Below, in pieces: positions 1 to 64,000 of a stretch of 64,000 nucleotides of DNA (position 1 is the first letter of the stretch; every line of letters begins with the position of its first letter). The position numbers and the translations under genes were made by a program. The DNA lies in NCBI GenBank assembly GCA_965227445.1, contig OZ245751.1, positions 4,178,499 to 4,242,498 of the forward strand. The letters run 5' to 3'. This DNA comes from Saprospiraceae bacterium. GTDB taxonomy: Bacteria; Bacteroidota; Bacteroidia; Chitinophagales; Saprospiraceae. The notes below the pieces were generated by a model, which worked only from the letters and a program-made list of their open reading frames with translations, was not told where the DNA came from and did not search any database.

Positions 1-696
1 ACCTTCAATGTTCATTTTAGCCATGTCATGCCCTGCCCGCAGCAGATCGAAGTAGTGCATGTCAACAGCGTGTTTTTGCTTGATAACCTGAGTAATACTG
101 ACCGTTCGAACCAGGTTGTTACGGTTCATGATTACGTCATTCCAGGGGTCACCATCGCCCGCATGAGTGTGAAAATGCCTGATGGCTTCGGGCTGATACG
201 TCTGCTGTTCTTTCCATTGTTCAAACCATTGCTCGCGACGAGCACGTGCACTGGCATCGTACAAGGTTGCCGATGACCAAATATACGGTTGATCGGTTTC
301 CAGAAAGCTAATGTACTGCTTTTTTCCATCCCACCGATATTCGAACAGTTTAGTCCGGTCATAGATTACCATTGTAAACGGTTCAATATTAGTAAAATCG
401 AACTGTCCAAAAAAATCACCGGCTGTTTTGTAGGAAAAAAAATCCAGGGCCATAATGCCCCGCGACAGCCGATAAGGAGGCTTTCGTTTGTGCAGGGTAA
501 AAGCCCCATTGAGTACGCAAACGACCCGATCATCAGCGGAGGCGGCAACCCAGGTACCACCGGCACCGGTATCGCGGGGAAACAACATACCCGGCAACTC
601 TTCAATTCCGCGAGGAGAGCGACCGGGGGCCTCGTCTCTGTTAGTTGTCAACACAAATGAATGCTCCCCTTGAGGAACGTAGGTTACGGTGCACAT
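1..696 (-). CDS. NRDE-family (TANGO2-like) protein, 3' end runs off window edge
   Basis: Minus-strand frame is open from the ATG at 694-696 to position 1 (about 232 aa, no stop), so it is absent from the ORF track. The translation starts MCTVTYVPQGEHSFVLTTNRDEAP, matching the MC start and the NRDE motif of the family. Confidence 0.55.
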   Translation of the reverse strand, partial: MCTVTYVPQGEHSFVLTTNRDEAPGRSPRGIEELPGMLFPRDTGAGGTWVAASADDRVVCVLNGAFTLHKRKPPYRLSRGIMALDFFSYKTAGDFFGQFDFTNIEPFTMVIYDRTKLFEYRWDGKKQYISFLETDQPYIWSSATLYDASARARREQWFEQWKEQQTYQPEAIRHFHTHAGDGDPWNDVIMNRNNLVRTVSITQVIKQKHAVDMHYFDLLRAGHDMAKMNIEG

Positions 697-860
697 AATT
701 AATATGGTTCTCTGACAATTTCGGCGCCTTGATCCAAAGGCTTGCGCAAAAATTGTCAGTGAAGGATTACTACTTAGAGCGTGTTTGGGATTTGTTTTTG
801 ATGGCGAAAATGTCTAGAATTTGCAGTCCAAAGGATAAATCCCAAACACGCTCTTAGAAG

Positions 861-1550
861 CTATTCCCCGCTTCGGTAGTGAATAATGACCTGGTTCTTG
901 TTTTTTCGCTCCAGTACCGGGACTTCCGCATCAGAAGCAGGATACCCCACCGGGATCAACAGGAAGGCGCGTTCATTTTTTGGACGCTCCAGCAATTCCT
1001 GCAGAAAGTTCATTGGACTTGGCGTATGAGTTAGTGCTACCAGCCCCGCCTGGTGGATGGCGGCCAACAAGAAACCGGCAGCTATACCTACCGATTCGTT
1101 GACGTAGTAGTTTTTTTGCTTTTCGCCATCAATCAGATCGTAGGCTTTTTTAAACAAAACGATCAGGTAAGGGGCCGTTTCCAGGAATGGTTTGTTCCAA
1201 TCAGTAGCAAAAGGCTCCAGATCCGTCAACCACTCCTCAGACATGCGGCCATTATAGTTTTCGTATTCCTCTTCCTCGGCTGCCGCGCGGACCTTTTTCT
1301 TGAGGGCCGGGTCACTGATCAGGCAAAATGTCCAGGGTTGTTTGTGGGCGCCACTCGGTGCGGTGGAGGCAGTCATGATGATGTTTTCGACGACTTCCTG
1401 TGGAACGGGTTTATCCGAAAACATGCGCAGGCTGCGGCGCTTATCCATGTATTGATAAAACGCACGTGAGCGACTCAGCATTTCGGACCGGGTATACTGG
1501 AGTCCCCGATAGGGTGTAAATAGTTTTTCTTCGGTTGACATACGGTGCAT
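861..1550 (-). CDS. nitroreductase-family protein (iodotyrosine-deiodinase-like)
   Basis: RRSLRMFSDKPVPQEVV nitroreductase N-terminal motif and overall nitroreductase-fold length. Abuts the next gene, suggesting an operon. Confidence 0.65.
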   Translation of the reverse strand: MHRMSTEEKLFTPYRGLQYTRSEMLSRSRAFYQYMDKRRSLRMFSDKPVPQEVVENIIMTASTAPSGAHKQPWTFCLISDPALKKKVRAAAEEEEYENYNGRMSEEWLTDLEPFATDWNKPFLETAPYLIVLFKKAYDLIDGEKQKNYYVNESVGIAAGFLLAAIHQAGLVALTHTPSPMNFLQELLERPKNERAFLLIPVGYPASDAEVPVLERKNKNQVIIHYRSGE

Positions 1551-1552
1551 TA

Positions 1553-2305
1553 TTAAGGTGTCGAGACACTTACCGGCAGCACTTTACCATTAAAAAACTG
1601 GTGGCCCTGCCGGGCAAAATAGGCCATAAAGCTAGCCATTTGTGCACACTCTACCGGTGCTTTCATCCCGGGAAAAGCATCGTTGAGCATTTCAGTCTGA
1701 ACGGCCCCAAGCGCCAAACCATTTACGGCTACGCCCATATCTTTGAATTCTTCAGCCAGGCATTCCGTCAGATTGGAGATGGCAGCTTTGCTGGTACTGT
1801 ATCCGGTCAGACCGGGAAATTTGCTACTGCCCTGGAATCCTCCCATACTCGTAACGTTGACAATATGGGCATTTTCCGAGCGCTGTAACTCTGGTAATAG
1901 TCGTTGTATCAGGGCTACGGCCGAAAAGAAATTCACTTCAAAAAGCTGTTCCCAGTCGCTGCGTTCCAACTCGGCAAAGGGTTTATTGATCAACAGACCG
2001 GCATTATTAATGAGTACGTCCATACCGCCCATCTTGCGAACCGCCACGGCCAGGGCCGGCCAGTCAGGGTCGGTCAGATCAAAGGGTAAAACAATGATTG
2101 CATTGCGCCCTGTATTTTCCCTGGCTTGTTTAGCCAGATCCTGAAGTCGGGCTTCGTTTCGCGAAAGCGCCAGGATCTGATTATCGGGATCGGAGGCTAG
2201 TTCCAGGGCAGTATCGCGTCCGATCCCTCGGCTGGCACCAGTGATAAGGTATTTCATAAAGCAGGTTGATTTTGTCTTGTTAATTCGAGTTTGAGCATTA
2301 ACCAA
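1553..2305 (-). CDS. SDR-family short-chain dehydrogenase/reductase
   Basis: ITGASRGIGRDTA Rossmann TGxxxGxG motif; about 250 aa. Confidence 0.8.
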   Translation of the reverse strand: MVNAQTRINKTKSTCFMKYLITGASRGIGRDTALELASDPDNQILALSRNEARLQDLAKQARENTGRNAIIVLPFDLTDPDWPALAVAVRKMGGMDVLINNAGLLINKPFAELERSDWEQLFEVNFFSAVALIQRLLPELQRSENAHIVNVTSMGGFQGSSKFPGLTGYSTSKAAISNLTECLAEEFKDMGVAVNGLALGAVQTEMLNDAFPGMKAPVECAQMASFMAYFARQGHQFFNGKVLPVSVSTP

Positions 2306-2471
2306 TTCGTAAAGTAATGATTGTCAAAGCCCAAACCCGTGGTAAAGAGTAGTAGGCAGAGGGAAGACGGATTAAAGCAAGTCCTGCTACCTTACACCCT
2401 TTACTTAATACAAAGTGAGGTGGTGACATTCAGTTGTTTAGCAATGCTTAGCCTGTCAACCTCACGTTTAA

Positions 2472-3173
2472 TTACAAATCACCCCGTTGGGGGCGAAGGG
2501 TGATTTCTTCTACTACTGCTGAAGGAGCCAATTCCCAGGCCTTCAGTACAATTTGTCCAATATCTTGGGGTTGCATCAGCCGATCCTTTGGCAATTCCAC
2601 CCCCTCCCAGGTATTCGACCATGTTTGTCCCGGTAAGATAGCTGTGACGCTGATACCGCGGTCTTTGGTTTCGGATCGCAGGCTGCGCGTCAGGCTGAGC
2701 AGCGCACTTTTAGTTGCCGAGTAGGCGGCACTACCCGCCTGTGGGTGAACGGAAGCCACCGAGCAGATATTAATGACGTGCCCGCTTCCGCGCTCGATCA
2801 TCCCGGGCACGATACCCCGCATCAGATCGTAGGGTCCTGCGACATTAACGGCCCACATATACGCCAGATCATCGGCTGCATCTAATAGCGCTGCCGGCTT
2901 GTAGACGCCCGCATTGTTGATCAGCAGATCCCAGGGAATGGTATCCAGTTCGGCAATAGCCTTTTCCCGCTCTGCCCTGCTACCCAAATCTACCGGATAG
3001 AACGGAAAGGTACGGTTCGGATATTGCTGCAGGAGTTTTTCCTGAAAACGGACCAGGTCTGACCGGTTTCGCGCCAGTAAGCCAACATCAAAACCAGCCC
3101 CGGCCAGGGCTTCTGAAATAGAACGCCCCATTCCTTTGGTAGCTCCGGTAACCAGGGCACGAAATTGATTCAT
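2472..3173 (-). CDS. SDR-family oxidoreductase
   Basis: VTGATKGMGRSIS glycine-rich motif; about 233 aa. Confidence 0.8.
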   Translation of the reverse strand: MNQFRALVTGATKGMGRSISEALAGAGFDVGLLARNRSDLVRFQEKLLQQYPNRTFPFYPVDLGSRAEREKAIAELDTIPWDLLINNAGVYKPAALLDAADDLAYMWAVNVAGPYDLMRGIVPGMIERGSGHVINICSVASVHPQAGSAAYSATKSALLSLTRSLRSETKDRGISVTAILPGQTWSNTWEGVELPKDRLMQPQDIGQIVLKAWELAPSAVVEEITLRPQRGDL

Positions 3174-3480
3174 ATGAATGGTTTATTCATCATAGACAGA
3201 TGGAAGGGTCACAAGTTATACCGCTTCCGAAAAGGTTTGGGCTTTGCCAAACCTTTTCACGCGAGTATATACCCGACTCGAAGTGGTTTGGAGTCCCAGC
3301 ACGAAGTACTGCGGAGCAAAACCACTTCATTGTCGGTATATTTGCTGTTTTCATTCAACTCTTAATTCAAGTGGATTGTTGAGTCTAGTCGGCAGTAAAG
3401 AAGGAAAGGGTGTATTTCCGTTTTACCCTTAATTCAGCTACTTTTGCGGGGCCTTCTCGCCGTGCCGCTCTGGTGGGGTT

Positions 3481-4251
3481 GTGAACAACCGGAACATCGC
3501 CTATATGATAATCGTAACGTTTTTAGAATCTTTTGGCCGGTACCTGCAAATGCTGGGCACCGCATTTTCCCGACCGGAAAAAGTCTCCATGTACTACAAG
3601 GAGACCATGCGGCAAATGAATGATATCGGGGTGGGGTCTCTGATTATCGTCGCTCTGATATCCCTGTTTATTGGTGCCGTTACTGCTGTTCAATTTGCCT
3701 ACCAACTCGATGGGACCCTGGTACCGGTCTACTACATCGGCTACATCGTCCGGGACAGTACCATCATTGAATTGGCCCCCACGATCACCTGCCTGGTACT
3801 AGCCGGTAAGGTAGGGTCAAACATGGCGGCTGAGCTGGGGGGAATGCGGCAAAAGGAACACATTGACGCCATGGAGATCATGGGCGTTAATACGGCTGCC
3901 TACCTCATTATGCCTCGTCTGGTGGCAGCCCTTGTTGTCATCCCCATGCTGGTGGCCATAGCGGCATTCGTTAGCATCATCGGCGGATTTATTGCAACGG
4001 TTCCGGCGGGGTATATGTCGAGTGAAGAATACGTACAGGGGGTTCGCAGCTTCTTCGAAGCTAATAATGTTTTCATGATGTTCGTCAAATCGGTCACCTT
4101 TGCCTTCCTGCTGACGAGTGTATCCTGTTTTCAGGGGTACTACGTACAAGGAGGTAGTATCGAACTGGGAAAGGCCAGTACTAATGCCGTGGTCTTTAGC
4201 GACATATTGATCCTGATTGCCGATTATATCATCGCCATTTTGCTCACCTAA
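3481..4251 (+). CDS. mlaE: MlaE-type ABC transporter permease
   Basis: Multi-TM protein with the conserved MlaE core ELAPTITCLVLAGKVGSNMAAELGGM. GTG start; directly followed by the ATPase. Confidence 0.75.
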   Translation: MNNRNIAYMIIVTFLESFGRYLQMLGTAFSRPEKVSMYYKETMRQMNDIGVGSLIIVALISLFIGAVTAVQFAYQLDGTLVPVYYIGYIVRDSTIIELAPTITCLVLAGKVGSNMAAELGGMRQKEHIDAMEIMGVNTAAYLIMPRLVAALVVIPMLVAIAAFVSIIGGFIATVPAGYMSSEEYVQGVRSFFEANNVFMMFVKSVTFAFLLTSVSCFQGYYVQGGSIELGKASTNAVVFSDILILIADYIIAILLT

Positions 4252-4262
4252 GCCAACCGTTT

Positions 4263-5027
4263 ATGATACGCACCGAAGAACTGTATAAATCTTTTGGGGA
4301 AACCGAAGTGCTTAAGGGAATTTCTACCGAATTCTATCAGGGCAAAACCAACCTGATCATTGGCCGGAGCGGAGCTGGAAAAACGGTACTACTCAAATGC
4401 CTGGTGGGGCTGATTCGTCCTACGCAAGGAAAGATTTTCTACAGTGACACGGCCTTTTCCCAGCTGGATAAAAAGCAGATCAAAGCCATCCGAATGGAAG
4501 TGGGTATGCTGTTTCAGGGATCCGCCCTGTTCGACTCCATGACGGTAGAGGAAAATGTGCGCTTCCCACTCGACATGTTCACCAACATGACCCGTAAGGA
4601 AAAACTGAACCGGGTCAATGAAACCCTGGAGCGGGTCGAACTGACCGGGGTGAATGATCGCTACCCTTCCGAAACCAGTGGCGGTATGCAAAAACGGGTA
4701 GGTATTGCCCGCGCCATTGTCATGCAACCGAAATACCTGTTCTGCGATGAACCCAACTCCGGCCTCGATCCCAAAACGGCCATTCTGATCGATGAGTTGA
4801 TCCTGGATATTACCAAAGACCAAAACATCACAACGGTGATTAATACCCACGACATGAACTCTGTCATGGAGATCGGGGACAATATCATTCTGCTGCACCA
4901 CGGGCATGTTGCCTGGCGGGGAACCAACGCCGAAGTATTGGAAAGTGACAATGAAATTTTGCAGAATTTCATTTTCGCATCTCCCTTTTTGCAAAAGCTA
5001 CGCAAAAATGCGCTGGAAAATCTATAG
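4263..5027 (+). CDS. mlaF: MlaF-type ABC transporter ATP-binding protein
   Basis: Walker A GRSGAGKT, ABC signature SGGMQKRVGIARA, Walker B LFCDEP. Confidence 0.8.
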   Translation: MIRTEELYKSFGETEVLKGISTEFYQGKTNLIIGRSGAGKTVLLKCLVGLIRPTQGKIFYSDTAFSQLDKKQIKAIRMEVGMLFQGSALFDSMTVEENVRFPLDMFTNMTRKEKLNRVNETLERVELTGVNDRYPSETSGGMQKRVGIARAIVMQPKYLFCDEPNSGLDPKTAILIDELILDITKDQNITTVINTHDMNSVMEIGDNIILLHHGHVAWRGTNAEVLESDNEILQNFIFASPFLQKLRKNALENL

Positions 5028-5135
5028 GCTGGTACTTGGAGTTTTTATAAAAAGCCTGTAGTTTTGCGTGGCTTTAAGCAAAGGACTTAAAGTTCACTTG
5101 AACGTGTCGGAACAGCTTTACTTTGGATCCCTTTT

Positions 5136-5219
5136 GCCCGGGTGCTGGAATTGGTAGACAGGCATGGTTGAGGGCCATGTGTCCGTTAGGGCGTGCGGGT
5201 TCGACTCCCGCCTCGGGCA
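5136..5219 (+). tRNA. tRNA-Leu (anticodon GAG)
   Basis: Acceptor stem GCCCGGG/CTCGGGC, D-loop GGAATTGGTAGAC, anticodon loop TTGAGGG, long variable arm, T-arm GCGGGTTCGACTCCCGC. Confidence 0.8.
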
Positions 5220-5471
5220 CTCTACCACCAAAGTGAACTGTTGACACGTTCTTTTTTTTGCCCTGATTTCTTTTTTCTTTTAGAAATCGGACTTGCCCCC
5301 AAGGTTTTCTGCAACGACTAAACAAAGTTCTTCCCGGTGTTGTATCTTTAAAACGTGTATGCTCCTAGAGCGACATTTTCGGATACTACACATACGCAGT
5401 GAAAACCGGAAAGACATGAATGCTCTTCGTCGTACGACATCGTATTTTATCACCCAAGCAGTCGCGCCACC

Positions 5472-5789
5472 ATGGAAAGCAAAAAAGGAGTTTTAAACGA
5501 ACAAGAAGCGGAAAAGCTGGAGCGCATCGCTTTTATCCTCAAAACCGTTGCCCACCCATTGCGCCTCGGTATTATTCACCTGCTTGAGCAGCACCCGAAA
5601 CTGTCGGTTTCTGAGATCTGTGAAATGTTGGGCAGCGAGCAATCCCTGACCTCACACCATCTCCAGAATATGCGCCTGAAGGGTATTCTCAGTGTGAAAA
5701 GAGACGGACGAAGCATGATGTATTCGCTCAAAGAACGGGATGTCAGCCTGATCATCGAGTGCCTGGAGAATTGCCAGTGCAATATGTAA
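5472..5789 (+). CDS. ArsR/SmtB-family transcriptional regulator
   Basis: wHTH region HPLRLGIIHLLEQHPKLSVSEICEMLGSEQSLTSHHL; about 105 aa. Confidence 0.75.
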   Translation: MESKKGVLNEQEAEKLERIAFILKTVAHPLRLGIIHLLEQHPKLSVSEICEMLGSEQSLTSHHLQNMRLKGILSVKRDGRSMMYSLKERDVSLIIECLENCQCNM

Positions 5790-5800
5790 GAAAAACGGAA

Positions 5801-5826
5801 AGCACCCGCACGGGTGCTTTTTTTCC
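5801..5826 (+). terminator. rho-independent terminator after ArsR gene
   Basis: Hairpin GCACCCG-ca-CGGGTGC followed by a T-run. Confidence 0.5.
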
Positions 5827-5864
5827 CCTTATTTACATGAACATCTGATCATATTTTTGCGTAA

Positions 5865-6287
5865 ATGAGCCTGATTAATAAAGGAAATCCACTGTATGGC
5901 CCGGCAAAACTCCGGTGCCCGCGTTGCCACGAAGGAAAACTATTTAAGACTCCGACCTTTTCCTATTCCAAACCCTTTGAGATGCCCGAACGCTGTTCCC
6001 ACTGTGGGTTGGACTATTGGCCGGAGCCCGGTTTTTATTACGGTGCTATGTTTATCTCCTATATCTTCACCGGCTTCTTTTGTATCTCTTTTGTACTGGC
6101 CCTTCACTGGGGACTCGGCTGGAGCACAGGAGCTTCCTTTGCCGCACTGATCGCCATTTGTGCCATCTTTTTTGTGTACATTTTTCGCCTGGCTCGCGCC
6201 ATTTGGTTGAGTATCAATGTGCGGTACAATCCAAATACCGTCGACCACGACACCACCTCTATCTCCAATCGATACGGTAACTCATGA
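5865..6287 (+). CDS. DUF983-like membrane protein with CxxC...CxxC zinc ribbon
   Basis: CPRCHEGKLFK and CSHCGL pairs followed by hydrophobic segments. Confidence 0.45.
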   Translation: MSLINKGNPLYGPAKLRCPRCHEGKLFKTPTFSYSKPFEMPERCSHCGLDYWPEPGFYYGAMFISYIFTGFFCISFVLALHWGLGWSTGASFAALIAICAIFFVYIFRLARAIWLSINVRYNPNTVDHDTTSISNRYGNS

Positions 6288-6946
6288 AGGATACGAACCC
6301 AACCATTTCCAACCTCCTGCGCCAACACTACCCGCATCTGGCAGAACTGGATTTACAGGAGGAGATCGCCCGGGTTGGCCAGTTACTGCACTTCTCCGCC
6401 GGCGAAGTAATAATGGATGTCGACAACTACATCAAGCTGGTTCCCCTCGTCATAGAAGGTTCTATCAAAGTTGTCAGGGAAGACGAAGACGGGAAAGAGC
6501 TATTCCTCTACTACCTGAACAGCGGTGATACCTGTTCCATGTCGTTCACCTGCTGCATGATGGACAAAAAAAGTTCGATCCGCACCGTGGCCGAGGAGCC
6601 AACCACCCTGATCGGCATTCCCATCCGGTATGTCGACCAATGGATGACGAAATATCAGAGTTGGAAAAACTTTGTGATGCGCAGTTACGATGACCGGATG
6701 CTCGAGCTGGTCAGGACCATCGACAATATCGCTTTTAAGAAGATGGATGAGCGGTTACTGGATTATTTACAAAAAAAAGCTTCCGCTACCCAATCAAAGG
6801 TTATCCAGGCTACTCATCAGGATATTGCCTACGACCTTAATGCCAGCCGCGAAGCTGTTTCCCGACTCCTGAAACAACTGGAACGTTCGGGAACCGTACA
6901 GTTGGGCCGCAACAAAATTGAACTAAAAGAAGCCTCTTCCGGTTAG
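6284..6946 (+). CDS. Crp/Fnr-family transcriptional regulator
   Basis: cNMP-binding-like N-terminal half and C-terminal HTH IAYDLNASREAVSRLLKQLERSGTV. Overlaps the preceding gene stop by 4 nt. Confidence 0.75.
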   Translation: MKDTNPTISNLLRQHYPHLAELDLQEEIARVGQLLHFSAGEVIMDVDNYIKLVPLVIEGSIKVVREDEDGKELFLYYLNSGDTCSMSFTCCMMDKKSSIRTVAEEPTTLIGIPIRYVDQWMTKYQSWKNFVMRSYDDRMLELVRTIDNIAFKKMDERLLDYLQKKASATQSKVIQATHQDIAYDLNASREAVSRLLKQLERSGTVQLGRNKIELKEASSG

Positions 6947-7135
6947 ACCATTATAGCGAGCTTGGTGGCCGGGCCTGTTTTCATACGGACCAGTATAAAA
7001 TTAATTTCCTGCACGCTAGTGACCGGGCCGTAAATTTGTTAATTTAATAGCCCGCGTAACAATTGTCCTCGTCAGGGCGTATTGTTATCAACAGAATTCA
7101 TTTATCCACCCAACTACGCAAAATAATCACGGATT

Positions 7136-7549
7136 ATGGCTCCCCGCGATTTGGACCAAATGCTCCAACATCTCGAAGCGAATGCCGAGAATGAATTGGC
7201 ATTCTTGGCCGATACGGGAGCCGAATATTTCAGTACGGCCCAACTTATTCGACTCAAAGGGCAATGGCAGGCCAAACACACCATCTTCCGCCAACTAAAT
7301 TTTGTCCTTATTCGTATTGTTGCCCTATCGCCCGTTTCACTCATCCTTTGGATGGGTGCCATGGCCCTGAATTTCCGACTGTTGGGTTTGTTTTTTCTAT
7401 TGTTCTTTCCCTTTTCTTTTCTGGTCTTCTTTGGTGGTCAATTGTTCATTCGCTTTGCCTTTAAAGGAAACGGTCACCACGAGCAGGTTGGCGAAATGAT
7501 TGATCGCGAACTGGAAAAACGTCGGCTCAACCGCAAGAATGCCAGGTAG
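7136..7549 (+). CDS. hypothetical membrane protein
   Basis: Two hydrophobic segments; no recognisable motif. Confidence 0.3.
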   Translation: MAPRDLDQMLQHLEANAENELAFLADTGAEYFSTAQLIRLKGQWQAKHTIFRQLNFVLIRIVALSPVSLILWMGAMALNFRLLGLFFLLFFPFSFLVFFGGQLFIRFAFKGNGHHEQVGEMIDRELEKRRLNRKNAR

Positions 7550-7715
7550 GCTTCCTACACGGATTTTCAATTTAGAATCGTTCCAAAAAGGAGTCCCGGG
7601 CCGGTTTGTAATCCAAATCACTAACATCCCCCTTCCCTCATAGCCATATTGCCGGTATATTTATGAGGCAGACGATCACGTCTTCTCATCGCAAATTGAC
7701 ATAAACCCGGACATA

Positions 7716-9101
7716 ATGGATGTCGAAATACTCTCCCGGATTCAATTCGCTTTCACCGTTGCTTTTCACTACATCTACCCGCCCCTGAGCATTGGCATTG
7801 GTCTGATCATCGTGATCATGGAAGGGCTATACCTGCGTACGCGTAATAAAGTGTACGAAGACATGACCCGTTTCTGGATTAAGATCTTTGCCCTGACCTT
7901 TGGGATTGGGGTAGCTACGGGTATTGTCATGGAATTTGAATTCGGCACGAATTGGGCTACTTATTCACGGTACGTCGGTGACGTGTTTGGCAGTGCGCTG
8001 GCCGCCGAAGGTATTTTTGCCTTTGCCCTGGAAAGCGGCTTTCTCGGGATCCTGCTATTCGGTTGGAACCGGGTTTCACCCAGAGTACATTTCATTTCCA
8101 CCATTGGGGTTTGGCTCGGATCTATGTTTTCGGCCATCTGGATCGTGGTGGCCAATAGCTGGCAACAGACACCAGCCGGTTACCACGTCGTTGGCGAAGG
8201 CATGAACGCCCGGGCAGAGATTACCGATTTCTGGGCCATGGTATTCAACCCCTCCTCCATCGACCGGCTCACCCATGTCTGGCTGGGAGCCTTTCTGGCG
8301 GGATCCTTCCTGGTACTTAGTGTCCACGCCTACTACCTATTGCGGAACCGCCACGTTGAGTTGTCAAAAAAAGCCTTTAAGATCGCTCTGGGCGTTGCAT
8401 TGGTTGCCTCCCTCGGACAGTTAGTTTCCGGCCACCAATCGGCCGATGGGGTCGCAGTCAACCAGCCTGCCAAATTAGCGGCTATGGAAGGGCATTTTGA
8501 CAGTCTGGCCCCTGCACCTTTATACCTTATGGGTTGGGTCAATAAAGAAGCACAAACCGTCACCGGACTCAGTATCCCGGGCGGACTTTCGTTTATGGTG
8601 CACTTTGATGCCGCCGAACCGGTTACCGGCCTGAACGCCTTTCCGGAGGATGAACGGCCCACGGCCCTGAACGCCATTTTTCAATTCTATCACCTGATGG
8701 TAGCTTTTGGTATGTTGATGATTGGCCTGACGGTGCTGGCAGCCTTTTATTGGTGGCGAGGAACCCTGTTCCGGCAGCGATGGCTGCTGTGGATATTTGT
8801 TTTCGTGGTTATCGTCCCCCAGTTTGCCAATCAGTTTGGGTGGTACACCGCAGAGATGGGACGTCAGCCATGGGTTGTCTACGGATTGTTGCGGACTTCC
8901 GATGCCCTATCCAAGGTGGTCACCGCAAACCAGGTGCTCTTCTCGCTGGTCATGTTTACCCTGATCTATACCCTTCTTTTTGCCTTGTTCCTGTATTTGC
9001 TGAACAAAAAGATCAAAATGGGCCCCGACAGCCACGAGCGGATACAACACAGCCCTCAGCACGAAGAAATGGCCGGCTGGCTCGAAAATGACACCCAATA
9101 A
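7716..9101 (+). CDS. cydA: cytochrome bd ubiquinol oxidase subunit I
   Basis: N-terminus [27 protein letters not shown] closely resembles E. coli CydA; multi-TM; 461 aa. Confidence 0.9.
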
Positions 9102-9122
9102 TCGCCCCTTAAACTTGTTGAT

Positions 9123-10166
9123 ATGCTTACGCTCGCCACAATTCTTGGAATCGATTACCCTACCCTCTGGTTTTTGGTGGTAGGTGGCCTCTTCAGCGGA
9201 TACGCCATCCTCGATGGCTTTGACCTGGGAGCAGGCGCCTGGCACCTGTTTTTCCGAAAGGAGCAAAGCCGCCGCATTGCCCTGAATGCAATTGGCCCGG
9301 TCTGGGACGGAAACGAAGTATGGCTGGTTATTGGCGGCGGAGCGCTGTTTGCTGGTTTCCCCGTACTCTATGCCACCATGTTTTCGGCCATGTACATCCC
9401 TTTCATGCTCTTCCTGGCCTTTCTTATTTTCCGGGCGGTAAGCATTGAGTTCCGCTCGAAGGAACCCATGAAATGGTGGCGGCAGATGTGGGATGTGGCT
9501 TACAGTGTATCGAGTATTGCGTTGGCCCTTCTGTTGGGCGTAGTGCTGGGCAATGTGTTGCAAGGATTCCCTATCGGCCCCGACCTGGAATTCTCCGGCA
9601 ATTGGGTGAACTTCCTGAATCCGTATGCCATCATGGTGGGGGTTACGACGGTAGCCTTGTTTATGATGCACGGCGCCATATTTCTCACCATGAAAACGGA
9701 AGGTCGGCTTTTCGCCAAAATCACCATTCTGCTAAGGCGGGCAATCATCTTTTTTGTAATCAGCTTTGGGTTAGTAACAATGTATACCTTAATCTATATT
9801 CCCCATTTGACCGACCGTTTTAAGACGGCTCCCTGGCTGTTTTTAGTTCCAGTCTTAGCTTTCCTCGCAATTGCTAATATTCCCCGCCTGGCTGCTAAAC
9901 GGCGCTTTAAGCGAGCTTTTATTTTTTCCTCCACCACCGTAGCGCTCCTACTTGCCCTGGTAGCTATCGAACTGTACCCCGTATTGATCCTGTCAACGGA
10001 GGATCCGGCCAACAATATTACCATTTACAATGCCGCTTCGTCTACTAAGTCCATGGGTATTATGCTGACAATTGCCGCAATCGGCACTCCCCTGGTCCTG
10101 AGTTATACCGCCTTCGTATACTATACCTTCCGGGGAAAAACCCGACTCGACGATACCTCTTACTGA
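9123..10166 (+). CDS. cydB: cytochrome bd ubiquinol oxidase subunit II
   Basis: Immediately downstream of cydA; multi-TM; 347 aa; DGFDLGAGAW motif region. Confidence 0.85.
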   Translation: MLTLATILGIDYPTLWFLVVGGLFSGYAILDGFDLGAGAWHLFFRKEQSRRIALNAIGPVWDGNEVWLVIGGGALFAGFPVLYATMFSAMYIPFMLFLAFLIFRAVSIEFRSKEPMKWWRQMWDVAYSVSSIALALLLGVVLGNVLQGFPIGPDLEFSGNWVNFLNPYAIMVGVTTVALFMMHGAIFLTMKTEGRLFAKITILLRRAIIFFVISFGLVTMYTLIYIPHLTDRFKTAPWLFLVPVLAFLAIANIPRLAAKRRFKRAFIFSSTTVALLLALVAIELYPVLILSTEDPANNITIYNAASSTKSMGIMLTIAAIGTPLVLSYTAFVYYTFRGKTRLDDTSY

Positions 10167-10298
10167 CCTGTTTACAGGATGCTACGGGTATTGTTTTACC
10201 GTAAGACTGCCGGTTCAACTATTTTCTCCCTATCTTCCTTTACAAAGGAGAGGGCTTGCCAGGAATGGATCCCGATTAGGTCATAATCCCTGCAACAT

Positions 10299-11111
10299 AT
10301 GGAACAGAAATTCATTCAATCCCTATACGATGCACACCAGCGGGCACCACGCATGCCCGAACCAGCTTTAGTTTGCAACTGGCTGGAAGGCTTACTCGGT
10401 GTGCTTTTTCCGGAATTTTCCAATCATCGCTACCGCTCACACCGGGAGTTCACACAGCATTTCGGAGACTTACAGCTTGAACTCTTTCGCATTCTGCAGT
10501 CCCTCGACGATCGGCATGGTGTCGTTCCTGAGCACGTGGAGCATCAATTCATGGAACGGTTGCCCTTCGTGCGCGACCTCCTGCTGCAAGATGCCGACGC
10601 CATTTTAGCTGGTGACCCGGCAGCTGTCAGCTTAACGGAAGTGATACGCACCTATCCGGGTTTCTACGCCATTGCGGTGTATCGCCTCGCCCATGAATTT
10701 CAGCAACTGCAGATTCCTCTGATCCCGCGCATCCTCACCGAACACGCACACAGTAAAACAGGCATCGACATTCACCCGGCGGCCCGAATCGGACCGGGCT
10801 TTTGCATTGATCACGGTACCGGGGTAGTGATCGGAGAAACCTGTGACATCGGACACCAGGTAAAAATTTACCAGGGGGTCACCCTCGGTGCCCTGAGTGT
10901 TCGCAAAGATCTGGCGCGCACCAAGCGCCACCCCACGATTGAGGATCGGGCGATCATTTATGCCGGCGCTACCATTCTGGGTGGCGATACGGTCATTGGC
11001 CACGATACGATTATCGGTGGTAATGTCTGGATCACCAAGAGCGTTCCGCCGCATTGCCGGATTTACTATACGGGATATATTCGCCAACAGGAAGCCGCCG
11101 GGAAGGAGTAA
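10299..11111 (+). CDS. cysE: serine O-acetyltransferase
   Basis: Hexapeptide-repeat region DIHPAARIGPGFCIDHGTGVVIGETCDIGHQVKIYQGVTLG, typical of CysE. Confidence 0.8.
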   Translation: MEQKFIQSLYDAHQRAPRMPEPALVCNWLEGLLGVLFPEFSNHRYRSHREFTQHFGDLQLELFRILQSLDDRHGVVPEHVEHQFMERLPFVRDLLLQDADAILAGDPAAVSLTEVIRTYPGFYAIAVYRLAHEFQQLQIPLIPRILTEHAHSKTGIDIHPAARIGPGFCIDHGTGVVIGETCDIGHQVKIYQGVTLGALSVRKDLARTKRHPTIEDRAIIYAGATILGGDTVIGHDTIIGGNVWITKSVPPHCRIYYTGYIRQQEAAGKE

Positions 11112-11215
11112 ATTTTTACCATGAGGTTGGGTGTAGATCATTTCGTAAAGTAATGGCAGTCAAGGCCTGACCTCCCGCTTTTTAGCTTTCGCAAAAAAAC
11201 CAGAAACCGACATCT

Positions 11216-12100
11216 ATGCCAGGTATTATTGATCTGATCGGGAACACCCCCCTCGTTGAACTCACCCGCCTATTCGATCGGCCCGAGGTGACCGTGTACG
11301 GAAAACTCGAAGGCCAGAACCCCGGCGGCAGCGTTAAGGATCGCGCCGCTTACGGAATGATTAAAGGAGCCCTGGACCGGGGCGACATACTGCAAGGGAC
11401 CAAATTAGTAGAAGCAACCAGTGGCAATACAGGTATCGCCCTGGCTATGATCGCACGGTTGTTTGGTATTCCCATCACCCTGATCATGCCGGAAAATGCG
11501 ACCAAAGAACGCGTGCAGACCATGGAAGCTTACGGGGCTACCGTGCTCCTGACTCCAGCCGAAAAAACCATTGAATATTCCCGCGAAAAAGCTGAATCCA
11601 TGGCTCAGTCCGGCGAGTATGTCTTGCTCAATCAATTCGCCAATCCCGATAACTGGGGCATGCATTATCGCACTACCGGACCCGAAATTTGGCGTGATAC
11701 GCAGGGAAAAGTAACACACTTTGTATCTTCCATGGGAACTACGGGCACCATCATGGGCGTCAGTCGCTTCCTGAAGGAGCAAAACGATCAGGTACAAATC
11801 GTTGGCGTACAACCCACCGACGGCAGCAGCATCCCGGGCATACGCCGTTGGTCCCCCGAATTCCTGCCCGCTATTTTCGAGCGTGAACGGGTAGATACGG
11901 TTATCGATGTCTCCCAGGAAGAAGCCGTAACCATGGCACGACGCCTGGCCGCAGAGGAAGGTATATTTGCGGGTATGAGTAGCGGAGGAGCCGTAACGGC
12001 CGCCCGTAAATTAGTAGATCAATTAACAGGTCCGGCCACCATTGTCTGCATCATTTGCGACCGGGGTGACCGCTACCTATCAAGCGACCTATTTGGATAA
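11216..12100 (+). CDS. cysteine synthase (CysK/CysM type, PLP-dependent)
   Basis: GNTPLVEL and KLEGQNPGGSVKDRAAYGMI PLP-lysine region; 294 aa. Confidence 0.85.
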   Translation: MPGIIDLIGNTPLVELTRLFDRPEVTVYGKLEGQNPGGSVKDRAAYGMIKGALDRGDILQGTKLVEATSGNTGIALAMIARLFGIPITLIMPENATKERVQTMEAYGATVLLTPAEKTIEYSREKAESMAQSGEYVLLNQFANPDNWGMHYRTTGPEIWRDTQGKVTHFVSSMGTTGTIMGVSRFLKEQNDQVQIVGVQPTDGSSIPGIRRWSPEFLPAIFERERVDTVIDVSQEEAVTMARRLAAEEGIFAGMSSGGAVTAARKLVDQLTGPATIVCIICDRGDRYLSSDLFG

Positions 12101-12115
12101 CAAGCAAAACGAACT

Positions 12116-12643
12116 ATGAACCAAACAAACAACCTTATCTTATTACTAACTGCAGTACTCATCATCTCCGGATGCCAAACGACATCTGAGTCAACAACCC
12201 CCGAAGCCCCTACCGATCCAACTACCCTATTCCTGGTACGCCACGCCGAAAAGGCCAGTGACGGCACCACTGATCCGCCACTCACCGAAGAAGGTCACGC
12301 CCGGGCACGAGCCCTGCGGGATATGCTGTACGTCGCCGGCATCGATGCCATCTACAGCACCGAGTTCAAGCGTACCCGCCTCACCGCCCAACCCCTGGCC
12401 GATACCCTGGGCATTGAGATCCAAAGTTATCCACCCTTCGACTCTGCCTGGACCTCGGCCCTGCCCGAGCGTCACGCCGGCGAGCAAATCCTGATCGTCG
12501 GTCACTCCAATACCACCCCGGCCCTGGTCAACCATCTGGCGGGGAGCAACTACAAGCAACTGGGCGAGATGGAGTACGATAAGGTTTTCGTAGTGAGCGG
12601 GGATAATAGGCGAATGGTGGCGACGCAGTTGGTGTTGAATTAA
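12116..12643 (+). CDS. histidine phosphatase-family lipoprotein (SixA-like)
   Basis: Lipobox LIISGC; catalytic RHAE motif (LVRHAEKA) and second His motif VGHSNT. Confidence 0.6.
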   Translation: MNQTNNLILLLTAVLIISGCQTTSESTTPEAPTDPTTLFLVRHAEKASDGTTDPPLTEEGHARARALRDMLYVAGIDAIYSTEFKRTRLTAQPLADTLGIEIQSYPPFDSAWTSALPERHAGEQILIVGHSNTTPALVNHLAGSNYKQLGEMEYDKVFVVSGDNRRMVATQLVLN

Positions 12644-12647
12644 AAAA

Positions 12648-12690
12648 GAAACGGCTATCGGAAATCCTTCCCGATAGCCGTTTCTTTTTT
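12648..12690. terminator. bidirectional rho-independent terminator between convergent genes
   Basis: 14-bp perfect stem GAAACGGCTATCGG/CCGATAGCCGTTTC with flanking A-run and T-run. Confidence 0.65.
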
Positions 12691-12711
12691 GCCGAAAGGC
12701 AGAAAAGACTA

Positions 12712-13293
12712 TTACATGGACCACGTCTTTACCGGTACGCGGACCATGGTATCGTCCCAGGCCATGATCAGGTGAGCACCATCTTCCACTTCCTCGAACA
12801 TGATGGTGAACGCCTCCACGGTATCCTCCGTATCCATAGAAGGCACCGTGATGGTAGCCACATTATTATCGGCGCTGTAGGCGTAAGCACCCCAGCCGTC
12901 GAGGTCCGTATTGATCATCACTTCCCATTCGTCCTCACCGGGAACGGTGTATAGGGTGTATCGTCCGGCCTTGACTTTGGTGTCACCAACAACTACGTCT
13001 TCAAAAAAGGTGATCTCCGTAGATTCGTTGGCTCCGGCACGCCATACCTCACCGTAGCTGATCAGGTCGCCAAAAATATCGCGCCCTTTCTTCTGGGGGC
13101 GGGAGTATACGACCTTCATGACCGGCTGCATAGCCATTTTTTGTGCATCGGTATCCGCAAAGGCACGGAATGCAGCCCGATTCGGGAAATAGGCAGCGTC
13201 CATGGGCGATGCGTCCAATTCGGGCATTTCCTGAGCACTGACGGTACCCAGAGTTATCAGCATTAGGGCAGCCAAAGTTAAAAACCACTTCAT
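12712..13293 (-). CDS. DUF2911-family secreted protein
   Basis: Signal peptide; YSRPQKKGRDIFG...YGEVWRAGANEST motif region characteristic of DUF2911. Confidence 0.5.
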   Translation of the reverse strand: MKWFLTLAALMLITLGTVSAQEMPELDASPMDAAYFPNRAAFRAFADTDAQKMAMQPVMKVVYSRPQKKGRDIFGDLISYGEVWRAGANESTEITFFEDVVVGDTKVKAGRYTLYTVPGEDEWEVMINTDLDGWGAYAYSADNNVATITVPSMDTEDTVEAFTIMFEEVEDGAHLIMAWDDTMVRVPVKTWSM

Positions 13294-13498
13294 ACTATCG
13301 AATTTTAATGAGTAAAAGGAAAAATTAGCACTCCGTGATTGGTGAACGAGGCACTAATACGTTTGCATAACAAGGAGAATCTAATCTGGTTGCTTGCAAT
13401 CGACGTAAAGGTCGATTGTACCGCCGAATTGAACTGACGTGGCAGCGACATAGACCATAATCGAACGAAATTGTATCTTTCCGGCAAAGGCTTATTTC

Positions 13499-14047
13499 AT
13501 GACTCCTTACGAACCCCTGGACGATACCTCTCAATGGGACGACGGGCCATCCAACGGTGCCCCCAATGCCGTTACCCTCGAAGTGCCCAATGAAAACCAG
13601 TTCATCCTCTTGTGTGTGGTGACCCTGGGATTGTATGCCGTGTGGTGGATGTACAAAACCTGGCGTTTCTTTGATGAGCGGGAACAAGCCAACCTCTACC
13701 CTGTCCTGCGGGCAGTATTAGCTCTGTTCTTCCTGTACAGCCTGTTGCAACGCATCAAGGGCTATGCTCTGGAGCGAGAACAGGAGGTTCCCTTTCAGCC
13801 GGTGGTACAGTACCTGGCTTATATTGCCCTATCCCTGACCGGCTACCTGCCGGAGCCCTACTTTCTGGTAGCCCTGGCAGCCTATCTAATGCTTTTACCG
13901 GGTTACCGAACCCTCTACGCGGCAATGGACGCCGATCCCCACTTTCGGATCCATTTTCAGGTACAGTTAAGCCAGCGACAATTAGCACTGGTATTCGTCG
14001 GTGGATTTTTCTGGCTCATGATGATCGTTGGACTCTTCGGCAGCTAG
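13499..14047 (+). CDS. hypothetical membrane protein
   Basis: Four or so hydrophobic helices; no motif. Confidence 0.3.
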   Translation: MTPYEPLDDTSQWDDGPSNGAPNAVTLEVPNENQFILLCVVTLGLYAVWWMYKTWRFFDEREQANLYPVLRAVLALFFLYSLLQRIKGYALEREQEVPFQPVVQYLAYIALSLTGYLPEPYFLVALAAYLMLLPGYRTLYAAMDADPHFRIHFQVQLSQRQLALVFVGGFFWLMMIVGLFGS

Positions 14048-14128
14048 TGGTGACAGAACAAAAAGCCGGTAAAAACGTGGTGGGAATACACCATTTTTAG
14101 TGTTACCTGCATCACTTATTATAGCCAT

Positions 14129-14320
14129 ATGAAAACGCTACTTACTATCTGGGCCTGCCTGCTTGGACTGTGCAGCCTGAATGCCCAAAACCTACCCGTC
14201 TTTACCGCACAGGCGGAAGACGATGCCAATTACTTTGAAACCATCGACAACTTGCCCGGCGATGAATACAAAGATACCGCCATTTCCGAGCTTTTGATCG
14301 ACGGGGTGGGTGTACACTAG
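14129..14320 (+). CDS. small secreted hypothetical protein
   Basis: Signal peptide MKTLLTIWACLLGLCSLNAQ; 63 aa. Confidence 0.25.
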   Translation: MKTLLTIWACLLGLCSLNAQNLPVFTAQAEDDANYFETIDNLPGDEYKDTAISELLIDGVGVH

Positions 14321-14344
14321 ACAAAAATTCTTTAAAGGCTTGCC

Positions 14345-14575
14345 AAAGTCGGAAAGCGGAAAGCGGAGGTCGGAAATTAATCGGGACTGCTGAGACGATA
14401 GAGACTACAGAAACTGAAGGGACCGGAGTGACTTGATGAAATCGGTAGCCTGCGCTAAAGCTACGGCAGTCAGGGAAATCGGAAGGCGGAAGTAAAGGAT
14501 GGAGAGGACCGAAGCGACAGTAGAGATCTTAGAGACCAAGTCGCTAAAGTCCTAATACATAATACCTAATACCAT
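14345..14575. repeat. degenerate heptamer-periodic intergenic repeat block
   Basis: CGGAAAG/CGGAGGT/CGGAAAT and TAATACA/TAATACC heptamer runs. Shares words such as GGACCGGAGTGACTTGA with the blocks at 44.6 and 50.2 kb. Confidence 0.5.
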
Positions 14576-14584
14576 GTACCACAA

Positions 14585-16381
14585 CTAATAATCCAGATCC
14601 ACGCCACCTGATTCGGGTTCTTTTTGGTCTTCTTCAGTACGCTCTTGGAACTCCTGGCGGAAGGTTTTGCGGAAGCGCAATCGCTGACGGTAGGGATACA
14701 CAGTGACCAGCTCGCCGGCTTCCAGACGCTTTTGGACATCGATCCAGAAGGTGACATCAAACAGGTCTTGGTGCCGCTCCAGAAACATATCCCTGATCTC
14801 CTTGCGGCCGATCAAAAAACGCGGAAACTCTTCCGGGAATACGTCGTTAGCACCTACGGAATACCAGGGATCCGATGACATCTCTTCCTCGTAGGTCCGC
14901 GCCTCCGGAATGCGCCGGAAGTTGTAATCAGTCAAAAAACCGATCTCGTCGTAGTCGTAGAAAACCACCCTTTTAAGGCGGGTCACACCGAAGTTCTTCA
15001 GCAGCATATCACCTGGAAAGATATTGACGCAGGCCATCTGCTTGATCGCTTTCCCGTATTCCTGGATAACTTCCCGTGCTTCCTCCGGTTTCGCCGTTTC
15101 CAGATACAGATTGAGTGGAATCATCTTCTTTTCAATGTACATATGGCTGACCTCTACGGTATCCTCCTCTACAATGACTTTGGAACCACATTCATTGATC
15201 AGTTCTTCGAGCAGGTCATCGGATATACGGCTGCGATCGAACACAAAATTCTGAAAAACGTGGCTATCGGCCATCCGTCCGACGCGATCGTGCAGGGAGA
15301 CGATTTCGTATTTTTCCCGCACCTCCTTTTCGGTCACTTTCTTGGGTGCCGCGAAACGGTCTTTTATAACCTTAAAGACCATATTATAGCTCGGCAGGTG
15401 AAACACAGTCATTACCATACCTTTGATACCGGGCGTAAATTCAAACTGGTCGGTGGAAACCTGCAGGTGCCGCAAAAAATCACGGTAGAGCACCGTCTTA
15501 CCGTGCTTTTCGAAGCCGATGGAGTTGTACACCTCCCCCATGCTTTTGGTAGGCAGAATAGACCGCAAAAAGTCGACCTGCTCGCTGACGATGTCGGTCT
15601 CCACCAGGAAATAGGAACGGTTGTAGGAAAAGATGGAACTCACATCGTTCATTTCCAGTAATACCGTATCGACAAATATCCCCCGCTCCTCGTGCAGCAG
15701 AGGCAGCACAAACGGATGCAGTTTATCATCGAGGTAGAGCCGACCGACCACGTAGGCGGCCTTATTCCGGAAAAAAATGGATTTCAGCACCTCAATACGG
15801 GCGGTGCGAAAAGCCCGGTGACCATCGAGCAGCTTAGTGCGGAGGGTTTCGCAAATAAACCGAATGTCGCGGTCCAGGTCTTCAAAGGGAGCATCAAAAC
15901 GAAAGTAAGTAAACAACTGTTGCACCGTCATCTCAATGGGGTCCGTCAGGTAGAGGGTATGGTAGATTGGAATCGCTGACTTGAACTCCCGGTACGTTCC
16001 GGTAGCGTGGACAAACATAAGTTCCTCGTCCACACTCAACCCGCGATGGCTATGACGAAACACAGAATTGTAGTAGGTTTCCGCAATATTTCGGGTGTTG
16101 AAGTTGGTGATCTCATCGAGGAACATATCCTTGAGTTCCTGCCATATTTCCCGGTCGTGCCGCCGCTCGCCCAGAAAAGACAGTAATTTGTCGGTGGTAT
16201 CCCCGACCGAATCCCGGTACAGAGTAAGGCGGGATCGCGCATCTTCCTGGATGCCGTGCCAGTCACGGTGCTCAAAGCGGATCTTGGCCCGTTTGGTGAT
16301 CCGCTTGAAGAGGTGATGGTATTGTAAATAGGCCTCCAGGATTATGTAGGCCGCATCATAGGGTATGAGCTTCTTAAACAT
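14585..16381 (-). CDS. aceK: isocitrate dehydrogenase kinase/phosphatase
   Basis: FEHRDWHGIQ...IAETYYNSVF N-terminal region and C-terminal NIFPGDMLLKNFGVTRLKRVVFYDYDEIGFLTDYNFRRIP...DPWYSV...VFPEEF, strongly resembling E. coli AceK. Start trimmed to the internal ATG at 16381 (599 aa) rather than the track's 658 aa. Confidence 0.85.
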   Translation of the reverse strand: MFKKLIPYDAAYIILEAYLQYHHLFKRITKRAKIRFEHRDWHGIQEDARSRLTLYRDSVGDTTDKLLSFLGERRHDREIWQELKDMFLDEITNFNTRNIAETYYNSVFRHSHRGLSVDEELMFVHATGTYREFKSAIPIYHTLYLTDPIEMTVQQLFTYFRFDAPFEDLDRDIRFICETLRTKLLDGHRAFRTARIEVLKSIFFRNKAAYVVGRLYLDDKLHPFVLPLLHEERGIFVDTVLLEMNDVSSIFSYNRSYFLVETDIVSEQVDFLRSILPTKSMGEVYNSIGFEKHGKTVLYRDFLRHLQVSTDQFEFTPGIKGMVMTVFHLPSYNMVFKVIKDRFAAPKKVTEKEVREKYEIVSLHDRVGRMADSHVFQNFVFDRSRISDDLLEELINECGSKVIVEEDTVEVSHMYIEKKMIPLNLYLETAKPEEAREVIQEYGKAIKQMACVNIFPGDMLLKNFGVTRLKRVVFYDYDEIGFLTDYNFRRIPEARTYEEEMSSDPWYSVGANDVFPEEFPRFLIGRKEIRDMFLERHQDLFDVTFWIDVQKRLEAGELVTVYPYRQRLRFRKTFRQEFQERTEEDQKEPESGGVDLDY

Positions 16382-16445
16382 GCAGCAATTAAAAGTTCGT
16401 TCGTTAAGTAAAGTACGCAATCGCTTTAGCAAAACTAAACTCGAA

Positions 16446-19061
16446 ATGATTCGAAGGCTTTTTTCCTGCATATCCCTCCTTTTCTTCCTGGCGACACTTT
16501 CTGCCCAAACACCTAAGCCTGCCCTCGAGACCGATAAGGTCAGTGCCTTTCGGCAAAACACAACGCCCGCTAAGGTGTTGCTGCTCGTCGATTCACTGCC
16601 TGCCTTTCGAAACTGGTTGGAGCAGAAAAATATGCTTCATGACTCAATTCGTTGGTTCCCGGAGCATAGTGGCTGCCTGATCAGGCTTTCGCCAAAAGAC
16701 TACGCCCGCATGGTGGAGGAATATCCCGGACTGCGGTACGCTGATATCCGTAACCGTATCCCCCGGCCCGAAGCCCCGCAAAGCAGATACGACCAGACGC
16801 TGAACCGATTAAATGTGGTACGAGACCGTTTCCCAAACCTCACGGGATTTACAGAGGTGCTGGCGATCAAGGAACCTCGCTTCGATACTACCGACCTCGA
16901 TGTGAAGGGGCGATACCTGCCCTCCGGGCTGGAAACCGACGAAAGCGACCAACACGCCACCGATATGGCTACCCTGGCTGCCGGGTCGGGTTTGAGCTTT
17001 TACACGGCTCTGGGGGTCGCTCCCGAAGTCCTGTTGACCAGTTCCGATTTTCTGCGTCTGTTACCCGATCCCAGTGATCTGTTTGTGCAGACGGGCAGCC
17101 GGGTGCAAAACCACTCCTACGGCCTCGGCATTGAAAACTATTACGGAGCTGAGGCCCGGGCCTACGATCAGCAGATACACGATTTTGGCGACCTGACGCA
17201 CGTTTTTTCGGCCGGCAATGCCGGTACGGAAACCCCGGATACGGGTCGCTACGAAGGTATTTCGGGGGTTGCCAACCTGACCGGCACCTTCAAACAAGCC
17301 AAAAACGTTCTGACGGTGGGGGCCGTCGATTCGGCCGGACAAATTGAGGAGCGCAGTTCCCGGGGACCGGCCTACGACGGCCGCATCAAACCCGAGCTCG
17401 TGGCTTTCGGGCAGGATGGTAGCTCGGGAGCAGCGGCCATCACCTCGGGGGTAGCAACCCTCTTACACCAACGCTTTCGGGAACAACAGGGGAATCCCAT
17501 TCCGGCTTCCCTGCTGCGGGCTATCCTGCTTAACAGTGCGCAGGATCAGGGTCCCCCGGGCCCGGATTTCACCTATGGCTTCGGGCTCCTCGACGCTTAC
17601 GAAGCATTGGATCAACTGACCAATGTTCAGTTTTTTAGCGGAAGTGTACCGGCCAGCGAATCCCGGGATGTTACTATCGAATTACCCGAGGGTACGGGGC
17701 AGCTCAGGGTCACGCTGGCCTGGACCGATCCGGCCGGCGGGTTACTTCCCGAACGGGCGTTAGTGCATGACCTGGACCTCACCCTGGTTCACCTCAGTTC
17801 GGGTACCACTTATCAGCCATGGGTGCCTTCGGCCCATCCGGATTCGTTGAAACTGGAGGCTGTACCGGGACGTGATTCTTTAAACCCGCAGGAACAGATT
17901 ACCATCGAGCAACCACCGGCCGGAACCTACCAGATCGTAGTGCAGGGACCGTCAAGCCTTACTACGACTCAGCAGGCCTTTGCGATTGCTTACGACTGGG
18001 TGCCTGCCAATACGCTGAGCTGGGAATATCCCCTGCGCAACGATCCGGTGCGGGGCGGACGGGAAGTATACCTTCGCTGGCAGGCCTCCCCCAACAATAC
18101 CGCAACCGCTGCTCTCGACTGGAAATGGACGGGGGATGCCACCTGGCAAGAGCTGACACCTAACGTATCCTTGCGCGACCGACAGTGGCGCTGGAAGATT
18201 CCCGACACTATTGGTCTGGCCCAACTTCGAATCCGGACAAATGATCGAGAAGTGATTTCCGACACTTTTGTCGTTTCCCGTCCGCTTGATCTTTCGGTGG
18301 CCTATCAATGCCGGGAAGACGTACTGATCCAATGGGAAAATGTGAACCAGGCCGTCGGCTACGAAATAACTCGCATCGACAACCAGGGGATAACCAACGA
18401 AACAGTTGGTCAGGACACAACGGCTCTGTTCAGGGTGTCCGAGCCAGACAAAACCTTCCTGGCTGTACAGCCACTGCTGCCGGGTAGCAGAGCCGGCATT
18501 CGCTCGCTGGCCATCAACGTGGGGTTTCAGCAAGCCGCCTGCTTCGTGGAACGTTTTAGCGGAAGCGAAATAAATGGTAGCATCGAATTAAACCTGACAC
18601 TGGGCTTCGAAGGGAACATCTCCCGGATCGAAATAGCAAAAGACACGCGAATGGGGGAGCAACAACTAGCTGCCATCGTACCTGATAATCGTGTCACCTA
18701 CCAATTAACCGATACCGAACCACTGATCGGTAACAACCGGTACATCGCCCGTCTGCACTTTACAGATGATCGGGATCCAATCACAGTGACGACCACTGTC
18801 CCTTTCCAGGGAGATGAAACAGCCGTAGTCTTTGCCAGCGGCAGCGCGCGTTCGGGCCTGGTGGTGCGGATTGTTCCCCAACAAGTGGGATCCATCTTTG
18901 AAGTGTACGATATGCTGGGACGCCGGGTAGTCCGAACCGACCTGCTGTCCACCGTAGAGTCCGTGTCTACGGCTACCTTACCTGCGGGCTGGTATGTATA
19001 TCGGCTGTTGGAGGATGGGGCATCCAGGGCGGAAGGCATTTTTCAGGTGATTAGCAGGTAA
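16446..19061 (+). CDS. S8-family serine peptidase with T9SS C-terminal sorting domain
   Basis: Signal peptide from the internal ATG at 16446; subtilase Ser region GSSGAAAITSG; C-terminal about 80 aa beta-sandwich tail ...VYDMLGRRV...AGWYVYRL typical of Por/T9SS cargo. Confidence 0.7.
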   Translation: MIRRLFSCISLLFFLATLSAQTPKPALETDKVSAFRQNTTPAKVLLLVDSLPAFRNWLEQKNMLHDSIRWFPEHSGCLIRLSPKDYARMVEEYPGLRYADIRNRIPRPEAPQSRYDQTLNRLNVVRDRFPNLTGFTEVLAIKEPRFDTTDLDVKGRYLPSGLETDESDQHATDMATLAAGSGLSFYTALGVAPEVLLTSSDFLRLLPDPSDLFVQTGSRVQNHSYGLGIENYYGAEARAYDQQIHDFGDLTHVFSAGNAGTETPDTGRYEGISGVANLTGTFKQAKNVLTVGAVDSAGQIEERSSRGPAYDGRIKPELVAFGQDGSSGAAAITSGVATLLHQRFREQQGNPIPASLLRAILLNSAQDQGPPGPDFTYGFGLLDAYEALDQLTNVQFFSGSVPASESRDVTIELPEGTGQLRVTLAWTDPAGGLLPERALVHDLDLTLVHLSSGTTYQPWVPSAHPDSLKLEAVPGRDSLNPQEQITIEQPPAGTYQIVVQGPSSLTTTQQAFAIAYDWVPANTLSWEYPLRNDPVRGGREVYLRWQASPNNTATAALDWKWTGDATWQELTPNVSLRDRQWRWKIPDTIGLAQLRIRTNDREVISDTFVVSRPLDLSVAYQCREDVLIQWENVNQAVGYEITRIDNQGITNETVGQDTTALFRVSEPDKTFLAVQPLLPGSRAGIRSLAINVGFQQAACFVERFSGSEINGSIELNLTLGFEGNISRIEIAKDTRMGEQQLAAIVPDNRVTYQLTDTEPLIGNNRYIARLHFTDDRDPITVTTTVPFQGDETAVVFASGSARSGLVVRIVPQQVGSIFEVYDMLGRRVVRTDLLSTVESVSTATLPAGWYVYRLLEDGASRAEGIFQVISR

Positions 19062-19088
19062 CTACCATATTTATTCCATTAATCAAAA

Positions 19089-19116
19089 GGGGGTACGCTA
19101 CAACTAGCGTACCCCC
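19089..19116. terminator. bidirectional terminator hairpin
   Basis: Perfect 11-bp stem GGGGGTACGCT/AGCGTACCCCC with a 6-nt loop, between convergent genes. Confidence 0.6.
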
Positions 19117-19145
19117 AATGCCTTTAAGTGATCCTGCAGATCAGA

Positions 19146-20090
19146 TTAGTACAGATAATCCAATGCTGTTTTATCATCGTTGTTGAATGGACGATCTGAC
19201 CCATCCGTACAGGACAGCATCCAAGATGCAGCGGATAAGGTTGCACCCGTTGGTGTACCGGGAATATGGATAGCTCCGACACCAGCATCCCCTTCGTTAG
19301 AAGTAGACCCACCGCAGCTAATGCTCCGATCAAAATAATCGGTGTGGCGGAAGCCGATACAGTGACCCATTTCGTGGGCGATGATGGTTGCGATACCATT
19401 TACGGACAATCCATACGAGCTTTCCAGCACACCACTCATATTTATGGTTCCGTAAGGGTCACCTGCCGAAGTAGGAAATCCAGCAGAACCGAGTACACCG
19501 CGGCGCTCATCTCGTTTATTCAGACGGCGAACTACAATATCAGCCCCAGTTGAACTGGTAGTTCGTACGAAGGATAATTCCAGGTTTTCATTATTGAAAC
19601 GAGCAATAGCTTCGTTCATTGCTAAGTCGTACGTTGAAGGAAACGCAGCGCCAGAGGTACTTCCACCCGGCTTCCCACCTCCTTTACCACCACCATTGTT
19701 GCCGCCACCGCCGCCACCGCCGTCGTCAGTGCCTTCAACTTCCATGTATACGGTGATTGTACGGCTGCCACCCGTCGTCACCAGATTGGTTGTGTGGTAC
19801 TGTTCGGCATTAGGTACGCGAACCTCCTTGGGCTGAGAAGCCAGCAGATCCTCCGTAATGATGATGTCCCGCTCAATGCGGTACCCTTCGTCCACCTTTT
19901 CAATACCGTCGGGGTTAAAGCCCATTCCGTAGAGCTGATCAATAACTTCCTGCGGTACTTCACCGCGGGCTTCGTAATCATCTTTTTCGCAAGAAAACAC
20001 AAAAAGTCCCATGGCTACTACGAGTAGCAGAATAATTTTTTTCATACTAGAATAATTTGCTTTACTAAAATATTCGTTTGACTGACTCAA
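19146..20090 (-). CDS. zinc metalloprotease lipoprotein (HExxHxxGxxH zincin)
   Basis: Lipobox VFSCEKDD; IIAHEMGHCIGFRHTD zinc-binding motif; poly-Gly linker GGGGGGGNNGGGKGGGKPGG. Confidence 0.6.
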   Translation of the reverse strand: MSQSNEYFSKANYSSMKKIILLLVVAMGLFVFSCEKDDYEARGEVPQEVIDQLYGMGFNPDGIEKVDEGYRIERDIIITEDLLASQPKEVRVPNAEQYHTTNLVTTGGSRTITVYMEVEGTDDGGGGGGGNNGGGKGGGKPGGSTSGAAFPSTYDLAMNEAIARFNNENLELSFVRTTSSTGADIVVRRLNKRDERRGVLGSAGFPTSAGDPYGTINMSGVLESSYGLSVNGIATIIAHEMGHCIGFRHTDYFDRSISCGGSTSNEGDAGVGAIHIPGTPTGATLSAASWMLSCTDGSDRPFNNDDKTALDYLY

Positions 20091-20429
20091 TAAACGAAAT
20101 ATTTAATTTGCTGAAAAATGAATTCAGCTTCCTTACCTGAGTATTTCACCTGAGTCGGAGCGAACAAACGAACACTACCGTCAAACAATTAACTGATATT
20201 CAACAACCTAACCCCTAAGGCGTATGGCGAAAAGAATCATTCATTTATTCGAAAGAATCCATGTTTTTTTTTCAAAACGAGAAAAAACTATACCCGTAAA
20301 TACCACAAAAAGGGTAACGTACAGAATAAAAAATAACCTATATGTCGCTATTTAGTCAAAAACCAGCGACTTAAACAGGCCGTGATAAGCACTGGATAAT
20401 TCACTTATATCACTTTGATTGCTGAAAGA

Positions 20430-21518
20430 TTACTTGAGCTGAGCCGGAGGAGACAGGAAAAAGCCCAGCTTGAGATAGGGAGCATTACCCGGACGCAATT
20501 CATAGGATGTCTGTCCTGATTGGGTCGCTTCCAGGCGGGTATTAAAATTCCACTGATAACCGACCTTGGCGTTCAGCCAGACCCAGGGTACCACTCGCCG
20601 TTCCAGGCTTATGCCCGTTTGAATTTCTGAGTGGTTGAAGTGGTAAATAGAGGTACCCTCTTCCAGCGTCCGGCCGGGCATATCGACGGAGTAGGAATTG
20701 CTGTTAAACTCGTATCCAAAGAGCAGGATGGTGCTCTTATCCACATTGTATCGTCCCTTAATTTGAGCGGGAAATACCGCTTCGATCCCCCATTTATCGC
20801 TGAAGTTGCGATTGTACATAATGAATGGCAGAGCCAGCGTACGCCGGAAGTTGTGGCTGAAGGCAGCACCTACCCCCCATTCAAAGTCATCACTCTTCTT
20901 GACACCGTACAGAAAGGTAGCATTATAGGCTGCATAGCGCTGATCAAAATCCACCCAATTGGTGTAATCACCGTTCAGGCGCATTTTCAGGCGACCGCCT
21001 ACGTATGTCCGGTCATCAATGGGCTTGAGGAAATATACTCCAAATCCGTTGCTGTTCAGCTTTCGGGTATCAATGGTACTGAAATACGAACTTTCCTTTG
21101 ATAACAGCTGGCTGTTGCCAAAAGCATAGATTTCGGGCTGATAGTCATATCCCAGCAGTAGTTTAAACCCTGGTTTATTGAGCAGCGGAATCTTCAACTT
21201 GACATTTAGCCGCTGGAAATAGTCCAGTTCCTGTGGAAGAACACCCCCCAACTCACTACTACCATTGATGGGACCGCCGGCAAAATAGTTGTAGGAGACC
21301 TCAAAACCACGACCTCTCGACTTATTATCGATACCCGGATCACAAAGGGTCGGACCACTGCCATTTCGCGGCAAATCGGCTACCGCCTGTGCCCGCGCTT
21401 TGCAGGGACACAAGGTGCACCAGGTACACCAGGTAACAAAACCGATCCATATCCATCGAACTATTCGCACAGTGGTTTTCTCTTTTGTTATTACTATCAG
21501 AGGACGCAAGTCAAGCAA
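20430..21518 (-). CDS. hypothetical outer-membrane beta-barrel protein
   Basis: Alternating amphipathic strands; aromatic-rich C-terminus ...YLKLGFFLSPPAQLK. True start uncertain, and the N-terminal 40 aa of the track ORF look non-native. Confidence 0.35.
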   Translation of the reverse strand: MLDLRPLIVITKEKTTVRIVRWIWIGFVTWCTWCTLCPCKARAQAVADLPRNGSGPTLCDPGIDNKSRGRGFEVSYNYFAGGPINGSSELGGVLPQELDYFQRLNVKLKIPLLNKPGFKLLLGYDYQPEIYAFGNSQLLSKESSYFSTIDTRKLNSNGFGVYFLKPIDDRTYVGGRLKMRLNGDYTNWVDFDQRYAAYNATFLYGVKKSDDFEWGVGAAFSHNFRRTLALPFIMYNRNFSDKWGIEAVFPAQIKGRYNVDKSTILLFGYEFNSNSYSVDMPGRTLEEGTSIYHFNHSEIQTGISLERRVVPWVWLNAKVGYQWNFNTRLEATQSGQTSYELRPGNAPYLKLGFFLSPPAQLK

Positions 21519-21664
21519 CCAACGGCCTGCTTACGGGCGATCGATAACGTCCGCAAATGCCTGAACAAGTTAGCCTTATACCTTAAATATTGACTGCCGC
21601 CTCCCTAACAACTACGGAAATGCGACCGTTATTGTTCCCTTTCGACGTTTATAACCGTCCAAAG

Positions 21665-22393
21665 TCACGTAATCAGACGCTCCAGAAAGAAACCGACATA
21701 ATAAGCGACTCCAGCTGCCAGCACGCCAAGTATAAGCGTTTCAATAATTCCCTTCCAGGTAGACGTTTCCGTCACGTAGGTTTTTAGCCATCCGACGCCC
21801 ACAAAAGCGACCCCCGTACCTATGCACGTCCAGGTAAACAGGTCTCCAGGAAAGGGGCTTAGAAAATCATAGACGTAGAGTAACAGCGGGATCAACCCCA
21901 TCAGAATAAATGCCAGGTAGGTTACCAGGCCAATGGTCCAGGGTGAGCGATTGGCTTCCATCATTTCTAATTCCTCTTTCATCATAGTGTCCACCCACCG
22001 TTCGGGTTGGGCAGTGATTACATCCACCACCTGCTCCAGCAGTTTTCCCGAAAACCCCTTTTGGCGGTAAATAGTCCGTACCTCTTCCCGCCCCTCCTGC
22101 GGCCGGTTACGGACCTCTTCGTACTCCTGCTTTTGGTGTTTCAAGAAATTGTCCTGTTCCGATTTGGCCGACAGGTAGGCCCCCACCGACATGGAAAAAC
22201 CGTCGGCTAATAAATTTGCAAAACCCAGGATCAGAATGATCGACGTATCCAGTCCGGCACCTACGGCCCCCGCCACCACTGCAAAGGTAGTAATGCTGCC
22301 ATCTATTCCTCCGTATACGAATTCCCCCAGGTATTTCTGGTGCTGGTGCAGGAATCCGCCGGCACGTTCAGCTGTTCTTTCCATAATGACCAC
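21665..22393 (-). CDS. VIT1/CCC1-family iron/manganese transporter
   Basis: [24 protein letters not shown] motif of the VIT family; C-terminal TM bundle. Confidence 0.75.
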
Positions 22394-22453
22394 AAATTCA
22401 CGGCCGGGTTGCCCGGTTCATCGAAAATAGAAAAATCCAGTCATTCCAAAGCA

Positions 22454-23629
22454 CTAGTGGCCATGCCCCCCTTCCCCGCTATCCATGGTTCCTTGTACGT
22501 AATAGGCGCCTTTTACTACCAGATTGGTATTTGCGGGATCCTCAAGCCCCCGAATTTCGAGGTACCCGTTGCGTGATCGCCCAACGGACACTTCTTTTTG
22601 GCGAAAGCCGCCATCTTCCTGAATAAATACCGAAGCCGTATTTTCCGAACGAATCACCGCCGACTCAGGTACACTCCAAACCCGGGTTGTATCGAGGTAT
22701 ATCCGCGCCTGAACGTAGGTGCCCGGCGGCAGGGCATCCGCCTCGTTGTGGAAGTGCCCGTGGACTACGGCCGTTTTATCTTCGAGGTCAATAGATCGCC
22801 CAATCCGGTATACATAGGCGGTGGAGGGGCGGTCCGTTCCAGGCACGTACACCTCCATCGGCTGGTCGCGCTTCAATTTGCGCAAATCCTTGGCGTACAC
22901 ATTGAGTTCGATGTGCTGGTGTTCTACATCGAGCACCTCGTACAGTAATTGACTATCATCGACCAGCTTACCCGGGTTCACATTGATCTGTTCGATGTAC
23001 CCACTTACGGGTGCATAGACCCCAGTGCTGGTTTGAAATTCACCGGCCAGCACCTGAGCTGTATCTATCCCGACCATGCTTAGTTCGGCCGCCAAACCGC
23101 GAAAGGTGGCCATTTGCCGGTCATAAATAGCCTCGGCCTCCTCCAGGGAGCGTTGGGAGGCAGCATCTGCTCCGGCCAGGGTTTCCTTGCGTTCAACATC
23201 TTTGCGCAGAGTCGATAGCTGAGAGGCTGCTTCCGCAAAAAGTCGTTGTTTATGGATTAACTCGGGGTGCCGTAGGGTAGTAAGTAAGGTTCCCTTGCGC
23301 ACAAAATCCCCGATTAATTGAGGCACTTTACCCACAAACCCTTTGGTGGTAGCGTACACCAAATGGCGGTTATTAGGCGGCAGTTCAATGTAGCCGGTAC
23401 ACTCGACAAAATCGCTGATTGGTCGCTGCTCCGGCGAGCCCACGCTGATGTTGGCCAGGGCCATCTGAGTACTATCCAACCGGATCAGGTCCGTTGAAAT
23501 ATTCACTTCTGAGGATTGTTCAGCGGTCTCCATATCGCCCGGGACCGGATCAGAACCGCCAGATTGATTAGCGCAGCCAGCACTTACAAAAAGGATTAAA
23601 CTTCCTATCAGGACATGAATGAGTTTCAT
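22454..23629 (-). CDS. efflux RND periplasmic adaptor (CzcB/CusB-like membrane fusion protein)
   Basis: Lipobox LFVSAGC; coiled-coil hairpin region and beta-barrel domains; 12 nt downstream of the RND pump gene. Confidence 0.75.
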   Translation of the reverse strand: MKLIHVLIGSLILFVSAGCANQSGGSDPVPGDMETAEQSSEVNISTDLIRLDSTQMALANISVGSPEQRPISDFVECTGYIELPPNNRHLVYATTKGFVGKVPQLIGDFVRKGTLLTTLRHPELIHKQRLFAEAASQLSTLRKDVERKETLAGADAASQRSLEEAEAIYDRQMATFRGLAAELSMVGIDTAQVLAGEFQTSTGVYAPVSGYIEQINVNPGKLVDDSQLLYEVLDVEHQHIELNVYAKDLRKLKRDQPMEVYVPGTDRPSTAYVYRIGRSIDLEDKTAVVHGHFHNEADALPPGTYVQARIYLDTTRVWSVPESAVIRSENTASVFIQEDGGFRQKEVSVGRSRNGYLEIRGLEDPANTNLVVKGAYYVQGTMDSGEGGHGH

Positions 23630-23640
23630 GATATTATAAA

Positions 23641-26600
23641 TTATCGGATGAAGAAATTAAGATCGATCACGGCCTGATTATATGCGTGGATCAGGTGGAG
23701 GTAATCGAGTTCGTTGCGCAGGGCTGCTTCCAGGGCCTGCACATACTGGAAATAATCGATGTCCCCGCTTTCCAATTGGCGGGTGGCCAGGTCGCGTAAG
23801 ATGCCGGCCTCCTCCCGGAGTTCAGCACCCTGGGTATCCAGTGCGTCTCTGCGGATCCGGACCGTCCGGGATTGCCCTTCCACCGAACGCAGAAGCTCTA
23901 CCCGCACCCGCTCCAACTGGTGTTGGGCTGCGATCTGTTCCAATTGCTGCTCCTGAATACGAGCTTCCCCCGCCTTGCGAAATAAGGGAATCTGTACCCC
24001 GGTAATGACTCCCATCAGGCTATATCGTGGACGTAGGCTTTGGTTGAAGTATCCTACCTGAAAGCTGGGGCCGAGTTCTTTCTCCCGCACCCGGGTCCGC
24101 AATTGTTCCATTACAACCTGTTCCTCCTGGGGCGCAAAAAGCAATTCCTGAGCAATGAGTTCCGCCGGTTGGGGAAGTGCTTCGTATGTCTCTGTCGTAG
24201 TCCAGGATTGACCGTTAAGCCAGGCTCTTTGCCGGAGTTCATTTAAGGCGGATTCAACCGCTACTCTGGCTTCCGCCAAATCCTGGTCCAGGCGAGTGCG
24301 CTGGTTACGCACCAGGGTCTGGTCCAGGCGGTTAATAGCACCGGTGCGAAGTTGCAGGTTGGTCTTGGCGACAACGGAATCCAGGGTAACACGCAGGTCG
24401 AGCAACCGGCGCAGGCGGGCCTCTTCGTACACCCAACGGTACCAGGCTTTAGTGACCTCGTACACCAGTTGGTATTCCAGTTGTTCCTGTTGGCTGAGGG
24501 CCACGTCAATACCCTGTCGAGCCATTTCCTTACGCTGTTTATCCGCCCCGATCTGCCCAAGGCTCTGTGTGATCGAGAGGTTGTAATCGATCAGGGTTCC
24601 GTCGGTTTGTCCGATCTGTAAACTGGTGCTCAAGGGAGGAATTTGTCGTGCCTGGTTCACCCCGAGTTCGGCCTGACGTACCCGAACGGCTGCCGTGCGC
24701 AGTATAGGGTGCCGCAGCGTAGCACTGTCTATGGCTGCTCCGAGTGTTAATGGTTCCGGGCTTCCGGCTTGCGCCAAAAGTTTGTGCCCGGGTAGTCCCG
24801 TAACCAGAACGATAGCCACTACCCCTGCCGCAACCTTGCGAATCGATTGGCGATTGACCAGGTAGTAGAAGATGGGCAGAACCACCAGAGTGAGCAGGGT
24901 TGCCGTGATTAAGCCCCCGATGACCACCGTTGCCAGTGGTTTCTGGACCTCAGCTCCATTCGAGGTTGATAGTGCCATAGGCAAAAAGCCAAGGGCCGCT
25001 ACGGTAGCAGTCATTAAGACGGGGCGCAAGCGGGTAAGTGCACCTTCCATGATGATTGCCCGGAGGTCACCCCGGTCATCGGTATACCACATTTCATTGA
25101 AGCGACTGATCAGGACAATGCCATTCAGCACCGCCACCCCAAATAATGCAATGAACCCGACACCGGCCGAAATACTAAAGGGCATGCCTCGAATCCAGAG
25201 GGCTACGACCCCGCCAATGGCGGCCAGAGGAACTGCAGAAAAAATCATGAGTGCGTATTTGAGTTTCCCGAAAGTGAAGTAGAGAAGTATAAAAATGAGT
25301 CCTAAAGCAGCCGGAACCGCCAGGGAAAGCCGACGCTGAGCGCGCTGCAAATTCTCAAACTCCCCTCCAAAAGTAATGGCATAACCAGGGGGGAGATCCA
25401 GGTTTTGCTCCAGAGTATTTTGCAGTTCATCGACCAGGGATGCTACATCCCGGCCCCGCACGTTTACTCCTATATTGATACGTCGGCGAGTATCCTCGCG
25501 GCTAATCTGCAGCGGACCTTCCTCGAAGCGCACCTCTGCCACTTCGCTCAGTGGAATGGGTTTGCCATTAGGTCGCCTGATGAACAACCGGTCCAGATTC
25601 ACATCCTCGCGGTATTGCTCTTGCAGGCGAACGACCAGATCGAAGGTCCGTTCATTCTCGTAAACCGTACCGGCGGTTTCTCCGGCGTAGGCCGAACGAA
25701 TGATGGTATTCAGGTCTTCGATATGCAATCCGTATTCGGCAATGCGAGCCCGGTCGTATCTGATCATTAACTGGGGTAAACCCTGGGTCTGATCCACCCG
25801 CACATCAGCGGCGCCCGGCACCCGCGCGATCAGGGGCTCCGCCTCATCGGCCAACGCCTTCAATACCTCGTTGTCCTCCCCAAATATTTTAATGGCAATG
25901 TCCGACTTGGCCCCGGTCATTAATTCGTTGAAACGAAGCTGGATGGGTTGGGTGAATTCGAAGGATGCGCCGACAACTACTGACAGGGCTTCCTTCATTT
26001 TTTCCACCAACTCTTCCCGGTCAGAGGCACTTTCCCACTCCGAACGGGGTTTCAGGATGATCATGATGTCCCCATCCTCCACCGCCATGGGATCGGTGGG
26101 TACCTCCGCCGTTCCGATCTTGGACACAACGTGGGTTATCTCCGGAAAGCGATCCAGCAGGATGCGCTCCGCCTTTGTACTGGTCCGGATGCTCTCGTCC
26201 AGGCTGGACCCGGGCTGGATGGTCATCTGCATGGCGAGGTCGCCCTCCTCCAGCGTCGGGATGAACTCCGCCCCCAGTGTCCGGAACAGCAGAACTGCCC
26301 CGACCAGTACGGCCAGGGCCAGCCCGAGGACGACGTACGGCAAACGCAAAGCACCTCGCAAAATAGGCCTGTAACCGTTCTGCAAACGCACTAACACCCG
26401 GTCAGACCAGGAATTGTGTCCCTGGATCTTTTTTTGCAACAGCAAGGAAGAAAGCATGGGGACGTACGTCAGCGAGAGGATCAATGCCCCCAGGATGGCA
26501 AAACTGAACGTCAGGGCCATGGGCCGGAACATCTTCCCCTCAATCCCAGTGAGTGTCATCACCGGAATAAAAACCACCAGAATGATAAAAACCCCGAAAA

Positions 26601-27945
26601 CTGCGGATCGGAATAGGCGGGACGCCGAATCGATGATGATATTATCCATTTTCGATTGGGATAATCGCTGTCCCGCATACTGGGAGACCAGAGCAAAGAG
26701 AACACCCTCGACAATAATTACCGCCCCGTCGACCACAATACCGAAATCGATGGCTCCTAATGACATTAGGTTGGCTGACACCCCGAACTGACGCATCATG
26801 ATCAGCGCAAAAAGCAGGGCCAATGGAATCACCGAAGCCACGATCAGGCCCGCACGCCAATTTCCCAATAGTAAAATCAAGACCACAATGACAATGAGGC
26901 CACCCTCCATCAGGTTTTTTTCAACGGTGTGGATGGCATCGGCCACCAAATCGGAGCGATCCAGGTAAGGTGTTAAGCGGACGCCCTCGGGCAGGGATTT
27001 ACGCACTTGTTCTACCCGCTCGTGCACATTGTTGATTGCTTCCGATGAGTTGGCGCCGCGCAGCATCAGGGTGATACCGCCCACTGCTTCCCCTTTCCCA
27101 TCCATTGTCATGGCCCCGTAGCGTTTGGGGCTACCAAAACCGACGGTTCCCACATCGCGAATCAGCACCGGTGAGCCCGAACGCTGAGCCACTACGATCT
27201 GCTCAATATCCTCGAGGGACTGGACGACCCCTTCCGTCCTGATGTAGTATGCATTGGTTTGCTTGGTGATATAACTGCCGCCGCTGTTCTGGTTGTTCAT
27301 AGCCAGTGCTTCGAATACTTCCGGTATGGCAATGTCATAGGATTGCAGCAGCAGAGGATCCAGAGCTACCTCGTATTGCTTCAGATAACCACCAAAGCTG
27401 CTCACTTCGATGATCCCCGGAATACCCGCCAATTGTCTTTTGACGATCCAGTCCTGTATGGTCCGCAGTCGCATGGGATCGAACTCGTGTTCGTACCCTG
27501 GTTCGACCTCCAGGACATACTGGTAAATTTCCCCCAGGCCGGTGGTGATAGGCATGAGTTCGGGTCGGCCTAATTCGGGGGGGATCTGTTGTTCGGCTAT
27601 CCCGATCTGCTCTTTTACGAATTGGCGGGCATCGAGAACCGGCATGCCCTCCTCAAATACGATGGTGACCACCGAAAGGCCAAAGCGGGAGATGGAACGT
27701 ATTTCAGTCACCCTCGGGATGTTGGCCATCGCCACCTCCACGGGGTAAGTAATAAATTGCTCCACCTCCTGAGGGGCCAGGGAGGTGGATACGGTTACAA
27801 CCTGCACCTGGTTGTTGGTGATATCGGGAACTGCATCAATAGGCAGACGTTGTGCGGAGTATACGCCGGCTATTATCAACCCTACGACTAGTAGTCCGAT
27901 GATCAGTTTGTTGCGTACGGAAAAACGTATGATCGCTTCAATCAT
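23641..27945 (-). CDS. CzcA/CusA-family heavy-metal RND pump fused in frame to a CzcC/TolC-like outer-membrane factor
   Basis: First about 1040 aa are a canonical CzcA (12 TM, MIEAIIRFSVRNKLII start). The frame continues with no stop through a signal-peptide-like RKVAAGVVAIVLVTGLPGHKLLAQA and about 390 aa of coiled-coil TolC/CzcC-like sequence. Confidence 0.8.
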   Translation of the reverse strand: MIEAIIRFSVRNKLIIGLLVVGLIIAGVYSAQRLPIDAVPDITNNQVQVVTVSTSLAPQEVEQFITYPVEVAMANIPRVTEIRSISRFGLSVVTIVFEEGMPVLDARQFVKEQIGIAEQQIPPELGRPELMPITTGLGEIYQYVLEVEPGYEHEFDPMRLRTIQDWIVKRQLAGIPGIIEVSSFGGYLKQYEVALDPLLLQSYDIAIPEVFEALAMNNQNSGGSYITKQTNAYYIRTEGVVQSLEDIEQIVVAQRSGSPVLIRDVGTVGFGSPKRYGAMTMDGKGEAVGGITLMLRGANSSEAINNVHERVEQVRKSLPEGVRLTPYLDRSDLVADAIHTVEKNLMEGGLIVIVVLILLLGNWRAGLIVASVIPLALLFALIMMRQFGVSANLMSLGAIDFGIVVDGAVIIVEGVLFALVSQYAGQRLSQSKMDNIIIDSASRLFRSAVFGVFIILVVFIPVMTLTGIEGKMFRPMALTFSFAILGALILSLTYVPMLSSLLLQKKIQGHNSWSDRVLVRLQNGYRPILRGALRLPYVVLGLALAVLVGAVLLFRTLGAEFIPTLEEGDLAMQMTIQPGSSLDESIRTSTKAERILLDRFPEITHVVSKIGTAEVPTDPMAVEDGDIMIILKPRSEWESASDREELVEKMKEALSVVVGASFEFTQPIQLRFNELMTGAKSDIAIKIFGEDNEVLKALADEAEPLIARVPGAADVRVDQTQGLPQLMIRYDRARIAEYGLHIEDLNTIIRSAYAGETAGTVYENERTFDLVVRLQEQYREDVNLDRLFIRRPNGKPIPLSEVAEVRFEEGPLQISREDTRRRINIGVNVRGRDVASLVDELQNTLEQNLDLPPGYAITFGGEFENLQRAQRRLSLAVPAALGLIFILLYFTFGKLKYALMIFSAVPLAAIGGVVALWIRGMPFSISAGVGFIALFGVAVLNGIVLISRFNEMWYTDDRGDLRAIIMEGALTRLRPVLMTATVAALGFLPMALSTSNGAEVQKPLATVVIGGLITATLLTLVVLPIFYYLVNRQSIRKVAAGVVAIVLVTGLPGHKLLAQAGSPEPLTLGAAIDSATLRHPILRTAAVRVRQAELGVNQARQIPPLSTSLQIGQTDGTLIDYNLSITQSLGQIGADKQRKEMARQGIDVALSQQEQLEYQLVYEVTKAWYRWVYEEARLRRLLDLRVTLDSVVAKTNLQLRTGAINRLDQTLVRNQRTRLDQDLAEARVAVESALNELRQRAWLNGQSWTTTETYEALPQPAELIAQELLFAPQEEQVVMEQLRTRVREKELGPSFQVGYFNQSLRPRYSLMGVITGVQIPLFRKAGEARIQEQQLEQIAAQHQLERVRVELLRSVEGQSRTVRIRRDALDTQGAELREEAGILRDLATRQLESGDIDYFQYVQALEAALRNELDYLHLIHAYNQAVIDLNFFIR

Positions 27946-28253
27946 AATTTGCTGCTCGAATTTGTTCGTGAAAAAACACCGGCTAGTGGATTGATCTGTA
28001 AATGCTTAACCATTTAACATTCAGCACCAGCAAGCGCTCCGGGCGTGAAAAAATGATCAAATGATTCGGTCAGGTCGCACTGGAACCAGATGAAAAAAGA
28101 CATCCTTTCACGTCCGGTATTTCCCCATAGGGGCATTACCGGCAGCTTACATCACGTACGCGGAAAGGCTACCATTACGGTGATTTTTGGCGGTACTCCC
28201 GTCAAAAAACATAAATAGTACTACTACGTGACACAATGGAAACTACCGCCAAA

Positions 28254-28700
28254 TCAGGCAGCAATGGGTGGTTGAAATAGCTGATCAGAATGGTCAACGC
28301 CACTTCCCAGGCCCTGACCAAAAGCGAGGGATTCAGATGCGAAATAAAAGACTACATCAGGCAAGGTTTCTCCGTGGCAAGCCATTTGAATATGACTTCC
28401 CAGATGTTGCAGAGGTAAATCCTGATGATCGGATCCCGGATGAGAGTCGGGATGTTCACCGGTCTGATAGAAGTGGATACTCAAAAACTCCAGGAAATTC
28501 ATGTCTTCCCCTTTATCCGCGGCGAGCGTCTGGTGTTCCTGGAAATGATCAATTAAAAAGGGGATTCGCGCTAACTGACAAAAATCCGAGGCCGGGAAGA
28601 AGCTTCCCAACAGTAGATAAGCGGATAATGTGATGGCAGTTAATCGCATAATTAAGGATAAGAAGCTATTTGAATTTAATCCTTCGACTTTGTTAGGCAC
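28254..28700 (-). CDS. hypothetical His-rich membrane-anchored protein (strand ambiguous)
   Basis: Minus-strand ORF has an N-terminal TM helix and HFQEH/HPDSHPGSDH His-rich stretches. A 121-aa antisense ORF overlaps it, so which strand is expressed is unresolved. Confidence 0.25.
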   Translation of the reverse strand: MPNKVEGLNSNSFLSLIMRLTAITLSAYLLLGSFFPASDFCQLARIPFLIDHFQEHQTLAADKGEDMNFLEFLSIHFYQTGEHPDSHPGSDHQDLPLQHLGSHIQMACHGETLPDVVFYFASESLAFGQGLGSGVDHSDQLFQPPIAA

Positions 28701-28890
28701 CTTTTGCGGCTACTTTTCGTTACCAAAATCCTCATTTAGCGCTGCTAAACTCCGGTTTTGGTGCCTCAATTAGCCACAATATGTACACTAACAATTTTCA
28801 AAAACCAAATTCAAACAGCTTCTAAGTGTACTAAAAAATAATCAGAAATATTGCAGGCAGGATCAATTACCCTGCCTGCAATCACTTTCC

Positions 28891-29553
28891 TTAGATGGAT
28901 TTCTTGACCAGGTAGAAGTCTACCTTTTCATCGTAGGCACCCTCGATACGCTCATTCATGGCGTCCAGCGTTTTGGGTGGAGGGACGATGGCTTTTTCGC
29001 CTTCTTTCCAGTTGACCGGCATGGCAACACCATTGGCATCAGCTGTTTTCAGGGCCAGCAGAATGCGTTTGATCTCTTCCATATTACGTCCGATGTTAAG
29101 CGGATAATACAGGATGAGGCGAATGGTCTGGCTCGGATCAATGAAGAATACGGCCCGCACAGCGGCAGTAGTGGCTTCACCCGGGTGGATCATACCGTAT
29201 TTTTTGGATACGCTCATATCCAGGTCGGCAATGATTGGGAAATCCATATAGACACCTGTATTCTGGCGTACGTTGTTTACCCAGGCCAGGTGGGAGTGGA
29301 TACTGTCGATCGACAGCCCGATCAGTTTGGTATCGTGCTTGTCGAAAAACGCTTTCTCCTGTGCAAAGGCTGACAATTCAGTAGTGCATACGGGCGTGAA
29401 GTCCGCAGGGTGCGAAAACATGACGACCCATTTATCTTTACCGTACTCCGAAAAAGTCAGATTTCCATGTGTGGTTGGAGCTGTGAAATCCGGAGCCTTT
29501 TCGCCGATCCGGGGCATGGGTTGAATGGCTGGTTGTTGGTTTTGACCTTCCAT
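28891..29553 (-). CDS. 1-Cys peroxiredoxin (Prx6-like, AhpC/TSA family)
   Basis: DFTPVCTTEL peroxidatic-cysteine motif; 220 aa. Confidence 0.85.
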   Translation of the reverse strand: MEGQNQQPAIQPMPRIGEKAPDFTAPTTHGNLTFSEYGKDKWVVMFSHPADFTPVCTTELSAFAQEKAFFDKHDTKLIGLSIDSIHSHLAWVNNVRQNTGVYMDFPIIADLDMSVSKKYGMIHPGEATTAAVRAVFFIDPSQTIRLILYYPLNIGRNMEEIKRILLALKTADANGVAMPVNWKEGEKAIVPPPKTLDAMNERIEGAYDEKVDFYLVKKSI

Positions 29554-29952
29554 AGGTTGTATAAATGTTTTATGATCTTATAAATAGGACTTTGGGCAAA
29601 GTACTTCTCTTGCGAGGTAATCAAAAGCTCCCCGAAAACCCTGACGAGATCTTGACGAAAGCCCGGGTACCCCCCAAAGCCAATACTTGCAATGTCGGAA
29701 GTTGTGCGCGAACCTTCAGTGAGCCAGATCACCGTGTAGCATTCCTTACACATCGGCGATAGCCTCAATCCGGTTTCGTCGTATTTTCCATCAAATTTGC
29801 CGAGAAAAGATGACTTTCCATCTCAAATAAAACACTTTAGACAATGTATTCGGTCGAAAACCGAGTACCCTTTTTCAAGAATCGTTTGGGGTCACCGTAT
29901 ACCACGACGTACTCGTGCCGTGCTGAACCCCACACCAAACAACACACAGATT

Positions 29953-30174
29953 ATGGGAGTCCTTGCAGGATTGATGTTTTTCAGTTTGATGATGGCCATG
30001 GTCGGTTTGTGGATCTACGCTATCGTCGACGTAGTTCGCTCCGAATTCAAGGGAGAAAATGACAAATTAATCTGGCTGTTACTGGTCATACTACTGCCTT
30101 TTGTGGGTACAATCTTGTACTTTATCATTGGAAAAGACCAAAAGACCAGTGGTCCGGGAACAGACTTGGTGTAA
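29953..30174 (+). CDS. PLD-nuclease N-terminal domain (PLDc_N) small membrane protein
   Basis: Internal ATG at 29953. Two TM helices with WLLLVILLPFVGTILYFIIGKD, typical of the cardiolipin-synthase N-terminal-like family. Confidence 0.5.
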   Translation: MGVLAGLMFFSLMMAMVGLWIYAIVDVVRSEFKGENDKLIWLLLVILLPFVGTILYFIIGKDQKTSGPGTDLV

Positions 30175-30295
30175 GCGACGCGCAGTAAACTAAGTGTCGC
30201 GTTTGGCCAGACAGGTGCTTTCTTTACCTCTCAAAAAAACACCTAGCCCATATTTTCGCACCCTGTTATACACCTATAAACCTATACACAAAGCC

Positions 30296-30934
30296 ATGCG
30301 TGAATTTCTGGAGGTAGCCCTGCTACCGGTCAACCTTTTCTACACCTTCCTGCTGCTATTCATGTTGGTGTACTGGCTGTCCGTCATCTTCGGAGCCCTG
30401 GATGTGCATTTCCTGGATTTCGATCTGGATGCGGACCTCGATGCCGACCTGGACCTCGATGCCGACGTGGATGCCCACATCGGTGGCGGATGGCTGGCCG
30501 GAACCCTCCAGTTTTTCAATATTGGCCGGGTACCCTTCATGACCATCCTTACCGTAGTGATCCTGAATAGCTGGATCCTTATGCTACTGGGTAACTACTA
30601 CCTCGGCCAGAACAGTTGGTGGTTTTTTGCCGCTGCCTTCATCCCCGTCTTATTTGTCAGCCTACTTATCGCCAAACTGATCACCACTCCGCTCATACCT
30701 GTATTTGACCGATTGAATACTGCTGCTGAACCCGTTGTGTATCTGGGACGCGAAGGGCGCCTCCGCCTGCCGGCCAGCTACGAAATGTTCGGACAGATGG
30801 AAGTCGTCATTGACGATAGCTCCTTCCTGTTAAGTGTTCGTACAACTGGTCCCGAAACGACAATACCGTCGGGGACGGATGTACGCATTGTTGACCGGCT
30901 TGAGAACGGCCAGTTTGTAATTGAAAAATGCTAA
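30296..30934 (+). CDS. YqiJ/NfeD-like membrane protein (flotillin partner) with acidic D-x repeat
   Basis: Start taken at the internal ATG at 30296. TM helices, HFLDFDLDADLDADLDLDADVDAH repeat, and a C-terminal NfeD-like OB-fold region GQMEVVIDD...VRIVDRLENGQFVIE. Immediately upstream of flotillin. Confidence 0.55.
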   Translation: MREFLEVALLPVNLFYTFLLLFMLVYWLSVIFGALDVHFLDFDLDADLDADLDLDADVDAHIGGGWLAGTLQFFNIGRVPFMTILTVVILNSWILMLLGNYYLGQNSWWFFAAAFIPVLFVSLLIAKLITTPLIPVFDRLNTAAEPVVYLGREGRLRLPASYEMFGQMEVVIDDSSFLLSVRTTGPETTIPSGTDVRIVDRLENGQFVIEKC

Positions 30935-30946
30935 AACCTCGCCAAT

Positions 30947-33055
30947 ATGTTTGCTAACACCGCTCTGCTAATTTACCTGGGTATCGGCCTTTTTGTGCTG
31001 CTGGGCATCTTCTTCATGATCGCCAAATGGTATAAAAAGGTACCCCAGGGGAAGGCTATGATAGCTACCGGTTTTCGCGGAACCCGGGTAGCTTATGAGA
31101 ATGGTCTCATGGTCATCCCTATTTTTGAGATGTACGAACAGATGGACCTGTCGGTAAAAACCATCGAGATTCAACGCATGGAAAAGGACGGCCTGATCTG
31201 TAAGGACAATATCCGCGCCGACATTAAGGTCGTATTCTTTGTCCGCATCAATAAGGATGAAGCCGACATCAAAAAGGTAGCCCAGTCCATCGGTTGCGAA
31301 CGGGCCTCTGACCTGAATACCCTGCGGGAACTCTTCGAGGCAAAATTCTCCGAAGCTATCAAAACGGTCGGGAAGCGATTCGACTTTGTCGAACTCTACG
31401 ATAATCGCGAGAAGTTTAACCTGGAGATTCAGAATACCATCGGGGAATACCTGAATGGTTATAAACTGGATGATGTGTCCATCGATTATTTGGAGCAAAC
31501 CGACCTGGATTTCCTCAAAGTGGATAATATCCTGGATTCGGAGGGTATCAAAAAAATCACCGAACTCACGGCCCAGCAAAAGATCAAGGCCAACTTCATC
31601 CGCCGTGAAGAGGAAAAGACCCTCAAGGAACAAGACGTCGAAGCCCGCGAAGCCATCCTCGAATACGAACGCCAACTGGCGGAGAAGGAAGAACGACAAA
31701 AGCGGGAAATCGCCAATATCAAAGCCCGGGAAGGAGCGGAGATCGCCAAGATAAACGAGGAGGAGCGCTTGCGGTCCGAGATTGTCCGCATCAAAACCGA
31801 AGAAGAACTCGCTATTGCCGAAGAGAATAAAAACCGCCAGGTGATCGTCGCTGCCAAGAATAAGGAGCGCACCGATGTGGTAGAAACCGAACGCGTAGAG
31901 AAGGATCGTGCCCTGGAACAAACCGAACGCGAAAAGATCGTTGCCCTGGCCGATATCGAAAAAGAGCGCGCCCTGGAGGTGGAACGCAAAAACATCCAGG
32001 ATGTCATTCGCGAGCGCGTAATGGTCGAGAAAAAGACCGTCGAGGAAGAAGAGCGCATCAAGGACACCCGCGTTTTGGCCGAAACCAACCGCCTGAAGGA
32101 GAAGACCCTCATCGAGGCCTCCGCAACCGGTGAAGCCACCGTCATTGAGCAAGAGCGCAAAGCGGAAGCTCAGCGCCAGGCAGCCGAGATCCAGGCCAGG
32201 ACGCTGATTATCGAAGCTGAAGCACACAAAGATGCTGCCACCCGGGAAGCCGAAGCCCGCAAGATAAAGGCCGAAGCTAAAGCCGCCGAAGAAGCCACCA
32301 TTGGACTTTCCGAAGCACAGGTCATCGAGGCCAAAGCTAAAGCGGAAGAGCTACACGGCGAAGCGGAAGCCCGCGTACTGGAGAAGAAAGCTATTGCCGA
32401 AGCTACCGGCATCGAAGCCAAGGCCAAGGCCCTTCGCGAGCAAGGCCTGATGGAAGCAGAAGTGGCTCGCCAACAGGGCAACGCGGAAGCCGAGGTCATG
32501 GAACAGAAGTACGCTGCCGAAGCCAAAGGAGTGGAAGAGAAAGCCCTGGCCATGCAGAAACTCGACGGCGTCGGAAAAGAACACGAAGAGTTCAAACTAC
32601 GACTGGAAAAAGACAAGGCTGTCGAGCTGGCCCATATTGGCATCCAAAAGGATGTGGCCAACGCCCAGGCCGATGTTTTGGCGGAAGCCTTAAAACAAGC
32701 CAACATCGACATCATCGGTGGCGAAATGCAGTTCGTCAACAGCATCCTGAACTCGATCAATCGCGGCCGCAACATCGACGGCCTGATCGACAACAGTCAG
32801 CACCTGCAAGACCTGAAGTCATCCCTGATCGGAAACGGAAGCAACGGCAACGCCGGTGGCCTGTTTACCCAGATCAGCGGACTGCTGCAACGCTCTGGGC
32901 TTAAATTGTCCGACGTAAAGGATCTGACCCTGACGGCCCTGCTGATGCAGGTGCTGGATAAGAGCGATAAGGATGAGAAAGGGGCTATTCAGCGACTGAT
33001 CGACCGCGTAGAAGAACTCGGGATCGGTAAACTGAAAACAGAACACCTGATGTAG
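30947..33055 (+). CDS. flotillin-family SPFH/Band-7 protein (YqiK/FloT-like)
   Basis: N-terminal TM followed by an SPFH domain, then a very long Glu/Ala-rich coiled coil (AEAEAHKDAATREAEARKIKAEAKAAEEA...). 702 aa. Confidence 0.8.
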   Translation: MFANTALLIYLGIGLFVLLGIFFMIAKWYKKVPQGKAMIATGFRGTRVAYENGLMVIPIFEMYEQMDLSVKTIEIQRMEKDGLICKDNIRADIKVVFFVRINKDEADIKKVAQSIGCERASDLNTLRELFEAKFSEAIKTVGKRFDFVELYDNREKFNLEIQNTIGEYLNGYKLDDVSIDYLEQTDLDFLKVDNILDSEGIKKITELTAQQKIKANFIRREEEKTLKEQDVEAREAILEYERQLAEKEERQKREIANIKAREGAEIAKINEEERLRSEIVRIKTEEELAIAEENKNRQVIVAAKNKERTDVVETERVEKDRALEQTEREKIVALADIEKERALEVERKNIQDVIRERVMVEKKTVEEEERIKDTRVLAETNRLKEKTLIEASATGEATVIEQERKAEAQRQAAEIQARTLIIEAEAHKDAATREAEARKIKAEAKAAEEATIGLSEAQVIEAKAKAEELHGEAEARVLEKKAIAEATGIEAKAKALREQGLMEAEVARQQGNAEAEVMEQKYAAEAKGVEEKALAMQKLDGVGKEHEEFKLRLEKDKAVELAHIGIQKDVANAQADVLAEALKQANIDIIGGEMQFVNSILNSINRGRNIDGLIDNSQHLQDLKSSLIGNGSNGNAGGLFTQISGLLQRSGLKLSDVKDLTLTALLMQVLDKSDKDEKGAIQRLIDRVEELGIGKLKTEHLM

Positions 33056-33069
33056 TGTTATCGAATCGA

Positions 33070-33106
33070 AAGGATACGGATTAGAAAAGTCTATTCCGCA
33101 TCCTTT
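33070..33106. terminator. putative bidirectional terminator hairpin
   Basis: AAGGATACGGA...TCCGCATCCTT 11-bp stem with one mismatch, between convergent flotillin and Uma2 genes; overlaps the Uma2 stop. Confidence 0.4.
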
Positions 33107-33708
33107 CCCTTCTCAGCCGACCGGAATACATCTGACAGGTCTATTGCCAGTTCCGGGAATACATTGGATTGGACTTGATCATCCTCTGCAAGCGGTCGAT
33201 GACCTATGAACCGTCCCTCTTCATTGAGGACGTACATGATCAATACCTTCTGCAACGGATCGATCAGCCAGTATTCCGAAACGCCCGATTCCTGATAGAC
33301 ATCAAACTTTTCGGTCATTTCCGTCTTGGCATTACCGGGCGATAGGACTTCGATCACAAGGTCCGGTGCACCGTCGCATCCCTTTTCATCGAGTTTGTCA
33401 GGATCGCACACCACACAGAGATCTGGTTGAACAACGGTGAACGTCTGGTCTCCCTTTGGGACCGGCAGACGAACATCAAAAGGTGCTGGGAAAAATTGAC
33501 AGGAACGATCCTTAAAGTGATACCAAAACAGGCCGTAGAGATTACCAGCTATCCGCTGGTGCTCTTTACCCGGAGCGGGACTCATTTTGACCAGGCGACC
33601 ACGAATAAGTTCTACCCGTTCCTTGAAGGCCCAGGTCAGATAATCAGCGAAGGAATACTGCTTAGAAGTATCGAGTTGGTCAAGACTGGTGACGATCATT
33701 TGCTCCAT
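33091..33708 (-). CDS. Uma2-family (DUF820) putative restriction-endonuclease-like protein
   Basis: ...KMSPAPGKEHQ...PDLVIEVLSPGN...EKFDVYQESGVSEYWLIDP motif pattern of the Uma2/PD-(D/E)xK family. Confidence 0.7.
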   Translation of the reverse strand: MEQMIVTSLDQLDTSKQYSFADYLTWAFKERVELIRGRLVKMSPAPGKEHQRIAGNLYGLFWYHFKDRSCQFFPAPFDVRLPVPKGDQTFTVVQPDLCVVCDPDKLDEKGCDGAPDLVIEVLSPGNAKTEMTEKFDVYQESGVSEYWLIDPLQKVLIMYVLNEEGRFIGHRPLAEDDQVQSNVFPELAIDLSDVFRSAEKGKDAE

Positions 33709-33743
33709 TTATGGAAAAATACAACTAATTAAACTGCCAAACA

Positions 33744-36700
33744 ATGACCCAGAAGGCCCAAACAACCCTGGAAGGCGGTAGCTACGAGATCATTCGCAAG
33801 CGCTTATTGGAGCAAGCCGGAGAGCTCCGCCAGCGACTGCAAATGCTGAATACTGCCCGTAAGGATGTGTTCGGAGCGATCGAGAATACCCTCATCGCCA
33901 ACGAACGCATTCATACGGGTAACTACTGCATGGCCCGGGATATGGTCGCCCTCGGTGACTACTGCCTGTTTGGGTACAATGTGCATATCGGTTTGCGGTC
34001 GGGCATTGTTCTGCAGGATGTGTTCAGCATCTATACCTTCCGGGATCAATCGTTCGGAGAGGGGTCCCTGAATCTGATACAGGATGAAAAGTTCGTCACT
34101 GATTTCCAAAACCTCTACCGCTACTATAAAGACGCTTACTTCGCTCGCTTTTCCCGGCGAGGGCGGTACCTGTACATGGTGTTTTACCTCAGTGAAAAAG
34201 GAGAGGATATCAAGGCCTTCAAATGGCTGATTACCGATGATGGTCTCGAGTACATCGACAATCGGTCGGATCACGAGGTGGGCCTGCCCGATCAATACGA
34301 ATTCCGCTGGAAAGTCGCCGGCCGGGACGATCAACGCCGGGGAGCTCATCCGCACGTATCCATTCTGGATAGGGTGTTCGTGGAAACCCTTGGCGGAGAT
34401 CTGACCATTAAGGTGGAGGACAATACCGATGATGGGATGGGCATCCTCAGGGAACCCGTGGAACATCGCGACCAGACCCTCGACGATGCCGAGTTTCACT
34501 ACGCCGATCTGGGCAACCTCATTGCCCTGAAGATTCGACCCTACCAGGAAGAGCCACGGTATTTTATCTTCAACGAAAAGATACAGCAGGCCCTGCGCAT
34601 CGATGCCCTGGACCGCTCCGGTGTTTTGCTACCCGATCAGCAAGGCCTGATCTTCGCCAATGGCTACTACCTGCAAACCGGTGAATACAAAGTATTCGAC
34701 AACCAGCCCGAGTACCTGCAATTTAAAAAGCGGGTCGTATCTCCTAATGGGGAGGATTTTCTATTTGTATTCTACGCGCCGAAAGAAGGGCAGTACTGCC
34801 TGCACCACTATAACGTTATTGAGCAAACGGTCGCCACCCCCATCCTTTGCCATGGTTTTTCCATTTTTCCCGATGGTGAAATGGCCTATTTTAAGGCCGA
34901 AGATGAACCCACCAAACACCACCAGGTACAGATATGGCAAACGCCTTTTCTCGCCGGGGAGACCATTCCCTCGGAGCATACCGACAACTACCTCTTTAAG
35001 GTGGGTAATAAAGACCTGGTGAAGGCCATGGCCGAATGCCAGGAGATCTTATCGCTTACGCAAAAAGAAGACTCCTACGCCGACCTCTACGATGATCTGG
35101 TCCGGCGAACTACCGATGTACTGGATTCCTATTACTGGATTGGTCAGGCCGATACTTTTCGCCTCGATGAGCCGCTCGAAGCCCTGCGGGAAACGGCGCG
35201 TTCGGCCATCGGCGAATTCGAGAAAAAGCGCCGCCAGGAGCGGGAAACCCGGGAAGCTACCGAGCGGGTGCGAACGGAAGCCATCAACCTCTTCGAGCAG
35301 ATCAAACGGCAGACCTTCAACAGCATTGATCTGTTCGTCGGCAGCCTGGCCGACCTGCGTCGGTTGCGAGGGGAACTGGTCGGCCTCAAAGAGCGAAAAT
35401 ACGTGGACCTGGAGTTGGTCGAACAGCTGGAAGAGCAAGCGGGTAAGGCCAACGAACGCCTGTCAAATGATTGCGTCCAGTTCCTCCTGCAGGAAGAAGC
35501 CCTGAGTCCTTACGATGACCGTATCCAACAGGCAAGTCAGGGCATTGACCAACTGGCCACCGCCCGGGAAGCTGGTGAACGGGCCGAGACATTCCAGGAA
35601 ATCAGCAATGAACTGGAACTCCTGACGGAGATCGTGAGCAACCTTAAAATTGATGATGCTACCCAGACGACCCACATTATCGATCAGATCTCCGGCCTGT
35701 TCACCCTGCTGAACCAGTCGAAAGCTTCCCTGAAGCGCCACAAAGAAAATCTGCAGCGCACCGAAGCGACGGCAGAGTTTACGGCCCAACTAAAATTACT
35801 TGACCAAAGCACCATCAACTACCTGGACGTAGCTGACACCCCCGAAAAGTGTGACGATTACCTCAGTAAGATCATGGTTCAGCTGGAGGAACTCGAGAGT
35901 AAATTCGTGGAGATACCGGAATTTACCGAACGCCTGGCCGAAAAACGGGAAGAGATCTACGGTGCTCTGGAGGGCCGGAAAAACCGCCTGATCGAGGCCC
36001 TCAATAACCGCACCACCTCCCTGGTTTCTGCGGCAGATCGCATCCTCAGTGGTATTCGTAAACGCGTGCATGCATTCAAAAAAGCAGAAGAACTCAACAG
36101 CTTTTTCGCCGCCGACCTGATGGTGGAAAAAGTGCGGGATCTGGCTCGTCAGCTTACGGAGCTGAACGACAGCACTAAAGCCAATGGTGTGCTGACACGT
36201 CTCAAAACCCAGAAAGAAGATGCCTTGCGCCAATTACGCGACAAGCAGGACTTATTCGTAGATGGTGAGGACCTGATCAAGCTGGGACGGCATACCTTCA
36301 CCGTCAGTACCCAACCACTGGAGCTTACGGTGGTGCGGCAGGGCGAACAAATGGCCTTCCACCTCACTGGTACCAATTTCTACGATCCGATTGAGGATCA
36401 GTCTTTCCAGGCTACCCGCCCGATTTGGGATATGCAACTGCCCTCCGAAAATGAAGAGGTTTATCGCGGGGAATACCTGGCCTGGGAATTACTGCCCCTG
36501 GCCACCGAAGCGCCGTGGCCAACCGATGATTTTCCGGCTCTGCTCAAAATGGTACGGGCGGAGGCCGCCAAGCGCTACGAAGAGGGCTACGTAAAAGGTA
36601 TCCACGATGAAGATGCCACACGTATTTTAGCTGCCTTACGGCAAAAAAGCCAGGCGTTAGGCTTATTGCATTATTCATCACGGGTCCGCGCCTGTGGTTG

Positions 36701-38612
36701 CTTGTACTGGCACCATTTCCTGGAAACTGACCAGCGCAAGCATCTGGACCAGCAACTGGCTCATGCCGGACAGATTTTGCGGGTATTTCCCCGTACCAAA
36801 GAGTTCGATTATTTGCGGGGTGAACTGCGCAGTGCGCTGCAAAGGTTAAACGACCAATGGCAAATCTTTCCCGACTTCCTCATTCCGGAAGCGGCTGCTT
36901 ACCTATTCGAAGAGCGCGTACGTCGCCGCACCGGCTTTGTATCGGCACCCGAAGCGGCCGAATTATACAATGCCTTTTGGCAAACCATTACATCGCAAAA
37001 GGCCGTCGAAACCATCCGGGAAGGACTGGAAGAACTTGCTGAGCAACCCCTGGAGCAGTATCACCTGGTCAGGCAGTGGGTGTACGCTTTCCTGGAAACA
37101 AAATCTAATGGCGGCCAGCATGCCCTACTCGACGAAATCTCCTGCCTGGTGGTTATCGATGATTTTACGATCGACCATGCGGGCGAAGTATCCGCCCAAA
37201 GCACCCTGGAAGGGCTACGCGGCGACCATCCCCTTTTGCCGAAAGGCAAATACAAACTGAACTACCACGAGTTGACCGATAAAATGGAGCGGTTCCGGAA
37301 TGAAACGCAGCCCCTGTACCAACAATTTGCCGATCTGAAACGAACCCTGACCGAGGCTTTCCGGAAAGAAGCCCAACTGGATTCCTTTACGCCCAGGGTG
37401 CTCAGTTCCTTTGTCCGCAATCAATTGATTGATCAGGTCTATCTACCGATTTTCGGCGATAACCTGGCCAAGCAGATCGGTACGGCCGGCGAGCAAACCC
37501 GCACCGACCGCATGGGCATGCTGCTGTTAATTTCCCCACCCGGCTACGGGAAGACCACCTTGATGGAATACATCGCCGACCGCCTGGGCCTCATATTCGT
37601 GAAGGTGAACGGCCCGGCCATCGGACACCGGGTGACGGGCCTGGCCCCGTCCGATGCACCCACCATCGCCGCAGCCAACGAGCTGGAAAAACTGAACCTC
37701 GCCTTCGAGATGGGGGATAATATTATGCTGTACCTCGATGATATCCAGCACTGCCATCCCGAATTTCTCCAGAAATTCATCAGCCTGTGCGATGCCCAGC
37801 GCAAGATTGAAGGCGTGTATAAAGGAGAAGCCAAAACCTACGATCTGCGGGGACGGCGGGTCTGTGTAGTCATGGCCGGAAACCCCTATACCGAGCAGGG
37901 TGAGCGTTTTCAAATCCCGGATATGCTGGCCAACCGGGCCGATATTTACAATCTGGGAGATATCATTGGCGATAGTAAGGATGTTTTCGAGCTTAGCTAT
38001 CTGGAAAATGCACTTACCTCTAACGAACACCTCCAGGACCTGGTGGCGGGAGGACTCGACAATGTGTATGCCCTACTGAAAGCGATGAAGCAAGGGTCCA
38101 TGGAAGGAATTGACCTGAAAGGGAATTACGCACCGGAAGCTATCCGGGACTTCCAGGCTGTTTTGACAAAGATGGTACGCATCCGCGATGTTGTGCTGCG
38201 GGTTAACCAGGAATACATACGATCAGCTGCCACGGATGATGCTTTCCGTACCGAACCGTCCTTCAAATTGCAGGGTTCCTACCGAAATATGAATAAGCTG
38301 GCAGAAAAGGTAGTGCCCATAATGAACGAAGAGGAATTGAATACCCTCATCCTGGCCCATTACGAAGGGGAGTCCCAAACCCTGACTAGTGATGCCGAAG
38401 CCAACTTTCTGAAACTGAAGGAAATCATGGGGGCCCTCACCGAAGAAGAAGCCACCCGCTGGGAAGCCATTAAAGCGACTTTCGTCAAAAACAAACGCTT
38501 CTTCGGCGCAGACGGCACCGACCGCATGGCCCAGATCCTGGCCCAAATGGATGTATTTAACGAAAGTGTGCTGGGAATCCGCGATGCACTGCAAGGACGG
38601 AAGGACGGCTGA
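33744..38612 (+). CDS. giant (1622 aa) coiled-coil protein with C-terminal MoxR/AAA_5-like P-loop ATPase domain; function unknown
   Basis: About 450-aa globular N-terminal region, about 500-aa heptad-rich coiled coil, Walker A LLLISPPGYGKTTLMEY, Walker B-like IMLYLDDIQH, sensor VVMAGNPY. Stop codon is supplied by the first unit of the heptamer array. Confidence 0.6.
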   Translation: MTQKAQTTLEGGSYEIIRKRLLEQAGELRQRLQMLNTARKDVFGAIENTLIANERIHTGNYCMARDMVALGDYCLFGYNVHIGLRSGIVLQDVFSIYTFRDQSFGEGSLNLIQDEKFVTDFQNLYRYYKDAYFARFSRRGRYLYMVFYLSEKGEDIKAFKWLITDDGLEYIDNRSDHEVGLPDQYEFRWKVAGRDDQRRGAHPHVSILDRVFVETLGGDLTIKVEDNTDDGMGILREPVEHRDQTLDDAEFHYADLGNLIALKIRPYQEEPRYFIFNEKIQQALRIDALDRSGVLLPDQQGLIFANGYYLQTGEYKVFDNQPEYLQFKKRVVSPNGEDFLFVFYAPKEGQYCLHHYNVIEQTVATPILCHGFSIFPDGEMAYFKAEDEPTKHHQVQIWQTPFLAGETIPSEHTDNYLFKVGNKDLVKAMAECQEILSLTQKEDSYADLYDDLVRRTTDVLDSYYWIGQADTFRLDEPLEALRETARSAIGEFEKKRRQERETREATERVRTEAINLFEQIKRQTFNSIDLFVGSLADLRRLRGELVGLKERKYVDLELVEQLEEQAGKANERLSNDCVQFLLQEEALSPYDDRIQQASQGIDQLATAREAGERAETFQEISNELELLTEIVSNLKIDDATQTTHIIDQISGLFTLLNQSKASLKRHKENLQRTEATAEFTAQLKLLDQSTINYLDVADTPEKCDDYLSKIMVQLEELESKFVEIPEFTERLAEKREEIYGALEGRKNRLIEALNNRTTSLVSAADRILSGIRKRVHAFKKAEELNSFFAADLMVEKVRDLARQLTELNDSTKANGVLTRLKTQKEDALRQLRDKQDLFVDGEDLIKLGRHTFTVSTQPLELTVVRQGEQMAFHLTGTNFYDPIEDQSFQATRPIWDMQLPSENEEVYRGEYLAWELLPLATEAPWPTDDFPALLKMVRAEAAKRYEEGYVKGIHDEDATRILAALRQKSQALGLLHYSSRVRACGCLYWHHFLETDQRKHLDQQLAHAGQILRVFPRTKEFDYLRGELRSALQRLNDQWQIFPDFLIPEAAAYLFEERVRRRTGFVSAPEAAELYNAFWQTITSQKAVETIREGLEELAEQPLEQYHLVRQWVYAFLETKSNGGQHALLDEISCLVVIDDFTIDHAGEVSAQSTLEGLRGDHPLLPKGKYKLNYHELTDKMERFRNETQPLYQQFADLKRTLTEAFRKEAQLDSFTPRVLSSFVRNQLIDQVYLPIFGDNLAKQIGTAGEQTRTDRMGMLLLISPPGYGKTTLMEYIADRLGLIFVKVNGPAIGHRVTGLAPSDAPTIAAANELEKLNLAFEMGDNIMLYLDDIQHCHPEFLQKFISLCDAQRKIEGVYKGEAKTYDLRGRRVCVVMAGNPYTEQGERFQIPDMLANRADIYNLGDIIGDSKDVFELSYLENALTSNEHLQDLVAGGLDNVYALLKAMKQGSMEGIDLKGNYAPEAIRDFQAVLTKMVRIRDVVLRVNQEYIRSAATDDAFRTEPSFKLQGSYRNMNKLAEKVVPIMNEEELNTLILAHYEGESQTLTSDAEANFLKLKEIMGALTEEEATRWEAIKATFVKNKRFFGADGTDRMAQILAQMDVFNESVLGIRDALQGRKDG

Positions 38613-38995
38613 CGGCTGACGGCTGACGGCTGACGGCTGACGGCTGACGGCTGACGGCTGACGGCTGACGGCTGACGGCTGACGGCTGACGGCTGACGGC
38701 TGACGGCTGACGGCTGACGGCTGACGGCTGACGGCTGACGGCTGACGGCTGACGGCTGACGGCTGACGGCTGACGGCTGACGGCTGACGGCTGACGGCTG
38801 ACGGCTGACGGCTGACGGCTGACGGCTGACGGCTGACGGCTGACGGCTGACGGCTGACGGCTGACGGCTGACGGCTGACGGCTGACGGCTGACGGCTGAC
38901 GGCTGACGGCTGACGGCTGACGGCTGACGGCTGACGGCTGACGGCTGACGGCTGACGGCTGACGGCTGACGGCTGACGGCTGACGGCTGACGGCT
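38604..38995. repeat. perfect tandem heptanucleotide microsatellite (GACGGCT)x56
   Basis: 392 bp with no interruptions, read directly from the sequence; the reverse strand encodes (SRQPSAV)n. Confidence 0.95.
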
Positions 38996-39099
38996 AAGTT
39001 TTTATTTCCACTACACCGAGCCAAATTCTTGGGCCAAAAATTTGTCTGCTTTTATGGGCAAATCCGATGCTGTTATGAATCGCAATAAGCAAACCGTTT

Positions 39100-39581
39100 A
39101 CCGTAGGCCGTGAGCCGTGGGCCATGGACCATGGACCTTGCAGGCTGACCGGGAATAGAAAAAGTCTCCTGTTTTTTAACTGCTTCCCTCATTTGTTATC
39201 AATAAGAGTTTTGAGTATCCGTACAGCCCGCATGGTCATCAGAATTACTCCATGAACGGAGGCACTTAATGCTGTATGGGAACGACTTTTAGAACGTGCC
39301 TAACGGCACTCTTGGACATCCTGCTGCTCACTCCGCACCGGCTAACGCCGGCGCTACATGAAGGTCGTGCCTAACGGCACTGGTACAAATAAAGGTACAT
39401 GATTGAAAGACTCAATTTATGGAGTATCAATGTATGTGTTGAGTTCCCGGTCAGCCTGCTTGGACCGTGAACCGTGAACCGTGAACCGTGAACCGTGGAC
39501 CGTGAACCGTGGGCCGTCTACCTTGGACCGTGGACCTTAGACCTTGGCAGCCCCACTTCACACCTCCTACTTCCTACTTCA
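39100..39581. repeat. degenerate heptamer runs (CCGTRGG/CCATGGA; GAACCGT x about 12; TACTTCC x3) with a 16-bp hairpin direct repeat between them
   Basis: 39100-39145 has CCGTAGG CCGTGAG CCGTGGG CCATGGA CCATGGA. 39462-39550 has GGACCGTG AACCGTG x5... 39561-39581 has CACCTCC TACTTCC TACTTCA. CGTGCCTAACGGCACT occurs twice at 39295 and 39357. Confidence 0.6.
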
Positions 39582-39681
39582 TTTCTATGTGACAAAGATC
39601 ACTGGGTGGCATTGAGATATCTCATGCATTACCAGCCCTTACTCCCCCCATATTTGTCCCAGAACAAATCAACAAGATATT

Positions 39682-40278
39682 ATGAAGACCACTTATCAAA
39701 TGTTACTCACCGCTGTGCTCCTGATCGGAGCCGTTGGTCTGACTGCTCAGAATACATTCGGAGTTTCCGAATGCTCCATAAAGATCAATGGTACTTCATC
39801 CCTGCACGATTGGACCTCTACGGCCGAGGACGTATCCGGCACAGTCCAACTGGATGTAGCCAACCAAACGCTGAATGCCATTAAAGCTCTGACGGTTCGG
39901 ATAAAATCCGAGGGTGTTAAGAGCGAAAAGGGTCGCATCATGGATAATAAGACCCATAAGGCCCTGGCTGCTGATGATCATAAATACATCACTTACGCAC
40001 TCACCAAGGCGAGCATCACTCAGCAAAACGAGCAAAAAGTTACCGTGCGCGCCACCGGCGCCCTGACCATTGCCGGTCAGACCAAGACCATCACCATGGA
40101 TGTAACCGGAACAAAAAAGAACGGTTCCATACAATTTACCGGCAGTAAGGCCCTGAAAATGACTGACTTCGGCATTGATCCACCCACCGCTATGCTGGGT
40201 ACTCTCAAGACCGGAGATGACATTACTATTGATTTTTCACTAACACTTAAGACAAACACGTCCGATAGTAGCCGATAA
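39682..40278 (+). CDS. YceI-family periplasmic protein
   Basis: Signal peptide; ...KMTDFGIDPPTAMLGTLKTGDDITIDFSLTL YceI C-terminal signature. Confidence 0.75.
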   Translation: MKTTYQMLLTAVLLIGAVGLTAQNTFGVSECSIKINGTSSLHDWTSTAEDVSGTVQLDVANQTLNAIKALTVRIKSEGVKSEKGRIMDNKTHKALAADDHKYITYALTKASITQQNEQKVTVRATGALTIAGQTKTITMDVTGTKKNGSIQFTGSKALKMTDFGIDPPTAMLGTLKTGDDITIDFSLTLKTNTSDSSR

Positions 40279-40321
40279 GGCCACTCGCACTCACTATTAC
40301 AAACGAACAAAAAGCAACCTT

Positions 40322-41650
40322 ATGAAGATCCACATTCGTTTTTCCATTCTGGCGGCCCTGATGTTGGTCTCTGCCACCTGGGGTTTTGCCCAACAGCCGG
40401 ACATCTCTTTCATGCGTACGTATGACCAAAATGGTACCGGCATTTTTGAAGCTCCCAAATCGGAGGATTTCAACTTCGATTTCGAAGGATTGAAAGTACG
40501 CCTGGGAGGCGCGTTCACTCAACAGTTCCAGGCCCTCGAACACAGCAATACGCTTATCGACCTCGATGGTGACGGAGCCTTCGATAATCCACTGTATGCC
40601 CTGGAGCCCGGTTTTAACCTGGCCACTGCCAACCTGAATATCGACGTTCAACTGGCCGAAGGGGTACGCTTGAACCTGATCACCTACTTATCGTCTCGTC
40701 ACCACCCCGAAGCCTGGGTAAAAGGCGGATTCATCCAGTTGGATGCCATGCCCTTCCTGAACAGCGACTGGGTTGACAACATCATGGAAAATGTCCGTAT
40801 TAAGGTCGGTCACATGGAGATCAACTACGGTGATGCTCACTTCCGCCGCACCGACAACGGTAACGCCATCTACAACCCATTCGTAGGTAACTATATCGTA
40901 GATGCCTTTAACACCGAGATCGGAGCCGAGTTCTACTACCTGAAAGAGCCTTTCACGGCTATGTTAGGAATCACCGGTGGTGAGATCAACGGTAACGTAA
41001 CGGAAGCACGTACCAGTGACGTAGACGACAATGCCAAGCGCTCACCGTCTATCATCGGTAAATTAGCCTACGACAGCCAGGTAAATGACGATGTACGCCT
41101 TCGTCTTAGCACCTCTGTATACAGAACGGCTAGTTCATCGGTCAATCACCTCTACAGTGGTGACCGTGGTGGTTCTCGCTACTACCTGGTAATGGTTGCA
41201 CCTGGTGTCGGTGCTGGTGACCGTGGTGTATTCCCGAGTGGACGCTACAACCCCGGATTTGTCGATGAGGTCACCTCCTTCATGGGTAATGTGTTCCTGA
41301 AAGTTAAGGGCCTTGAGCTCTTCGGTACCTACGAGAGCTCTGCCGGCCGCAATTGGTTTGAAGCTGAGAACCGTAACATGAATCAATTCGCTGCCGAGGC
41401 ACTATACCGTTTTGGCGAAAGCCAGGATGTATACCTGGGTGCACGCTATAATACCGTGAGCGCCGACGATCCCAGCGGTGAGGAAATTAGTATCAACCGC
41501 TACCAACTGGGTGCTGGTTGGTTCCTGACCAAAAACATCCTGCTGAAAGGAGAATACGTGAATCAGGACTACATGGATTTCCCAACGGGAACCCAACTCT
41601 TTGAAGGTAACTTCAACGGATTTATCCTCGAAGCAGTCGTTGGATTCTAA
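40322..41650 (+). CDS. hypothetical outer-membrane porin-like beta-barrel
   Basis: Signal peptide MKIHIRFSILAALMLVSATWGFAQ; amphipathic beta-strand pattern; C-terminal aromatic residue (ends ...AVVGF). Confidence 0.4.
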   Translation: MKIHIRFSILAALMLVSATWGFAQQPDISFMRTYDQNGTGIFEAPKSEDFNFDFEGLKVRLGGAFTQQFQALEHSNTLIDLDGDGAFDNPLYALEPGFNLATANLNIDVQLAEGVRLNLITYLSSRHHPEAWVKGGFIQLDAMPFLNSDWVDNIMENVRIKVGHMEINYGDAHFRRTDNGNAIYNPFVGNYIVDAFNTEIGAEFYYLKEPFTAMLGITGGEINGNVTEARTSDVDDNAKRSPSIIGKLAYDSQVNDDVRLRLSTSVYRTASSSVNHLYSGDRGGSRYYLVMVAPGVGAGDRGVFPSGRYNPGFVDEVTSFMGNVFLKVKGLELFGTYESSAGRNWFEAENRNMNQFAAEALYRFGESQDVYLGARYNTVSADDPSGEEISINRYQLGAGWFLTKNILLKGEYVNQDYMDFPTGTQLFEGNFNGFILEAVVGF

Positions 41651-41750
41651 GTTAGACGTAATGCAATAACCATTGTTTGATTAAGGAACCCCGACTCTGC
41701 CAATGCGGCGGGGCCGGGGTTCTGTCTTTTCTGCCGCAAAAACCTACATT

Positions 41751-42362
41751 ATGAACTGGCCAACCCTATATTTTTTACTGCTGCTTCCATGGTCCACGGG
41801 TTACGAGCTCCCAACTCAACACATTGTGTTCCATAGTTCCAGCAGTCTGTCTATCTCCGGAAGCAGCAATGTGAACAAGTTCACCTGCAAGTGTGAACAA
41901 ACGTTGCACCCCATGCGTGTCGACCTGCAGGTACAACCGGGGGATCAGTTGGCTCGCTTTACCGGAGCAGTACTCGAGCTCGAAACCCGAGCGCTGGACT
42001 GCGGCCATAAGGGCATGAATAAGGATATGTATCAGACTCTAGAAGCCGACCAACACCCTACCATAGATATCAGACTGGAAGCTGTTCGGTATCAACCAGG
42101 GTACAGTCCGGAATTTTGCTCCGAATGGGTGACCATGCTGGCCAGTGCCGACCTGACGGTGGCGGGGCATACTAATAGGGTGCATCTTGAAATTCAGGGC
42201 CGACAAGTCGGAGACGACCAATATCGATTTAAAAGTCAACTGCCGATCCGCATGACTGACTTTGGCATCGAGCCACCAACGGCCCTCCTGGGATTAGTTA
42301 AAGTGGATAACGAAATCACCATCCACCTCGATCTTACGCTTTCAGCTAATGAGGTAGGTTAA
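41751..42362 (+). CDS. YceI-like domain protein (paralog)
   Basis: Start at the internal ATG at 41751, after a hairpin. C-terminus ...RMTDFGIEPPTALLGLVKVDNEITIHLDLTL parallels the upstream YceI gene. Confidence 0.55.
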   Translation: MNWPTLYFLLLLPWSTGYELPTQHIVFHSSSSLSISGSSNVNKFTCKCEQTLHPMRVDLQVQPGDQLARFTGAVLELETRALDCGHKGMNKDMYQTLEADQHPTIDIRLEAVRYQPGYSPEFCSEWVTMLASADLTVAGHTNRVHLEIQGRQVGDDQYRFKSQLPIRMTDFGIEPPTALLGLVKVDNEITIHLDLTLSANEVG

Positions 42363-42850
42363 AAATTGGCGGTAGCCTTCGTTTTCTTTTTATCGAGCAG
42401 CATTGACCCTTCCCGTTCCGGTAGACGCACGTGCACCATATTGCGCTGGTCATCGAACAACTCAAGCATCATGGTATTTTCTACGGTCAGAGATGTGAGT
42501 TTTTGTAGTTGGGGGGTAACCTTGAAGTAACAGGTAAGGGACGGAAAATTACTTTCCTTGCGGTCGAGTGTATATTTAACCGCTTTACCGTTGAGCAGAA
42601 TCTGTGTTTTTTCCTGCAAATAATCCATGATCAAGTCATCGACGGAAAGCTCTCCATTGGAAATTTTTTCCTGGTACTGTTCGTAATCGACCGCATTGCC
42701 GAAGTCGTCCATAAAAAAGGTGATGGACATCTCGAGCTCTCCGGCATCCGAACGGTATATCTCCGTCACACTCAAGTGTATGGGATGCAACTCCTCCATA
42801 TTCAGGGGTGCTGCCACTAATAATCCCGAAAAGATTAACAAGAACTTCAT
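42359..42850 (-). CDS. hypothetical secreted protein
   Basis: Signal peptide MKFLLIFSGLLVAAP from the internal ATG; no motif. Confidence 0.3.
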   Translation of the reverse strand: MKFLLIFSGLLVAAPLNMEELHPIHLSVTEIYRSDAGELEMSITFFMDDFGNAVDYEQYQEKISNGELSVDDLIMDYLQEKTQILLNGKAVKYTLDRKESNFPSLTCYFKVTPQLQKLTSLTVENTMMLELFDDQRNMVHVRLPEREGSMLLDKKKTKATANF

Positions 42851-42923
42851 AAGCAGTAATTCTTGTTCTATATAACGCAAATGCCCCGCAAAAAGATGGG
42901 TGACTGTTCACTTTAGCAAAACC

Positions 42924-44543
42924 CTAACGATCCCGTACAATACCAGCGGTAAATAACAGATCAGTCTCCGGGTCCAGCACCAGTGTTTCTGCTTTCCCGC
43001 TAAATGGTACCCGGACAGTTTGGGTACGCCCGCTAATCTCCACTGATTTTGTACCCAGATCACTTAATTCCGTATCGGCAACCTGAATGGTTAATGGAAA
43101 GGTAAATAGTTCATCCTGCTTCTGGGTAATGGTCACTTCCGCTGTACCTCCACCCTCGAGTACGTTCCACTGTACCTCCAGGTCGGGAAACCCCGGTTGT
43201 CGCAACCACTGGTCGAAGAACTGTTGGAGGTCTTGTCCCGACACCTCTTCCATGACGGCCCTAAGGTCCTCGGTAAGTGCATTCCTGAGCTGGTAGCGCC
43301 GATAGTAGGTTCGTATTCCCTGCCAAAAGGCCTGGTCGCCGATCTTACGACGCAGCATGTGCAGTACCCAACCACCCTTCTGGTAAGAATTGGGATTCAG
43401 TAGCTGATTGAAATCGCGCACCGAGGGATCAATAATAGGAGCACTTCGGCGACGGCCATATCGCAATACCTGCAAGCGGTCGGCCTGTAAACGTTCGTCA
43501 AGCACCTCCCGGCCCTCAGTAGCTTCTACCCATAAATGGGTAAAATAAGTAGCGAAACCCTCACTTAACCATACGTGGTACCAGCTGCCCTCTGTGGCGG
43601 AATTCCCAAACCACTGGTGAGCAATTTCGTGGGCGATCAGTGCATTGCGTTCCCGCTTACCGGTCACGCTGTTCTCGAAATAGAAGATGTTACCCGCGTT
43701 CTCCATACCTCCGTAGCGGGTTTTCGACTGCACATTGGCCAGCTTCAGATAAGGGTAGGGGCCTACCTCTTCCATAAACCACTCCAAAATGGATACCGCA
43801 GGCTGGTAGTCGTAAAAGCCCTCCTCCCGATTATCCGGAAATACCCAGCTGGTCACCGGAATACCGTTAGCGTCGCCGGCATACTGTACCGCAAAGGGCG
43901 CCACACCGATCACCATCACCTTAGTGGGCAAGGGTACCTCCGTGGCAAAGCGGGTGAGCCGCCTACCATCAGGCAGGGTTGTTTCCTCCGTTTGACGCCC
44001 ATTTGCTACCACCTGGTAGACACCGGGAGCCGTAACGATCCACTCTACCGTCGCCTTATCCGAAGGGTGATCTACGGTCGGCAACCAGTGCCGCGCACGG
44101 TTAGGCCAGTTATCCCCAAAAAACGTCCGACTACCGAAGCGGTTTTCGCCTATGATCAGTCCGTCTTGTGGTACCCCCTGATAGGCGATCTGCAAGTCCA
44201 GGTTTGTTCCGGCCGTTAAGCCTTTCGGCAAAAAAATACGCAAGGATTGACCCTGGTGGCTGTATTCCAATTCTTCCCCGTCCAATTGAATCGACTGAAC
44301 CTCCATACCGGCATCATTCTGCCTGGATTGTAAATCCAATGCCACTTGATCCATGGGTTGCAACAATCGCAGGCGAACCAGCGCCCGACCATCAATAGTA
44401 TTGGTCTGATCCGACAGAGTGAGGTCAAAGGTATAATGGAGTACATCGATTTGGCTGAGGCGGTCGAGCTGTTCCTGGGCAATTCCAAGTGTCAGCAGGA
44501 ACAGCATCAGCAGGGTCATACCGGAACGCAGGGTGTTGATCAT
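42924..44543 (-). CDS. M1-family zinc aminopeptidase
   Basis: HEIAHQWFGN...WLSEGFATY (HExxH-18-E) gluzincin motif; signal peptide; 539 aa. Confidence 0.8.
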   Translation of the reverse strand: MINTLRSGMTLLMLFLLTLGIAQEQLDRLSQIDVLHYTFDLTLSDQTNTIDGRALVRLRLLQPMDQVALDLQSRQNDAGMEVQSIQLDGEELEYSHQGQSLRIFLPKGLTAGTNLDLQIAYQGVPQDGLIIGENRFGSRTFFGDNWPNRARHWLPTVDHPSDKATVEWIVTAPGVYQVVANGRQTEETTLPDGRRLTRFATEVPLPTKVMVIGVAPFAVQYAGDANGIPVTSWVFPDNREEGFYDYQPAVSILEWFMEEVGPYPYLKLANVQSKTRYGGMENAGNIFYFENSVTGKRERNALIAHEIAHQWFGNSATEGSWYHVWLSEGFATYFTHLWVEATEGREVLDERLQADRLQVLRYGRRRSAPIIDPSVRDFNQLLNPNSYQKGGWVLHMLRRKIGDQAFWQGIRTYYRRYQLRNALTEDLRAVMEEVSGQDLQQFFDQWLRQPGFPDLEVQWNVLEGGGTAEVTITQKQDELFTFPLTIQVADTELSDLGTKSVEISGRTQTVRVPFSGKAETLVLDPETDLLFTAGIVRDR

Positions 44544-44644
44544 AGTTTTTGTTTTGGCCTAATTTAGGGTTTCCAAAAGATTTCTAGACACAAGATTGGA
44601 AATTATGGTAGTGAGTAACGGGTATTTGGTATTAAGACGATCCG

Positions 44645-45310
44645 GGGACTGGAGGGAACGGAGGGACTGAAGTGACCGGAGAGACTCGTCTGGGCCGGGC
44701 TGCTTTAGTTATGTCTGGCTGCTGTATCTCTGCTCTTTATTGCGTAGTGCGTAGTGCATCGAGCGTAGAGACAGGGAGCGACTGTCGAGAACAAAGAGAC
44801 TGGAGAGAATGAAGAGACTGGAGGGACTCGTCTGGGCCGGGCTGCTTCGTTTTGCTGGTAGCTGCTGTGTCTTTGCTCTAGATTGCGTAGCGCATTGAGC
44901 ATTGAGCGTAGGGGGCCAACGCAAGAACGGTGCGCCATGAAACACTGTGAACCACCGCCCGTACGGGCTGCGCTCACCGCGTGAAAAAGGTAGATTTAGA
45001 GTTTAGACTCAAGATTAAAGACTGAAGACTGAATTCGAAATCGGAAATCGGAGGTCGGAAATCGGACGGTTAATGACTTCACTCCCACCGCTGAAGCGGA
45101 TGGGCTTAAACTGCCAACCGCCAACTGAGAACTGGAGACTGCCTACTGAGAACTGCCTACTGAGAACTGCCTACTGAAGACTGAATTCGAAATCGGACGG
45201 TTAATGACTTCACTCCCACCGCTGAAGCGGATGGGCTTAAACTGCCAACCGCCAACTGAGAACTGGAGACTGCCTACTGAGAACTGCGAACTGCCTACTG
45301 CCAACCCTCC
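44645..45310. repeat. composite mosaic repeat (left copy): heptamer-word region, an 85-bp core, then two units of about 120-150 bp
   Basis: The 85-bp core CACCGCCCGTACGGGCTGCGCTCACCGCGTGAAAAAGGTAGATTTAGAGTTTAGACTCAAGATTAAAGA is near-identical to 50507-50580. The units contain TCGAAATCGGACGGTTAATGACTTCACTCCCACCGCTGAAGCGGATGGGCTTAAACTGCCAACCGCCAACTGAGAACTGGAGACTGCCTACTGAGAACTGC. Confidence 0.75.
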
Positions 45311-45390
45311 TTTTGGCGAAAGCCAAACAATAGACCAGAGTAATCCATCATTGAGCATTCAACATTCCCTTTCCCCGTCTCCACAAAACC

Positions 45391-46746
45391 TCATTTGATG
45401 TGTTTCGGCTTCATGTGTGCAGCTCCATGCCCATAGTAGGCATCCATGGCTTTCTGATACCCTTGCCGCAGGAGGTCCAGGTGACGTTCTGTGGAAAAGG
45501 TATTGGCTTGCTCCAGGCCTTTTTGGACAGTCTCCCTACATAATGTATCATCACCGGCCAGGCGTTCCATGGCACCGGCGATGGAAGATACATCGTAGGG
45601 GTCGACATAAATAGGTGCATCACCTCCCACCTCGGGCAAGGATGAACAATTTGACGTAATGACCGGTACGCCCAGCGACATGGCCTCCAATACCGGCAAC
45701 CCGAATCCTTCGTACAGGGACGGAAAAATGAGTGCCTTGGCTCCCCGTAACAAATACATTAGTTGTTGCCGGGGAAGGTACATATACCGTCGAACCGCTT
45801 GACTACCATCCTCCTTCACCTGCTTAATTCGCTTTTTTTCTTTTTTGTACAACCACCCGTCACGGCCGGCGATAATCAGTGGCAACTCTGTATTAGCCAT
45901 GCCGGCCGCCTCCAGAATACGCATTACATTTTTCTTGGGCTCTATGGCTCCGAAAAACAGAAAATACCCTTGTGGCTTAAGATTGAAATTTTTGCTCAAT
46001 ACACTCCGCAGTTCATTGGCCGACATATCGCGAATGGCCGTGGGCACCTGAACCGATTGATAGGTAACCTGTATCTTGTCTTCCTCAATACCAAAGACAC
46101 GCTGCAGGTCGCGTTTACTGTGCTCGGAGATGACGTAAATATGATCGGCCTGATTCAGGGAGGCCGTAATTATATTACGGTAATGCCGCAGCATAACGTT
46201 CGTACTGTGCGGCAAGATCAATGGGATCAGGTCGTGAAGAGTCAGTACATTGGGGACGCCCTTCATGCGGACAGGAAGGGGGCTTGTACTGTGGTAGATA
46301 TCAATACCAGCCTTCCGGGGCATCGAAATCTTAAACGATTTCGGAAAGAAAAAGGCATAAAACTGAGACACGCGATACAGTGAGGGCACATTGTAGGTAT
46401 CACTGCCGGTTGGCAAATGCATTTCCATCCCTCGTCTTTCCACCCATTCCGGTGGGTGAAGCTGCCGGGGCCGGAGAGGCATATTCAATAGGTAAGGCAA
46501 GCTGTATAGTATGGCATGGGTGCCGTACCGAAGCACTTCTTTGGAATCAGCCTCGCCGTGTACCATCAGTCGTTGAATAAAACGAGACCACTTCAAATCA
46601 GGCCGTCGTCCTAATTTATCCATCCCGTACAGTACACTGACATCAATCCCGCCCGAAGTCAGTGTTTTAGCCAACTCCCGGGAATAGGTGCTCAACCCGG
46701 TACCTTTTTTCAGGGACATAGCAAATCCGTCCAGGCATACCTTCAT
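45391..46746 (-). CDS. GT4-family glycosyltransferase (retaining, GT-B)
   Basis: C-terminal domain with E-x7-E-like region FPSLYEGFGLPVLEAMSLGVPVITS. Start trimmed to the internal ATG (MKVCLDGF...). Confidence 0.75.
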   Translation of the reverse strand: MKVCLDGFAMSLKKGTGLSTYSRELAKTLTSGGIDVSVLYGMDKLGRRPDLKWSRFIQRLMVHGEADSKEVLRYGTHAILYSLPYLLNMPLRPRQLHPPEWVERRGMEMHLPTGSDTYNVPSLYRVSQFYAFFFPKSFKISMPRKAGIDIYHSTSPLPVRMKGVPNVLTLHDLIPLILPHSTNVMLRHYRNIITASLNQADHIYVISEHSKRDLQRVFGIEEDKIQVTYQSVQVPTAIRDMSANELRSVLSKNFNLKPQGYFLFFGAIEPKKNVMRILEAAGMANTELPLIIAGRDGWLYKKEKKRIKQVKEDGSQAVRRYMYLPRQQLMYLLRGAKALIFPSLYEGFGLPVLEAMSLGVPVITSNCSSLPEVGGDAPIYVDPYDVSSIAGAMERLAGDDTLCRETVQKGLEQANTFSTERHLDLLRQGYQKAMDAYYGHGAAHMKPKHIK

Positions 46747-46765
46747 ATTAGTGGTGTTTCTAGTA

Positions 46766-48319
46766 CTAAACGTATCCGCCTTTGGGATTAATGAATTGAA
46801 TAATAGAGCGGCGATCAGATTCAATAGGCTGAACGATCCGGGCAATTTGGTCGGCAAAAGCCCCGGGGTCGGCATGGACATCTTCTACCCGGAAGACGTG
46901 CGCTTTATCCCCCACTTTTGACTGGAATCGGCGTACCATGTTCGTGTGATTATGAGCCACTTCCAATAATCGTTCGGCGTGTATGTCCCAATCTTTTCCA
47001 TCGTGCCGGGCTGAAGAACGGGCAATGGCTTCGGGGTCACGATATACAAATATGTAGACCGGACGTATTAACAAATGCCTTATTTTTTCAATGTAGTAAA
47101 TATTATTCGGCACCTTCCAGCCCCAGTAGGGGTAGGTACGATTCCGTTGATGAATGACTGGTCCCAATTGCTTCAGTGCGAGGTGCTTGTTTTTGGGTTT
47201 AATCTTGAATGCGGGGTCTTCGTACTGGCTGGTTCTCACCTCTCCCATGTATACACCTGCACGCTGCAGAGAGCCGGCAATCAGACTGGTACCCCCGCGG
47301 GGACATCCCAGAACGACAAAGGTTTTTTTAGTCTTGGGAAAAAGGCGAATCAACCAGGCAAAGGAGCGAAGATGCCATCCGGCAGTATGAAGCCGACGTA
47401 CTCCTCCCCGCAGGATGCCCTTTGCTCTTTTCGACGACCTTGATAAAAACCCGGGGGGGGGCAAAGGCTCTCCCTGGGGTTGATCCGTCTTATCGGGAGC
47501 CGGTAATGCCGGAATGCGTTTGTTTAGGTTCTCAAATATAGAGGGATCACCTACTGCTACCTCCTTTTGTTCAATCGCCTGTAGCAGAGCCTGATCTATT
47601 GGATCAAGCCAGTCATTCAGGTAAGTATTCAACTCCTTTCGGAAAAAATGGGTCATAAAGACCGTCTGTTGCAGGCTGAGGTCATTCCGGTGCCGTTTGG
47701 GTACTCCTTTATTAAACTGAGTAAAAGCTTTTTCTTTCACCTGATCCGCCAATTTGGCCAAATCGGGCAGCTCCGACTGGCTGTAGCCCAATTGGGCACC
47801 CAGCCGCAATAGAAATGCTTCACTGTGAAAAGCAACCTCATCGTAGGTAGACGCCAGTACCCCCGGCTGCGACACCCACGACTGATGGATGCTCATTTGG
47901 TTTTTGACGGTAGCCATAGCAGAGGCTACGGAATCAACATTCATGAATGCTCCGCGTCCGCGGTTCCGGGCGCGTCGTCCGGCATCGACAAGTGACAGCG
48001 TATTGTCGCGAGGATCACGAATATTTGCATGTCCCAAGCTATTTCCGTCCTGCAGCATGGCTATCAGATAAGGAGAAGGGGCCCCATGCGTTTTGATGGC
48101 CAGTATGCGTCCAGGTTCCAATGCATTCTCTATCTGGGTTGCCATTGATTCGTCGAAGGCCTCAGTTTGTTTGCCATTCAGGAAATTCACCCGGCGGTCC
48201 GTAAAAAAAGGTAAATCAAGTCGTTCCTGGGGGTGACCTAACGCCTCCAGCAAGCCTTTGGTAAGTTCAAAAGCAAGTGTGCTGCCCGATTTTCGAATGC
48301 CATAACTAAAGTAGAGCAT
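46766..48319 (-). CDS. tandem double sulfotransferase-domain protein
   Basis: Two P-loop-like 5'-PAPS-binding motifs: RKSGSTL near the N-terminus and GCPRGGTSL in the second half, each followed by sulfotransferase-like length. Confidence 0.5.
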   Translation of the reverse strand: MLYFSYGIRKSGSTLAFELTKGLLEALGHPQERLDLPFFTDRRVNFLNGKQTEAFDESMATQIENALEPGRILAIKTHGAPSPYLIAMLQDGNSLGHANIRDPRDNTLSLVDAGRRARNRGRGAFMNVDSVASAMATVKNQMSIHQSWVSQPGVLASTYDEVAFHSEAFLLRLGAQLGYSQSELPDLAKLADQVKEKAFTQFNKGVPKRHRNDLSLQQTVFMTHFFRKELNTYLNDWLDPIDQALLQAIEQKEVAVGDPSIFENLNKRIPALPAPDKTDQPQGEPLPPPGFLSRSSKRAKGILRGGVRRLHTAGWHLRSFAWLIRLFPKTKKTFVVLGCPRGGTSLIAGSLQRAGVYMGEVRTSQYEDPAFKIKPKNKHLALKQLGPVIHQRNRTYPYWGWKVPNNIYYIEKIRHLLIRPVYIFVYRDPEAIARSSARHDGKDWDIHAERLLEVAHNHTNMVRRFQSKVGDKAHVFRVEDVHADPGAFADQIARIVQPIESDRRSIIQFINPKGGYV

Positions 48320-48336
48320 ATAATGTATACTTCCCG

Positions 48337-49059
48337 CTACCCCGGAAACCGGTAGCCAAATTTATGTATTTCAAAAGCGTATTCCCGTTCAACAATTCCC
48401 TGTGTTTCGGAATCGAACAGGAAGGCAGGAATTGCCCAATCGGGCCTGATCCCTCCTTTGCTATTACCCAATCGCTTACTATCCCAGGGAATTTGCAGCT
48501 TCCGACAAATACGCGCCATCTCTTGCTCCAGATTTTCGTACCGGATCACCTCATCCAGGATGTAATCCTCTCCGATACAATAAATGCGTCGATCCACCGG
48601 AAATTTACCGTCTAAGATCCAGTGCCGGAATGCCATTCGCTCCTCCTCCGGAGTTCCGACCGGAATTCGGGCTTTACTTTTTTTAAAAAAATAGGAGGAA
48701 ATGACTTTCGTAAACGGGTTGCGGATGGTCGCGAACTTGAGATATCTTTCCCAAACCTCCGTTTCCACCTGACGGCGAACTTTGCGTGCCGACATGTGAT
48801 TATGCCATTTTGCCATCTTTTTTTGCCGCAAGGCCCGGACAAAGGGATAGGAGTATTGAAACTGCCACGTTCGCTCTTCCACGTACCTGTTTCCCCTTTT
48901 ACCTATGATACCATGGCTGGATTCATAAGGCAAGGCCTGATCACCAGGACTATCTTCCTCCGGTCCCAAGCAGAATGGTTCGAAGTAGTACTCAACCGAC
49001 GTGCTTGCCGTCTTGCGGGTCTTCAGGAAAATGAACTTATATCTATGGCTAACCAGCAT
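48337..49059 (-). CDS. sulfotransferase-family protein (family-2-like)
   Basis: FLKTRKTASTS N-terminal PAPS-binding motif; 240 aa. Confidence 0.5.
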   Translation of the reverse strand: MLVSHRYKFIFLKTRKTASTSVEYYFEPFCLGPEEDSPGDQALPYESSHGIIGKRGNRYVEERTWQFQYSYPFVRALRQKKMAKWHNHMSARKVRRQVETEVWERYLKFATIRNPFTKVISSYFFKKSKARIPVGTPEEERMAFRHWILDGKFPVDRRIYCIGEDYILDEVIRYENLEQEMARICRKLQIPWDSKRLGNSKGGIRPDWAIPAFLFDSETQGIVEREYAFEIHKFGYRFPG

Positions 49060-49078
49060 AAGAAGATTTTAACCGTGA

Positions 49079-50314
49079 TTAATCATCGTCATCGTCATCT
49101 CCTTCATCTATTTGGCCGGGAGACAGACAATCCGGATAAACCTCCTCTGTCACCAATCGGTGGTAGCATTCAATACCGGGATGAAATTTTCCCATAGTCA
49201 CCAGATTAGACATAATCCCTTTGAATAGCCCCAGAAAATTCCGCAGTAAAAACAAATAGGGTACTAGCCTGGGGGCTTCACTCCGTATATCTCCGGTAGC
49301 AAAAACAATGCCAGGAATAATGATCAGCGAAAGGGGAAAGAGGTATTCGGCAAAAAGGGGGCCGCGTCTTTTCTCCCGGCGAATGCCCAGCTTATTGCGC
49401 ATGGCTTCGCCCATATACCCGGTTTCGTATAGTTGGTAAATGCGCTTCCGCAAATCGACGTCAGCCATCGGAGCTTGCTCCAGAGAAGCCATAAAGTCCT
49501 TTTGTTCCTGCTTGCGACCGGTAGCAATCAGCTTCCGGTCCTTGACCGCCTTGGTAACCTTATTCATGGTTAACATGATAAACCCTCCGCTGACCAGAAG
49601 CAACAACAGCATCAGCAGGGTTACCAGTGGATTTAACCAGAGCAGAATAACCAGGTAAACGGGAATGGTTACCAAATCACTCAGAGCCGACGAGAACTGA
49701 CGCATCACATTTCCGCAGGAAAAGGCCAGGTTCGTGGTGATTCGACGTACGGGCCGAAGGGCAAAACGATCGGCAAATTTATACTGCAATGCCTCCAGCC
49801 CCCGGGCCGCGGCCTCCACGATGGTGGCCCGCATCACATCCAGTGTTCGCAAATGGAACACATAATTGATCCGGATTCCGGCAAATACAAACCCCACGAT
49901 CAACCCCATTAGCACGGAGATCGATACCGGTGTGATCGGGACCTCAACATCCCCGATCGATAACCTATCCAGGGAATTAGTCACATATCGGGTTAAGGGT
50001 ATGAGCAAGAGAAACCCACCAGCCGTACACAGGGAACTGACTACACTCAATACCGCAATCCGGATCAAACGGTAACGATTAATCCGCAGGAAACTCCGAA
50101 TGACCCGCAAGAGGGGCTTCAGGTAATCCCGCTGCACAGAAAAGGCCGCTATTGGTTGGCGAATGGACAATTGTAGCGTATTGCGTGGGTTCGCTGTAAA
50201 GCTACGTTTTTTTTCACTGTCAGTGCGTTGGAGACTGGAGGGACCGGGAGTGACTTGAGGGACTCGCCAGAGTAGGGGCTGTTCGGTTGCGATTGATTGC
50301 TGTGCTCTGCTCAT
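49079..50314 (-). CDS. membrane protein resembling an ABC-exporter transmembrane domain without nucleotide-binding domain; poly-Asp C-terminus
   Basis: Six predicted TM helices in an ABC type-I exporter-like arrangement, no Walker motifs, ends DEGDDDDDD. The 5' 90 nt lie inside the repeat block, so the start is uncertain. Confidence 0.35.
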   Translation of the reverse strand: MSRAQQSIATEQPLLWRVPQVTPGPSSLQRTDSEKKRSFTANPRNTLQLSIRQPIAAFSVQRDYLKPLLRVIRSFLRINRYRLIRIAVLSVVSSLCTAGGFLLLIPLTRYVTNSLDRLSIGDVEVPITPVSISVLMGLIVGFVFAGIRINYVFHLRTLDVMRATIVEAAARGLEALQYKFADRFALRPVRRITTNLAFSCGNVMRQFSSALSDLVTIPVYLVILLWLNPLVTLLMLLLLLVSGGFIMLTMNKVTKAVKDRKLIATGRKQEQKDFMASLEQAPMADVDLRKRIYQLYETGYMGEAMRNKLGIRREKRRGPLFAEYLFPLSLIIIPGIVFATGDIRSEAPRLVPYLFLLRNFLGLFKGIMSNLVTMGKFHPGIECYHRLVTEEVYPDCLSPGQIDEGDDDDDD

Positions 50315-51045
50315 ACTTGCGTCGAGCGTGGAGCGTAGGGACTGGGAGTGACTGAAGTGAACGAAGCGACCGGAGGGATTCGCCTGAGCCTGGCTGCCTC
50401 GTTTTGCTTACGGCGATTGGATCATTGCTCTTGATTGCATGGAGCGTAGTGCGTCGGGCGTCGAGCGTCGAGCGTGGAGCGTGGAGCGTCGAGCGTACCA
50501 CGGAAGCACCGCCCGTACGGGCTGCGCTCACCGCGTGAAAAAGGTAGATTTAGAGTTTAGACTCAAGATTAAAGATTGAAGACTGACTTCGAAATCGGAC
50601 GGTTAATGACTTCACTCCCACCGCTGAAGCGGATGGGCTTAAACTGCCAACCGCCAACTGAGAACTAGAGACTGCCTACTGAGAACTGCCTACTGAGAAC
50701 TGCCTACTGAGAACTGCCTACTGAAGACTGAATTCGAAATCGGACGGTTAATGACTTCACTCCCACCGCTGAAGCGGATGGGCTTAAACTGCCAACCGCC
50801 AACTGAGAACTAGAGACTGCCTACTGAGAACTGCCTACTGAAGACTGAATTCGAAATCGGACGGTTAATGACTCCAATCCCACCGCTGAAGCGGATGGGC
50901 TTAAACTGCCAACCGCCAACTGAGAACTGGAGACTGCCTACTGAGAACTGCCTACTGAAGACTGAATTCGAAATCGGACGGTTAATGACTCCAATCCCAC
51001 CGCTGAAGCGGATGGGCTTAAACTGCCCACTGACAAATCGTGCCT
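50220..51045. repeat. composite mosaic repeat (right copy): heptamer-word region (GAGCGTN)n, the 85-bp core, then four units of 145/117/117/about 80 bp
   Basis: Same orientation and near-identical to the left copy at 44645-45310. GAGCGTC GAGCGTG GAGCGTG GAGCGTC heptamers at 50459-50495. Confidence 0.75.
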
Positions 51046-51061
51046 GATCTCTGACCTCCAC

Positions 51062-52015
51062 TCACTCTGTCCATAGGTCCGACAATTCATAGGGCGACCC
51101 TTCCATGGCCCAGAGGCTACCGTCGATGTAGCGGAAATCCTTTCCAATGTGTTTTATGGCTTCCATGTCGCCTTCAGTGAGATTCACCTCGGCCGAAGCC
51201 AGGTTTTGCTCAATACGTCCGGGGTTAGTCGATTTCGGAATGACAGCGGTGCCCCTGTGCACAGCCCAACTGATCAGTACCTGGGCTGGAGTGCAATCAT
51301 ACTGCCTGGCAATGTCTTTGATGGTCGGGTCATCGAACAGGACGGGTTCATTTTCACGCTTCATGCGGCTCGCTCGGTCGCCGGAGCCCAGCGGCGAGTA
51401 TGCCGTCAAATGAATATCGTGGTCGTGGCAATAGTCAACTAATTTTTGTTGGGCCAGGTAAGGATGCATTTCCACCTGATTCATGGCGGGCCGGACCCGG
51501 GCATTTCGCATTACTTCGTCGAGCTTTTCGATATTGAAATTGGATACACCAATGTGGCGGGCGAGGCCTTCGGCGTGCATATCCTCCAGGCCAGACCAGG
51601 TTTCCGACAGCGGCACTTCGCTCAGGGAAAGAAAATCATCCGGCCCGTCCGGAAAGACTACGTCGGGCTTCATGGCCACCGGCCAGTGCACCAGGTATAG
51701 ATCGAGGTAATCCAATTGCAGGTCGGATAGGGTCTTTTTCAAGGCGGGCTTGATATCATCCCGTTTGTGGGCATTATTCCACAACTTAGACGTCACCCAA
51801 AGATCTTCACGCTTTACCAACCCGTCGTCCATTGCTTTACGCAGGGCTTTACCTACCTCTTTTTCGTTCATGTAGATGGCGGCACAATCGATGTGTCGGT
51901 ACCCCGATTTGATGGCGTGCAATACGGCATCGAATACTTCTCCGGGTGCAGATTTCCAGGTTCCAAGGCCGATGGCCGGCATAGTATCTCCATTGGCAAA
52001 GGTGAGGCTTTTCAT
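51062..52015 (-). CDS. aldo/keto reductase
   Basis: AIGLGTWKS, GYRHIDCAAIY and LVHWP AKR motifs; 317 aa. Confidence 0.85.
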   Translation of the reverse strand: MKSLTFANGDTMPAIGLGTWKSAPGEVFDAVLHAIKSGYRHIDCAAIYMNEKEVGKALRKAMDDGLVKREDLWVTSKLWNNAHKRDDIKPALKKTLSDLQLDYLDLYLVHWPVAMKPDVVFPDGPDDFLSLSEVPLSETWSGLEDMHAEGLARHIGVSNFNIEKLDEVMRNARVRPAMNQVEMHPYLAQQKLVDYCHDHDIHLTAYSPLGSGDRASRMKRENEPVLFDDPTIKDIARQYDCTPAQVLISWAVHRGTAVIPKSTNPGRIEQNLASAEVNLTEGDMEAIKHIGKDFRYIDGSLWAMEGSPYELSDLWTE

Positions 52016-52422
52016 ATTGGATATCAGGTTTGGTTGTTTGAATGAGATATACCCTTACAACAACTGCTCTGAACTGATGTTTCACCCGGCCCGGTCATTT
52101 CCGAAATGATCTACTCCGGTCCGGAATCAACCATCGTGATATCCCCTGGATATTTTGCGGGAAGCATGCTTCACCGCATGATAACTAATCAATAGCCACA
52201 TTTCAGAATAAAAAACTGAAACGCCCCGACCAAACCATAAATAATAAAAAGATCCCCCTGTAAAAGACACGTTAACAAACTATTATTTCAGACACCTCCA
52301 TTTGGAAATGTCGTAAAACGAACTACCTTTGCCGCCTTTTATTCCGCTCAATAAAGGGACGTTCCAGGCTTTTTAACAGCGGTCCATTCATGATGCAACA
52401 TCCAATACAAAGAATTGGCCCC

Positions 52423-53952
52423 ATGAAAAAATACTTCAACCTCTTCGACCTATCGCAAAAGGTAGACTACCGCACGGAAATCCTTTCCGGCCTGACCGTA
52501 GCCATGGCACTCATCCCCGAGGCCGTAGCCTTCGCTCTGATCGCTGGACTATCGCCCCTCACGGGCTTGTACGCGGCTTTTATGATGGGTCTGATCACTT
52601 CCATTTTCGGCGGACGTCCGGGTATGATTTCCGGTGCTACCGGTGCGATAGCGGTGGTCCTGGCCCCCCTGGCTCTGACCTACGGTGTAGAATACGTCTT
52701 TGCGGCCGTGGTCCTGGCTGGTTTGTTCCAGGTAATTGCAGGTGTATTGCGACTTGGTAAACTCATGCGCCTGGTACCACATCCGGTAATATTTGGATTT
52801 GTCAACGGTCTGGCCATTATCATCTTCATGTCGCAAATGGATCAGTTCAAAACGGAATCGGGCCAGTGGCTGCAGGGAACATCCCTGTACTTGATGTTGG
52901 GACTGGTGTTACTCACCATGCTGATCATCTGGGGATTGCCAAAACTAACTCGCGTGGTTCCTTCTTCCCTGGTCGCCATCCTGGTAGTCTTCGGCGTAGT
53001 GACGGCTATGCAATGGGATGTGCGTACAGTAGGGGACCTGGCTTCTATCAAGGGTGGCTTTCCACCTTTTCACTTACCGCTTGTACCCTTTACGCTGGAA
53101 ACGCTGCGAATCATTGCGCCATTTTCCGCCATTGTAGCGGGTGTCGGACTTATTGAAAGTCTGCTAACCCTCAACATCATCGACGAGATAACCCAAACGC
53201 GGGGTCGCGGCAATAAAGAAGCCGTAGCTCAGGGGATGGCCAACGTACTGTCCGGTATTTTTTCGGGTATGGGTGGTTGCGCTATGATCGGACAAAGCCT
53301 GATCAATATTTCCGCCGGAGCCCGTGCCCGGTTGTCCGGTATCGTAGCAGCCGTTATGTTGCTGGTATTCATCATGTTTGGCGCCAACCTGGTGGAACAA
53401 TTACCCATGGCAGCCCTGACCGGTTTGATGATCATGGTGGCCATCGGTACCTTCGAATGGGCCAGCCTCAAGACGATCAATAAGATGCCCCCTTCCGATA
53501 TCTTCGTAATGGTGGTAGTAACGGGCATCACTGCCGTACTGCACAACCTGGCGTTGGCGGTATTGATCGGTGTGATAATCGCTGCGCTCGTATTCGCGTG
53601 GGATAACGCCAAACGCATCCGTGCCAGAAAGCATACCGATGAGGATGGTGTGAAGCACTACGAAATATACGGCCCCCTGTTCTTCGGATCCGTGAGCGTC
53701 TTCAACGACAAATTCGATGTGCAAAATGACCCCGAAGAGGTCATCATCGATTTTCGCGAAAGCCGGGTAGTCGACATGTCGGCCATTGAAGCGTTGAATA
53801 AGATCACCGAGCGCTACCAAAAAGCGGGCAAGAAGGTTCACCTGCAGCACCTGAGCCCCGATTGCCGTAAGCTCCTGAAAAACGCGGATAAGATCATCGA
53901 TGTTAATGTCCTGGAAGACCCCAACTACAAATTGGTGGTCGACAAGATCTAG
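52423..53952 (+). CDS. SulP-family anion transporter with C-terminal STAS domain
   Basis: Start at the internal ATG (MKKYFNLFDLS...). Multi-TM core and a STAS-like C-terminal 120 aa. Confidence 0.8.
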   Translation: MKKYFNLFDLSQKVDYRTEILSGLTVAMALIPEAVAFALIAGLSPLTGLYAAFMMGLITSIFGGRPGMISGATGAIAVVLAPLALTYGVEYVFAAVVLAGLFQVIAGVLRLGKLMRLVPHPVIFGFVNGLAIIIFMSQMDQFKTESGQWLQGTSLYLMLGLVLLTMLIIWGLPKLTRVVPSSLVAILVVFGVVTAMQWDVRTVGDLASIKGGFPPFHLPLVPFTLETLRIIAPFSAIVAGVGLIESLLTLNIIDEITQTRGRGNKEAVAQGMANVLSGIFSGMGGCAMIGQSLINISAGARARLSGIVAAVMLLVFIMFGANLVEQLPMAALTGLMIMVAIGTFEWASLKTINKMPPSDIFVMVVVTGITAVLHNLALAVLIGVIIAALVFAWDNAKRIRARKHTDEDGVKHYEIYGPLFFGSVSVFNDKFDVQNDPEEVIIDFRESRVVDMSAIEALNKITERYQKAGKKVHLQHLSPDCRKLLKNADKIIDVNVLEDPNYKLVVDKI

Positions 53953-56654
53953 CCGGTGTTTTTCAGGCCTCCGGAGATGGCGTTGACCAGTAGCAGGAGC
54001 TTTTTAAGCAGCACATCCGCCTGTTTATCCGCTCCTTTTTGATTAGCATTTCGCCAATCGACGAGGTATTTCCGCTGCTGTGCGTTCAGGTGCTTAAGTA
54101 CATCCCCGCGCAACCGGATATTTTCGAGTTGTGATATCCGGCGGTCATCGGTAGGCCCACCCAACAGGTCGGAGATGCTGTTCAGTGCCAATTCCCGGTC
54201 ATTCCTGATCAGGTTTAGCATTTCGGTACTAAGGTCCCTATCGTCGACCAGACCGGCGTAAGCCGCCATTACGTCAGGATCAGCCAACAAGAGATTCGTT
54301 TCGACCTGGATCAACAGGTACTTCCAGAATGCCCAGGATTTGGCGGCCTCCTGCAGCCGCTCTTTTTCGTCGGTATGCTTTCGCAAAAAGGCATCCAGGG
54401 CGCTGCCGATCCCAAACCAACCCGTGAGGTGGAAACGGGCCTGACTCCAGCTGAACACCCAGGGTATGGCTCGCAGATCATTGAGGGTACGCTGCCCCGT
54501 GCGGCGTGCCGGGCGGGAACCAATCTTACTTTGCTCCAGCACATCGATGGGTGTAGCCTGACTATAAAAAGGAATAAAGCCGGGGTGATCGATCAATGTG
54601 CGGTATTTCTTCAAGGAATCATCTGCCAGTTTTTGAATGATTTCCTGAGGGTGATCAGGAGGTTGCGCTTGTTCCAGGCGGCTCCGCAGCGTTTGACGAG
54701 CTACACCGGCTACCAGCATTTCCAGATTGTAGGTGGCGTTCAACAGGTTGGCGTATTGCTGCGCAATGGTTTCTCCCTGGACGGTAAGTTTCATATGCCC
54801 GGTCACCGATCCGGTAGGTTTACTGTCGAGGAAGCGGTGAACCTTGCCTCCACCACGACTGATCGTTCCGCCTATACCGTGAAAAAAGCAGAGGTTTACC
54901 CCGTGTTTACGCCCCACTTCTGACAAGCGCTGTTCCGCTTTAAAAATATTCCAGCGACTCGCCAGGATACCACCATCTTTATTACTATCGCTATACCCCA
55001 GCATCACTTCCTGTACGGGGTGGTCCATTCCCTGACGGCGAGCTACCGTTACCGGATGGGCCAGGAAGGCATCTAAAATGTCGGGCCCATGCTCCAGGTC
55101 GTCCACCGTTTCAAAGAGGGGAACTACCGGCAGATCGGATTTTAGCAACCCGACTTCCCGCAGGAAAAGATATACCAAAAGCAGGTCACTCAAACTCCTG
55201 GTCATACTCACAATCATGGATCCTATGCCCGATGTGCCGTGTTTTTTGACGAAACGAGCCAGCTCCCGATAGTATCCCAGCAGAGCGTCAGCCTCGGGGC
55301 CACAGTTTATATCAGGCACCACAAATGGACGATTCCGCTCTAACTCTTCATTTAAGAATGCCAGGCGCTCTTCTTCTGTCCATTTGCCGTAATCAGAACC
55401 AAAGGCCCCCGATGCGATAAGCATTTGGGTGATGGCTTTCTCGTGATAAGCACTATTCTGTCGAACATCTAATTTAGCCAGATGGAAACCAAAGCTACGT
55501 ACCATGCGCTCAATGGGAAACAAATACTCCCACCAAACCCTCCGGGCACCTACCCGTTGCAGGGAATCCCTTAGAATATTCAGGTCCTCCGTGATCTCAT
55601 TGGCGTCTTCATAACCAAGGTGCTTACCCTGGTCAGCCCGATCCAGGCGCAGCAGGATTAAGTTCGTGAATTGGCGCCACGGCTCCTGAGGGTTGCGCCC
55701 GACAGCTTCTTCACCATCTTCTCCCATAGCGCTGGCGTAGGTAACTATTCGCTGCAGCATTTCGGGATCCTCCGGGTTACGGTAATCCGAAAAACTGATC
55801 TGAGCGGCAAAACGCTTCAATTGCTGTTTGAGCAGATGTATGGCTGCTTCCCGGTGGAGATATAGCGTCTCCCGGGTTATTTCGGGCGTTACAAACGGGT
55901 GACCATCACGATCACCCCCGACCCAACTGCCAAAGCAAAGTAAAGGATAGGCATCGGGATCCTCGAGGTAAGACGGGTCATAGCCTACCCATTCCCAGGC
56001 ATCCTGTAATCGCCGGTCCACCAAGTTCAGTGCGCGCGGAAAAACCTCCGTGAAGTAGTGCAGTACGTTCTTGCGTTCGGAGGCCAGGTCGGGCTTCTTC
56101 AGGTATATTTCACCGGTTCGCCACCATCGCTCCAGGAGTGCCTTGGTCTCCGTACGTATTCCGCGGCGTTCTGATCGCGACCATACCTGATTTTCCCGTT
56201 TTACCAGCAGTAAATACAACTCCCGGTGAAGGCCGAGTACCGTAACGCGCTTGGCCTCGGTAGGGTGAGCCGTCAGGGTAGGTTGCACCCGCATGCGCTT
56301 GAGTGACCTGATGGCCTCCTCCTCGGTAATTCCCGCTTCTTTCCAGGTCTGCAGGGTTTCGGCCCAGGACCCGCGGATCTTTTCCGGACCAACTTCCGTT
56401 TCCAGTTTACGTCGAAACTGAGCCGCGGCATTTTCTTCCACCATATTCAAAAGCTGGAAAGAGACACTAAGTGCCTGGATGGCTTTTTCCTCAGATACAT
56501 CGTCGGGGAAACGGGGAGTCTCATTTATCCAGGGCAGCACCTGGGTAAGGGCTTTCTCCCCCAGTTCTTCCAGTACCTCCCGGAAGCATTGCATGACCCA
56601 TTGCAGGTCCTGGCGTATTTTTTCGAGACCCTGCTTTTCAAGGATTTCTTTCAT
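53949..56654 (-). CDS. ppc: phosphoenolpyruvate carboxylase
   Basis: VMLGYSDSNKDGG and FHGRGGTISRGG-like (FHGIGGTISRGGG) PEPC signatures. Start trimmed to the internal ATG at 56654 (901 aa). Confidence 0.9.
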   Translation of the reverse strand: MKEILEKQGLEKIRQDLQWVMQCFREVLEELGEKALTQVLPWINETPRFPDDVSEEKAIQALSVSFQLLNMVEENAAAQFRRKLETEVGPEKIRGSWAETLQTWKEAGITEEEAIRSLKRMRVQPTLTAHPTEAKRVTVLGLHRELYLLLVKRENQVWSRSERRGIRTETKALLERWWRTGEIYLKKPDLASERKNVLHYFTEVFPRALNLVDRRLQDAWEWVGYDPSYLEDPDAYPLLCFGSWVGGDRDGHPFVTPEITRETLYLHREAAIHLLKQQLKRFAAQISFSDYRNPEDPEMLQRIVTYASAMGEDGEEAVGRNPQEPWRQFTNLILLRLDRADQGKHLGYEDANEITEDLNILRDSLQRVGARRVWWEYLFPIERMVRSFGFHLAKLDVRQNSAYHEKAITQMLIASGAFGSDYGKWTEEERLAFLNEELERNRPFVVPDINCGPEADALLGYYRELARFVKKHGTSGIGSMIVSMTRSLSDLLLVYLFLREVGLLKSDLPVVPLFETVDDLEHGPDILDAFLAHPVTVARRQGMDHPVQEVMLGYSDSNKDGGILASRWNIFKAEQRLSEVGRKHGVNLCFFHGIGGTISRGGGKVHRFLDSKPTGSVTGHMKLTVQGETIAQQYANLLNATYNLEMLVAGVARQTLRSRLEQAQPPDHPQEIIQKLADDSLKKYRTLIDHPGFIPFYSQATPIDVLEQSKIGSRPARRTGQRTLNDLRAIPWVFSWSQARFHLTGWFGIGSALDAFLRKHTDEKERLQEAAKSWAFWKYLLIQVETNLLLADPDVMAAYAGLVDDRDLSTEMLNLIRNDRELALNSISDLLGGPTDDRRISQLENIRLRGDVLKHLNAQQRKYLVDWRNANQKGADKQADVLLKKLLLLVNAISGGLKNTG

Positions 56655-56695
56655 AGGTGTGTTATTCCTTTTGGGTGTTTTGGAATGATTGGATA

Positions 56696-57199
56696 TTATT
56701 GGATTCGGGCTACGAATGCTTTGAGTTTTTCCGGTTCTTCGGTTTCCTGATAGGTATGTACATTGGCCAGGTAGTGCATCCCCAGGTAATCGGCTATTTC
56801 CCGAAAGGGAATCCAAAAATCGTCCCCCAAATTCCCGCCGTTCGAACAGCTCAGGACTGCCATACTTTTGCCCCGCAGCGTCCGTCCGAGGTCTTTTTCG
56901 ATGGTCAGCAGATCCGTAAACCGGTCAAAAAAGATTTTTAAGGTACCCGACATAGCGTACCAATATACCGGAGTCGCAAAAACAAACACCTCGTAATTCG
57001 TGGTCAAATGCCTCATCAGTGGCAGGAAATCATCGTTGCGGTTACGGTGGTGGTAGTCGTAAGCGGAGATCTGGTACTCATTGAGGTCTACGTGATCCCA
57101 TTCAGTGATTTCAGTGATGAACCTGACCTTCCGGTTGGTATCCCCGTCGCTACGTGCGCTCCCCTGAATTATGACCACCTTATTGCCTGACTTGTTCAT
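56696..57199 (-). CDS. flavodoxin-like fold NAD(P)H-dependent FMN reductase family protein
   Basis: VVIIQGSARSDGDT N-terminal flavodoxin-like motif and ATPVYWYAMSG. Confidence 0.55.
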   Translation of the reverse strand: MNKSGNKVVIIQGSARSDGDTNRKVRFITEITEWDHVDLNEYQISAYDYHHRNRNDDFLPLMRHLTTNYEVFVFATPVYWYAMSGTLKIFFDRFTDLLTIEKDLGRTLRGKSMAVLSCSNGGNLGDDFWIPFREIADYLGMHYLANVHTYQETEEPEKLKAFVARIQ

Positions 57200-57504
57200 A
57201 CATGGAGTTGCCGTACCCAGCGATCTGCCTTTTTAGTCACGGATTTACGCTCGTCGGATTGCAATACTTCAATCTTTGGCAGGAGCCATTGACGAAGGGA
57301 CTCGTCCTTGGCCGCACGCCTCCCTAAGAAATCCATGGTGGTATTCAGAACGACCCAATCCAACCAGGTTTCCAGGTTGTGTGCAAAAAAGATACATAGA
57401 TTCCAGGATAACCCAACTCCCGATCCGCTTAATAATTGAAGTGGTTTTACCGATAAACCTCAAGAATAGCACTCACAGTAATGAGAAGGTTGAAGGATCA
57501 ATGA

Positions 57505-57930
57505 TGAATGCTCAATATGAGTTTGCTTTTTGGGCTTTCGCCAGGCTTCAGTGGGCAGTAGGCAGTTTAAGCCCATCCGATTCAGCGGTGGGAGTGGAGT
57601 CAGTAACCGTCCGATCTCGAAGTCAGTCTCCAGTTCTCAGTTGGCAGTAGGCAGTTTATCTCCGATTTATTGCCATCAGTCGCTAACGCTCGTGTCCGGT
57701 TTCAAAATGCCTGCTCAACTCCGCTACGGTGAGCATTGCAGGTTGAGTTGAAAACCGTGAACCGTGCCCGCCTACCGAAGCTTTGCGTAGGCAGGGACCG
57801 TGAACCACTAAAGTGGTATGATGCTGGGGGATTCCGCTTTAACACCACAGCTGAAGCTGGGGCCTGATAATTATCCTGCCACGTGGTGCCTGAACCGTGG
57901 ACCGTGGACCGTGAGCCGTGAACCTCAAAC
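57505..57930. repeat. inverted, diverged copy of the mosaic repeat unit plus (GAACCGT)-type heptamer runs
   Basis: 57552-57672 is the reverse complement of the AAGCCCATCCGCTTCAGCGGTGGGAGTGAAGTCATTAACCGTCCGATTTCGA unit with about 10% divergence. ACCGTGAACCGTG and CCGTGGACCGTGGACCGTGAGCCGTGAACC recall 39462-39550. Confidence 0.6.
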
Positions 57931-58680
57931 GTTCGAATCCATCCAGATCTGCCATTGGCCTTCGGCATTGCGGCGCCAGATCAGGACGTACTTCCCTCCG
58001 TAGCTACCGGAGCACTGCCCGATCTCCAGAACCAGGTCCTTGCGCACCGGCTGAACCACCAGGGGGCTGAGGTGTAACGAATACTCTTCGTTATTCATGT
58101 AGCTGTACGTCGACGTGATCTGCTCACGCCCGACGATCATTGGCCGGTGATTGTAGTAGAGGGCTTCGGGTTCGTATAGTTGCTCTACCAGTGCGGCAGC
58201 ATCGTGCTCATTACACAATTCGATCCACTTGTCACGGGCCTGGTCAAGAGAAGCAAGGTCGGTACGACCGGGCGCCAAAGGCGCTACAAAATCCAATTCC
58301 CGCAGGTATTGCCCGTTTACCTCACGCCAGATCACCAATTGGATGTAATCGGGACCACTGGCGGGTTTTAACCGGCTGATATCGTAGCGAACATCGGTAT
58401 TGGGATTAGCAAGCTCGCAAAAGATGGGCTCTATGGAATTGACGGTCTGTTGCCGACTCAGCAGGGGCGCCAGGTACTTTTGCCGCTCTCCGGCAGTAGT
58501 AATCTGTCGTCCTTCTCCCGTAAGGGTGATGGCATGCCCGGTGTAATGCTTTTGAATGTATTGCGGCTGCTCGTTGAGCAGGCGTTGCCAGATGTGGTTC
58601 GCTGCTTCACATTCAGTGGGCAGATTAGTCGCTGGCGGGACAGACATCCCTACCAGGAGGTATAGAATAACGGTGAGCAT
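57925..58680 (-). CDS. NTF2-like fold protein, two tandem DUF4440/SnoaL-like domains
   Basis: Signal peptide; two repeats ending ...LVIWREVNGQY and ...YVLIWRRNAEGQWQIWMD. Confidence 0.4.
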   Translation of the reverse strand: MLTVILYLLVGMSVPPATNLPTECEAANHIWQRLLNEQPQYIQKHYTGHAITLTGEGRQITTAGERQKYLAPLLSRQQTVNSIEPIFCELANPNTDVRYDISRLKPASGPDYIQLVIWREVNGQYLRELDFVAPLAPGRTDLASLDQARDKWIELCNEHDAAALVEQLYEPEALYYNHRPMIVGREQITSTYSYMNNEEYSLHLSPLVVQPVRKDLVLEIGQCSGSYGGKYVLIWRRNAEGQWQIWMDSNV

Positions 58681-58689
58681 AGTTAATTA

Positions 58690-58734
58690 GGTTTGAGGTT
58701 TGAGGTTTGAGGTTTGAGGTTTGAGGATTTGAGG
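58690..58734. repeat. tandem heptamer (GTTTGAG)x5 plus a degenerate sixth unit
   Basis: Read directly; abuts the start codon region of the 57925-58680 gene. Confidence 0.85.
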
Positions 58735-58914
58735 CGGTCAGGGGAGGTTGCGGCCTGTAAAAGACCTGGGGCTATCCATATATACCGACAACGAAGTGGT
58801 TTGGGACTCCAAACCACTTCGAGTCGAGTATATACTCGCGTGAAAAGGTTTGGCAAAGCCCAAACCTTTTCGGAAGCGGTATAGATGCAATAAATAACGC
58901 TTTCGGTGGGTCCA

Positions 58915-59307
58915 TTATGCGACGGATGGTGGCTCGATCAGGTCCCAAAGGTTTCCGTAGGCATCCCGAAAAACCAGCACCTTCCCGTACTCCTCCACGG
59001 TGGGTTCGCGAACGATGGTGATGCCCTGTCGCAGCAATCGCTGGTGATCGCGGTCGAGGTCGTCCGTATGAACGAACAGGAATACTCGTCCCCCGGTTTG
59101 GTTCCCGATGCGGCTGGCTTGTTCTTCGTTTTTGGCTTTCGCCAAAAGAAGACGACAGCTACCCTTTCCGCCCGGGTCCACAACTACCCAACGCTTTTCG
59201 GATGACAAGGGTGTATCCTCAATGAGGGTGAACCCCAAATCACGGGTGTAGTGCGCAATGGCTCGATCGTAGTCATCAATGACGAGGGCAATTTGAAAAA
59301 GGCGCAT
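58915..59307 (-). CDS. VOC-family (glyoxalase/bleomycin-resistance fold) protein
   Basis: 130 aa with a beta-alpha-beta-beta-beta module pattern; ...DAYGNLWDLIEP C-terminus. Confidence 0.7.
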   Translation of the reverse strand: MRLFQIALVIDDYDRAIAHYTRDLGFTLIEDTPLSSEKRWVVVDPGGKGSCRLLLAKAKNEEQASRIGNQTGGRVFLFVHTDDLDRDHQRLLRQGITIVREPTVEEYGKVLVFRDAYGNLWDLIEPPSVA

Positions 59308-59317
59308 AGATGAGTGT

Positions 59318-60022
59318 CTAGGTAGTTTTTGACTGTAACAGGCTTAGTTCTTTGGCGGTAAGCTCACGCCACTGCCCGGGTTGGAGTTTCCCCAGATTAA
59401 TATGCATGATACGCACTCTTTTCAACGTACGCACCTCGTACCCCAGGTATTCACACATACGGCGAATCTGCCGATTCAGCCCCTGGGTGAGTACGATGCG
59501 AAAAGTAGCTTTACCCAGTTGCTCTACCTCACATTTTTTGGTAACGGTTCCGAGGATAGGTATGCCCTTTTGCATGCGATCCGCAAACCGTTGGTTGAAG
59601 GGCTTATCAACGGTGACTATGTATTCCTTTTCGTGTTCATTTTCCTCGCGCAGGACCTCATTGACAATATCCCCATCATTGGTGAGGAGGATGAGGCCCG
59701 ATGAAGCCTTATCAAGCCGTCCGATGGGGAAAATGCGCTGCGGATGGCCGACAAAATCAATGATATTGTCGCGGTCGCGCCGGTCGGTGGTGGAGGTGAT
59801 GCCCGGAGGCTTGTGCAGGGCGATGTAGACCGGCTTTGGTTTTTCGCCGACTACCTGCCCGTCGAGGGTCACCTCATCGCCCGGCATTACCCGGTTGCCC
59901 TTGCGAGCAACCGCTCCGTTAAGGTGCACCCGACCGGCTTCGATCATGCGATCGGCCTCCCTTCGGGAGCAAATACCAGTACTGCTGATGTATTTATTGA
60001 GGCTGATGGAATCGTCGGACAT
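59318..60022 (-). CDS. RsuA/RluF-family pseudouridine synthase with N-terminal S4 domain
   Basis: S4 domain ISLNKYISSTGICSRREADRMIEAGRV; catalytic Asp motif VGRLDKASSGLILLTNDG. Confidence 0.8.
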   Translation of the reverse strand: MSDDSISLNKYISSTGICSRREADRMIEAGRVHLNGAVARKGNRVMPGDEVTLDGQVVGEKPKPVYIALHKPPGITSTTDRRDRDNIIDFVGHPQRIFPIGRLDKASSGLILLTNDGDIVNEVLREENEHEKEYIVTVDKPFNQRFADRMQKGIPILGTVTKKCEVEQLGKATFRIVLTQGLNRQIRRMCEYLGYEVRTLKRVRIMHINLGKLQPGQWRELTAKELSLLQSKTT

Positions 60023-60058
60023 AGGGGATGTTTGACTGCAGGTGAAAGATAATAAAAT

Positions 60059-60287
60059 GGCGGTCGATCCTCTGGATCGACCTGACCAATCTTTCGAAGA
60101 CCAGCATTTTCCTTAAACCGAAGATCGTTGGGGCCAGGATGATTGTGCTTCAGCGCAAAAACAATTTTTCCAATGGAAAAGAGTTGTCGATCCAGAGGAT
60201 CGACCTCCAAAGGAAGTCGGTCCTCTGGACCGACTGTTCTTGCACCCAAAATTATTGCTTTTTGAACCGCGGCACTAGAGGATCGAG
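60059..60287. repeat. cluster of four REP-like palindromic hairpin elements
   Basis: GGTCGATCC-TCT-GGATCGACC (60061), GTCGATCC-AGA-GGATCGAC (60186), GTCGGTCC-TCT-GGACCGAC (60216), and partial CTAGAGGATCGAG (60275). Confidence 0.6.
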
Positions 60288-60292
60288 CACCA

Positions 60293-61528
60293 TTACGACC
60301 GACGCCGGTTCCGCCCATTCCGCTGGTTCCTCTGCTTCTTCCGACCTCCACGGGGTGGATTATTTGATGGCACGGTTTCTGGTCTGGAACCATTATCCGG
60401 GTAAGGGTGATCGGAAACAACGGGAATCCGCTGATCGATCAGTTTTTGAATATCTTTCAGATACGCTCGCTCCTCGGTGTCACAAAAGGAGATGGCAATA
60501 CCGCTGGCCTTGGCACGACCGGTTCGTCCTATACGGTGAACGTATGTCTCCGGGACGTTGGGTAAATCGTAATTGATTACGTACGACAGTTCATCGACAT
60601 CAATACCACGGGCAGCGATATCGGTAGCCACGAGGACGTTCAGGTCGCCGTCTTTAAATTCGCCCAGTGCCTTTTGACGGGCGTTTTGGGATTTATTACC
60701 GTGAATAGCTGCAGCCTTATGTCCGGCCCTTTCCAGGATCTTCACGATCTTATTGGCTCCGTGCTTGGTACGTGAAAATACCAGCAAAGAGTCCATGGAT
60801 TCCTCTTCTAATAAGTGTAATAACAGTTTGCGCTTGTCGGGCTTGCTGACATAGTACAGGGCCTGATCCACTTTTTCGGCCGTTGCCTGCTCGGGTTGAA
60901 TAGTGATCCGGGCGGGTTGGCCCAGGATATTCTTAGAGAGGGCTTCGATCTCTTTCGACATAGTAGCTGAAAAGAAAAGAGATTGCCTTTTTTGCGGAAG
61001 CAGACGTACGATCCGCTTAATATCGTGAATAAAGCCCATGTCCAGCATGTGATCGGCCTCATCGAGGACGGAATGGGTTACCGAACTCAGGTCGATAAAG
61101 CCCTGACCAATCAGGTCGAGCAACCGGCCCGGAGTCGCCACCAAAATGTCGGCACCTTTCTGCAGGGCCTGCGTCTGTTTTCCTTGCTTAACACCACCAT
61201 AGATAACCACCGAACGCAGTCCGGTGAATTGCCCATAGCTGGTAAAGCTTTCGTATATCTGAATCGCCAGCTCCCGGGTGGGCGCAACGATGAGAGCCCG
61301 AACGGGACGGGATCCCTTCTGGCGCGTTTTCGATTGATACAGATGTTGAATGATCGGAACGGCGAATGCGGCCGTTTTGCCGGTGCCGGTTTGGGCACAA
61401 CCCAGTAAATCTTTTCCGTTAAGTAGGAGGGGAATCGCTTGCTCTTGGATTGGAGTTGGGTGGGTGTAGCCTTCGCGTTGGAGGGCTTTCAGAATGGGGT
61501 CAATAATCCCCAATTGCTCAAATGTCAT
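60293..61528 (-). CDS. DEAD-box ATP-dependent RNA helicase (RhlE-like)
   Basis: Q-motif, Walker A AQTGTGKT, DEAD box VLDEADHML, SAT motif, HRIGRTGR, and an Arg-rich C-terminal tail. Confidence 0.85.
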   Translation of the reverse strand: MTFEQLGIIDPILKALQREGYTHPTPIQEQAIPLLLNGKDLLGCAQTGTGKTAAFAVPIIQHLYQSKTRQKGSRPVRALIVAPTRELAIQIYESFTSYGQFTGLRSVVIYGGVKQGKQTQALQKGADILVATPGRLLDLIGQGFIDLSSVTHSVLDEADHMLDMGFIHDIKRIVRLLPQKRQSLFFSATMSKEIEALSKNILGQPARITIQPEQATAEKVDQALYYVSKPDKRKLLLHLLEEESMDSLLVFSRTKHGANKIVKILERAGHKAAAIHGNKSQNARQKALGEFKDGDLNVLVATDIAARGIDVDELSYVINYDLPNVPETYVHRIGRTGRAKASGIAISFCDTEERAYLKDIQKLIDQRIPVVSDHPYPDNGSRPETVPSNNPPRGGRKKQRNQRNGRNRRRS

Positions 61529-61629
61529 AAAGTTGATATGAGCGGATCGTTCTTTTGCAATCCGCGATATAGAAAGTACAAAGGTACGGGATTTTTACAT
61601 AGGATGTACCAGTGGATTTGTTAACTTTT

Positions 61630-62328
61630 TTAAGGATTGCTTTCCAGGTATAGTCTGCCTTCCAGTGCCTCCAGGAATTTTCGGTTTTCCCGGATGGTCC
61701 GCCACGTGCCCGCATAGGTCTGTACCCTATGCAGCGGAGGCCAGGCCAGGCGGCCCTGGATGAGCGAGTAAGCCGCGGTAATCTGAGCTGCGTTAAACCA
61801 CAGGATCAGGGTTTGCCCCCAATCCCGGGAAACGGGCTGCAGGCCAAAGCGCTGAGCCGTGCGGGGATTTATAAAATAGGAAGTACCACGGACGAATTGA
61901 TCCAGACGCTCTTCGGAATGGGCTCGATCGGCCTCCCGCCGCAGTCCACTTACCATATCGTGGAACAGCCTTTTTTTGCGAAAGCGCAAAGATGGATAAG
62001 CTCGCAATACGTACCAATAATCGAATAAGGTACCTCCGTGTAGAATATGCCCTTTGTCTTTAACGGGCTGGAGGATACATAAGGGTGCGGCGTAGTGCAG
62101 AGTCCCCTTTCGAATGCCCGCCGGTGTATCCAGAAAAGGAGCAGCCAACTGCAGCGGAATAAAAATGAGCAAGCCCAGTCCATACAGTCCGGTACCGATG
62201 GCCAATGCGGCCAGAAAGAGGCAGCCCATTACCAGCAGACCAATGACCTGCCACTCCCGCCGACGCTGCCAGGGGCGGGAATGCTGAAAATAGGGATGAT
62301 CTAAAGAGTCCGGGGTCTGCTGCTGCAT
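61630..62328 (-). CDS. hypothetical membrane protein
   Basis: Two TM helices near the N-terminus; no motif. Confidence 0.3.
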   Translation of the reverse strand: MQQQTPDSLDHPYFQHSRPWQRRREWQVIGLLVMGCLFLAALAIGTGLYGLGLLIFIPLQLAAPFLDTPAGIRKGTLHYAAPLCILQPVKDKGHILHGGTLFDYWYVLRAYPSLRFRKKRLFHDMVSGLRREADRAHSEERLDQFVRGTSYFINPRTAQRFGLQPVSRDWGQTLILWFNAAQITAAYSLIQGRLAWPPLHRVQTYAGTWRTIRENRKFLEALEGRLYLESNP

Positions 62329-62381
62329 GGTTATTGCGGTTATATTTGATGCTATTTAGAAGCTCTTCGTTAAATAATGCT

Positions 62382-62864
62382 ATGGCTAAAATTGTTTCCA
62401 ATCCCCTTTCGGACCCCGAAAAGATGCCCGAGGCTTTTGTCACCGCCTGGATGGAGCGGGATGCCCACCAGCTGGCCAGTCGCTTTACCAAAGATGCGGA
62501 TTTTGTGAATGTGGTGGGATTGTGGTGGCACGACAGAAAGGCTATCTGGCAAGCACATGACTACGGTTTGCGGGTTATCTTTCCCGATTCACACCTTTCG
62601 GCCCGTCAGATTCGCAGCCGCTACATAGGTAAGGATGTAGCCATTATTCAAGCCCGTTTCCGGTTAAGTGGCCAAACCGCCCGCACTAACCAGGTAAATC
62701 CAGGCATACGGTTTACCATTTTCACCTTTGTGATGCAGCGATTCGATCAGGGATGGTTGTGTGTTACGGCCCATAATACCGATCAACAGCCAGGCAAGGA
62801 AACAAATGTGGTGGACCAGGATGGCAACCTGGAGCCCGTTGATTACCGGAGGCTGGATGATTGA
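62382..62864 (+). CDS. SgcJ/EcaC-type NTF2-like fold protein
   Basis: Start at the internal ATG (MAKIV...). FVTAWMERDAHQLASRFTKDADFVNV pattern of the SnoaL/SgcJ family. Confidence 0.5.
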   Translation: MAKIVSNPLSDPEKMPEAFVTAWMERDAHQLASRFTKDADFVNVVGLWWHDRKAIWQAHDYGLRVIFPDSHLSARQIRSRYIGKDVAIIQARFRLSGQTARTNQVNPGIRFTIFTFVMQRFDQGWLCVTAHNTDQQPGKETNVVDQDGNLEPVDYRRLDD

Positions 62865-63371
62865 TCAACTCACTCGCTCGTCCAACCGGTCGAGCGTCGC
62901 CGCAAAGGCAGTTGTTTCATTTTGTACCTGGGTCCGCAATAGTAAATATAAGGCCACTAAAAACAAAGGGCCTGCCAGAGAAGGTAATTGATTATCTTCG
63001 GCACCTTCGAGGAAACCAAGGGCAATGAGTACCGATCCCGATAGCAACACAAAGGCGACGACGGAAAGAATAACTATCGTCCGGCGACGCAACCGTACTG
63101 TAGCCAGAAGCAAAGCTCCATCCGGATTGGGCTCGATCGTCCCCTGAATTACGGGCATAACAATCGTACGTCCTCTAATGATCCGGCATAATTCGAAGGA
63201 ATTATCGGTCAGTTTACCCTCGTAACGGCGGTAATCAGGCGTCGAAAACAATCCTCCCCGCAGCTTTTTAGGCTCTTCGACAAATTGTTGGATCCGGCGA
63301 CTAACCTCTTCGGGTGGCCACGGCAGGGTACGCTGTAGCTTATTTGATAGAAAACTCGGCATAATACCCAA
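62865..63371 (-). CDS. hypothetical membrane protein
   Basis: Two TM helices in the C-terminal half; no motif. Confidence 0.3.
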   Translation of the reverse strand: MGIMPSFLSNKLQRTLPWPPEEVSRRIQQFVEEPKKLRGGLFSTPDYRRYEGKLTDNSFELCRIIRGRTIVMPVIQGTIEPNPDGALLLATVRLRRRTIVILSVVAFVLLSGSVLIALGFLEGAEDNQLPSLAGPLFLVALYLLLRTQVQNETTAFAATLDRLDERVS

Positions 63372-63583
63372 TATAGGAGAATTCGCTGGGTCGTTCTCAA
63401 AAAAACAAGGTAGATAAGCGTATTTCAGCTTACCTACCCGTTCCGTATGTATTAAATCACCCGATTATTAATCTGTAAAACACAAGATTAATACGTCTAT
63501 TCCAAAAAGATTGTAGCACCCGACCGGTAGCAGGGCATCCCCTACTCCACCGGAAGCGTACCGCCAACAATTAACGTTGGCAA

Positions 63584-63997
63584 TTAATGGGGTAGATGCC
63601 TGCGGATTACTCCGTAGGTAAAGGTCCCCAGCAGGGCACCCAGAATAATCATCCCAACGATCCAGTATCCGTGTCCCAACAGTACGTACATTGGTCCGGG
63701 GCAACAGCCCACCAGGGCCCAGCCCAGTCCAAAAATACTGCCTGCCAGTAAATGGCGGGGGATACTTAGTTTCATAGGCGTATACGACACCATTGTCTGG
63801 CGTAAGGTCTTTATGCGGGTGCGTTTCATAATGGCGATAATAATCGCCCCGAACACCACGGCCGTGCCAATGATTCCGTACATGTGGAAGCTCTCGAAGC
63901 GGAACATCTCATGAATCCGAAACCAGGAAATAGCCTCTGATTTAGTCATGATGATACCGAAGAGAACACCGACGGCGAGAAAACTTATATTTTTCAT
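63584..63997 (-). CDS. YeeE/YedE-like (sulfur-transport family) half-size membrane protein
   Basis: Four TM helices with the GWALVGCCPGP motif region typical of this family; 137 aa. Confidence 0.5.
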   Translation of the reverse strand: MKNISFLAVGVLFGIIMTKSEAISWFRIHEMFRFESFHMYGIIGTAVVFGAIIIAIMKRTRIKTLRQTMVSYTPMKLSIPRHLLAGSIFGLGWALVGCCPGPMYVLLGHGYWIVGMIILGALLGTFTYGVIRRHLPH

Positions 63998-64000
63998 CTT

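Follow-up and report, generated by a model that had tools for sequence, protein, structure and literature searches.

Intergenic DNA of a Saprospiraceae bacterium (Bacteroidota), near Phaeodactylibacter, is rich in head-to-tail repeats of 7-nt words, which are probably best explained as heptanucleotide simple-sequence repeats altered by slippage of 7-nt units together with recombination and gene conversion. They fall into one class with Mrazek's "long simple sequence repeats" and the STRR repeats of cyanobacteria, and in this lineage small GC-rich hairpin modules are interspersed among them, so that composite intergenic blocks are formed. The window, that is, the whole stretch of 64 kb that was analysed, contained 20 non-redundant TRF arrays with periods of 7, 14, 21, or 28 nt, and all 20 were intergenic (binomial p = 6e-18; intergenic share of the window, 13.8%). 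Coding DNA held 10 of the 15 arrays of other periods. In our own scan for perfect arrays (at least 3 copies, unit of 4–30 nt), only period 7 (n = 3, 464 nt) and period 14 (n = 1) were recovered. With the 56-copy array included, intergenic base-match frequencies were 0.335, 0.333, 0.317, and 0.314 at lags 7, 14, 21, and 28, versus ~0.25 at other lags, and lag-7 matching reached z = 17 over mononucleotide shuffles; coding DNA had only its 3-nt period and no autocorrelation at lags 7, 14, 21, or 28. A sequence-only reading had judged these repeats not to be due to chance, and they are indeed real and far in excess of it.

The window has 20 intergenic gaps with a length of 150 nt or more, and the 20 arrays fall in exactly six of them. 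These six are the loci that had been named from the sequence, and TRF found period-7 arrays at every one of them. Lag-7 matching per gap was 0.31–0.58 in these six rich gaps versus 0.18–0.30 in the other 14. Window positions 15–38 kb and the 13.7 kb flanking the window contained no arrays, and the DNA of this genome examined amounted to ~78 kb of the 6.8-Mb contig. At least ten unrelated heptamer words occurred in the 64 kb. Longer words had also been said to be common to several loci, which was borne out: GGACCGGAGTGACTTGA occurred at 14420 and again, with a 1-nt indel, at 50242, and GACTGGAGGGAC at 44647, 44816, 50233, and 50252 (four matches vs. 0.26 expected).

The block at 14345–14573 (+ strand; TRF, sequence) is degenerate, being composed of CGGAAAG/CGGAAAT/CGGAGGT, GGACCGGAGTGACTTGA, and CCTAATA, with an AAAGCGG/CGGAAAG array at 14345–14367 (TRF). 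It is placed between convergent genes, a 63-aa ORF and AceK, and its lag-7 matching was 0.357 versus 0.282 at neighbouring lags. The largest array, (GACGGCT)x56, occupies 38604–38995 (+ strand; TRF, sequence; 56.0 copies, 100% match), and its first unit provides the TGA stop of the 1622-aa DUF3686/AAA ATPase gene (33744–38612). A degenerate GCCGTGN/GGACCAT array at 39088–39137 (+ strand; TRF, repeat family D3, sequence) forms the left arm beside a hairpin-rich segment. This unstranded segment of ~320 nt (39141–39459; sequence) lies between 14-nt inverted repeats (GCAGGCTGACCGGG at 39141–39154 and CCCGGTCAGCCTGC at 39446–39459), has three stable hairpins with UAAC loops (GTGCC-TAAC-GGCAC twice, CCGGC-TAAC-GCCGG once), and gave RNA fold z = −2.8 (+ strand) and −2.7 (− strand). 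Next come an ACCGTGA (= GAACCGT) array of 10–12 units with the variants GGACCGT, GGGCCGT, and GGACCTT (39459–39547, + strand; TRF), within which the short-read contig L136 ends, and TCCTACT (= TACTTCC) x2.3 at 39565–39580 (+ strand; TRF, sequence), ~100 nt upstream of the YceI start.

The composite blocks near 45 and 50 kb measure ~750–850 nt each. The first begins with two tandem A modules of period ~142 nt (44640–44915, + strand; TRF, repeat family D4, sequence), each comprising a G-rich heptamer/18-mer stretch (GGGACTG GAGGGAA CGGAGGG ...), a GC hairpin (GTCTGGGCCGGGC), and a GCGTAGN/GAGCATT heptamer run; they stand upstream of the M1 peptidase start and are conserved in the relatives L002 and L096. 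The B module (44949–45036, + strand; sequence, alignment), in which contig L136 also ends, has the palindrome CACCGCCCGTACGGGCTGCG and then an AGACTGA/AGATTTA heptamer run, and it is common to the 50-kb block. At 45037–45302 (+ strand; TRF, nhmmer), GAAATCG (= CGGAAAT) x4.3 (array at 45037–45066, TRF) is followed by two C units (TRF period 131 nt, 1.9 copies, 95% match). Each consists of a hairpin core (nhmmer matches at 45058–45122 and 45189–45253) between NACTGNN heptamers (AACTGCC, AACTGAG, TACTGAG, GACTGAA), the commonest word family in the window. The second block has two A modules at 50225–50497 (+ strand; TRF, sequence), including GAGCGTC x7.9 (50442–50496), the first of which overlaps the predicted start of a 411-aa gene; a B module at 50505–50590 (+ strand; alignment), paralogous to that at 44949–45036; and four C units with periods of 145 and 117 nt at 50591–51035 (+ strand; TRF, nhmmer), with core matches at 50591, 50736, 50853, and 50970 and with (ACTGCCTACTGAGA)x3.9. 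This 14-mer was called by TRF at 45138–45177 and 50671–50724. In the A modules, the G-rich strand is the one antisense to the gene downstream.

A single inverted C unit, with CAGT-type heptamers on the + strand, is located at 57514–57660 (− strand; sequence, nhmmer; core match at 57554–57618 on the + strand). The AACCGTG arrays at 57752–57924 (+ strand; sequence, TRF) are broken by hairpins, namely the 30-nt CCCGCCTACCGAAGCTTTGCGTAGGCAGGG (57767–57796) and CCACAGC-TGAA-GCTGGGG, and end with TGAACCG x4.9 (57891–57924, + strand; TRF), which adjoins the stop of a 251-aa gene (57925–58680). On the other side of this gene, (AGGTTTG)x6.4 (= GTTTGAG; 58689–58734, + strand; TRF, sequence; 97% match) reads on the − strand as (CAAACCT)n and stops 8 nt before its ATG. 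Two very stable unstranded hairpins at 58779–58871 (RNA fold; z = −6.4 on the + strand and −7.6 on the − strand) have 13-bp stems of GGTTTGG/CCAAACC, the word of the adjoining AGGTTTG array, and the short-read contigs L089–L095 end in them, at 58785 or 58854–58855. The strict period of 7 claimed by the sequence-only reading does not hold throughout the blocks, which also include hairpin modules that are not heptameric and higher-order units with lengths of 117, 131, 142, and 145 nt; the core, counted as 54 nt (7 × 7 + 5), does not keep the heptamer phase.

Comparison with the ENA strain ERZ25074452, which is 99.2–99.5% identical over positions 3498–64000, revealed how the arrays change. Ten of the 16 indel events were multiples of 7 (binomial p = 1.2e-5), and all ten sat within arrays: 322 nt in the GACGGCT array (56 copies vs. 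10, i.e., 46 units); 7 nt each at 39459–39547 and 45037–45302; 21 nt at 50225–50497; 7, 28, 7, and 14 nt at 50591–51035; 14 nt at 57752–57924, together with a word swap (CGTGGAC to CGTGGTG); and 14 nt at 58689–58734. All strain differences were read from assemblies, and absolute copy numbers could therefore be affected by assembly error. Outside arrays, the indels measured 1–3 nt, apart from in-frame ones of 6 and 9 nt in genes. Units were both gained and lost between strains, and the segment at 57.62–57.70 kb, beside the inverted C unit, was a different module in the ENA strain. Hence the arrays are heptanucleotide VNTRs in which whole units are added or lost, in keeping with the active process that had been proposed for them. 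The degenerate 14345–14573 block, on the other hand, was of unchanged length across six strains or samples.

Could the repeats be assembly artefacts? Long perfect arrays are hard to assemble for copy number, and short-read contigs break there. But the same arrays and modules were at the same positions in at least three independent assemblies (the window, ENA ERZ25074452, JGI and Logan contigs, L002, and JGI12048 contigs), and an artefactual origin is hardly credible.

In the relative L002 (a GTDB MAG, ~80% nucleotide identity in genes), the same words were found at orthologous sites with other counts: the TCCTACT word of 39565–39580 was present there in 12 units (TACTTCA/TACCTCC) versus 2.3 in the window, and GACGGCT was found at a contig end. 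Array density was 20 in the 64-kb window, 7 in 12 kb of L002, and 0–2 short ones per 21 kb in Phaeodactylibacter samples. The 45- and 50-kb blocks evolve in concert, having derived characters in common that L002 and L096 lack at the orthologous positions. A 5.7-kb glycosyl/sulfotransferase cassette lies between two direct blocks in the window, in L001, and also in L002, which is more distant. In L096 (93–95% amino acid identity), a single block separates the M1 peptidase from the aldo-keto reductase, and the cassette is lacking. The blocks thus mark a recombination breakpoint, and their coincidence with a synteny breakpoint, which had been suggested as a test, was confirmed.

Another conceivable origin, to which we give a minor but real share of probability, is non-autonomous mobility: the composite units, and most of all the C unit that contains the hairpin core, would be elements of the MITE/REPIN/BIME type. 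A transposase elsewhere in the genome (e.g., a REP-associated Y1 transposase) would then spread the units, and the heptamer arrays would be part or by-product of them; slippage inside arrays is compatible with this. The lineage-specific core of ~65 nt occurred 7 times in the window by nhmmer, at three loci and in both orientations, and at further loci in the relatives L097 and L098. It was nearly invariant over three species whose genes differ by 12–20%, which points to selection, mobility, or strong homogenisation rather than passive junk, and, being restricted to this lineage, it had no match in ~95 other loci. On one strand the C unit folds as a long imperfect palindrome (−36 kcal/mol, z = −3.0). 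Small hairpins within the arrays were present or absent between species, one being nested in the loop of another (sites compared: L002 10890–10960, L096 3845–3915, window 50320–50340), short-read assemblies break at these modules, and the heptamer mosaics of a Flavobacteriaceae genome repeatedly contain a related palindrome of 21 nt. Against mobility, Pfam scans of 40 ORFs in the window found no transposase, integrase, or reverse transcriptase, and the C unit showed neither a target-site duplication nor a clean empty site. Direct tandem C units with length variants in 14-nt steps fit unequal exchange and not transposition, the number of C units per locus was equal in the window and ENA strains, and the 45- and 50-kb blocks have copies at orthologous positions in L002, which makes them old and not recent insertions. 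Among the mechanisms offered by the sequence-only reading, slippage is upheld, and a non-autonomous element is possible only for the hairpin-core module.

It is rather unlikely that the arrays are functional cis elements, either phased sites for an RNA- or DNA-binding regulator or leader/trailer structures that adjust translation or the stability of the mRNA, a role suggested for the TAACTGA repeats of Beggiatoaceae, with copy change acting as a phase-variation switch. The (CAAACCT)n array so close to an ATG, the stop codon supplied by the GACGGCT array, the same-word arrays kept at orthologous sites across species, and the stable tetraloop hairpins beside arrays would suit such a role. So would the placement of the rich gaps (5 of 6 between co-oriented genes, 0 of 4 divergent gaps), a bias as in the G-rich heptamers of Xanthomonas and Nostoc. 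However, a single sequence-specific binder is hard to reconcile with so many unrelated words, the C unit has no constant orientation relative to flanking transcription, one block lies between convergent gene ends, and copy number is unconstrained (10 vs. 56 units in near-identical strains). Moreover, no covariation was found in the hairpin core, no Rfam family matched the window even at E ≤ 1, terminator-like and promoter-like sites in the window were not above shuffled expectation, and the genes adjoining the blocks are ordinary housekeeping genes rather than surface or contingency genes.

A repeat-templating enzyme had been suggested as well. Addition of 7-nt units by a templated telomerase-like or retron/DRT-like reverse transcriptase would account for the strict unit length and the perfect 56-copy array, which are the only observations in its favour. 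It is very improbable, because at least ten words coexisting in 64 kb would need many templates. The arrays are also internal rather than terminal, the window encodes no reverse transcriptase, units are lost as well as gained, and the same repeat class is found in many unrelated bacteria and in phages.

Nor is a period of 7 across unrelated words unusual, as had been supposed. Heptanucleotides are the most abundant long-unit simple repeats in bacteria, according to Mrazek et al. (2007) as cited by MacGregor (2015, PMC4679880) and Rehm et al. (2015, PMC4692102). In five Bacteroidetes, heptamer direct repeats mixed with other heptamers were already described in long intergenic regions (PMC4679880). 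In our sample of other genomes (1.45 Mb from 78 genomes), perfect arrays of at least 4 copies were only of period 7 (n = 7) and period 8 (n = 3), and long perfect heptamer arrays were found in Christiangramia, Pontibacter, a Vicingaceae MAG, and others.

Several known systems resemble these blocks. A likeness to STRR repeats had been noticed beforehand and stands, as does the Bacteroidota assignment of the host. The STRR1–3 words are CCCCAGT, TTGGTCA, and CAACAGT, and the window words differ from them. The STRR heptanucleotides belong to heterocystous cyanobacteria (Mazel et al. 1990, cited in PMC4692102). Like the STRR/Mrazek class, our arrays are strongly intergenic, head-to-tail, and of several unrelated words per genome, and they vary extensively in copy number among close relatives, for which slippage is the proposed mechanism; unlike STRR, they are hosted by Saprospiraceae and interleaved with lineage-specific hairpin modules in 117–145-nt units. 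TAACTGA and accompanying heptamer repeats are known from Beggiatoaceae, Cyanobacteria, and five Bacteroidetes, with long arrays in Gramella and Aequorivita, and Saprospiraceae are not among the taxa reported (MacGregor 2015, PMC4679880). The likeness extends to the mixing of intergenic heptamers, relatives with shorter gaps and no repeats, 7-nt-increment indels between close strains (already published for Cyanothece; PMC4679880, PMC4692102), a suggested role in gene rearrangement (PMC4679880), one array ending just before a start codon, and the resemblance of NACTGNN to TAACTGA. In contrast, the window contained no TAACTGA direct repeats, and most of its arrays are not immediately upstream of start codons. 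The REP/BIME mosaics and REPINs of Proteobacteria (PMC3116915) and the small dispersed repeats of Nostoc (Elhai et al. 2008, as cited there) are likewise short GC-rich extragenic palindromes with other motifs in mosaic intergenic blocks, showing nested insertions, lineage-specific families, and within-genome homogeneity. Unlike the REP/BIME/REPIN repeats, however, the window units are direct tandem rather than inverted doublets, are tightly tied to heptamer arrays, and have no RAYT or other transposase in the window. The G-rich heptamers of Xanthomonas and Nostoc, GGGNATC and GGGGA(C/T)T (Rehm et al. 2015, PMC4692102), are also intergenic simple repeats of varying length between related genomes that prefer co-oriented and avoid divergent gaps, and the G-richness of the A modules recalls them. 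Nevertheless, most window words are not G-tract words, and a canonical four-tract G-quadruplex motif was absent from the window.

Based on these results, slippage with recombination would operate in three steps. First, strand slippage or unequal exchange lengthens or shortens arrays by whole 7-nt units, at a rate that climbs with array purity, as the 46-unit difference of the perfect array and the constancy of the degenerate 14.3-kb block in six samples show. Second, judging from the word families, point mutations may turn arrays into related words, and variant words may be re-amplified locally, which would yield both the word mosaic and the super-periods of 14, 21, and 28 nt. Third, the 117–145-nt modules would be duplicated in tandem, gene conversion would keep the dispersed composite blocks alike, and homologous recombination between the blocks may remove or introduce the genes that they enclose, as the concerted evolution and the one cassette indel, both of them shown, suggest. 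Slippage accounts neither for the 7-nt unit size nor for the array richness of this lineage versus Phaeodactylibacter, and uniform slippage does not predict the patchiness, with arrays in 6 of the 20 larger gaps and none at 15–38 kb or in the flanks. The only published proposal for the unit size, that of Mrazek (2007) as cited in PMC4679880 and PMC4692102, is that the replicative polymerase holds a DNA segment of matching length, so that slippage in 7-nt steps would be favoured. Side effects on neighbouring genes, such as an altered 5'-leader length or the supply of a stop codon, are plausible. Repeats of 7 bases were already known in cyanobacteria and a few other bacteria, and the Saprospiraceae case is a well-documented new example of them rather than a new phenomenon.

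Tandem Repeats Finder (TRF) detected period-7 arrays in the window at each of the loci that the sequence-only reading had described as intergenic mosaics of head-to-tail 7-nt words. The most striking was a perfect (GACGGCT)x56 array (38604-38995). The others included ACCGTGA x10-12 (39459-39547), TCCTACT x2.3 (39565-39580), GAAATCG x4.3 (45037-45066), GAGCGTC x7.9 (50442-50496), AGGTTTG x6.4 (58689-58734), and the 14-mer ACTGCCTACTGAGA, present at both 45138-45177 and 50671-50724. At least 10 unrelated heptamer words occur in the window, and sequence matching bore out the further claim that longer words are common to several loci. In a second, independent scan for perfect arrays (unit 4-30 nt, at least 3 copies), three arrays of period 7 (464 nt) and a single array of period 14 were the only ones recovered. 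ORFs, Pfam hits, and gene calls taken from matching public contigs were combined into a gene map. It placed every one of the 20 non-redundant arrays of period 7, 14, 21, or 28 in intergenic DNA, which makes up 13.8% of the window (binomial p = 6e-18). Among the arrays of other periods, 10 of 15 lay inside genes, and the units of those ten were mostly multiples of 3.

The base-match frequency of intergenic DNA was 0.335, 0.333, 0.317, and 0.314 at lags of 7, 14, 21, and 28 and about 0.25 at other lags; these pooled values include the 56-copy array, and per-gap values were relied on instead. The lag-7 autocorrelation of intergenic DNA exceeded that of shuffles with z = 17, while coding DNA had the 3-nt period only. 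Among the 20 intergenic gaps that are 150 nt or longer, lag-7 matching reached 0.31-0.58 in exactly 6 (14.3, 38.6-39.6, 44.6-45.3, 50.2-51.0, 57.5-57.9, and 58.7 kb), which are the loci of the sequence-only reading, and the four longest gaps of the window (725-1069 nt) were all among these rich gaps. Within the approximately 78 kb of genome covered, the six loci form clusters at 14 kb and at 38-59 kb of the window, and no heptamer arrays were found in the 13.7 kb flanking the window. Heptamer arrays were also present at other loci of relatives.

Considering the genes around the repeats, the window carries ordinary chromosomal genes and one tRNA. Five of the rich gaps lie between co-oriented genes and one between convergent genes; no rich gap was among the four divergent ones. 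The GACGGCT array starts in the final codons of the gene for a 1622-aa DUF3686/AAA ATPase and provides its stop codon, which is the first unit of the 56 copies. The 58.7-kb array ends 8 nt upstream of an ATG on the minus strand, and all other arrays were placed after stop codons or in mid-gap. Scans for sigma-70 promoters and intrinsic terminators did not exceed shuffled expectation, the promoter model being one that does not fit Bacteroidota. Individual arrays may have a regulatory role; as a general explanation such a role is unsupported, and we consider it improbable.

Several other features of these genes were recorded. The 1622-aa gene (DUF3686, DUF7902, and AAA ATPase), labelled "ATPase involved in DNA repair", stands back to back with a gene for a Uma2-family putative endonuclease (33091-38612), and no link of this pair to the repeats was shown. 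Spurious long ORFs run across the repeat blocks (38557-39024, 44705-44977, and 50220-50531 on the minus strand and 57276-57650 on the plus strand) and could be called hypothetical proteins by gene callers; the minus strand of (GACGGCT)n, for example, is stop-free and reads (SRQPSAV)n over 155 aa. A 1434-aa ORF (23641-27945, minus strand) contains a full AcrB/RND transporter domain (residues 5-1030) and a C-terminal OEP/TolC-like domain (residues 1071-1239), and such a fusion of an inner-membrane pump with an outer-membrane factor appears unusual. AceK isocitrate dehydrogenase kinase/phosphatase, best known from Proteobacteria, is encoded at 14585-16381 on the minus strand (E = 7e-115). Moreover, a pair of 45-nt direct repeats (73% identical, core TTCGTAAAGTAATG) lies at 2287-2331 and 11123-11167, one copy at the 5' end of a short-chain dehydrogenase gene and the other at that of the 10299-11111 gene region. 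Unrelated to the heptamer families, the pair could be a regulatory site that the two have in common.

The turnover of the arrays was investigated by comparison with a very close strain (ENA assembly ERZ25074452), three contig pieces of which span 3498-64000 of the window at 99.2-99.5% identity; one window protein is encoded identically on a 6.8-Mb contig of that assembly. Of 16 indel events found, 10 had a length that is a multiple of 7 (p = 1.2e-5), and each of these ten lay within a heptamer array (322, 7, 7, 21, 7, 28, 7, 14, 14, and 14 nt). The remaining events were two of 1 nt outside arrays, two in-frame within genes (9 and 6 nt), a 24-nt insertion adjoining a CATCATT run, and a complex module replacement at 57.62-57.70 kb. 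The perfect array had 56 copies in the window versus 10 in the ENA strain, a difference of 46 units, and the degenerate 14.3-kb block was of equal length across six samples. Array lengths thus turn over by whole units in a manner that depends on array purity. Units were both gained and lost between strains, and at 57.89 kb adjacent units switched word together, from CGTGGAC to CGTGGTG. In the Saprospiraceae MAG L002, with genes about 80% identical at the DNA level, identical words occupied orthologous sites in other counts (e.g., TACTTCA x12 vs. x2.3); therefore, arrays are long-lived at a site and their length turns over quickly.

Two in-frame coding repeats also differed by one unit between the window and the ENA strain, namely TCATCG x2.8 in a 411-aa gene (49083-49099; 6 nt) and CAGGTACAC x3.7 at the start of a DUF6268 gene (21403-21435; 9 nt). 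Therefore, unit-wise slippage operates in genes too, only for units that are a multiple of 3. A larger difference was found in another metagenome strain (L089, JGI 3300045056), in which about 1050 bp (61637-62700) are absent between flanks that are otherwise 99.8% identical; a 232-aa ORF that matches no Pfam family is missing with them, as is part of a DUF4440/SnoaL-like gene.

Assembly error was considered as a source of the repeats. Short-read contigs of several metagenomes terminate inside repeat modules, so the modules are multi-copy and not artefacts of a single assembly, and we regard the likelihood of an assembly artefact as negligible. The best-supported reading, and in our judgement a probable one, is that these are heptanucleotide VNTRs undergoing whole-unit slippage, decay, and re-amplification, with hairpin modules in recombining blocks. 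Arrays would change length by slippage in whole 7-nt units, point mutation would degrade them into related words, and these would re-amplify; blocks with lineage-specific hairpin modules would go through tandem duplication, gene conversion, and recombination. As to the molecular process (replication slippage vs. unequal exchange) and the reason for a unit of 7 nt, we infer rather than observe.

The blocks are mosaics rather than pure heptamer DNA, since small GC-rich hairpins and higher-order units are mixed in with the heptamer arrays. Two composite blocks, in the gaps at 44.55-45.39 and 50.3-51.06 kb, are paralogous and share one module order (A-A-B-C-C type). Two A modules, in each of which a G-rich heptamer/18-mer stretch is combined with a GC hairpin and a run of GCGTNGA heptamers, are followed by one B module with a CCGCCCGTACGGGC palindrome and AGACTGA-type heptamers, and then by C units, two in one block and four in the other, that are 117, 131, or 145 nt long and so differ in 14-nt steps. 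The core of the C unit (about 65 nt) is centred on the hairpin CCCACCGC-TGAA-GCGGATGGG with NACTGNN heptamers on either side; one strand of the unit folds into a long imperfect palindrome (-36 kcal/mol, z = -3.0), and a seventh, inverted C unit lies at 57.51-57.66 kb. Further hairpins are three UAAC-loop stems within a 320-nt segment that has 14-nt inverted repeats at its ends and direct ACCGTGN arrays on either side (39.09-39.55 kb), a 30-nt hairpin inside an AACCGTG array (57767-57796), and two very stable hairpins (58779-58871; z = -6.4 and -7.6) with stems made of the word of the adjoining AGGTTTG array. All hairpins with z from -2.7 to -7.6 were intergenic.

In the alignment of B-C junctions, the two blocks of the window grouped together, apart from their positional orthologues in L002 and in L096, a metagenome contig of a closer relative (93-95% amino acid identity). 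Therefore, dispersed blocks are homogenised within a genome. The gene order of L096 is porin, YceI, DUF6702, M1 peptidase, a single composite block (L096 3680-4270), and aldo-keto reductase; it is without a 5.7-kb cassette of a GT4 glycosyltransferase gene, two sulfotransferase-like genes, and the 411-aa gene (window 45391-50314). This cassette has a block on each side in the window, in L001, and in L002, which is more distant than L096. The simplest history, and a likely one, is that L096 lost the cassette by recombination between the two direct blocks. The blocks, with one in L096 versus two flanking the cassette in the window, do lie at a synteny breakpoint, a coincidence that the sequence-only reading had raised. 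In Phaeodactylibacter, synteny with the window ends beyond a YceI-porin-YceI trio.

A profile search for the C-unit core gave seven hits in the window, matching copies in the ENA strain, one in L002, and hits in three metagenome contigs; it had no match in about 95 other loci or in viral contigs, and the three contigs, all from relatives, were the only ones returned by a metagenome scan. The core was nearly invariant between species with genes 12-20% different, and among copies this conserved a covariation analysis gave 0 compensatory pairs. The small hairpins in heptamer arrays differed in presence or absence between species, and one was nested in the loop of another. The main rival to slippage in recombining blocks, with which it is compatible, is that the hairpin core is a non-autonomous mobile element with its transposase elsewhere in the genome. 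MITEs are recognised by terminal inverted repeats, a target-site duplication, and polymorphic insertions. The C unit does have an imperfect internal palindrome; neither a target-site duplication nor an empty site was seen for it, and no transposase, integrase, or reverse transcriptase was found in the window by Pfam. We give the mobile element a limited chance. Of the active mechanisms proposed by the sequence-only reading, slippage stood and a mobile element survives as a rival for the hairpin core, while templated synthesis of the arrays by a dedicated enzyme is disfavoured as very improbable.

In a collection with one genome per species, the closest genome was that of the uncultured Saprospiraceae MAG L002 (90% amino acid identity), followed by Phaeodactylibacter species (69-71%). 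Over 80 loci analysed by TRF, arrays of period 7, 14, 21, or 28 numbered 20 in the 64 kb of the window and 7 in 12 kb of L002, and Phaeodactylibacter loci had 0-2 short arrays per 21 kb; therefore, their abundance is specific to the window's lineage. At the start of a Phaeodactylibacter-like MAG contig (L009, its porin 67% identical), (AGGCAGT)x8.9 precedes runs of ACTGCCC and CACTGCA (1-155). These words belong to the ACTGCC family of the window's C units, so the family reaches beyond the immediate lineage; the hairpin core was not found in L009. Long perfect heptamer arrays also occurred in Christiangramia bathymodioli (GTCTAAT x11, TAATGGA x14, and others), Pontibacter burrus (GAATTAT x16), a Vicingaceae MAG, and a Gracilimonas MAG. 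In 1.45 Mb pooled from other genomes, the only perfect arrays of at least 4 copies were of period 7 (seven) and period 8 (three).

Heptamer arrays were met in viruses as well. In IMG/VR, (GACGGCT)n of at least 4 units was present in 31 viral contigs (L104-L134) with 56-69% GC, 22 of which form one related phage group. The array in this group has 5-13.7 copies, differing between contigs, and adjoins TTGCCCACA iterons between the RusA-like/replication module and the terminase genes (e.g., L133 3780-4260). A few viral contigs other than these, namely L124, L126, L128, L129, and L130, carry 7-15 different heptamer arrays within 10-14 kb.

The window does fit the general class of heptanucleotide simple repeats (STRR/LSSR), sharing with it head-to-tail 7-nt units, several unrelated words that are mainly non-coding (here at least 10 words, with 20 of 20 arrays intergenic), and whole-unit copy-number polymorphism between close relatives; the class is characterised by hundreds of sets genome-wide, and six loci were counted in the about 78 kb of genome covered here. 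It differs in words and host (Saprospiraceae) from cyanobacterial STRR1-3, the words of which are CCCCAGT, TTGGTCA, and CAACAGT. An ACTG core as a cross-phylum signature (STRR1, STRR3, TAACTGA, and NACTGNN) was kept as no more than a weak lead, since ACTG/CAGT in 4 of 32 heptamer words from other genomes is not convincingly above the expectation of about 5%.

Heptanucleotides were the most abundant among long simple repeats of 5-11 nt, and polymerase slippage over a 7-nt contact was proposed for them (Mrazek et al. 2007, as cited in MacGregor 2015, PMC4679880). Direct repeats of TAACTGA and of other heptamers were described from Beggiatoaceae, from 15 Cyanobacteria, and from five Bacteroidetes, among them Gramella (now Christiangramia), in long intergenic regions absent from relatives; close Cyanothece strains have indels in 7-nt increments, and a role in gene rearrangement was proposed (MacGregor 2015, PMC4679880). 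G-rich heptamers of Xanthomonas and Nostoc favour co-oriented gaps and vary in length among related genomes (Rehm et al. 2015, PMC4692102, in which Mazel et al. 1990 is the reference given for heptamers of cyanobacteria). TAACTGA arrays stand a few nucleotides upstream of start codons in forward orientation, whereas in the window only the 58.7-kb array lies 8 nt before an ATG, and a search of both strands of the window for TAACTGA x2, with as many as 2 mismatches allowed, found none. A G-quadruplex reading of the G-rich A modules was rejected, because the canonical motif (at least 4 G3+ tracts, loops up to 7 nt; regex) was absent from both strands of the window. Without TAACTGA direct repeats or canonical G-quadruplexes, the window is outside those two specific families. 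Short imperfect extragenic palindromes in mosaics are shared with REP/REPIN/BIME elements; however, REPIN doublets are inverted REPs at fixed spacing, whereas the C units repeat in direct orientation, in tandem, at 117, 131, and 145 nt. Within the window, no RAYT (Y1 transposase) was found. A CRISPR array, defined by 24-48-nt repeats and unique spacers of similar length, was ruled out, as contiguous 7-mers or 117-145-nt modules without unique spacers were found instead. No Rfam match was obtained at gathering score over the whole window or at E <= 1 over 38.4-59 kb.

Christiangramia bathymodioli (L061) has the same architecture, with intergenic gaps of about 1 kb (5120-5720, 8380-9260, and 13580-14220) containing GTCTAAT x11, GGATAAT x14, CCACTTT, GTAGACT, and ACTGAAA/ACTGTTT as well as tandem modules of about 140 nt. 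A 21-nt palindrome of L096, CTTCGCCGAAGCTTCGGCGGG, has four copies with 2-4 mismatches in these heptamer-rich modules and no other occurrence in 1.67 Mb; the L061 motif inside the modules, CTTCGCTAAAGCTTCGG(C/T)GG, matches the L096 hairpin at 19 of 21 positions. This match is unlikely to be due to chance, with a significance inflated by its post hoc recognition. It is conceivable, if doubtful, that arrays and hairpin modules are one system in which arrays are seeded or targeted by a small hairpin element that has relatives across Bacteroidota classes and a putative trans-acting protein (a Y1-type transposase, a nuclease, or a replication/repair factor would be candidates) sets the 7-nt register. 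This idea rests on the palindrome match between a Saprospiraceae relative and Christiangramia, both within heptamer mosaics, on hairpin 3' ends that abut arrays of different words, and on the near-invariant core of about 65 nt. If true, it would be the first mechanistic handle on the 7-nt size of bacterial long-unit repeats.

Reports of heptamer repeats in scattered bacteria go back more than 30 years, and to our knowledge no mechanism or function has been established. The finding reported here is real and well characterised; the kind of repeat is already known, and a new kind of system is not revealed. It adds a well-resolved heptamer case for a new family, Saprospiraceae, with strain-level evidence that arrays change only by whole 7-nt units and that purity predicts their instability. 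It also provides evidence for concerted evolution of the composite blocks and for their position at the indel of a 5.7-kb gene cassette. In practical terms, such blocks break short-read assemblies and yield spurious ORFs, and they are usable as VNTRs for strain typing.

Follow-up and report, generated by a model that had tools for sequence, protein, structure and literature searches.

An anciently conserved in-frame fusion of a CzcA-type RND pump and a TolC-like outer-membrane factor in Bacteroidota, with a putative signal peptidase site at the joint

Introduction

The window analysed here, 64,000 nucleotides of a Saprospiraceae genome, contains a single open reading frame of 1434 codons (23641..27945, minus strand; stop TAA at 23641-23643) that encodes a complete CzcA/CusA-type RND pump followed in frame by a complete TolC/CusC-type outer-membrane factor (OMF). 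This pump-channel fusion is genuine and anciently conserved, and the joint between its halves displays, in its sequence, all the hallmarks of a Sec signal peptide of Bacteroidota. We thus propose that the protein is probably a polyprotein of a tripartite metal-efflux system, cut by signal peptidase I into pump and channel. Textbooks describe tripartite efflux pumps as assemblies of three proteins made independently, and how channel and pump are matched in number and location is debated. A literature search found no publication describing a pump-channel fusion of this kind.

Results

Two complete proteins in one reading frame

The first-pass annotation of this DNA had described an in-frame fusion of a CzcA-type pump and a TolC-like factor, 1434 residues long, and this description holds: the translation contains no internal stops, and both of the segments it quoted are present, LPIFYYLVNRQSIRK at residues 1023-1037 and VAAGVVAIVLVTGLPGHKLLAQA at residues 1038-1060. 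The junction, which it had placed within 24.75-24.90 kb, maps there, to nucleotides 24772-24855, the joint occupying residues 1031-1059 of the protein.

The pump half, an HME-type RND permease domain, comprises residues 1-1030 (24856..27945, minus strand). Pfam ACR_tran spans residues 5-1030 (E 1.5e-282; profile positions 1-1020 of 1021), and TIGR00914 (CusA/CzcA) scores 1171.9 bits against a cut-off of 701.45, aligning residues 1-1034 with profile positions 1-1039 of 1051. HME-RND permeases are recognised by 12 transmembrane (TM) helices, two large periplasmic loops and a charged proton-relay motif in TM4. A hydropathy scan finds 12 hydrophobic TM segments ahead of residue 1030, and the TM4 motif is present as DFGIVVDGAVIIVEG at residue 400. 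Pumps for divalent cations reportedly carry DFG-x3-DGA-x3-VEN at this place; the final position here is G, not N.

The channel half (23644..24771, minus strand) belongs to the CzcC/CusC/TolC family, as the first-pass annotation had recognised, although its size of 390 residues has to be revised to 376 (42.9 kDa) after the predicted cleavage. The OMF proper extends from about residue 1064 to 1434, and Pfam OEP matches it in two stretches from residue 1071 (E 5.2e-19; 69.2 bits against a cut-off of 22), while the NCBIfam OMF models give no match to it. An AlphaFold2 (AF2) monomer model (pLDDT 91, pTM 0.83) has the canonical OMF topology, with two beta-hairpins, two helices of ~100 Å and two half-length helix pairs (H38-67, E75-100, H102-170, H176-211, H237-260, E264-288, H294-362 and H368-403). 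Foldseek searches with this model return SilC, CusC, TolC, CmeC, OprJ, OprM and MtrE with probability 1.00 and TM-scores of 0.65-0.71, the AcrAB-TolC cryo-EM structure 5ng5 being among the structures listed, and a profile match leads to CusC (E 2e-4). There is no Cys in residues 1060-1434 and hence no lipobox, the joint ending in ...KLLA/QAGS (slashes mark cleavage positions); the channel is therefore without a lipid anchor.

Genes around the fusion

The third component is encoded immediately downstream, where a periplasmic adaptor gene (CzcB/CusB-like MFP, 391 residues; 22454..23629, minus strand) starts 11 nt past the stop of the fusion. It matches Pfam HlyD_D23 and TIGR01730 (123.1 bits against a cut-off of 94.9), is His-rich at its C-terminus and is a probable lipoprotein, judging from the lipobox LFVSAGC. 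The order A~C then B, rather than the usual C-B-A, had been noted in the first-pass annotation and recurs in relatives: the fusion precedes the adaptor in all loci examined, with adjacency seen in L007, L040, L041, L042 and L043.

Upstream lies a conserved 131-residue His-rich ORF with an N-terminal hydrophobic segment (28254..28649, minus strand), which is probably the first gene of the operon. It is called on all independent contigs and is 42% identical to the ORF at the same position in Phaeodactylibacter (E 4e-23), and it has no match in Pfam or NCBIfam. Downstream of the adaptor is a gene of the VIT1 family (Fe/Mn transporter-like; 21665..22393, minus strand; Pfam VIT1, E 6.8e-64); a distant fused lineage has this neighbour too, as seen in a comparison of L042 and L001. 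The CzcB/CusB-type adaptor, the VIT1 gene and the His-rich ORF give an indirect context for the substrate, metal transport itself being predicted.

Conservation of the fusion

An identical 1434-residue protein is found on seven independently assembled contigs, from several independent samples and assemblers, one of them a 6.8-Mb contig at 62x coverage. The best 120 homolog clusters are 56-93% identical to it, nearly all of them being 1428-1436 residues long at 100% coverage, and more than 115 clusters in this identity range share both architecture and length. Of 33 species-representative loci, 31 keep an open frame through the junction, where the first-pass annotation had suggested comparing orthologs; the two exceptions are an orphan OMF gene and a locus cut by a contig end. 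Some MAG loci have frame interruptions elsewhere in the gene. More distant fusions of 1430-1446 residues, whose OMF halves are 22-26% identical, occur in Phocaeicola (Bacteroidia) and Hymenobacter (Cytophagia), so that the architecture is found in three Bacteroidota classes, down to ~22% OMF identity, with thousands of copies in gut Phocaeicola and Bacteroides.

The first-pass annotation had left two options, a genuine fusion or a stop codon lost through recent mutation or sequencing error. A single base change could in principle join adjacent czcA and czcC genes, and the interrupted frames at some MAG loci would be in keeping with a pseudogene-like accident. However, the protein is identical on the seven contigs, and its architecture and length recur in the homolog clusters and in distant lineages with thousands of sequences; furthermore, purifying selection is evident in both halves, the motifs are intact and the fold is confidently predicted. 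The lost-stop explanation is thus refuted, and the fusion in the window is an ordinary member of a widespread family, neither a mutation nor an error.

A signal-peptide-like segment at the joint

The joint has the three parts of a signal peptide. The n-region NRQSIRK (residues 1031-1037; 24835..24855, minus strand) forms a basic cytoplasmic turn after TM12, and the family averages 3.4-3.8 K/R and 0.3 D/E here. The h-region VAAGVVAIVLVTGL (residues 1038-1051; 24793..24834, minus strand) is a 13th hydrophobic segment by hydropathy, within which AF2 places a helix (residues 9-20 of the modelled segment); its entropy in the family alignment is 2.80 bits, compared with 0.40 for TM12, so that its sequence is variable, yet it is 85% apolar. 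The c-region PGHKLLA (residues 1052-1058; 24772..24792, minus strand) is disordered in the AF2 model (pLDDT <50) and ends in the predicted signal peptidase I site A1058/Q1059. Alignment columns show A, S, G or T at position -1 in 115 of 117 homologs and Q at +1 in 113 of 117 (entropy 0.27 bits), and Gln1059 (24769..24771, minus strand), the predicted +1 residue, is among just 19 nearly invariant columns of alignment A1, despite lying in a disordered stretch outside the fold. A second plausible site, AQA1060/G1061, lies two residues downstream.

The preference for Gln after the cut is established in Bacteroidetes as the Q-rule, with a mean Q-value of 71% (PMC5837995). In the window, all five of the recognisable non-lipoprotein signal peptides end in A/Q. 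As a negative control, an 'AQ' after TM1 of the pump is unconserved, with Q found in 40% of family members and mostly L in front of it. Set against 72 stand-alone OMF relatives and their N-terminal signal peptides, the fusion joints have a core hydropathy of 3.15 versus 2.92 and a K/R-to-site distance of 18.8 versus 17.9; the site picker used in this comparison favours Q and inflates its own +1 percentages, whereas the alignment-column counts above are unbiased. For a stand-alone 'OM Efflux protein' of T. forsythia (Tanf_07615), mass spectrometry has located cleavage at ...FCAMA/QEVLTLDQ, with pyroglutamate at the new terminus. The motif and spacing of this site are the same as at the fusion junctions.

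The joint thus combines a basic n-region, an apolar h-region, a small residue at -1 and Gln at +1, as expected of a Sec signal and a signal peptidase I site, but it is internal rather than N-terminal, with 1030 residues and 12 TM helices ahead of it. The folded OMF begins ~13 residues past the hydrophobic core (family median 9). In the Hymenobacter fusion ~85 additional linker residues lie on the cytoplasmic side, followed by RGGARGG-AAGLLLLLLLTFPARA/Q.

Discussion

A polyprotein model and its alternatives

In the model that we favour, the ribosome would produce one 159-kDa chain, whose 12-TM CzcA-type pump would insert in the inner membrane, leaving its C-terminus on the cytoplasmic side. NRQSIRK, VAAGVVAIVLVTGL and PGHKLLA/Q would together act as an internal Sec signal sequence, inserting as a 13th helix that leads the chain out of the cytoplasm into the periplasm and initiates translocation of the 376-residue OMF domain. 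Signal peptidase I would then cut at A1058/Q1059, and the new N-terminal Gln of the freed channel would probably be cyclised to pyroglutamate. The released 43-kDa CzcC/CusC-like protomer would trimerise and enter the outer membrane, the 116-kDa pump would be left with the signal segment as its additional, 13th helix, and the adaptor encoded 11 nt downstream would bridge the two. Synthesis as a fusion would guarantee a 1:1 ratio of pump and channel protomers and place the channel beside its pump, a stoichiometric rationale that is speculative. Cleavage, pyroglutamate formation and this rationale are all inferred. A signal peptidase I cut behind 12 TM helices would be unusual for bacteria, which counts against the model, as does the second plausible site two residues downstream; precedents for internal cleavage do exist in the Bradyrhizobium cytochrome b-c1 precursor FbcH and in engineered leader-peptidase substrates.

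The first-pass annotation had raised the prospect of a channel covalently held to the inner-membrane pump. An uncleaved fusion, anchored via the 13th helix, would be a single-chain envelope-spanning machine; it would share the continuous and conserved reading frame, covalent coupling would likewise ensure 1:1 stoichiometry, and the case for cleavage is itself built on sequence. Geometry, on the other hand, speaks against it. Between the hydrophobic core and the point where the OMF becomes ordered there are ~13 residues (family median 9), a linker of at most ~35-45 Å when extended, which is too short to span the periplasm. The AF2 model has the chain joining the fold where a 30-residue helix pair (~45 Å) begins, below the beta-barrel and ~58 Å above the tip of the 69-residue (~103 Å) helices. 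With an RND periplasmic headpiece of ~70 Å, as in AcrAB-TolC cryo-EM structures such as 5ng5, the point of entry would lie 125 Å or more away from the inner membrane, a distance drawn from the model and known structures. A design adapted to tethering should have a long periplasmic linker and none is seen, the sole long linker, in Hymenobacter, preceding the hydrophobic segment on the cytoplasmic side; moreover, a fixed pair of small residue and Gln in a disordered stretch would have no rationale. Because of the short linker and the conserved signal-peptidase-type site at the joint, a permanent tether is unlikely, and the most likely course is that the halves are separated once the chain has been made.

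Separate translation of the OMF from an internal start, with its own signal peptide and with read-through as a minor or non-functional product, would also yield two proteins. The GTG (VAIVLV) proposed in the first-pass annotation as a possible start of a separate CzcC does exist, as V1043, and a few members keep an n-region Met (...RKMKNAMKSM... in P0009 and L011), resembling vestiges of an ancestral czcC start. However, V1043 lies in the hydrophobic core, and the product of initiation there, M-AIVLVTGL..., would lack a basic n-region and have a core of ~8 residues; the family shows no conserved in-frame ATG, GTG or TTG before the core, and L014, L016, L018, L020, L026 and L036 are without any start that would give both an n-region and an h-region. 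True starts in these genomes have leaders rich in A, with A at 0.44-0.51 and A+T at 0.71-0.76; the junction, with A at 0.27 and A+T at 0.53, matches the gene-body background (0.24 and 0.49) in a comparison of 29 loci, 25 of them non-redundant. Selection, furthermore, would not hold more than 1400 codons open across three classes if the functional route were an internal start, and we consider this route quite improbable.

There is also an outside chance of more elaborate arrangements. Uncleaved or partly cleaved chains might persist on some pumps, as a single-polypeptide link between inner and outer membranes or in a duct unlike AcrAB-TolC; or the chain might be cleaved, with the 13th helix and delivery in cis being required. 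In the latter case each pump protomer would seed its own channel, which would amount to a dedicated tripartite-pump assembly pathway specific to Bacteroidota.

Implications and comparison with known systems

A pump and a channel made as one chain, with an apparent built-in signal-peptidase site, are thus found across Bacteroidota, including the abundant gut genera Phocaeicola and Bacteroides. If cleavage is confirmed, the fusion would be a natural bacterial membrane polyprotein with two products bound for different membranes, a protomer ratio fixed at 1:1 and an RND pump with 13 TM helices. These proteins are named only 'CusA/CzcA', and their OMF part is invisible in inventories of Bacteroidota efflux and in surveys of metal and drug resistance.

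The locus has the same three HME-RND components as CzcCBA of Cupriavidus metallidurans and CusCBA/SilCBA of E. coli and Salmonella, and CusC and SilC are the closest solved relatives of its OMF. Unlike in those systems, however, pump and channel occupy a single ORF with an internal signal-like segment between them, the order is A~C then B rather than C-B-A, and the OMF is not a lipoprotein as CusC and SilC are; the operon in the window also adds the conserved His-rich ORF and the VIT1 gene. Stand-alone Bacteroidota OMFs such as Tanf_07615 share with the fusion a signal peptide with a small residue and Gln at its end, followed by L-T-L-D-x-A...NHP-x-L, and the statistics of their signal peptides cannot be told apart from those of the joints, but their signal peptide stands at the true N-terminus of a ~400-residue protein.

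The route that we propose, from a polytopic domain through an internal signal to release by signal peptidase, resembles that of two unrelated sets of precursors. Bradyrhizobium FbcH is a membrane polyprotein split by signal peptidase. In bunyavirus glycoprotein precursors, signal peptidase separates the parts of the polyprotein at signal peptides within the chain (PMC7926653). The RND~OMF products differ from both in going to different membranes, and in their case cleavage is predicted. Fusion of partners is also seen elsewhere in the RND superfamily, in SecDF of Thermus thermophilus, a fused gene of components that are separate in other organisms (PMC8277102); unlike in the RND~OMF fusion, its two inner-membrane halves stay together, with no export signal, cleavage or outer-membrane partner.

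A complete RND pump joined in frame to a complete outer-membrane factor

A single 1434-aa ORF without internal stops occupies positions 23641–27945 of the minus strand, and both of its halves are complete. The RND half is matched by Pfam ACR_tran at aa 5–1030 (E 1.5e-282) and by TIGR00914, the NCBIfam CusA/CzcA model, at aa 1–1034 (1171.9 bits; cut-off 701), and it contains 12 hydrophobic segments together with the TM4 motif DFGIVVDGAVIIVEG. Two stretches of Pfam OEP then follow, starting at aa 1071 (69.2 bits; cut-off 22), and a CzcB/CusB-type adaptor gene (22454–23629, minus strand) begins 11 nt after the stop codon. The description of this gene as a stop-free pump–channel fusion in the first-pass annotation was thus accurate.

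The outer-membrane factor (OMF) half matches none of the NCBIfam OMF models, and its sequence profile reaches CusC at an E-value of only 2e-4; the OMF clade of the fusion is therefore divergent. An AlphaFold model of the C-terminal 404 aa, built on a 30-sequence alignment (pLDDT 91, pTM 0.83), has the canonical OMF protomer topology, with two beta-hairpins, two 69-residue helices and two half-length helix pairs, and Foldseek places it with SilC, CusC, TolC, CmeC, OprJ, OprM and MtrE at TM scores of 0.65–0.71. This half contains no Cys and is thus not a CusC-like lipoprotein. All three component families were recognized by membership tests, and in function the system would belong to the HME-RND tripartite pumps. 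It differs from CzcCBA, CusCBA and SilCBA in having A and C covalently fused, in the signal peptide being internal, in the gene order A~C-B, in the non-lipoprotein OMF and in the accessory genes.

Conservation of the fusion

The identical 1434-aa protein, with the same neighbours, is found on seven contigs from several independent samples, among them an ENA contig of 6.8 Mb at 62x and contigs from three JGI metagenomes. The best 120 homolog clusters range from 93% to 56% identity, and nearly all are 1428–1436 aa long with a query coverage of 100%; those with names come from Saprospiraceae, Lewinellaceae and Phaeodactylibacter xiamenensis, and their sole annotation is 'CusA/CzcA family heavy metal efflux RND transporter'. 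The first-pass annotation had proposed looking for a stop codon in orthologs, and a genome survey made through the OMF half (8-sequence alignment subset) found the frame open across the joint in 31 of 33 species-representative loci, the seed motif GYFNQS[IL]RP restricting this survey to one OMF clade that is almost all Saprospiraceae/Lewinellaceae. The two remaining loci are an orphan OMF gene and a gene truncated by a contig end. Six loci (L010, L014, L015, L017, L025 and L037) are interrupted elsewhere in the fused gene, within the RND or the OMF part and never at the joint; given that three of the six lie on long-read MAG contigs of the 'tig' kind and that coverage is 1.7x for one, the interruptions are probably indel or assembly errors, with occasional pseudogenes possible.

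More distantly, when the OMF half by itself served as query in an exhaustive HMMER search, the hits included full-length fusions of 1430–1446 aa that are only 22–26% identical to it, interspersed with stand-alone OMFs of ~400 aa. One of these, WP_204396616.1 of Phocaeicola plebeius, has relatives in gut-metagenome clusters of 4252, 1641, 1276 and 1147 member sequences, and an uncultured Hymenobacter sp. encodes a 1508-aa version (locus L040, 1644–6170). The architecture thus spans Saprospiria, Bacteroidia and Cytophagia, and the gene in the window is an ordinary member of an RND~OMF fusion family. Such fusions are common in public databases; we found no paper describing them in the open-access full-text literature, where absence is no proof, and no RND-OMF fusion is mentioned in the searched part of a review on tripartite pumps (Chem Rev, 2021).

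A split, stop-containing ortholog was also sought, and nothing useful was found. One apparent stand-alone relative, P0127, proved to be a truncated gene call of a fusion, beginning with ...LVNKK at the end of TM12. P0123, on the other hand, is a true stand-alone OMF gene of 406 aa, 38% identical to the OMF half in the window and carrying its own N-terminal signal peptide (...IMLIA/QGS, the slash marking the cut). It lies in a Saprospiraceae MAG (GCA_028285545.1; L001 5368–6588, the same place as L013) downstream of an ECF sigma/FecR pair and is followed by a VIT1 gene, with RND and adaptor genes absent; as an orphan beside VIT1, it is probably a deletion derivative of a fused operon rather than an ancestral split operon. 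Two longer homologs, P0104 (1769 aa) and P0314 (1669 aa), were considered as possible triple fusions with the adaptor and rejected: ACR_tran is partially duplicated in them, in two stretches, a third domain is absent, and they are likely assembly or gene-call artefacts.

The joint reads as an internal signal peptide

The joint (nt 24772–24855) runs ...LPIFYYLV-NRQSIRK-VAAGVVAIVLVTGL-PGHKLLA-QAGSPEPLTLGAAIDSA..., and its column statistics were taken from an alignment of 117 full-length sequences (116 homologs and the window). TM12 is nearly invariant (0.40 bits per column) and is followed by basic residues (a mean of 3.4 K/R and 0.3 D/E), then by a hydrophobic stretch of unconstrained sequence (2.80 bits) that is nonetheless 85% apolar, and by a short c-region leading to a small residue at −1 (A in 99 sequences, S in 9, G in 6, T in 1). 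Gln occupies +1 in 113 of the 117 (0.27 bits). Of the columns in the 404-aa alignment only 19 are nearly invariant, and this residue, Q1059, accounts for one of them even though it falls in an AlphaFold-disordered stretch outside the OMF fold. Judged by sequence, the layout is that of a Sec signal peptide following the Bacteroidetes-specific 'Q-rule'. Under this rule, cleavage by signal peptidase I leaves a Gln at the new N-terminus, which then cyclises to pyroglutamate; the Q-value averages 71%, with 332 of 334 species above 48% (PMC5837995).

Three controls support the signal-peptide reading at the level of sequence. First of all, the N-terminal signal peptides of stand-alone relatives from the same OMF clade and the internal segment of the fusions are alike in core hydropathy (2.92 and 3.15) and in how far the last K/R lies from the site (17.9 and 18.8 residues); the site picker used here favours Q, so that its 83% and 89% Q figures are inflated, while the alignment column counts are not. 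Furthermore, five non-lipoprotein signal peptides can be recognised among the proteins of the window, and every one of them ends in A/Q. Finally, the 'SAQR' after TM1 of the pump (aa 29–32; 27850–27860, minus strand) served as a negative control: its 'AQ' was rejected as a second Q-rule site, being not conserved, with Q in 40% of the family and mostly L before it. By mass spectrometry, a stand-alone 'OM Efflux protein' of T. forsythia, Tanf_07615, starts at pyroGlu-QEVLTLDQ... after ...FCAMA/ (PMC5837995), and its cut site has the same motif and spacing as the fusion joints, e.g. ...A/QQPVLTLDQA.... The supplements of that study contain no peptide from a fused protein.

Proposed processing of a polyprotein, and its alternatives

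The probable explanation for the fusion, in our view, is a polyprotein that would be cut at its internal signal peptide. One gene would give one chain, of which the pump part would insert first. A 12-TM RND pump ends in the cytoplasm, and the basic NRQSIRK turn with the 14-residue apolar segment after it would export the chain through the Sec translocon, the segment becoming a 13th helix and setting the OMF domain on its way out. The cut by signal peptidase I would then fall between A1058 and Q1059 (AQA1060/G being less likely), yielding a 116-kDa, 13-helix pump and a 42.9-kDa channel protomer whose predicted N-terminal peptide is pyroGlu-QAGSPEPLTLGAAIDSATLR (aa 1059–1078) or GSPEPLTLGAAIDSATLR. 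The protomer would proceed to the outer membrane and the adaptor would bridge channel and pump. Being made as one fusion would hold pump and channel protomers to a 1:1 ratio of synthesis; we infer the cleavage, the pyroglutamate formation and the stoichiometric rationale alike. The cytochrome b-c1 precursor of Bradyrhizobium is a polyprotein split at an internal signal peptide, which such a mechanism would resemble. Viral glycoprotein precursors are divided in the same manner (PMC7926653).

The alternatives raised in the first-pass annotation fare less well. A lost stop codon or sequencing error is extremely improbable, given seven identical contigs, near-constant length among the best 120 clusters, a joint open in 31 of the 33 surveyed loci and fusions at 22–26% OMF identity. 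Translation of the OMF from a separate start within the fusion is quite unlikely. A few family members retain Met residues in the n-region (e.g. RKMKNAMKSM), which are plausibly relics of an ancestral czcC start; at the DNA level, however, no in-frame ATG, GTG or TTG ahead of the hydrophobic core is conserved among the compared loci, several of which have no start codon able to give a usable signal peptide, and the GTG originally suggested encodes V1043, inside the core. In addition, across 29 loci (25 non-redundant) the true starts of fusion and adaptor lie in A-rich leaders (A 0.44–0.51, A+T 0.71–0.76), whereas the joint (A 0.27, A+T 0.53) has the composition of the gene body (A 0.24, A+T 0.49).

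A permanent tether, in which the channel stays covalently joined to the pump, is unlikely on grounds of geometry. About 13 residues separate the core from the folded OMF in the window's fusion (family median 9, range 6–32), a linker that spans at most ~35–45 Å when extended. In the OMF model the chain joins the fold at the lower end of a 30-residue helix pair; from this point it is ~45 Å up to the beta-barrel and ~58 Å down to the tip of the ~103-Å helices. RND headpieces are ~70 Å high, and cryo-EM maps of AcrAB-TolC have a gap between pump and channel; together with the modelled entry height, this would put the entry point at least 125 Å from the inner membrane, and an uncleaved chain should thus be unable to build an outer-membrane channel of the canonical kind above the pump. 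Among the linkers seen, only that of the Hymenobacter fusion is long: ~85 low-complexity residues rich in Ala, Glu, Ser and Pro separate TM12 from the internal signal-like segment (RGGARGGAAGLLLLLLLTFPARA/Q) and are still followed by RGGARGG-AAGLLLLLLLTFPARA/Q; they precede the hydrophobic segment and are therefore predicted to be on the cytoplasmic side.

Operon neighbours

The order fusion then adaptor is kept in every lineage examined, and one distant clade (L042) also keeps a small upstream ORF and a downstream VIT1 gene. With its lipobox LFVSAG/C and C-terminal GEGGHGH, the adaptor is, by sequence, a probable lipoprotein whose short tail is rich in His; it thus has a lipobox Cys, in contrast to the Cys-free OMF half. 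After it come a VIT1-family gene (Fe/Mn transporter-like; 21665–22393) and a DUF6268 gene (20430–21518), both on the minus strand. VIT1 adjoins the adaptor in the window and in L042 and the orphan OMF in L001, a hint of an operon for Fe, Mn or related divalent metals.

Immediately 5' of the fusion lies a His-rich 131-aa ORF (28254–28649, minus strand) with an N-terminal hydrophobic segment and the stretches HFQEHQ, EHPDSHPGSDHQD and HLGSH. None of the Pfam or NCBIfam families matched it. Phaeodactylibacter xiamenensis has an equally long ORF at this place (42% identity over 85 aa, E 4e-23), and L042 has one of 124 aa; the ORF in the window may serve the pump as a partner in metal binding or regulation. 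Scans for sigma-70 promoters and terminators gave no more hits than shuffled sequence did, and for Bacteroidota promoters such scans are uninformative. Just downstream of a peroxiredoxin gene (28891–29553) lies a strong 14-bp hairpin with a T-rich tail (28850–28882, minus strand), which probably marks the upstream boundary of the efflux operon.

No His_kinase/LytTR pair adjoins the fusion and adaptor genes in the window. On a gut metagenome scaffold (L041, 10288–12091), which carries the homolog P0208, whose 90% cluster includes WP_204396616.1, such a kinase and response-regulator pair directly follows the fusion–adaptor pair, which suggests a dedicated two-component regulator there.

Follow-up and report, generated by a model that had tools for sequence, protein, structure and literature searches.

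A perfect 56-unit GACGGCT array behind a Saprospiraceae AAA+ gene, read as a probable non-coding, hypermutable heptanucleotide repeat

The GACGGCT array described here, in a 64-kb stretch of Saprospiraceae DNA (the window, meaning the whole stretch analysed), is best read, with a probability of roughly 0.7, as a non-coding, hypermutable heptanucleotide SSR of the LSSR, STRR-like kind, lying in the 3'-UTR/terminator region of a DUF3686/AAA+ gene. Gain or loss of units alters neither flanking protein nor reaches the conserved promoter region of the downstream yceI gene, on the basis of simulated alleles and of comparison with relatives. The lineage as a whole tends to expand 7-nt intergenic repeats, and the array is one case of this. 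Judging from related loci, which show the ancestral split arrangement, it appears to have been born from the arms of a terminator-like hairpin, and it probably still lies in a 3'-UTR or terminator.

A perfect array at the end of the AAA+ gene

Positions 38604-38995 of the plus strand are identical to (GACGGCT)x56, that is 392 bp with zero mismatches, 56 being the count in the assembled sequence; the perfect, uninterrupted repeat reported by the first-pass annotation is thereby confirmed. The exact period-7 register ends at the array edges, with not one further base on either flank. The features at this end of the gene are as follows.

33744..38612, plus strand: DUF3686 + DUF7902 + AAA ATPase gene (Pfam), 1622 aa, whose last two codons and stop share 9 nt with the start of the array
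38590..38603, plus strand: degenerate units GGACGGA AGGACGG, in the array register, encoding the last residues G-R-K-D
38610..38612, plus strand: TGA stop, its T closing unit 1 and its GA opening unit 2

Beyond this 9-nt overlap, the other 383 nt of the array are intergenic. TRF reports AAGGACGG x2 at 38593-38608, overlapping the two degenerate units 5' of the array. The element had also been described as distinct from a CRISPR, rightly so, as its units are of 7 nt and spacers are absent, whereas CRISPRs have repeats of ~24-48 nt with unique spacers. GACGGCT matches the window 61 times against 6.7 expected by chance, and outside the array it occurs as five singletons, against ~6.7 expected. 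As the singletons are in no excess, nothing points to a network of binding sites, and the unit is not a dispersed motif. Elsewhere, GACGGCT arrays of 4-19 units are present in at least 120 metagenome contigs spanning GC 0.35-0.76, the longest of them, in short-read assemblies, having 18.6 units; an analysis of the ORF context of 120 such metagenomic loci was too noisy in high-GC contigs.

The claim that the array supplies the stop codon holds: GGC TGA was found at 38607-38612, with the TGA spanning units 1 and 2. GGC TGA CGGCT is also present in orthologues without the long array, and the TGA at the unit junction is therefore ancestral. The C-terminus lies at the place typical of the family, GIRxAL plus 3-6 aa, while Phaeodactylibacter orthologues terminate 3-4 residues sooner (...ALEAG*). 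Orthologues of the same length occur in Saprospiraceae and in many other phyla, the closest being Saprospiraceae MAGs and Tara Oceans marine contigs. An exact-sequence look-up of the AAA+ and YceI proteins returned no record, PADLOC and NCBIfam assigned neither the AAA+ protein nor the two partners upstream of it to a defence system or named family, and a literature search on DUF3686 found no papers. A candidate family, PDC-S03, was matched by the inserted Uma2 gene alone.

Unit number and the flanking genes

Simulated alleles with n = 1, 2, 3, 10, 55, 56 and 57 units all encode the identical 1622-aa protein ending in ...GRKDG, and in the n = 1 allele it is the flank that provides the stop, as GGC TAA. 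Reading of the frames likewise agrees with the earlier statement that the plus strand meets TGA in all three frames every 21 nt.

On the downstream side, the YceI ATG at 39682 lies 686 nt beyond the array, close to the ~690 bp first given, and the interval and the gene itself comprise the following elements.

38996..39009, plus strand: T-rich tract AAGTTTTTATTTCC, directly 3' of the array and homologous to the post-hairpin tract in relatives
39036..39065, plus strand: short block AAAAATTTGTCTGCTTTTATGGGCAAATCC, conserved among relatives
39101..39137, plus strand: degenerate heptamer array CCGTGRG / CATGGAC, interrupted by the MITE insertion
39140..39459, strand undefined: MITE-like insertion of 320 bp with perfect 16-bp terminal inverted repeats GCAGGCTGACCGGGAA
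39459..39547, plus strand: degenerate heptamer array ACCGTGA / GGACCKT, ~12 units with 80-83% matches
39588..39681, plus strand: conserved YceI promoter-proximal block (six lineages, 83% mean column identity)
39588-39603, plus strand: TGTGA-N6-TCAC within that block, invariant in six lineages
39614-39623, plus strand: palindrome GAGATATCTC within that block, invariant in six lineages
39649-39656, plus strand: CATATTTG, a -7-like box within that block, invariant in six lineages
39682..40278, plus strand: YceI-family gene, 198 aa, the downstream neighbour

Flanks homologous to the T-rich region were found in three related contigs (L204, L213 and L136). The conserved ~100 nt upstream of the YceI ATG begin ~590 bp past the array, with the MITE and the heptamer arrays in between. 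The 320-bp MITE is missing from every related locus and is specific to this lineage; the heptamer array at 39459..39547 displays no special fold on either strand.

Two short blocks in relatives mark the ancestral site

Three more distantly related lineages (L001/L204-L209, L211/212 and L213) carry at this site two heptamer blocks of 1.6 and 2 units split by a spacer. Directly after the stop these loci read GGCTGACGGCT, a 40-41-nt spacer, ACGGCTGACGGCT and then a T-rich tract, and the consensus fold sets the two direct heptamer blocks opposite each other, where they make up the outer stem of a hairpin. In the window lineage the 40-nt spacer is absent and both blocks form one uninterrupted array.

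An intermediate count is found in the related contig L136, with 9.7 GACGGCT units, a homologous right flank and 91% nucleotide identity over YceI. Its left flank of 227 nt has no match in the window or in any locus compared, and is unrelated to the AAA+ gene; for this reason L136 may be either a rearranged locus or a short-read mis-join. Being a short-read contig of 1.6 kb, it is possibly chimeric, which weakens its standing as an orthologous allele. All other syntenic contigs keep the order AAA+, array site, YceI. A comparison of unit number across relatives had been put forward as a check on the locus, and the number does differ: 56 in the window, 9.7 in L136, and 1.6 + 2 in the split blocks. 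The variation seen among these relatives is between lineages. A different heptamer, TACTTCA/TACCTCC, has ~14 units in L204 against 2.3 in the window in the same intergenic region, and contigs of the nearest lineage begin and finish within heptamer arrays.

From this comparison we infer a route in which a deletion between the direct blocks would have left a pure seed of 3-4 units, later enlarged by replication slippage. The quasi-palindrome CGGCTG may have aided slippage, the G-rich strand being predicted to be hairpin-prone and its complement not; as single-stranded DNA, the plus strand of the array folds at -21.3 kcal/mol (z -6.75) and the minus strand at only -1.8 kcal/mol. As no substitution interrupts the units, slippage turnover would be fast relative to point mutation.

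Period-7 repeats dominate the intergenic regions of the window

Taken globally, the window is rich in repeats of this one period. An exact-run scan (at least three copies) gave no run with periods 4-6 or 8-13, three with period 7 and one with period 14, while a control of 1.1 Mb of loci from other taxa contained no period-7 run. TRF located 19 period-7 arrays in seven intergenic regions of the 64 kb, all outside long ORFs; together they cover 1208 of the 10446 intergenic bases (~12%), and the 56-copy array is their extreme member. The 18 others sit in all kinds of positions, which therefore points to a genome-wide mutational property and not to a dedicated switch. Many arrays and a dominant period of seven, both characteristic of LSSRs, are already visible within 64 kb. 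The window also spans other repeat clusters, among them tandem units of 117-145 bp and a MITE.

Folding of the array and the terminator question

The plus-strand RNA of the array is predicted to form a long CGGCUG:CGGCUG hairpin with G·U pairs (84 nt, -49.5 kcal/mol, z -9.85), whereas the minus-strand RNA has no fold (z -0.96). This stable hairpin at the gene 3' end is followed by AAGUUUUUAUUU, and a terminator scan of 38300-39750 returned as its sole match a terminator-like site made of the last array units and AAGTTTTTAT, with 0.9 matches expected by chance. The hairpins of the relatives are no better than those of shuffled sequence (z -0.76, -0.09 and +1.83). We also considered GACGGCT arrays as general terminators and rejected the idea, a T-run following in only 11 of 115 metagenomic arrays. 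The other heptamer arrays of the window show no structure on either strand; therefore, hairpins cannot be the general cause of the heptamer expansions in this lineage. Compared over its full length with Rfam, at the gathering cut-offs, the window yielded no matches, which leaves the array and the neighbouring stem-loop repeats unexplained by known RNA families.

Mechanistically, the array would form the end of the AAA+ mRNA, where it would fold into a long hairpin that contains G·U pairs and has UUUUU behind it. The array would be at most an oversized intrinsic terminator or 3' stabiliser, and beyond such a role it is presumably selectively neutral, given that no ORF or promoter is affected.

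Alternative readings

The first-pass annotation saw in the array the classic architecture of a contingency locus. At such loci, among them hmw1A, hmw2A and neuO, slippage by 7-nt units switches how a gene next to the repeat, or one overlapping it, is expressed or read. The length and purity of the repeat, a unit that is not a multiple of 3 and the different unit numbers in relatives are in line with this idea, and heptamer SSRs in a 5'-UTR are known to give graded phase variation (PMC12721329). The architecture itself found no support in the analysis, however: the AAA+ protein is unaltered in silico at every n >= 1 and shows no ON/OFF alternation, while the yceI start and its promoter-proximal block lie at the distances given above, behind a MITE. 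The 18 other intergenic heptamer arrays point to mutational bias, and the host is a free-living marine Saprospiraceae and no host-adapted pathogen; we consider such a switch very unlikely. On the other hand, selection could act on the 3' end, with array length tuning termination, read-through into yceI or, by way of RNase III for instance, the stability of the AAA+ mRNA, and copy number serving as a heritable, reversible dial of expression. If this were true, slippage would adjust the DUF3686/AAA+ (Band_7-associated) operon, or read-through into yceI, in a heritable and reversible way, and we know of no description of phase or 'volume' variation from a 3'-UTR in bacteria. The folding of the sense-strand RNA alone, the U-tract kept right behind the array and the outer stem built of the same heptamer blocks in relatives agree with this proposal, as does the hmw heptamer-SSR hairpin of H. 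influenzae, on which RNase III acts (PMC12721329). The proposal is nevertheless unlikely, considering that the hairpins of relatives do not beat shuffles, that the other arrays in the window have no sense-strand structure and that the expansion to 56 units was seen in a single lineage. In physical terms, the length of the array would set how strongly a dsRNA rod, rich in G·U pairs and reaching ~190 bp at most, terminates transcription, blocks 3' exonucleases or recruits RNase III, which is distinctly improbable. A related possibility is that a peculiarity of replication or repair in this Saprospiraceae lineage drives 7-nt expansions genome-wide.

Three further readings concern the array as assembled, as a DNA element and on its other strand. 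The repeat could exist while its length or perfection came from the assembler or from polishing, by collapse or expansion of a graph loop: a perfect 392-bp repeat is longer than short reads, the contigs of relatives break at heptamer arrays, and metagenomic GACGGCT arrays stay at or below 18.6 units in short-read assemblies. Nevertheless, the 64-kb window is contiguous across several repeat clusters, which suggests long-read data, the independent contig L136 carries 9.7 units beside the same right flank, and relatives carry the ancestral seed, so that we regard an artefact as quite improbable. A hotspot of recombination or rearrangement at a synteny breakpoint, or an array that titrates a factor binding DNA or RNA, the role MacGregor proposed for TAACTGA repeats, would be in keeping with the unrelated left flank of L136 beside a shared array and right flank, and with the roles in rearrangement and translational regulation suggested for heptamer arrays (MacGregor 2015, PMC4679880). 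Yet gene order is intact in all other syntenic contigs, L136 may be chimeric and unit singletons are not in excess, and this reading is highly unlikely. As to the minus strand, the earlier statement that one frame is open has to be corrected, as all three are open through the array, each giving one and the same cyclic peptide, (SRQPSAV)n; a start codon ahead of the array exists in one of them only (TTG at 39024), which yields the following ORF.

38557-39024, minus strand: antisense ORF, 155 aa, with a TTG start 9 codons before the array

A protein made from it would carry a low-complexity (SRQPSAV)n domain and a C-terminus varying with n mod 3. The listed ORF and the openness of all three frames could speak for such a product, as could the 96-aa antisense ORF that a gene caller placed at the same site in L213. 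Against it, the start is a TTG just 9 codons ahead of the array, the ORF enters the conserved AAA+ 3' end in antisense, and open frames are an arithmetic consequence of the unit sequence; relatives without the array also lack an equivalent of the 155-aa ORF and would therefore be without the protein. We give this reading next to no likelihood.

Comparison with known systems

The non-coding SSR reading carries a lesson for annotation: even a long, perfect SSR with a unit length indivisible by 3 need not be a contingency locus, and its position relative to ORF and promoter decides. The locus offers an unusually clean snapshot of the birth of a bacterial microsatellite, in which the arms of a post-stop hairpin would have fused with loss of the 40-nt spacer and grown to 56 units. 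Heptamer arrays break short-read assemblies, and they would suit strain typing as markers. A marine Saprospiraceae now joins the known heptanucleotide expanders, namely some Cyanobacteria, Beggiatoaceae, Burkholderia and a few Bacteroidetes; our literature search on heptanucleotide or tandem repeats in Saprospiraceae found nothing relevant. The polymerase footprint is one possible cause of intergenic heptanucleotide expansion.

The STRR heptamer families of heterocystous cyanobacteria, reportedly described by Mazel et al. in 1990, are intergenic, with several unit sequences per genome and no established function, and STRR1-3 have the units CCCCAGT, TTGGTCA and CAACAGT. Like the array, they are tandem intergenic heptamers; phylum and unit sequences differ, making the likeness one of analogy and not of membership. 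Assignment to STRR in the strict sense was rejected, the unit being GACGGCT and the nearest relatives being Saprospiraceae (Bacteroidota).

The contingency loci share with the array the 7-nt unit and slippage-driven changes in copy number. In H. influenzae hmw1A and hmw2A, (ATCTTTC)n lies in the 5'-UTR, is transcribed and is part of a long RNA hairpin (PMC12721329), and E. coli K1 neuO is a heptanucleotide contingency locus (PMC13001214). These repeats lie inside the ORF or between promoter and start codon, and their count accordingly alters expression. The GACGGCT array, unlike them, comes after a stop codon and well short of the next promoter, and for this reason no ORF or promoter is affected.

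Closer counterparts are found outside pathogens. In many non-pathogens, heptanucleotides outnumber the other LSSR classes with units of 5-11 nt (Mrázek, Guo & Shah 2007, as summarised in PMC4679880). As far as that summary goes, they have in common with the array a head-to-tail 7-nt unit, a non-coding location, many arrays per genome, lengths far beyond chance, presumed slippage and the heptanucleotide as dominant period. The differences are that the summary names no genome of the Saprospiraceae, and that the origin of the present array can be traced to two hairpin-arm blocks. Intergenic heptamer arrays reach up to 43 copies in Bacteroidetes and Cyanobacteria (MacGregor 2015, PMC4679880), a maximum exceeded by the 56 perfect units of this window. 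In the same survey, TAACTGA and related heptamer repeats are intergenic in Beggiatoaceae, Cyanobacteria and five Bacteroidetes. They resemble the present case in the mixing with other heptamers in the same spacer, in indels of 7-nt steps between strains, in close relatives without arrays and in contigs that break inside; the unit GACGGCT, self-pairing as RNA, sets ours apart. Because the array is not beside a start codon, the role that MacGregor proposed in binding a translational regulator does not transfer to it. Taken together, the array belongs to a kind known from some bacteria, that of the Mrázek LSSRs, the cyanobacterial STRRs or the TAACTGA repeats of MacGregor.

The array and the AAA+ stop codon

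The segment 38604-38995 is an exact (GACGGCT)x56 array of 392 bp with 0 mismatches, whose period-7 register stops sharply at both ends. The heptamer occurs 61 times in the window against 6.7 expected, with only 5 copies outside the array; a chance origin is excluded. The first-pass annotation, which had reported this perfect array as supplying the stop codon of the upstream gene, is confirmed on both points:

33744-38612, + strand: AAA+ ORF of 1622 aa (Pfam domains DUF3686, DUF7902 and AAA)
38610-38612, + strand: TGA stop of this ORF, with its T from the end of unit 1 and its GA from the start of unit 2

The plus strand of the array does carry a TGA in each frame once per 21 nt, as annotated. 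The minus strand, on the other hand, had been described as open in one frame; all three are open and give the same cyclic heptapeptide SRQPSAV, because a 7-nt unit is read in triplets.

The AAA+ gene belongs to a conserved cluster, which here holds an inserted gene:

30194-38612, + strand: three-gene conserved cluster (246 aa; 702 aa; 1622-aa DUF3686+DUF7902+AAA)
33091-33708, - strand: gene for a Uma2-family endonuclease (PADLOC candidate PDC-S03), flanked by the Band_7-like 702-aa gene on one side and the AAA+ gene on the other

The Band_7/SPFH label of the 702-aa gene was taken from the precomputed Pfam of an orthologue. The window and L211/L212 have the Uma2 gene, whereas L001/L204 lack it (gap of ~7-13 nt; these related loci are described below); it is thus an insertion within the operon that some lineages carry and others do not. 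Homologues of the AAA+ protein at 40-63% identity occur in Bacteroidota, Verrucomicrobiota, Planctomycetota, Betaproteobacteria, Myxococcota and others; it received no PADLOC or NCBIfam name, and a literature search found no paper naming DUF3686.

Heptamer arrays in the window and elsewhere

Tandem Repeats Finder reported 19 arrays of period 7 (or 14, 21 or 28), covering 1208 of the ~10,446 intergenic bases of the window. An exact-run scan (at least 3 copies) returned three runs of period 7, one of period 14 and none of periods 4-6 or 8-13. Compared with a simple long-ORF map, all period-7 arrays are non-coding except for overlaps of 9 nt with the AAA+ ORF and 13 nt with a doubtful ORF that sits on a repeat element. 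Their positions vary (at a stop codon, near a start, mid-spacer), and the minus-strand gene 57925-58680 has arrays on both sides:

57891-57924: (GGTYCAC)n, 0 nt past its stop codon
58689-58734: (CAAACCT)x6.4, 8 nt upstream of its start codon

The latter position, just before a start codon, is that given for TAACTGA repeats (MacGregor, PMC4679880). No period-7 runs were found in ~1.1 Mb of loci around AAA+ homologues from other taxa. Among these local repeats, which are specific to one period, the array is the most extreme. Heptamers also enter a larger repeat:

45058-45302, 50577-51027 and 57561-57592 (reverse): a stem-loop element (CCCACCGCTGAAGCGGATGGGCTTAAACTGCC), seven copies in all, within 117-145-bp tandem units

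The remainder of each unit consists of AACTGCC, TACTGAG and GAAATCG heptamers; together they make up a composite, REP/MITE-like repeat that matches no Rfam family.

When metagenome contigs were scanned for four tandem GACGGCT units, at least 120 matched. Among the matches listed, contig GC spans 0.35-0.76, arrays have 4-18.6 units, many are flanked by related heptamers (e.g. GCTATCA, GCTGATG, GCTGAAA) and a T-run follows the array in 11 of 115. Given this number of contigs and breadth of GC, GACGGCT arrays are widespread and taxonomically scattered. The 56 units of the window are by far the most among the arrays compared; the 18.6-unit ceiling in metagenomes is probably due to short-read assembly.

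Ancestral arrangement in related lineages

The nearest AAA+ orthologues come from uncultured Saprospiraceae (L001, 91% protein identity; Phaeodactylibacter, ~62%). A YceI protein search followed by contig look-ups gave contigs of three related lineages that are syntenic with the window (gene order Band_7 protein, AAA+, YceI, porin-like, YceI):

Lineage 1: L204-L209, Tara Oceans marine metagenomes, including L001
Lineage 2: L211/L212
Lineage 3: L213

In all three the AAA+ gene ends in GGC TGA, as in the window, followed by CGGCT, a 40-41-nt spacer, ACGGCTGACGGCT (GACGACT in L211) and a T-rich tract (GAGTTTTCCTTTTCC, AAGTTGTTTTTTC or AAGATTTCTC). In their consensus fold one block pairs with the other to form the outer stem of a hairpin. 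The window lacks the spacer; its blocks are merged into the pure array, with the homologous tract AAGTTTTTATTTCC immediately after it. Since three lineages share the split blocks, the ancestral state was two short direct heptamer blocks around a spacer, the stop codon already lying within the first.

Separately, the AAA+ orthologue of L211 (2758-7625) is split into two called ORFs (425 + 1194 aa), by frameshift, pseudogenization or sequencing error, and is intact (1622 aa) in the near-identical L212. In L005, a more distant Saprospiraceae MAG, another simple repeat (GGATTTTT / TTGGATTTT units, ~10915-11000) lies directly 3' of the orthologue.

The 1.6-kb metagenome contig L136, 91% identical to the window across YceI, carries (GACGGCT)x9.7 with the right flank of the window (AAGTAGTTCTTTCC ... 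TTGTCTGCTTTCTGGAGCAATTCC). Its 227-nt left flank (1387-1613) is related neither to the AAA+ gene nor to any other fetched sequence; either a real rearrangement broke synteny right at the array, or short reads were wrongly joined into a chimera. In the closest YceI lineage, L201/L202 (93% aa), contig starts and ends fall within other heptamer arrays, and in L204 a TACTTCA/TACCTCC heptamer has grown to ~14 units just upstream of the YceI promoter block (2.3 in the window). With different units expanded in different lineages, the whole AAA+/YceI spacer is a field of heptamer gain and loss.

Effect of unit number on the neighbouring genes

Simulated alleles with n = 1, 2, 3, 10, 55, 56 and 57 units all encode the same 1622-aa AAA+ protein ending in GIRDALQGRKDG, the flank providing a GGC TAA stop at n = 1; only at n = 0 would the protein grow longer, by 28 residues. 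Its C-terminus falls at the place typical of the family (GIRxAL + 3-6 residues), and the final codons (GGACGGA AGGACGG) resemble decayed units that keep the array's register. Three further elements bear on the downstream side:

39588-39656: block upstream of YceI, with TGTGA-N6-TCAC, a GAGATATCTC palindrome and a CATATTTG box, all invariant in six lineages
39140-39459: MITE-like element, 320 bp, with perfect 16-bp terminal inverted repeats (GCAGGCTGACCGGGAA)
38557-39024, - strand: antisense ORF with a TTG start 9 codons ahead of the array

The ~100 nt upstream of the YceI ATG show 83% column identity across the six lineages, and the block looks regulatory: TGTGA-N6-TCAC is a Crp/Fnr-like consensus and CATATTTG a Bacteroidetes -7-like box. 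It begins ~590 nt past the array, beyond degenerate heptamer arrays and the MITE-like element. This element, inserted in a degenerate heptamer array and containing two GTGCCTAACGGCAC hairpins, is absent from all related contigs and has no second copy in the window. The antisense ORF has no counterpart in relatives lacking the array. With the AAA+ protein constant, the YceI block remote and the antisense ORF not conserved, slippage toggles no ORF or promoter. The earlier reading as a contingency (phase-variable) locus is therefore supported for hypervariability, seen as unit numbers that differ between lineages, and is not supported for the defining architecture.

Folding and origin of the array

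The unit's quasi-palindrome CGGCUG self-pairs through two G·U and four G-C pairs, leaving an A·A mismatch each 7 nt.

Fold energies of 12 units (84 nt)
Sense RNA: -49.5 kcal/mol, z -9.85
Antisense RNA: -14.7 kcal/mol, z -0.96
G-rich strand, ssDNA: -21.3 kcal/mol, z -6.75
Complement, ssDNA: -1.8 kcal/mol, z +2.46

The other arrays of the window fold into no structure on either strand, so hairpin formation cannot explain the general heptamer bias of the lineage. Within 38300-39750 the single terminator-like match comprises the final array units plus AAGTTTTTAT (chance expectation 0.9), and the relatives' hairpins are no more stable than shuffled controls (z -0.76, -0.09, +1.83).

The best explanation, to which we assign a probability of roughly 70%, is that the array is non-coding, a hypermutable heptanucleotide SSR that arose from both arms of a terminator-like hairpin located at the AAA+ stop codon. 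Mechanistically, the ancestral hairpin and T-tract would have served as the AAA+ gene terminator; once the direct blocks had lost the spacer between them, a seed of 3-4 pure units would have remained, which replication slippage, aided by a hairpin on one strand, may then have expanded. Probably the array still forms the 3' end of the AAA+ mRNA and is otherwise neutral. That it acts instead as a 3'-UTR/terminator rheostat, its output set by unit number, we consider improbable.

Comparison with known repeat systems

Among contingency loci, hmw1A, whose ATCTTTC repeat is part of a 5'-UTR hairpin that RNase III processes (PMC12721329), shares unit length and a transcribed hairpin with the array but differs in position relative to the gene; neuO shares unit length and likewise differs in position. 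The array is not an STRR sensu stricto (the tandem heptamers of heterocystous cyanobacteria), because phylum and units both differ. It is a long SSR of the 5-11-nt class in each feature tested. As cited in PMC4679880, Mrázek et al. 2007 found heptanucleotides to be the commonest of this class, placed them chiefly in non-pathogens and proposed polymerase slippage. In MacGregor 2015 (PMC4679880), intergenic heptamer direct repeats, TAACTGA among them, reach up to 43 copies and occur in Beggiatoaceae, Cyanobacteria and five Bacteroidetes, with strains differing by 7-nt steps, relatives without arrays and contigs breaking within arrays. Large copy number, 7-nt-step differences, array-less relatives and contig breaks are all shared by the present array. 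Its main value is twofold: it allows a clean reconstruction of microsatellite birth, and it carries heptamer-repeat biology into marine Saprospiraceae.
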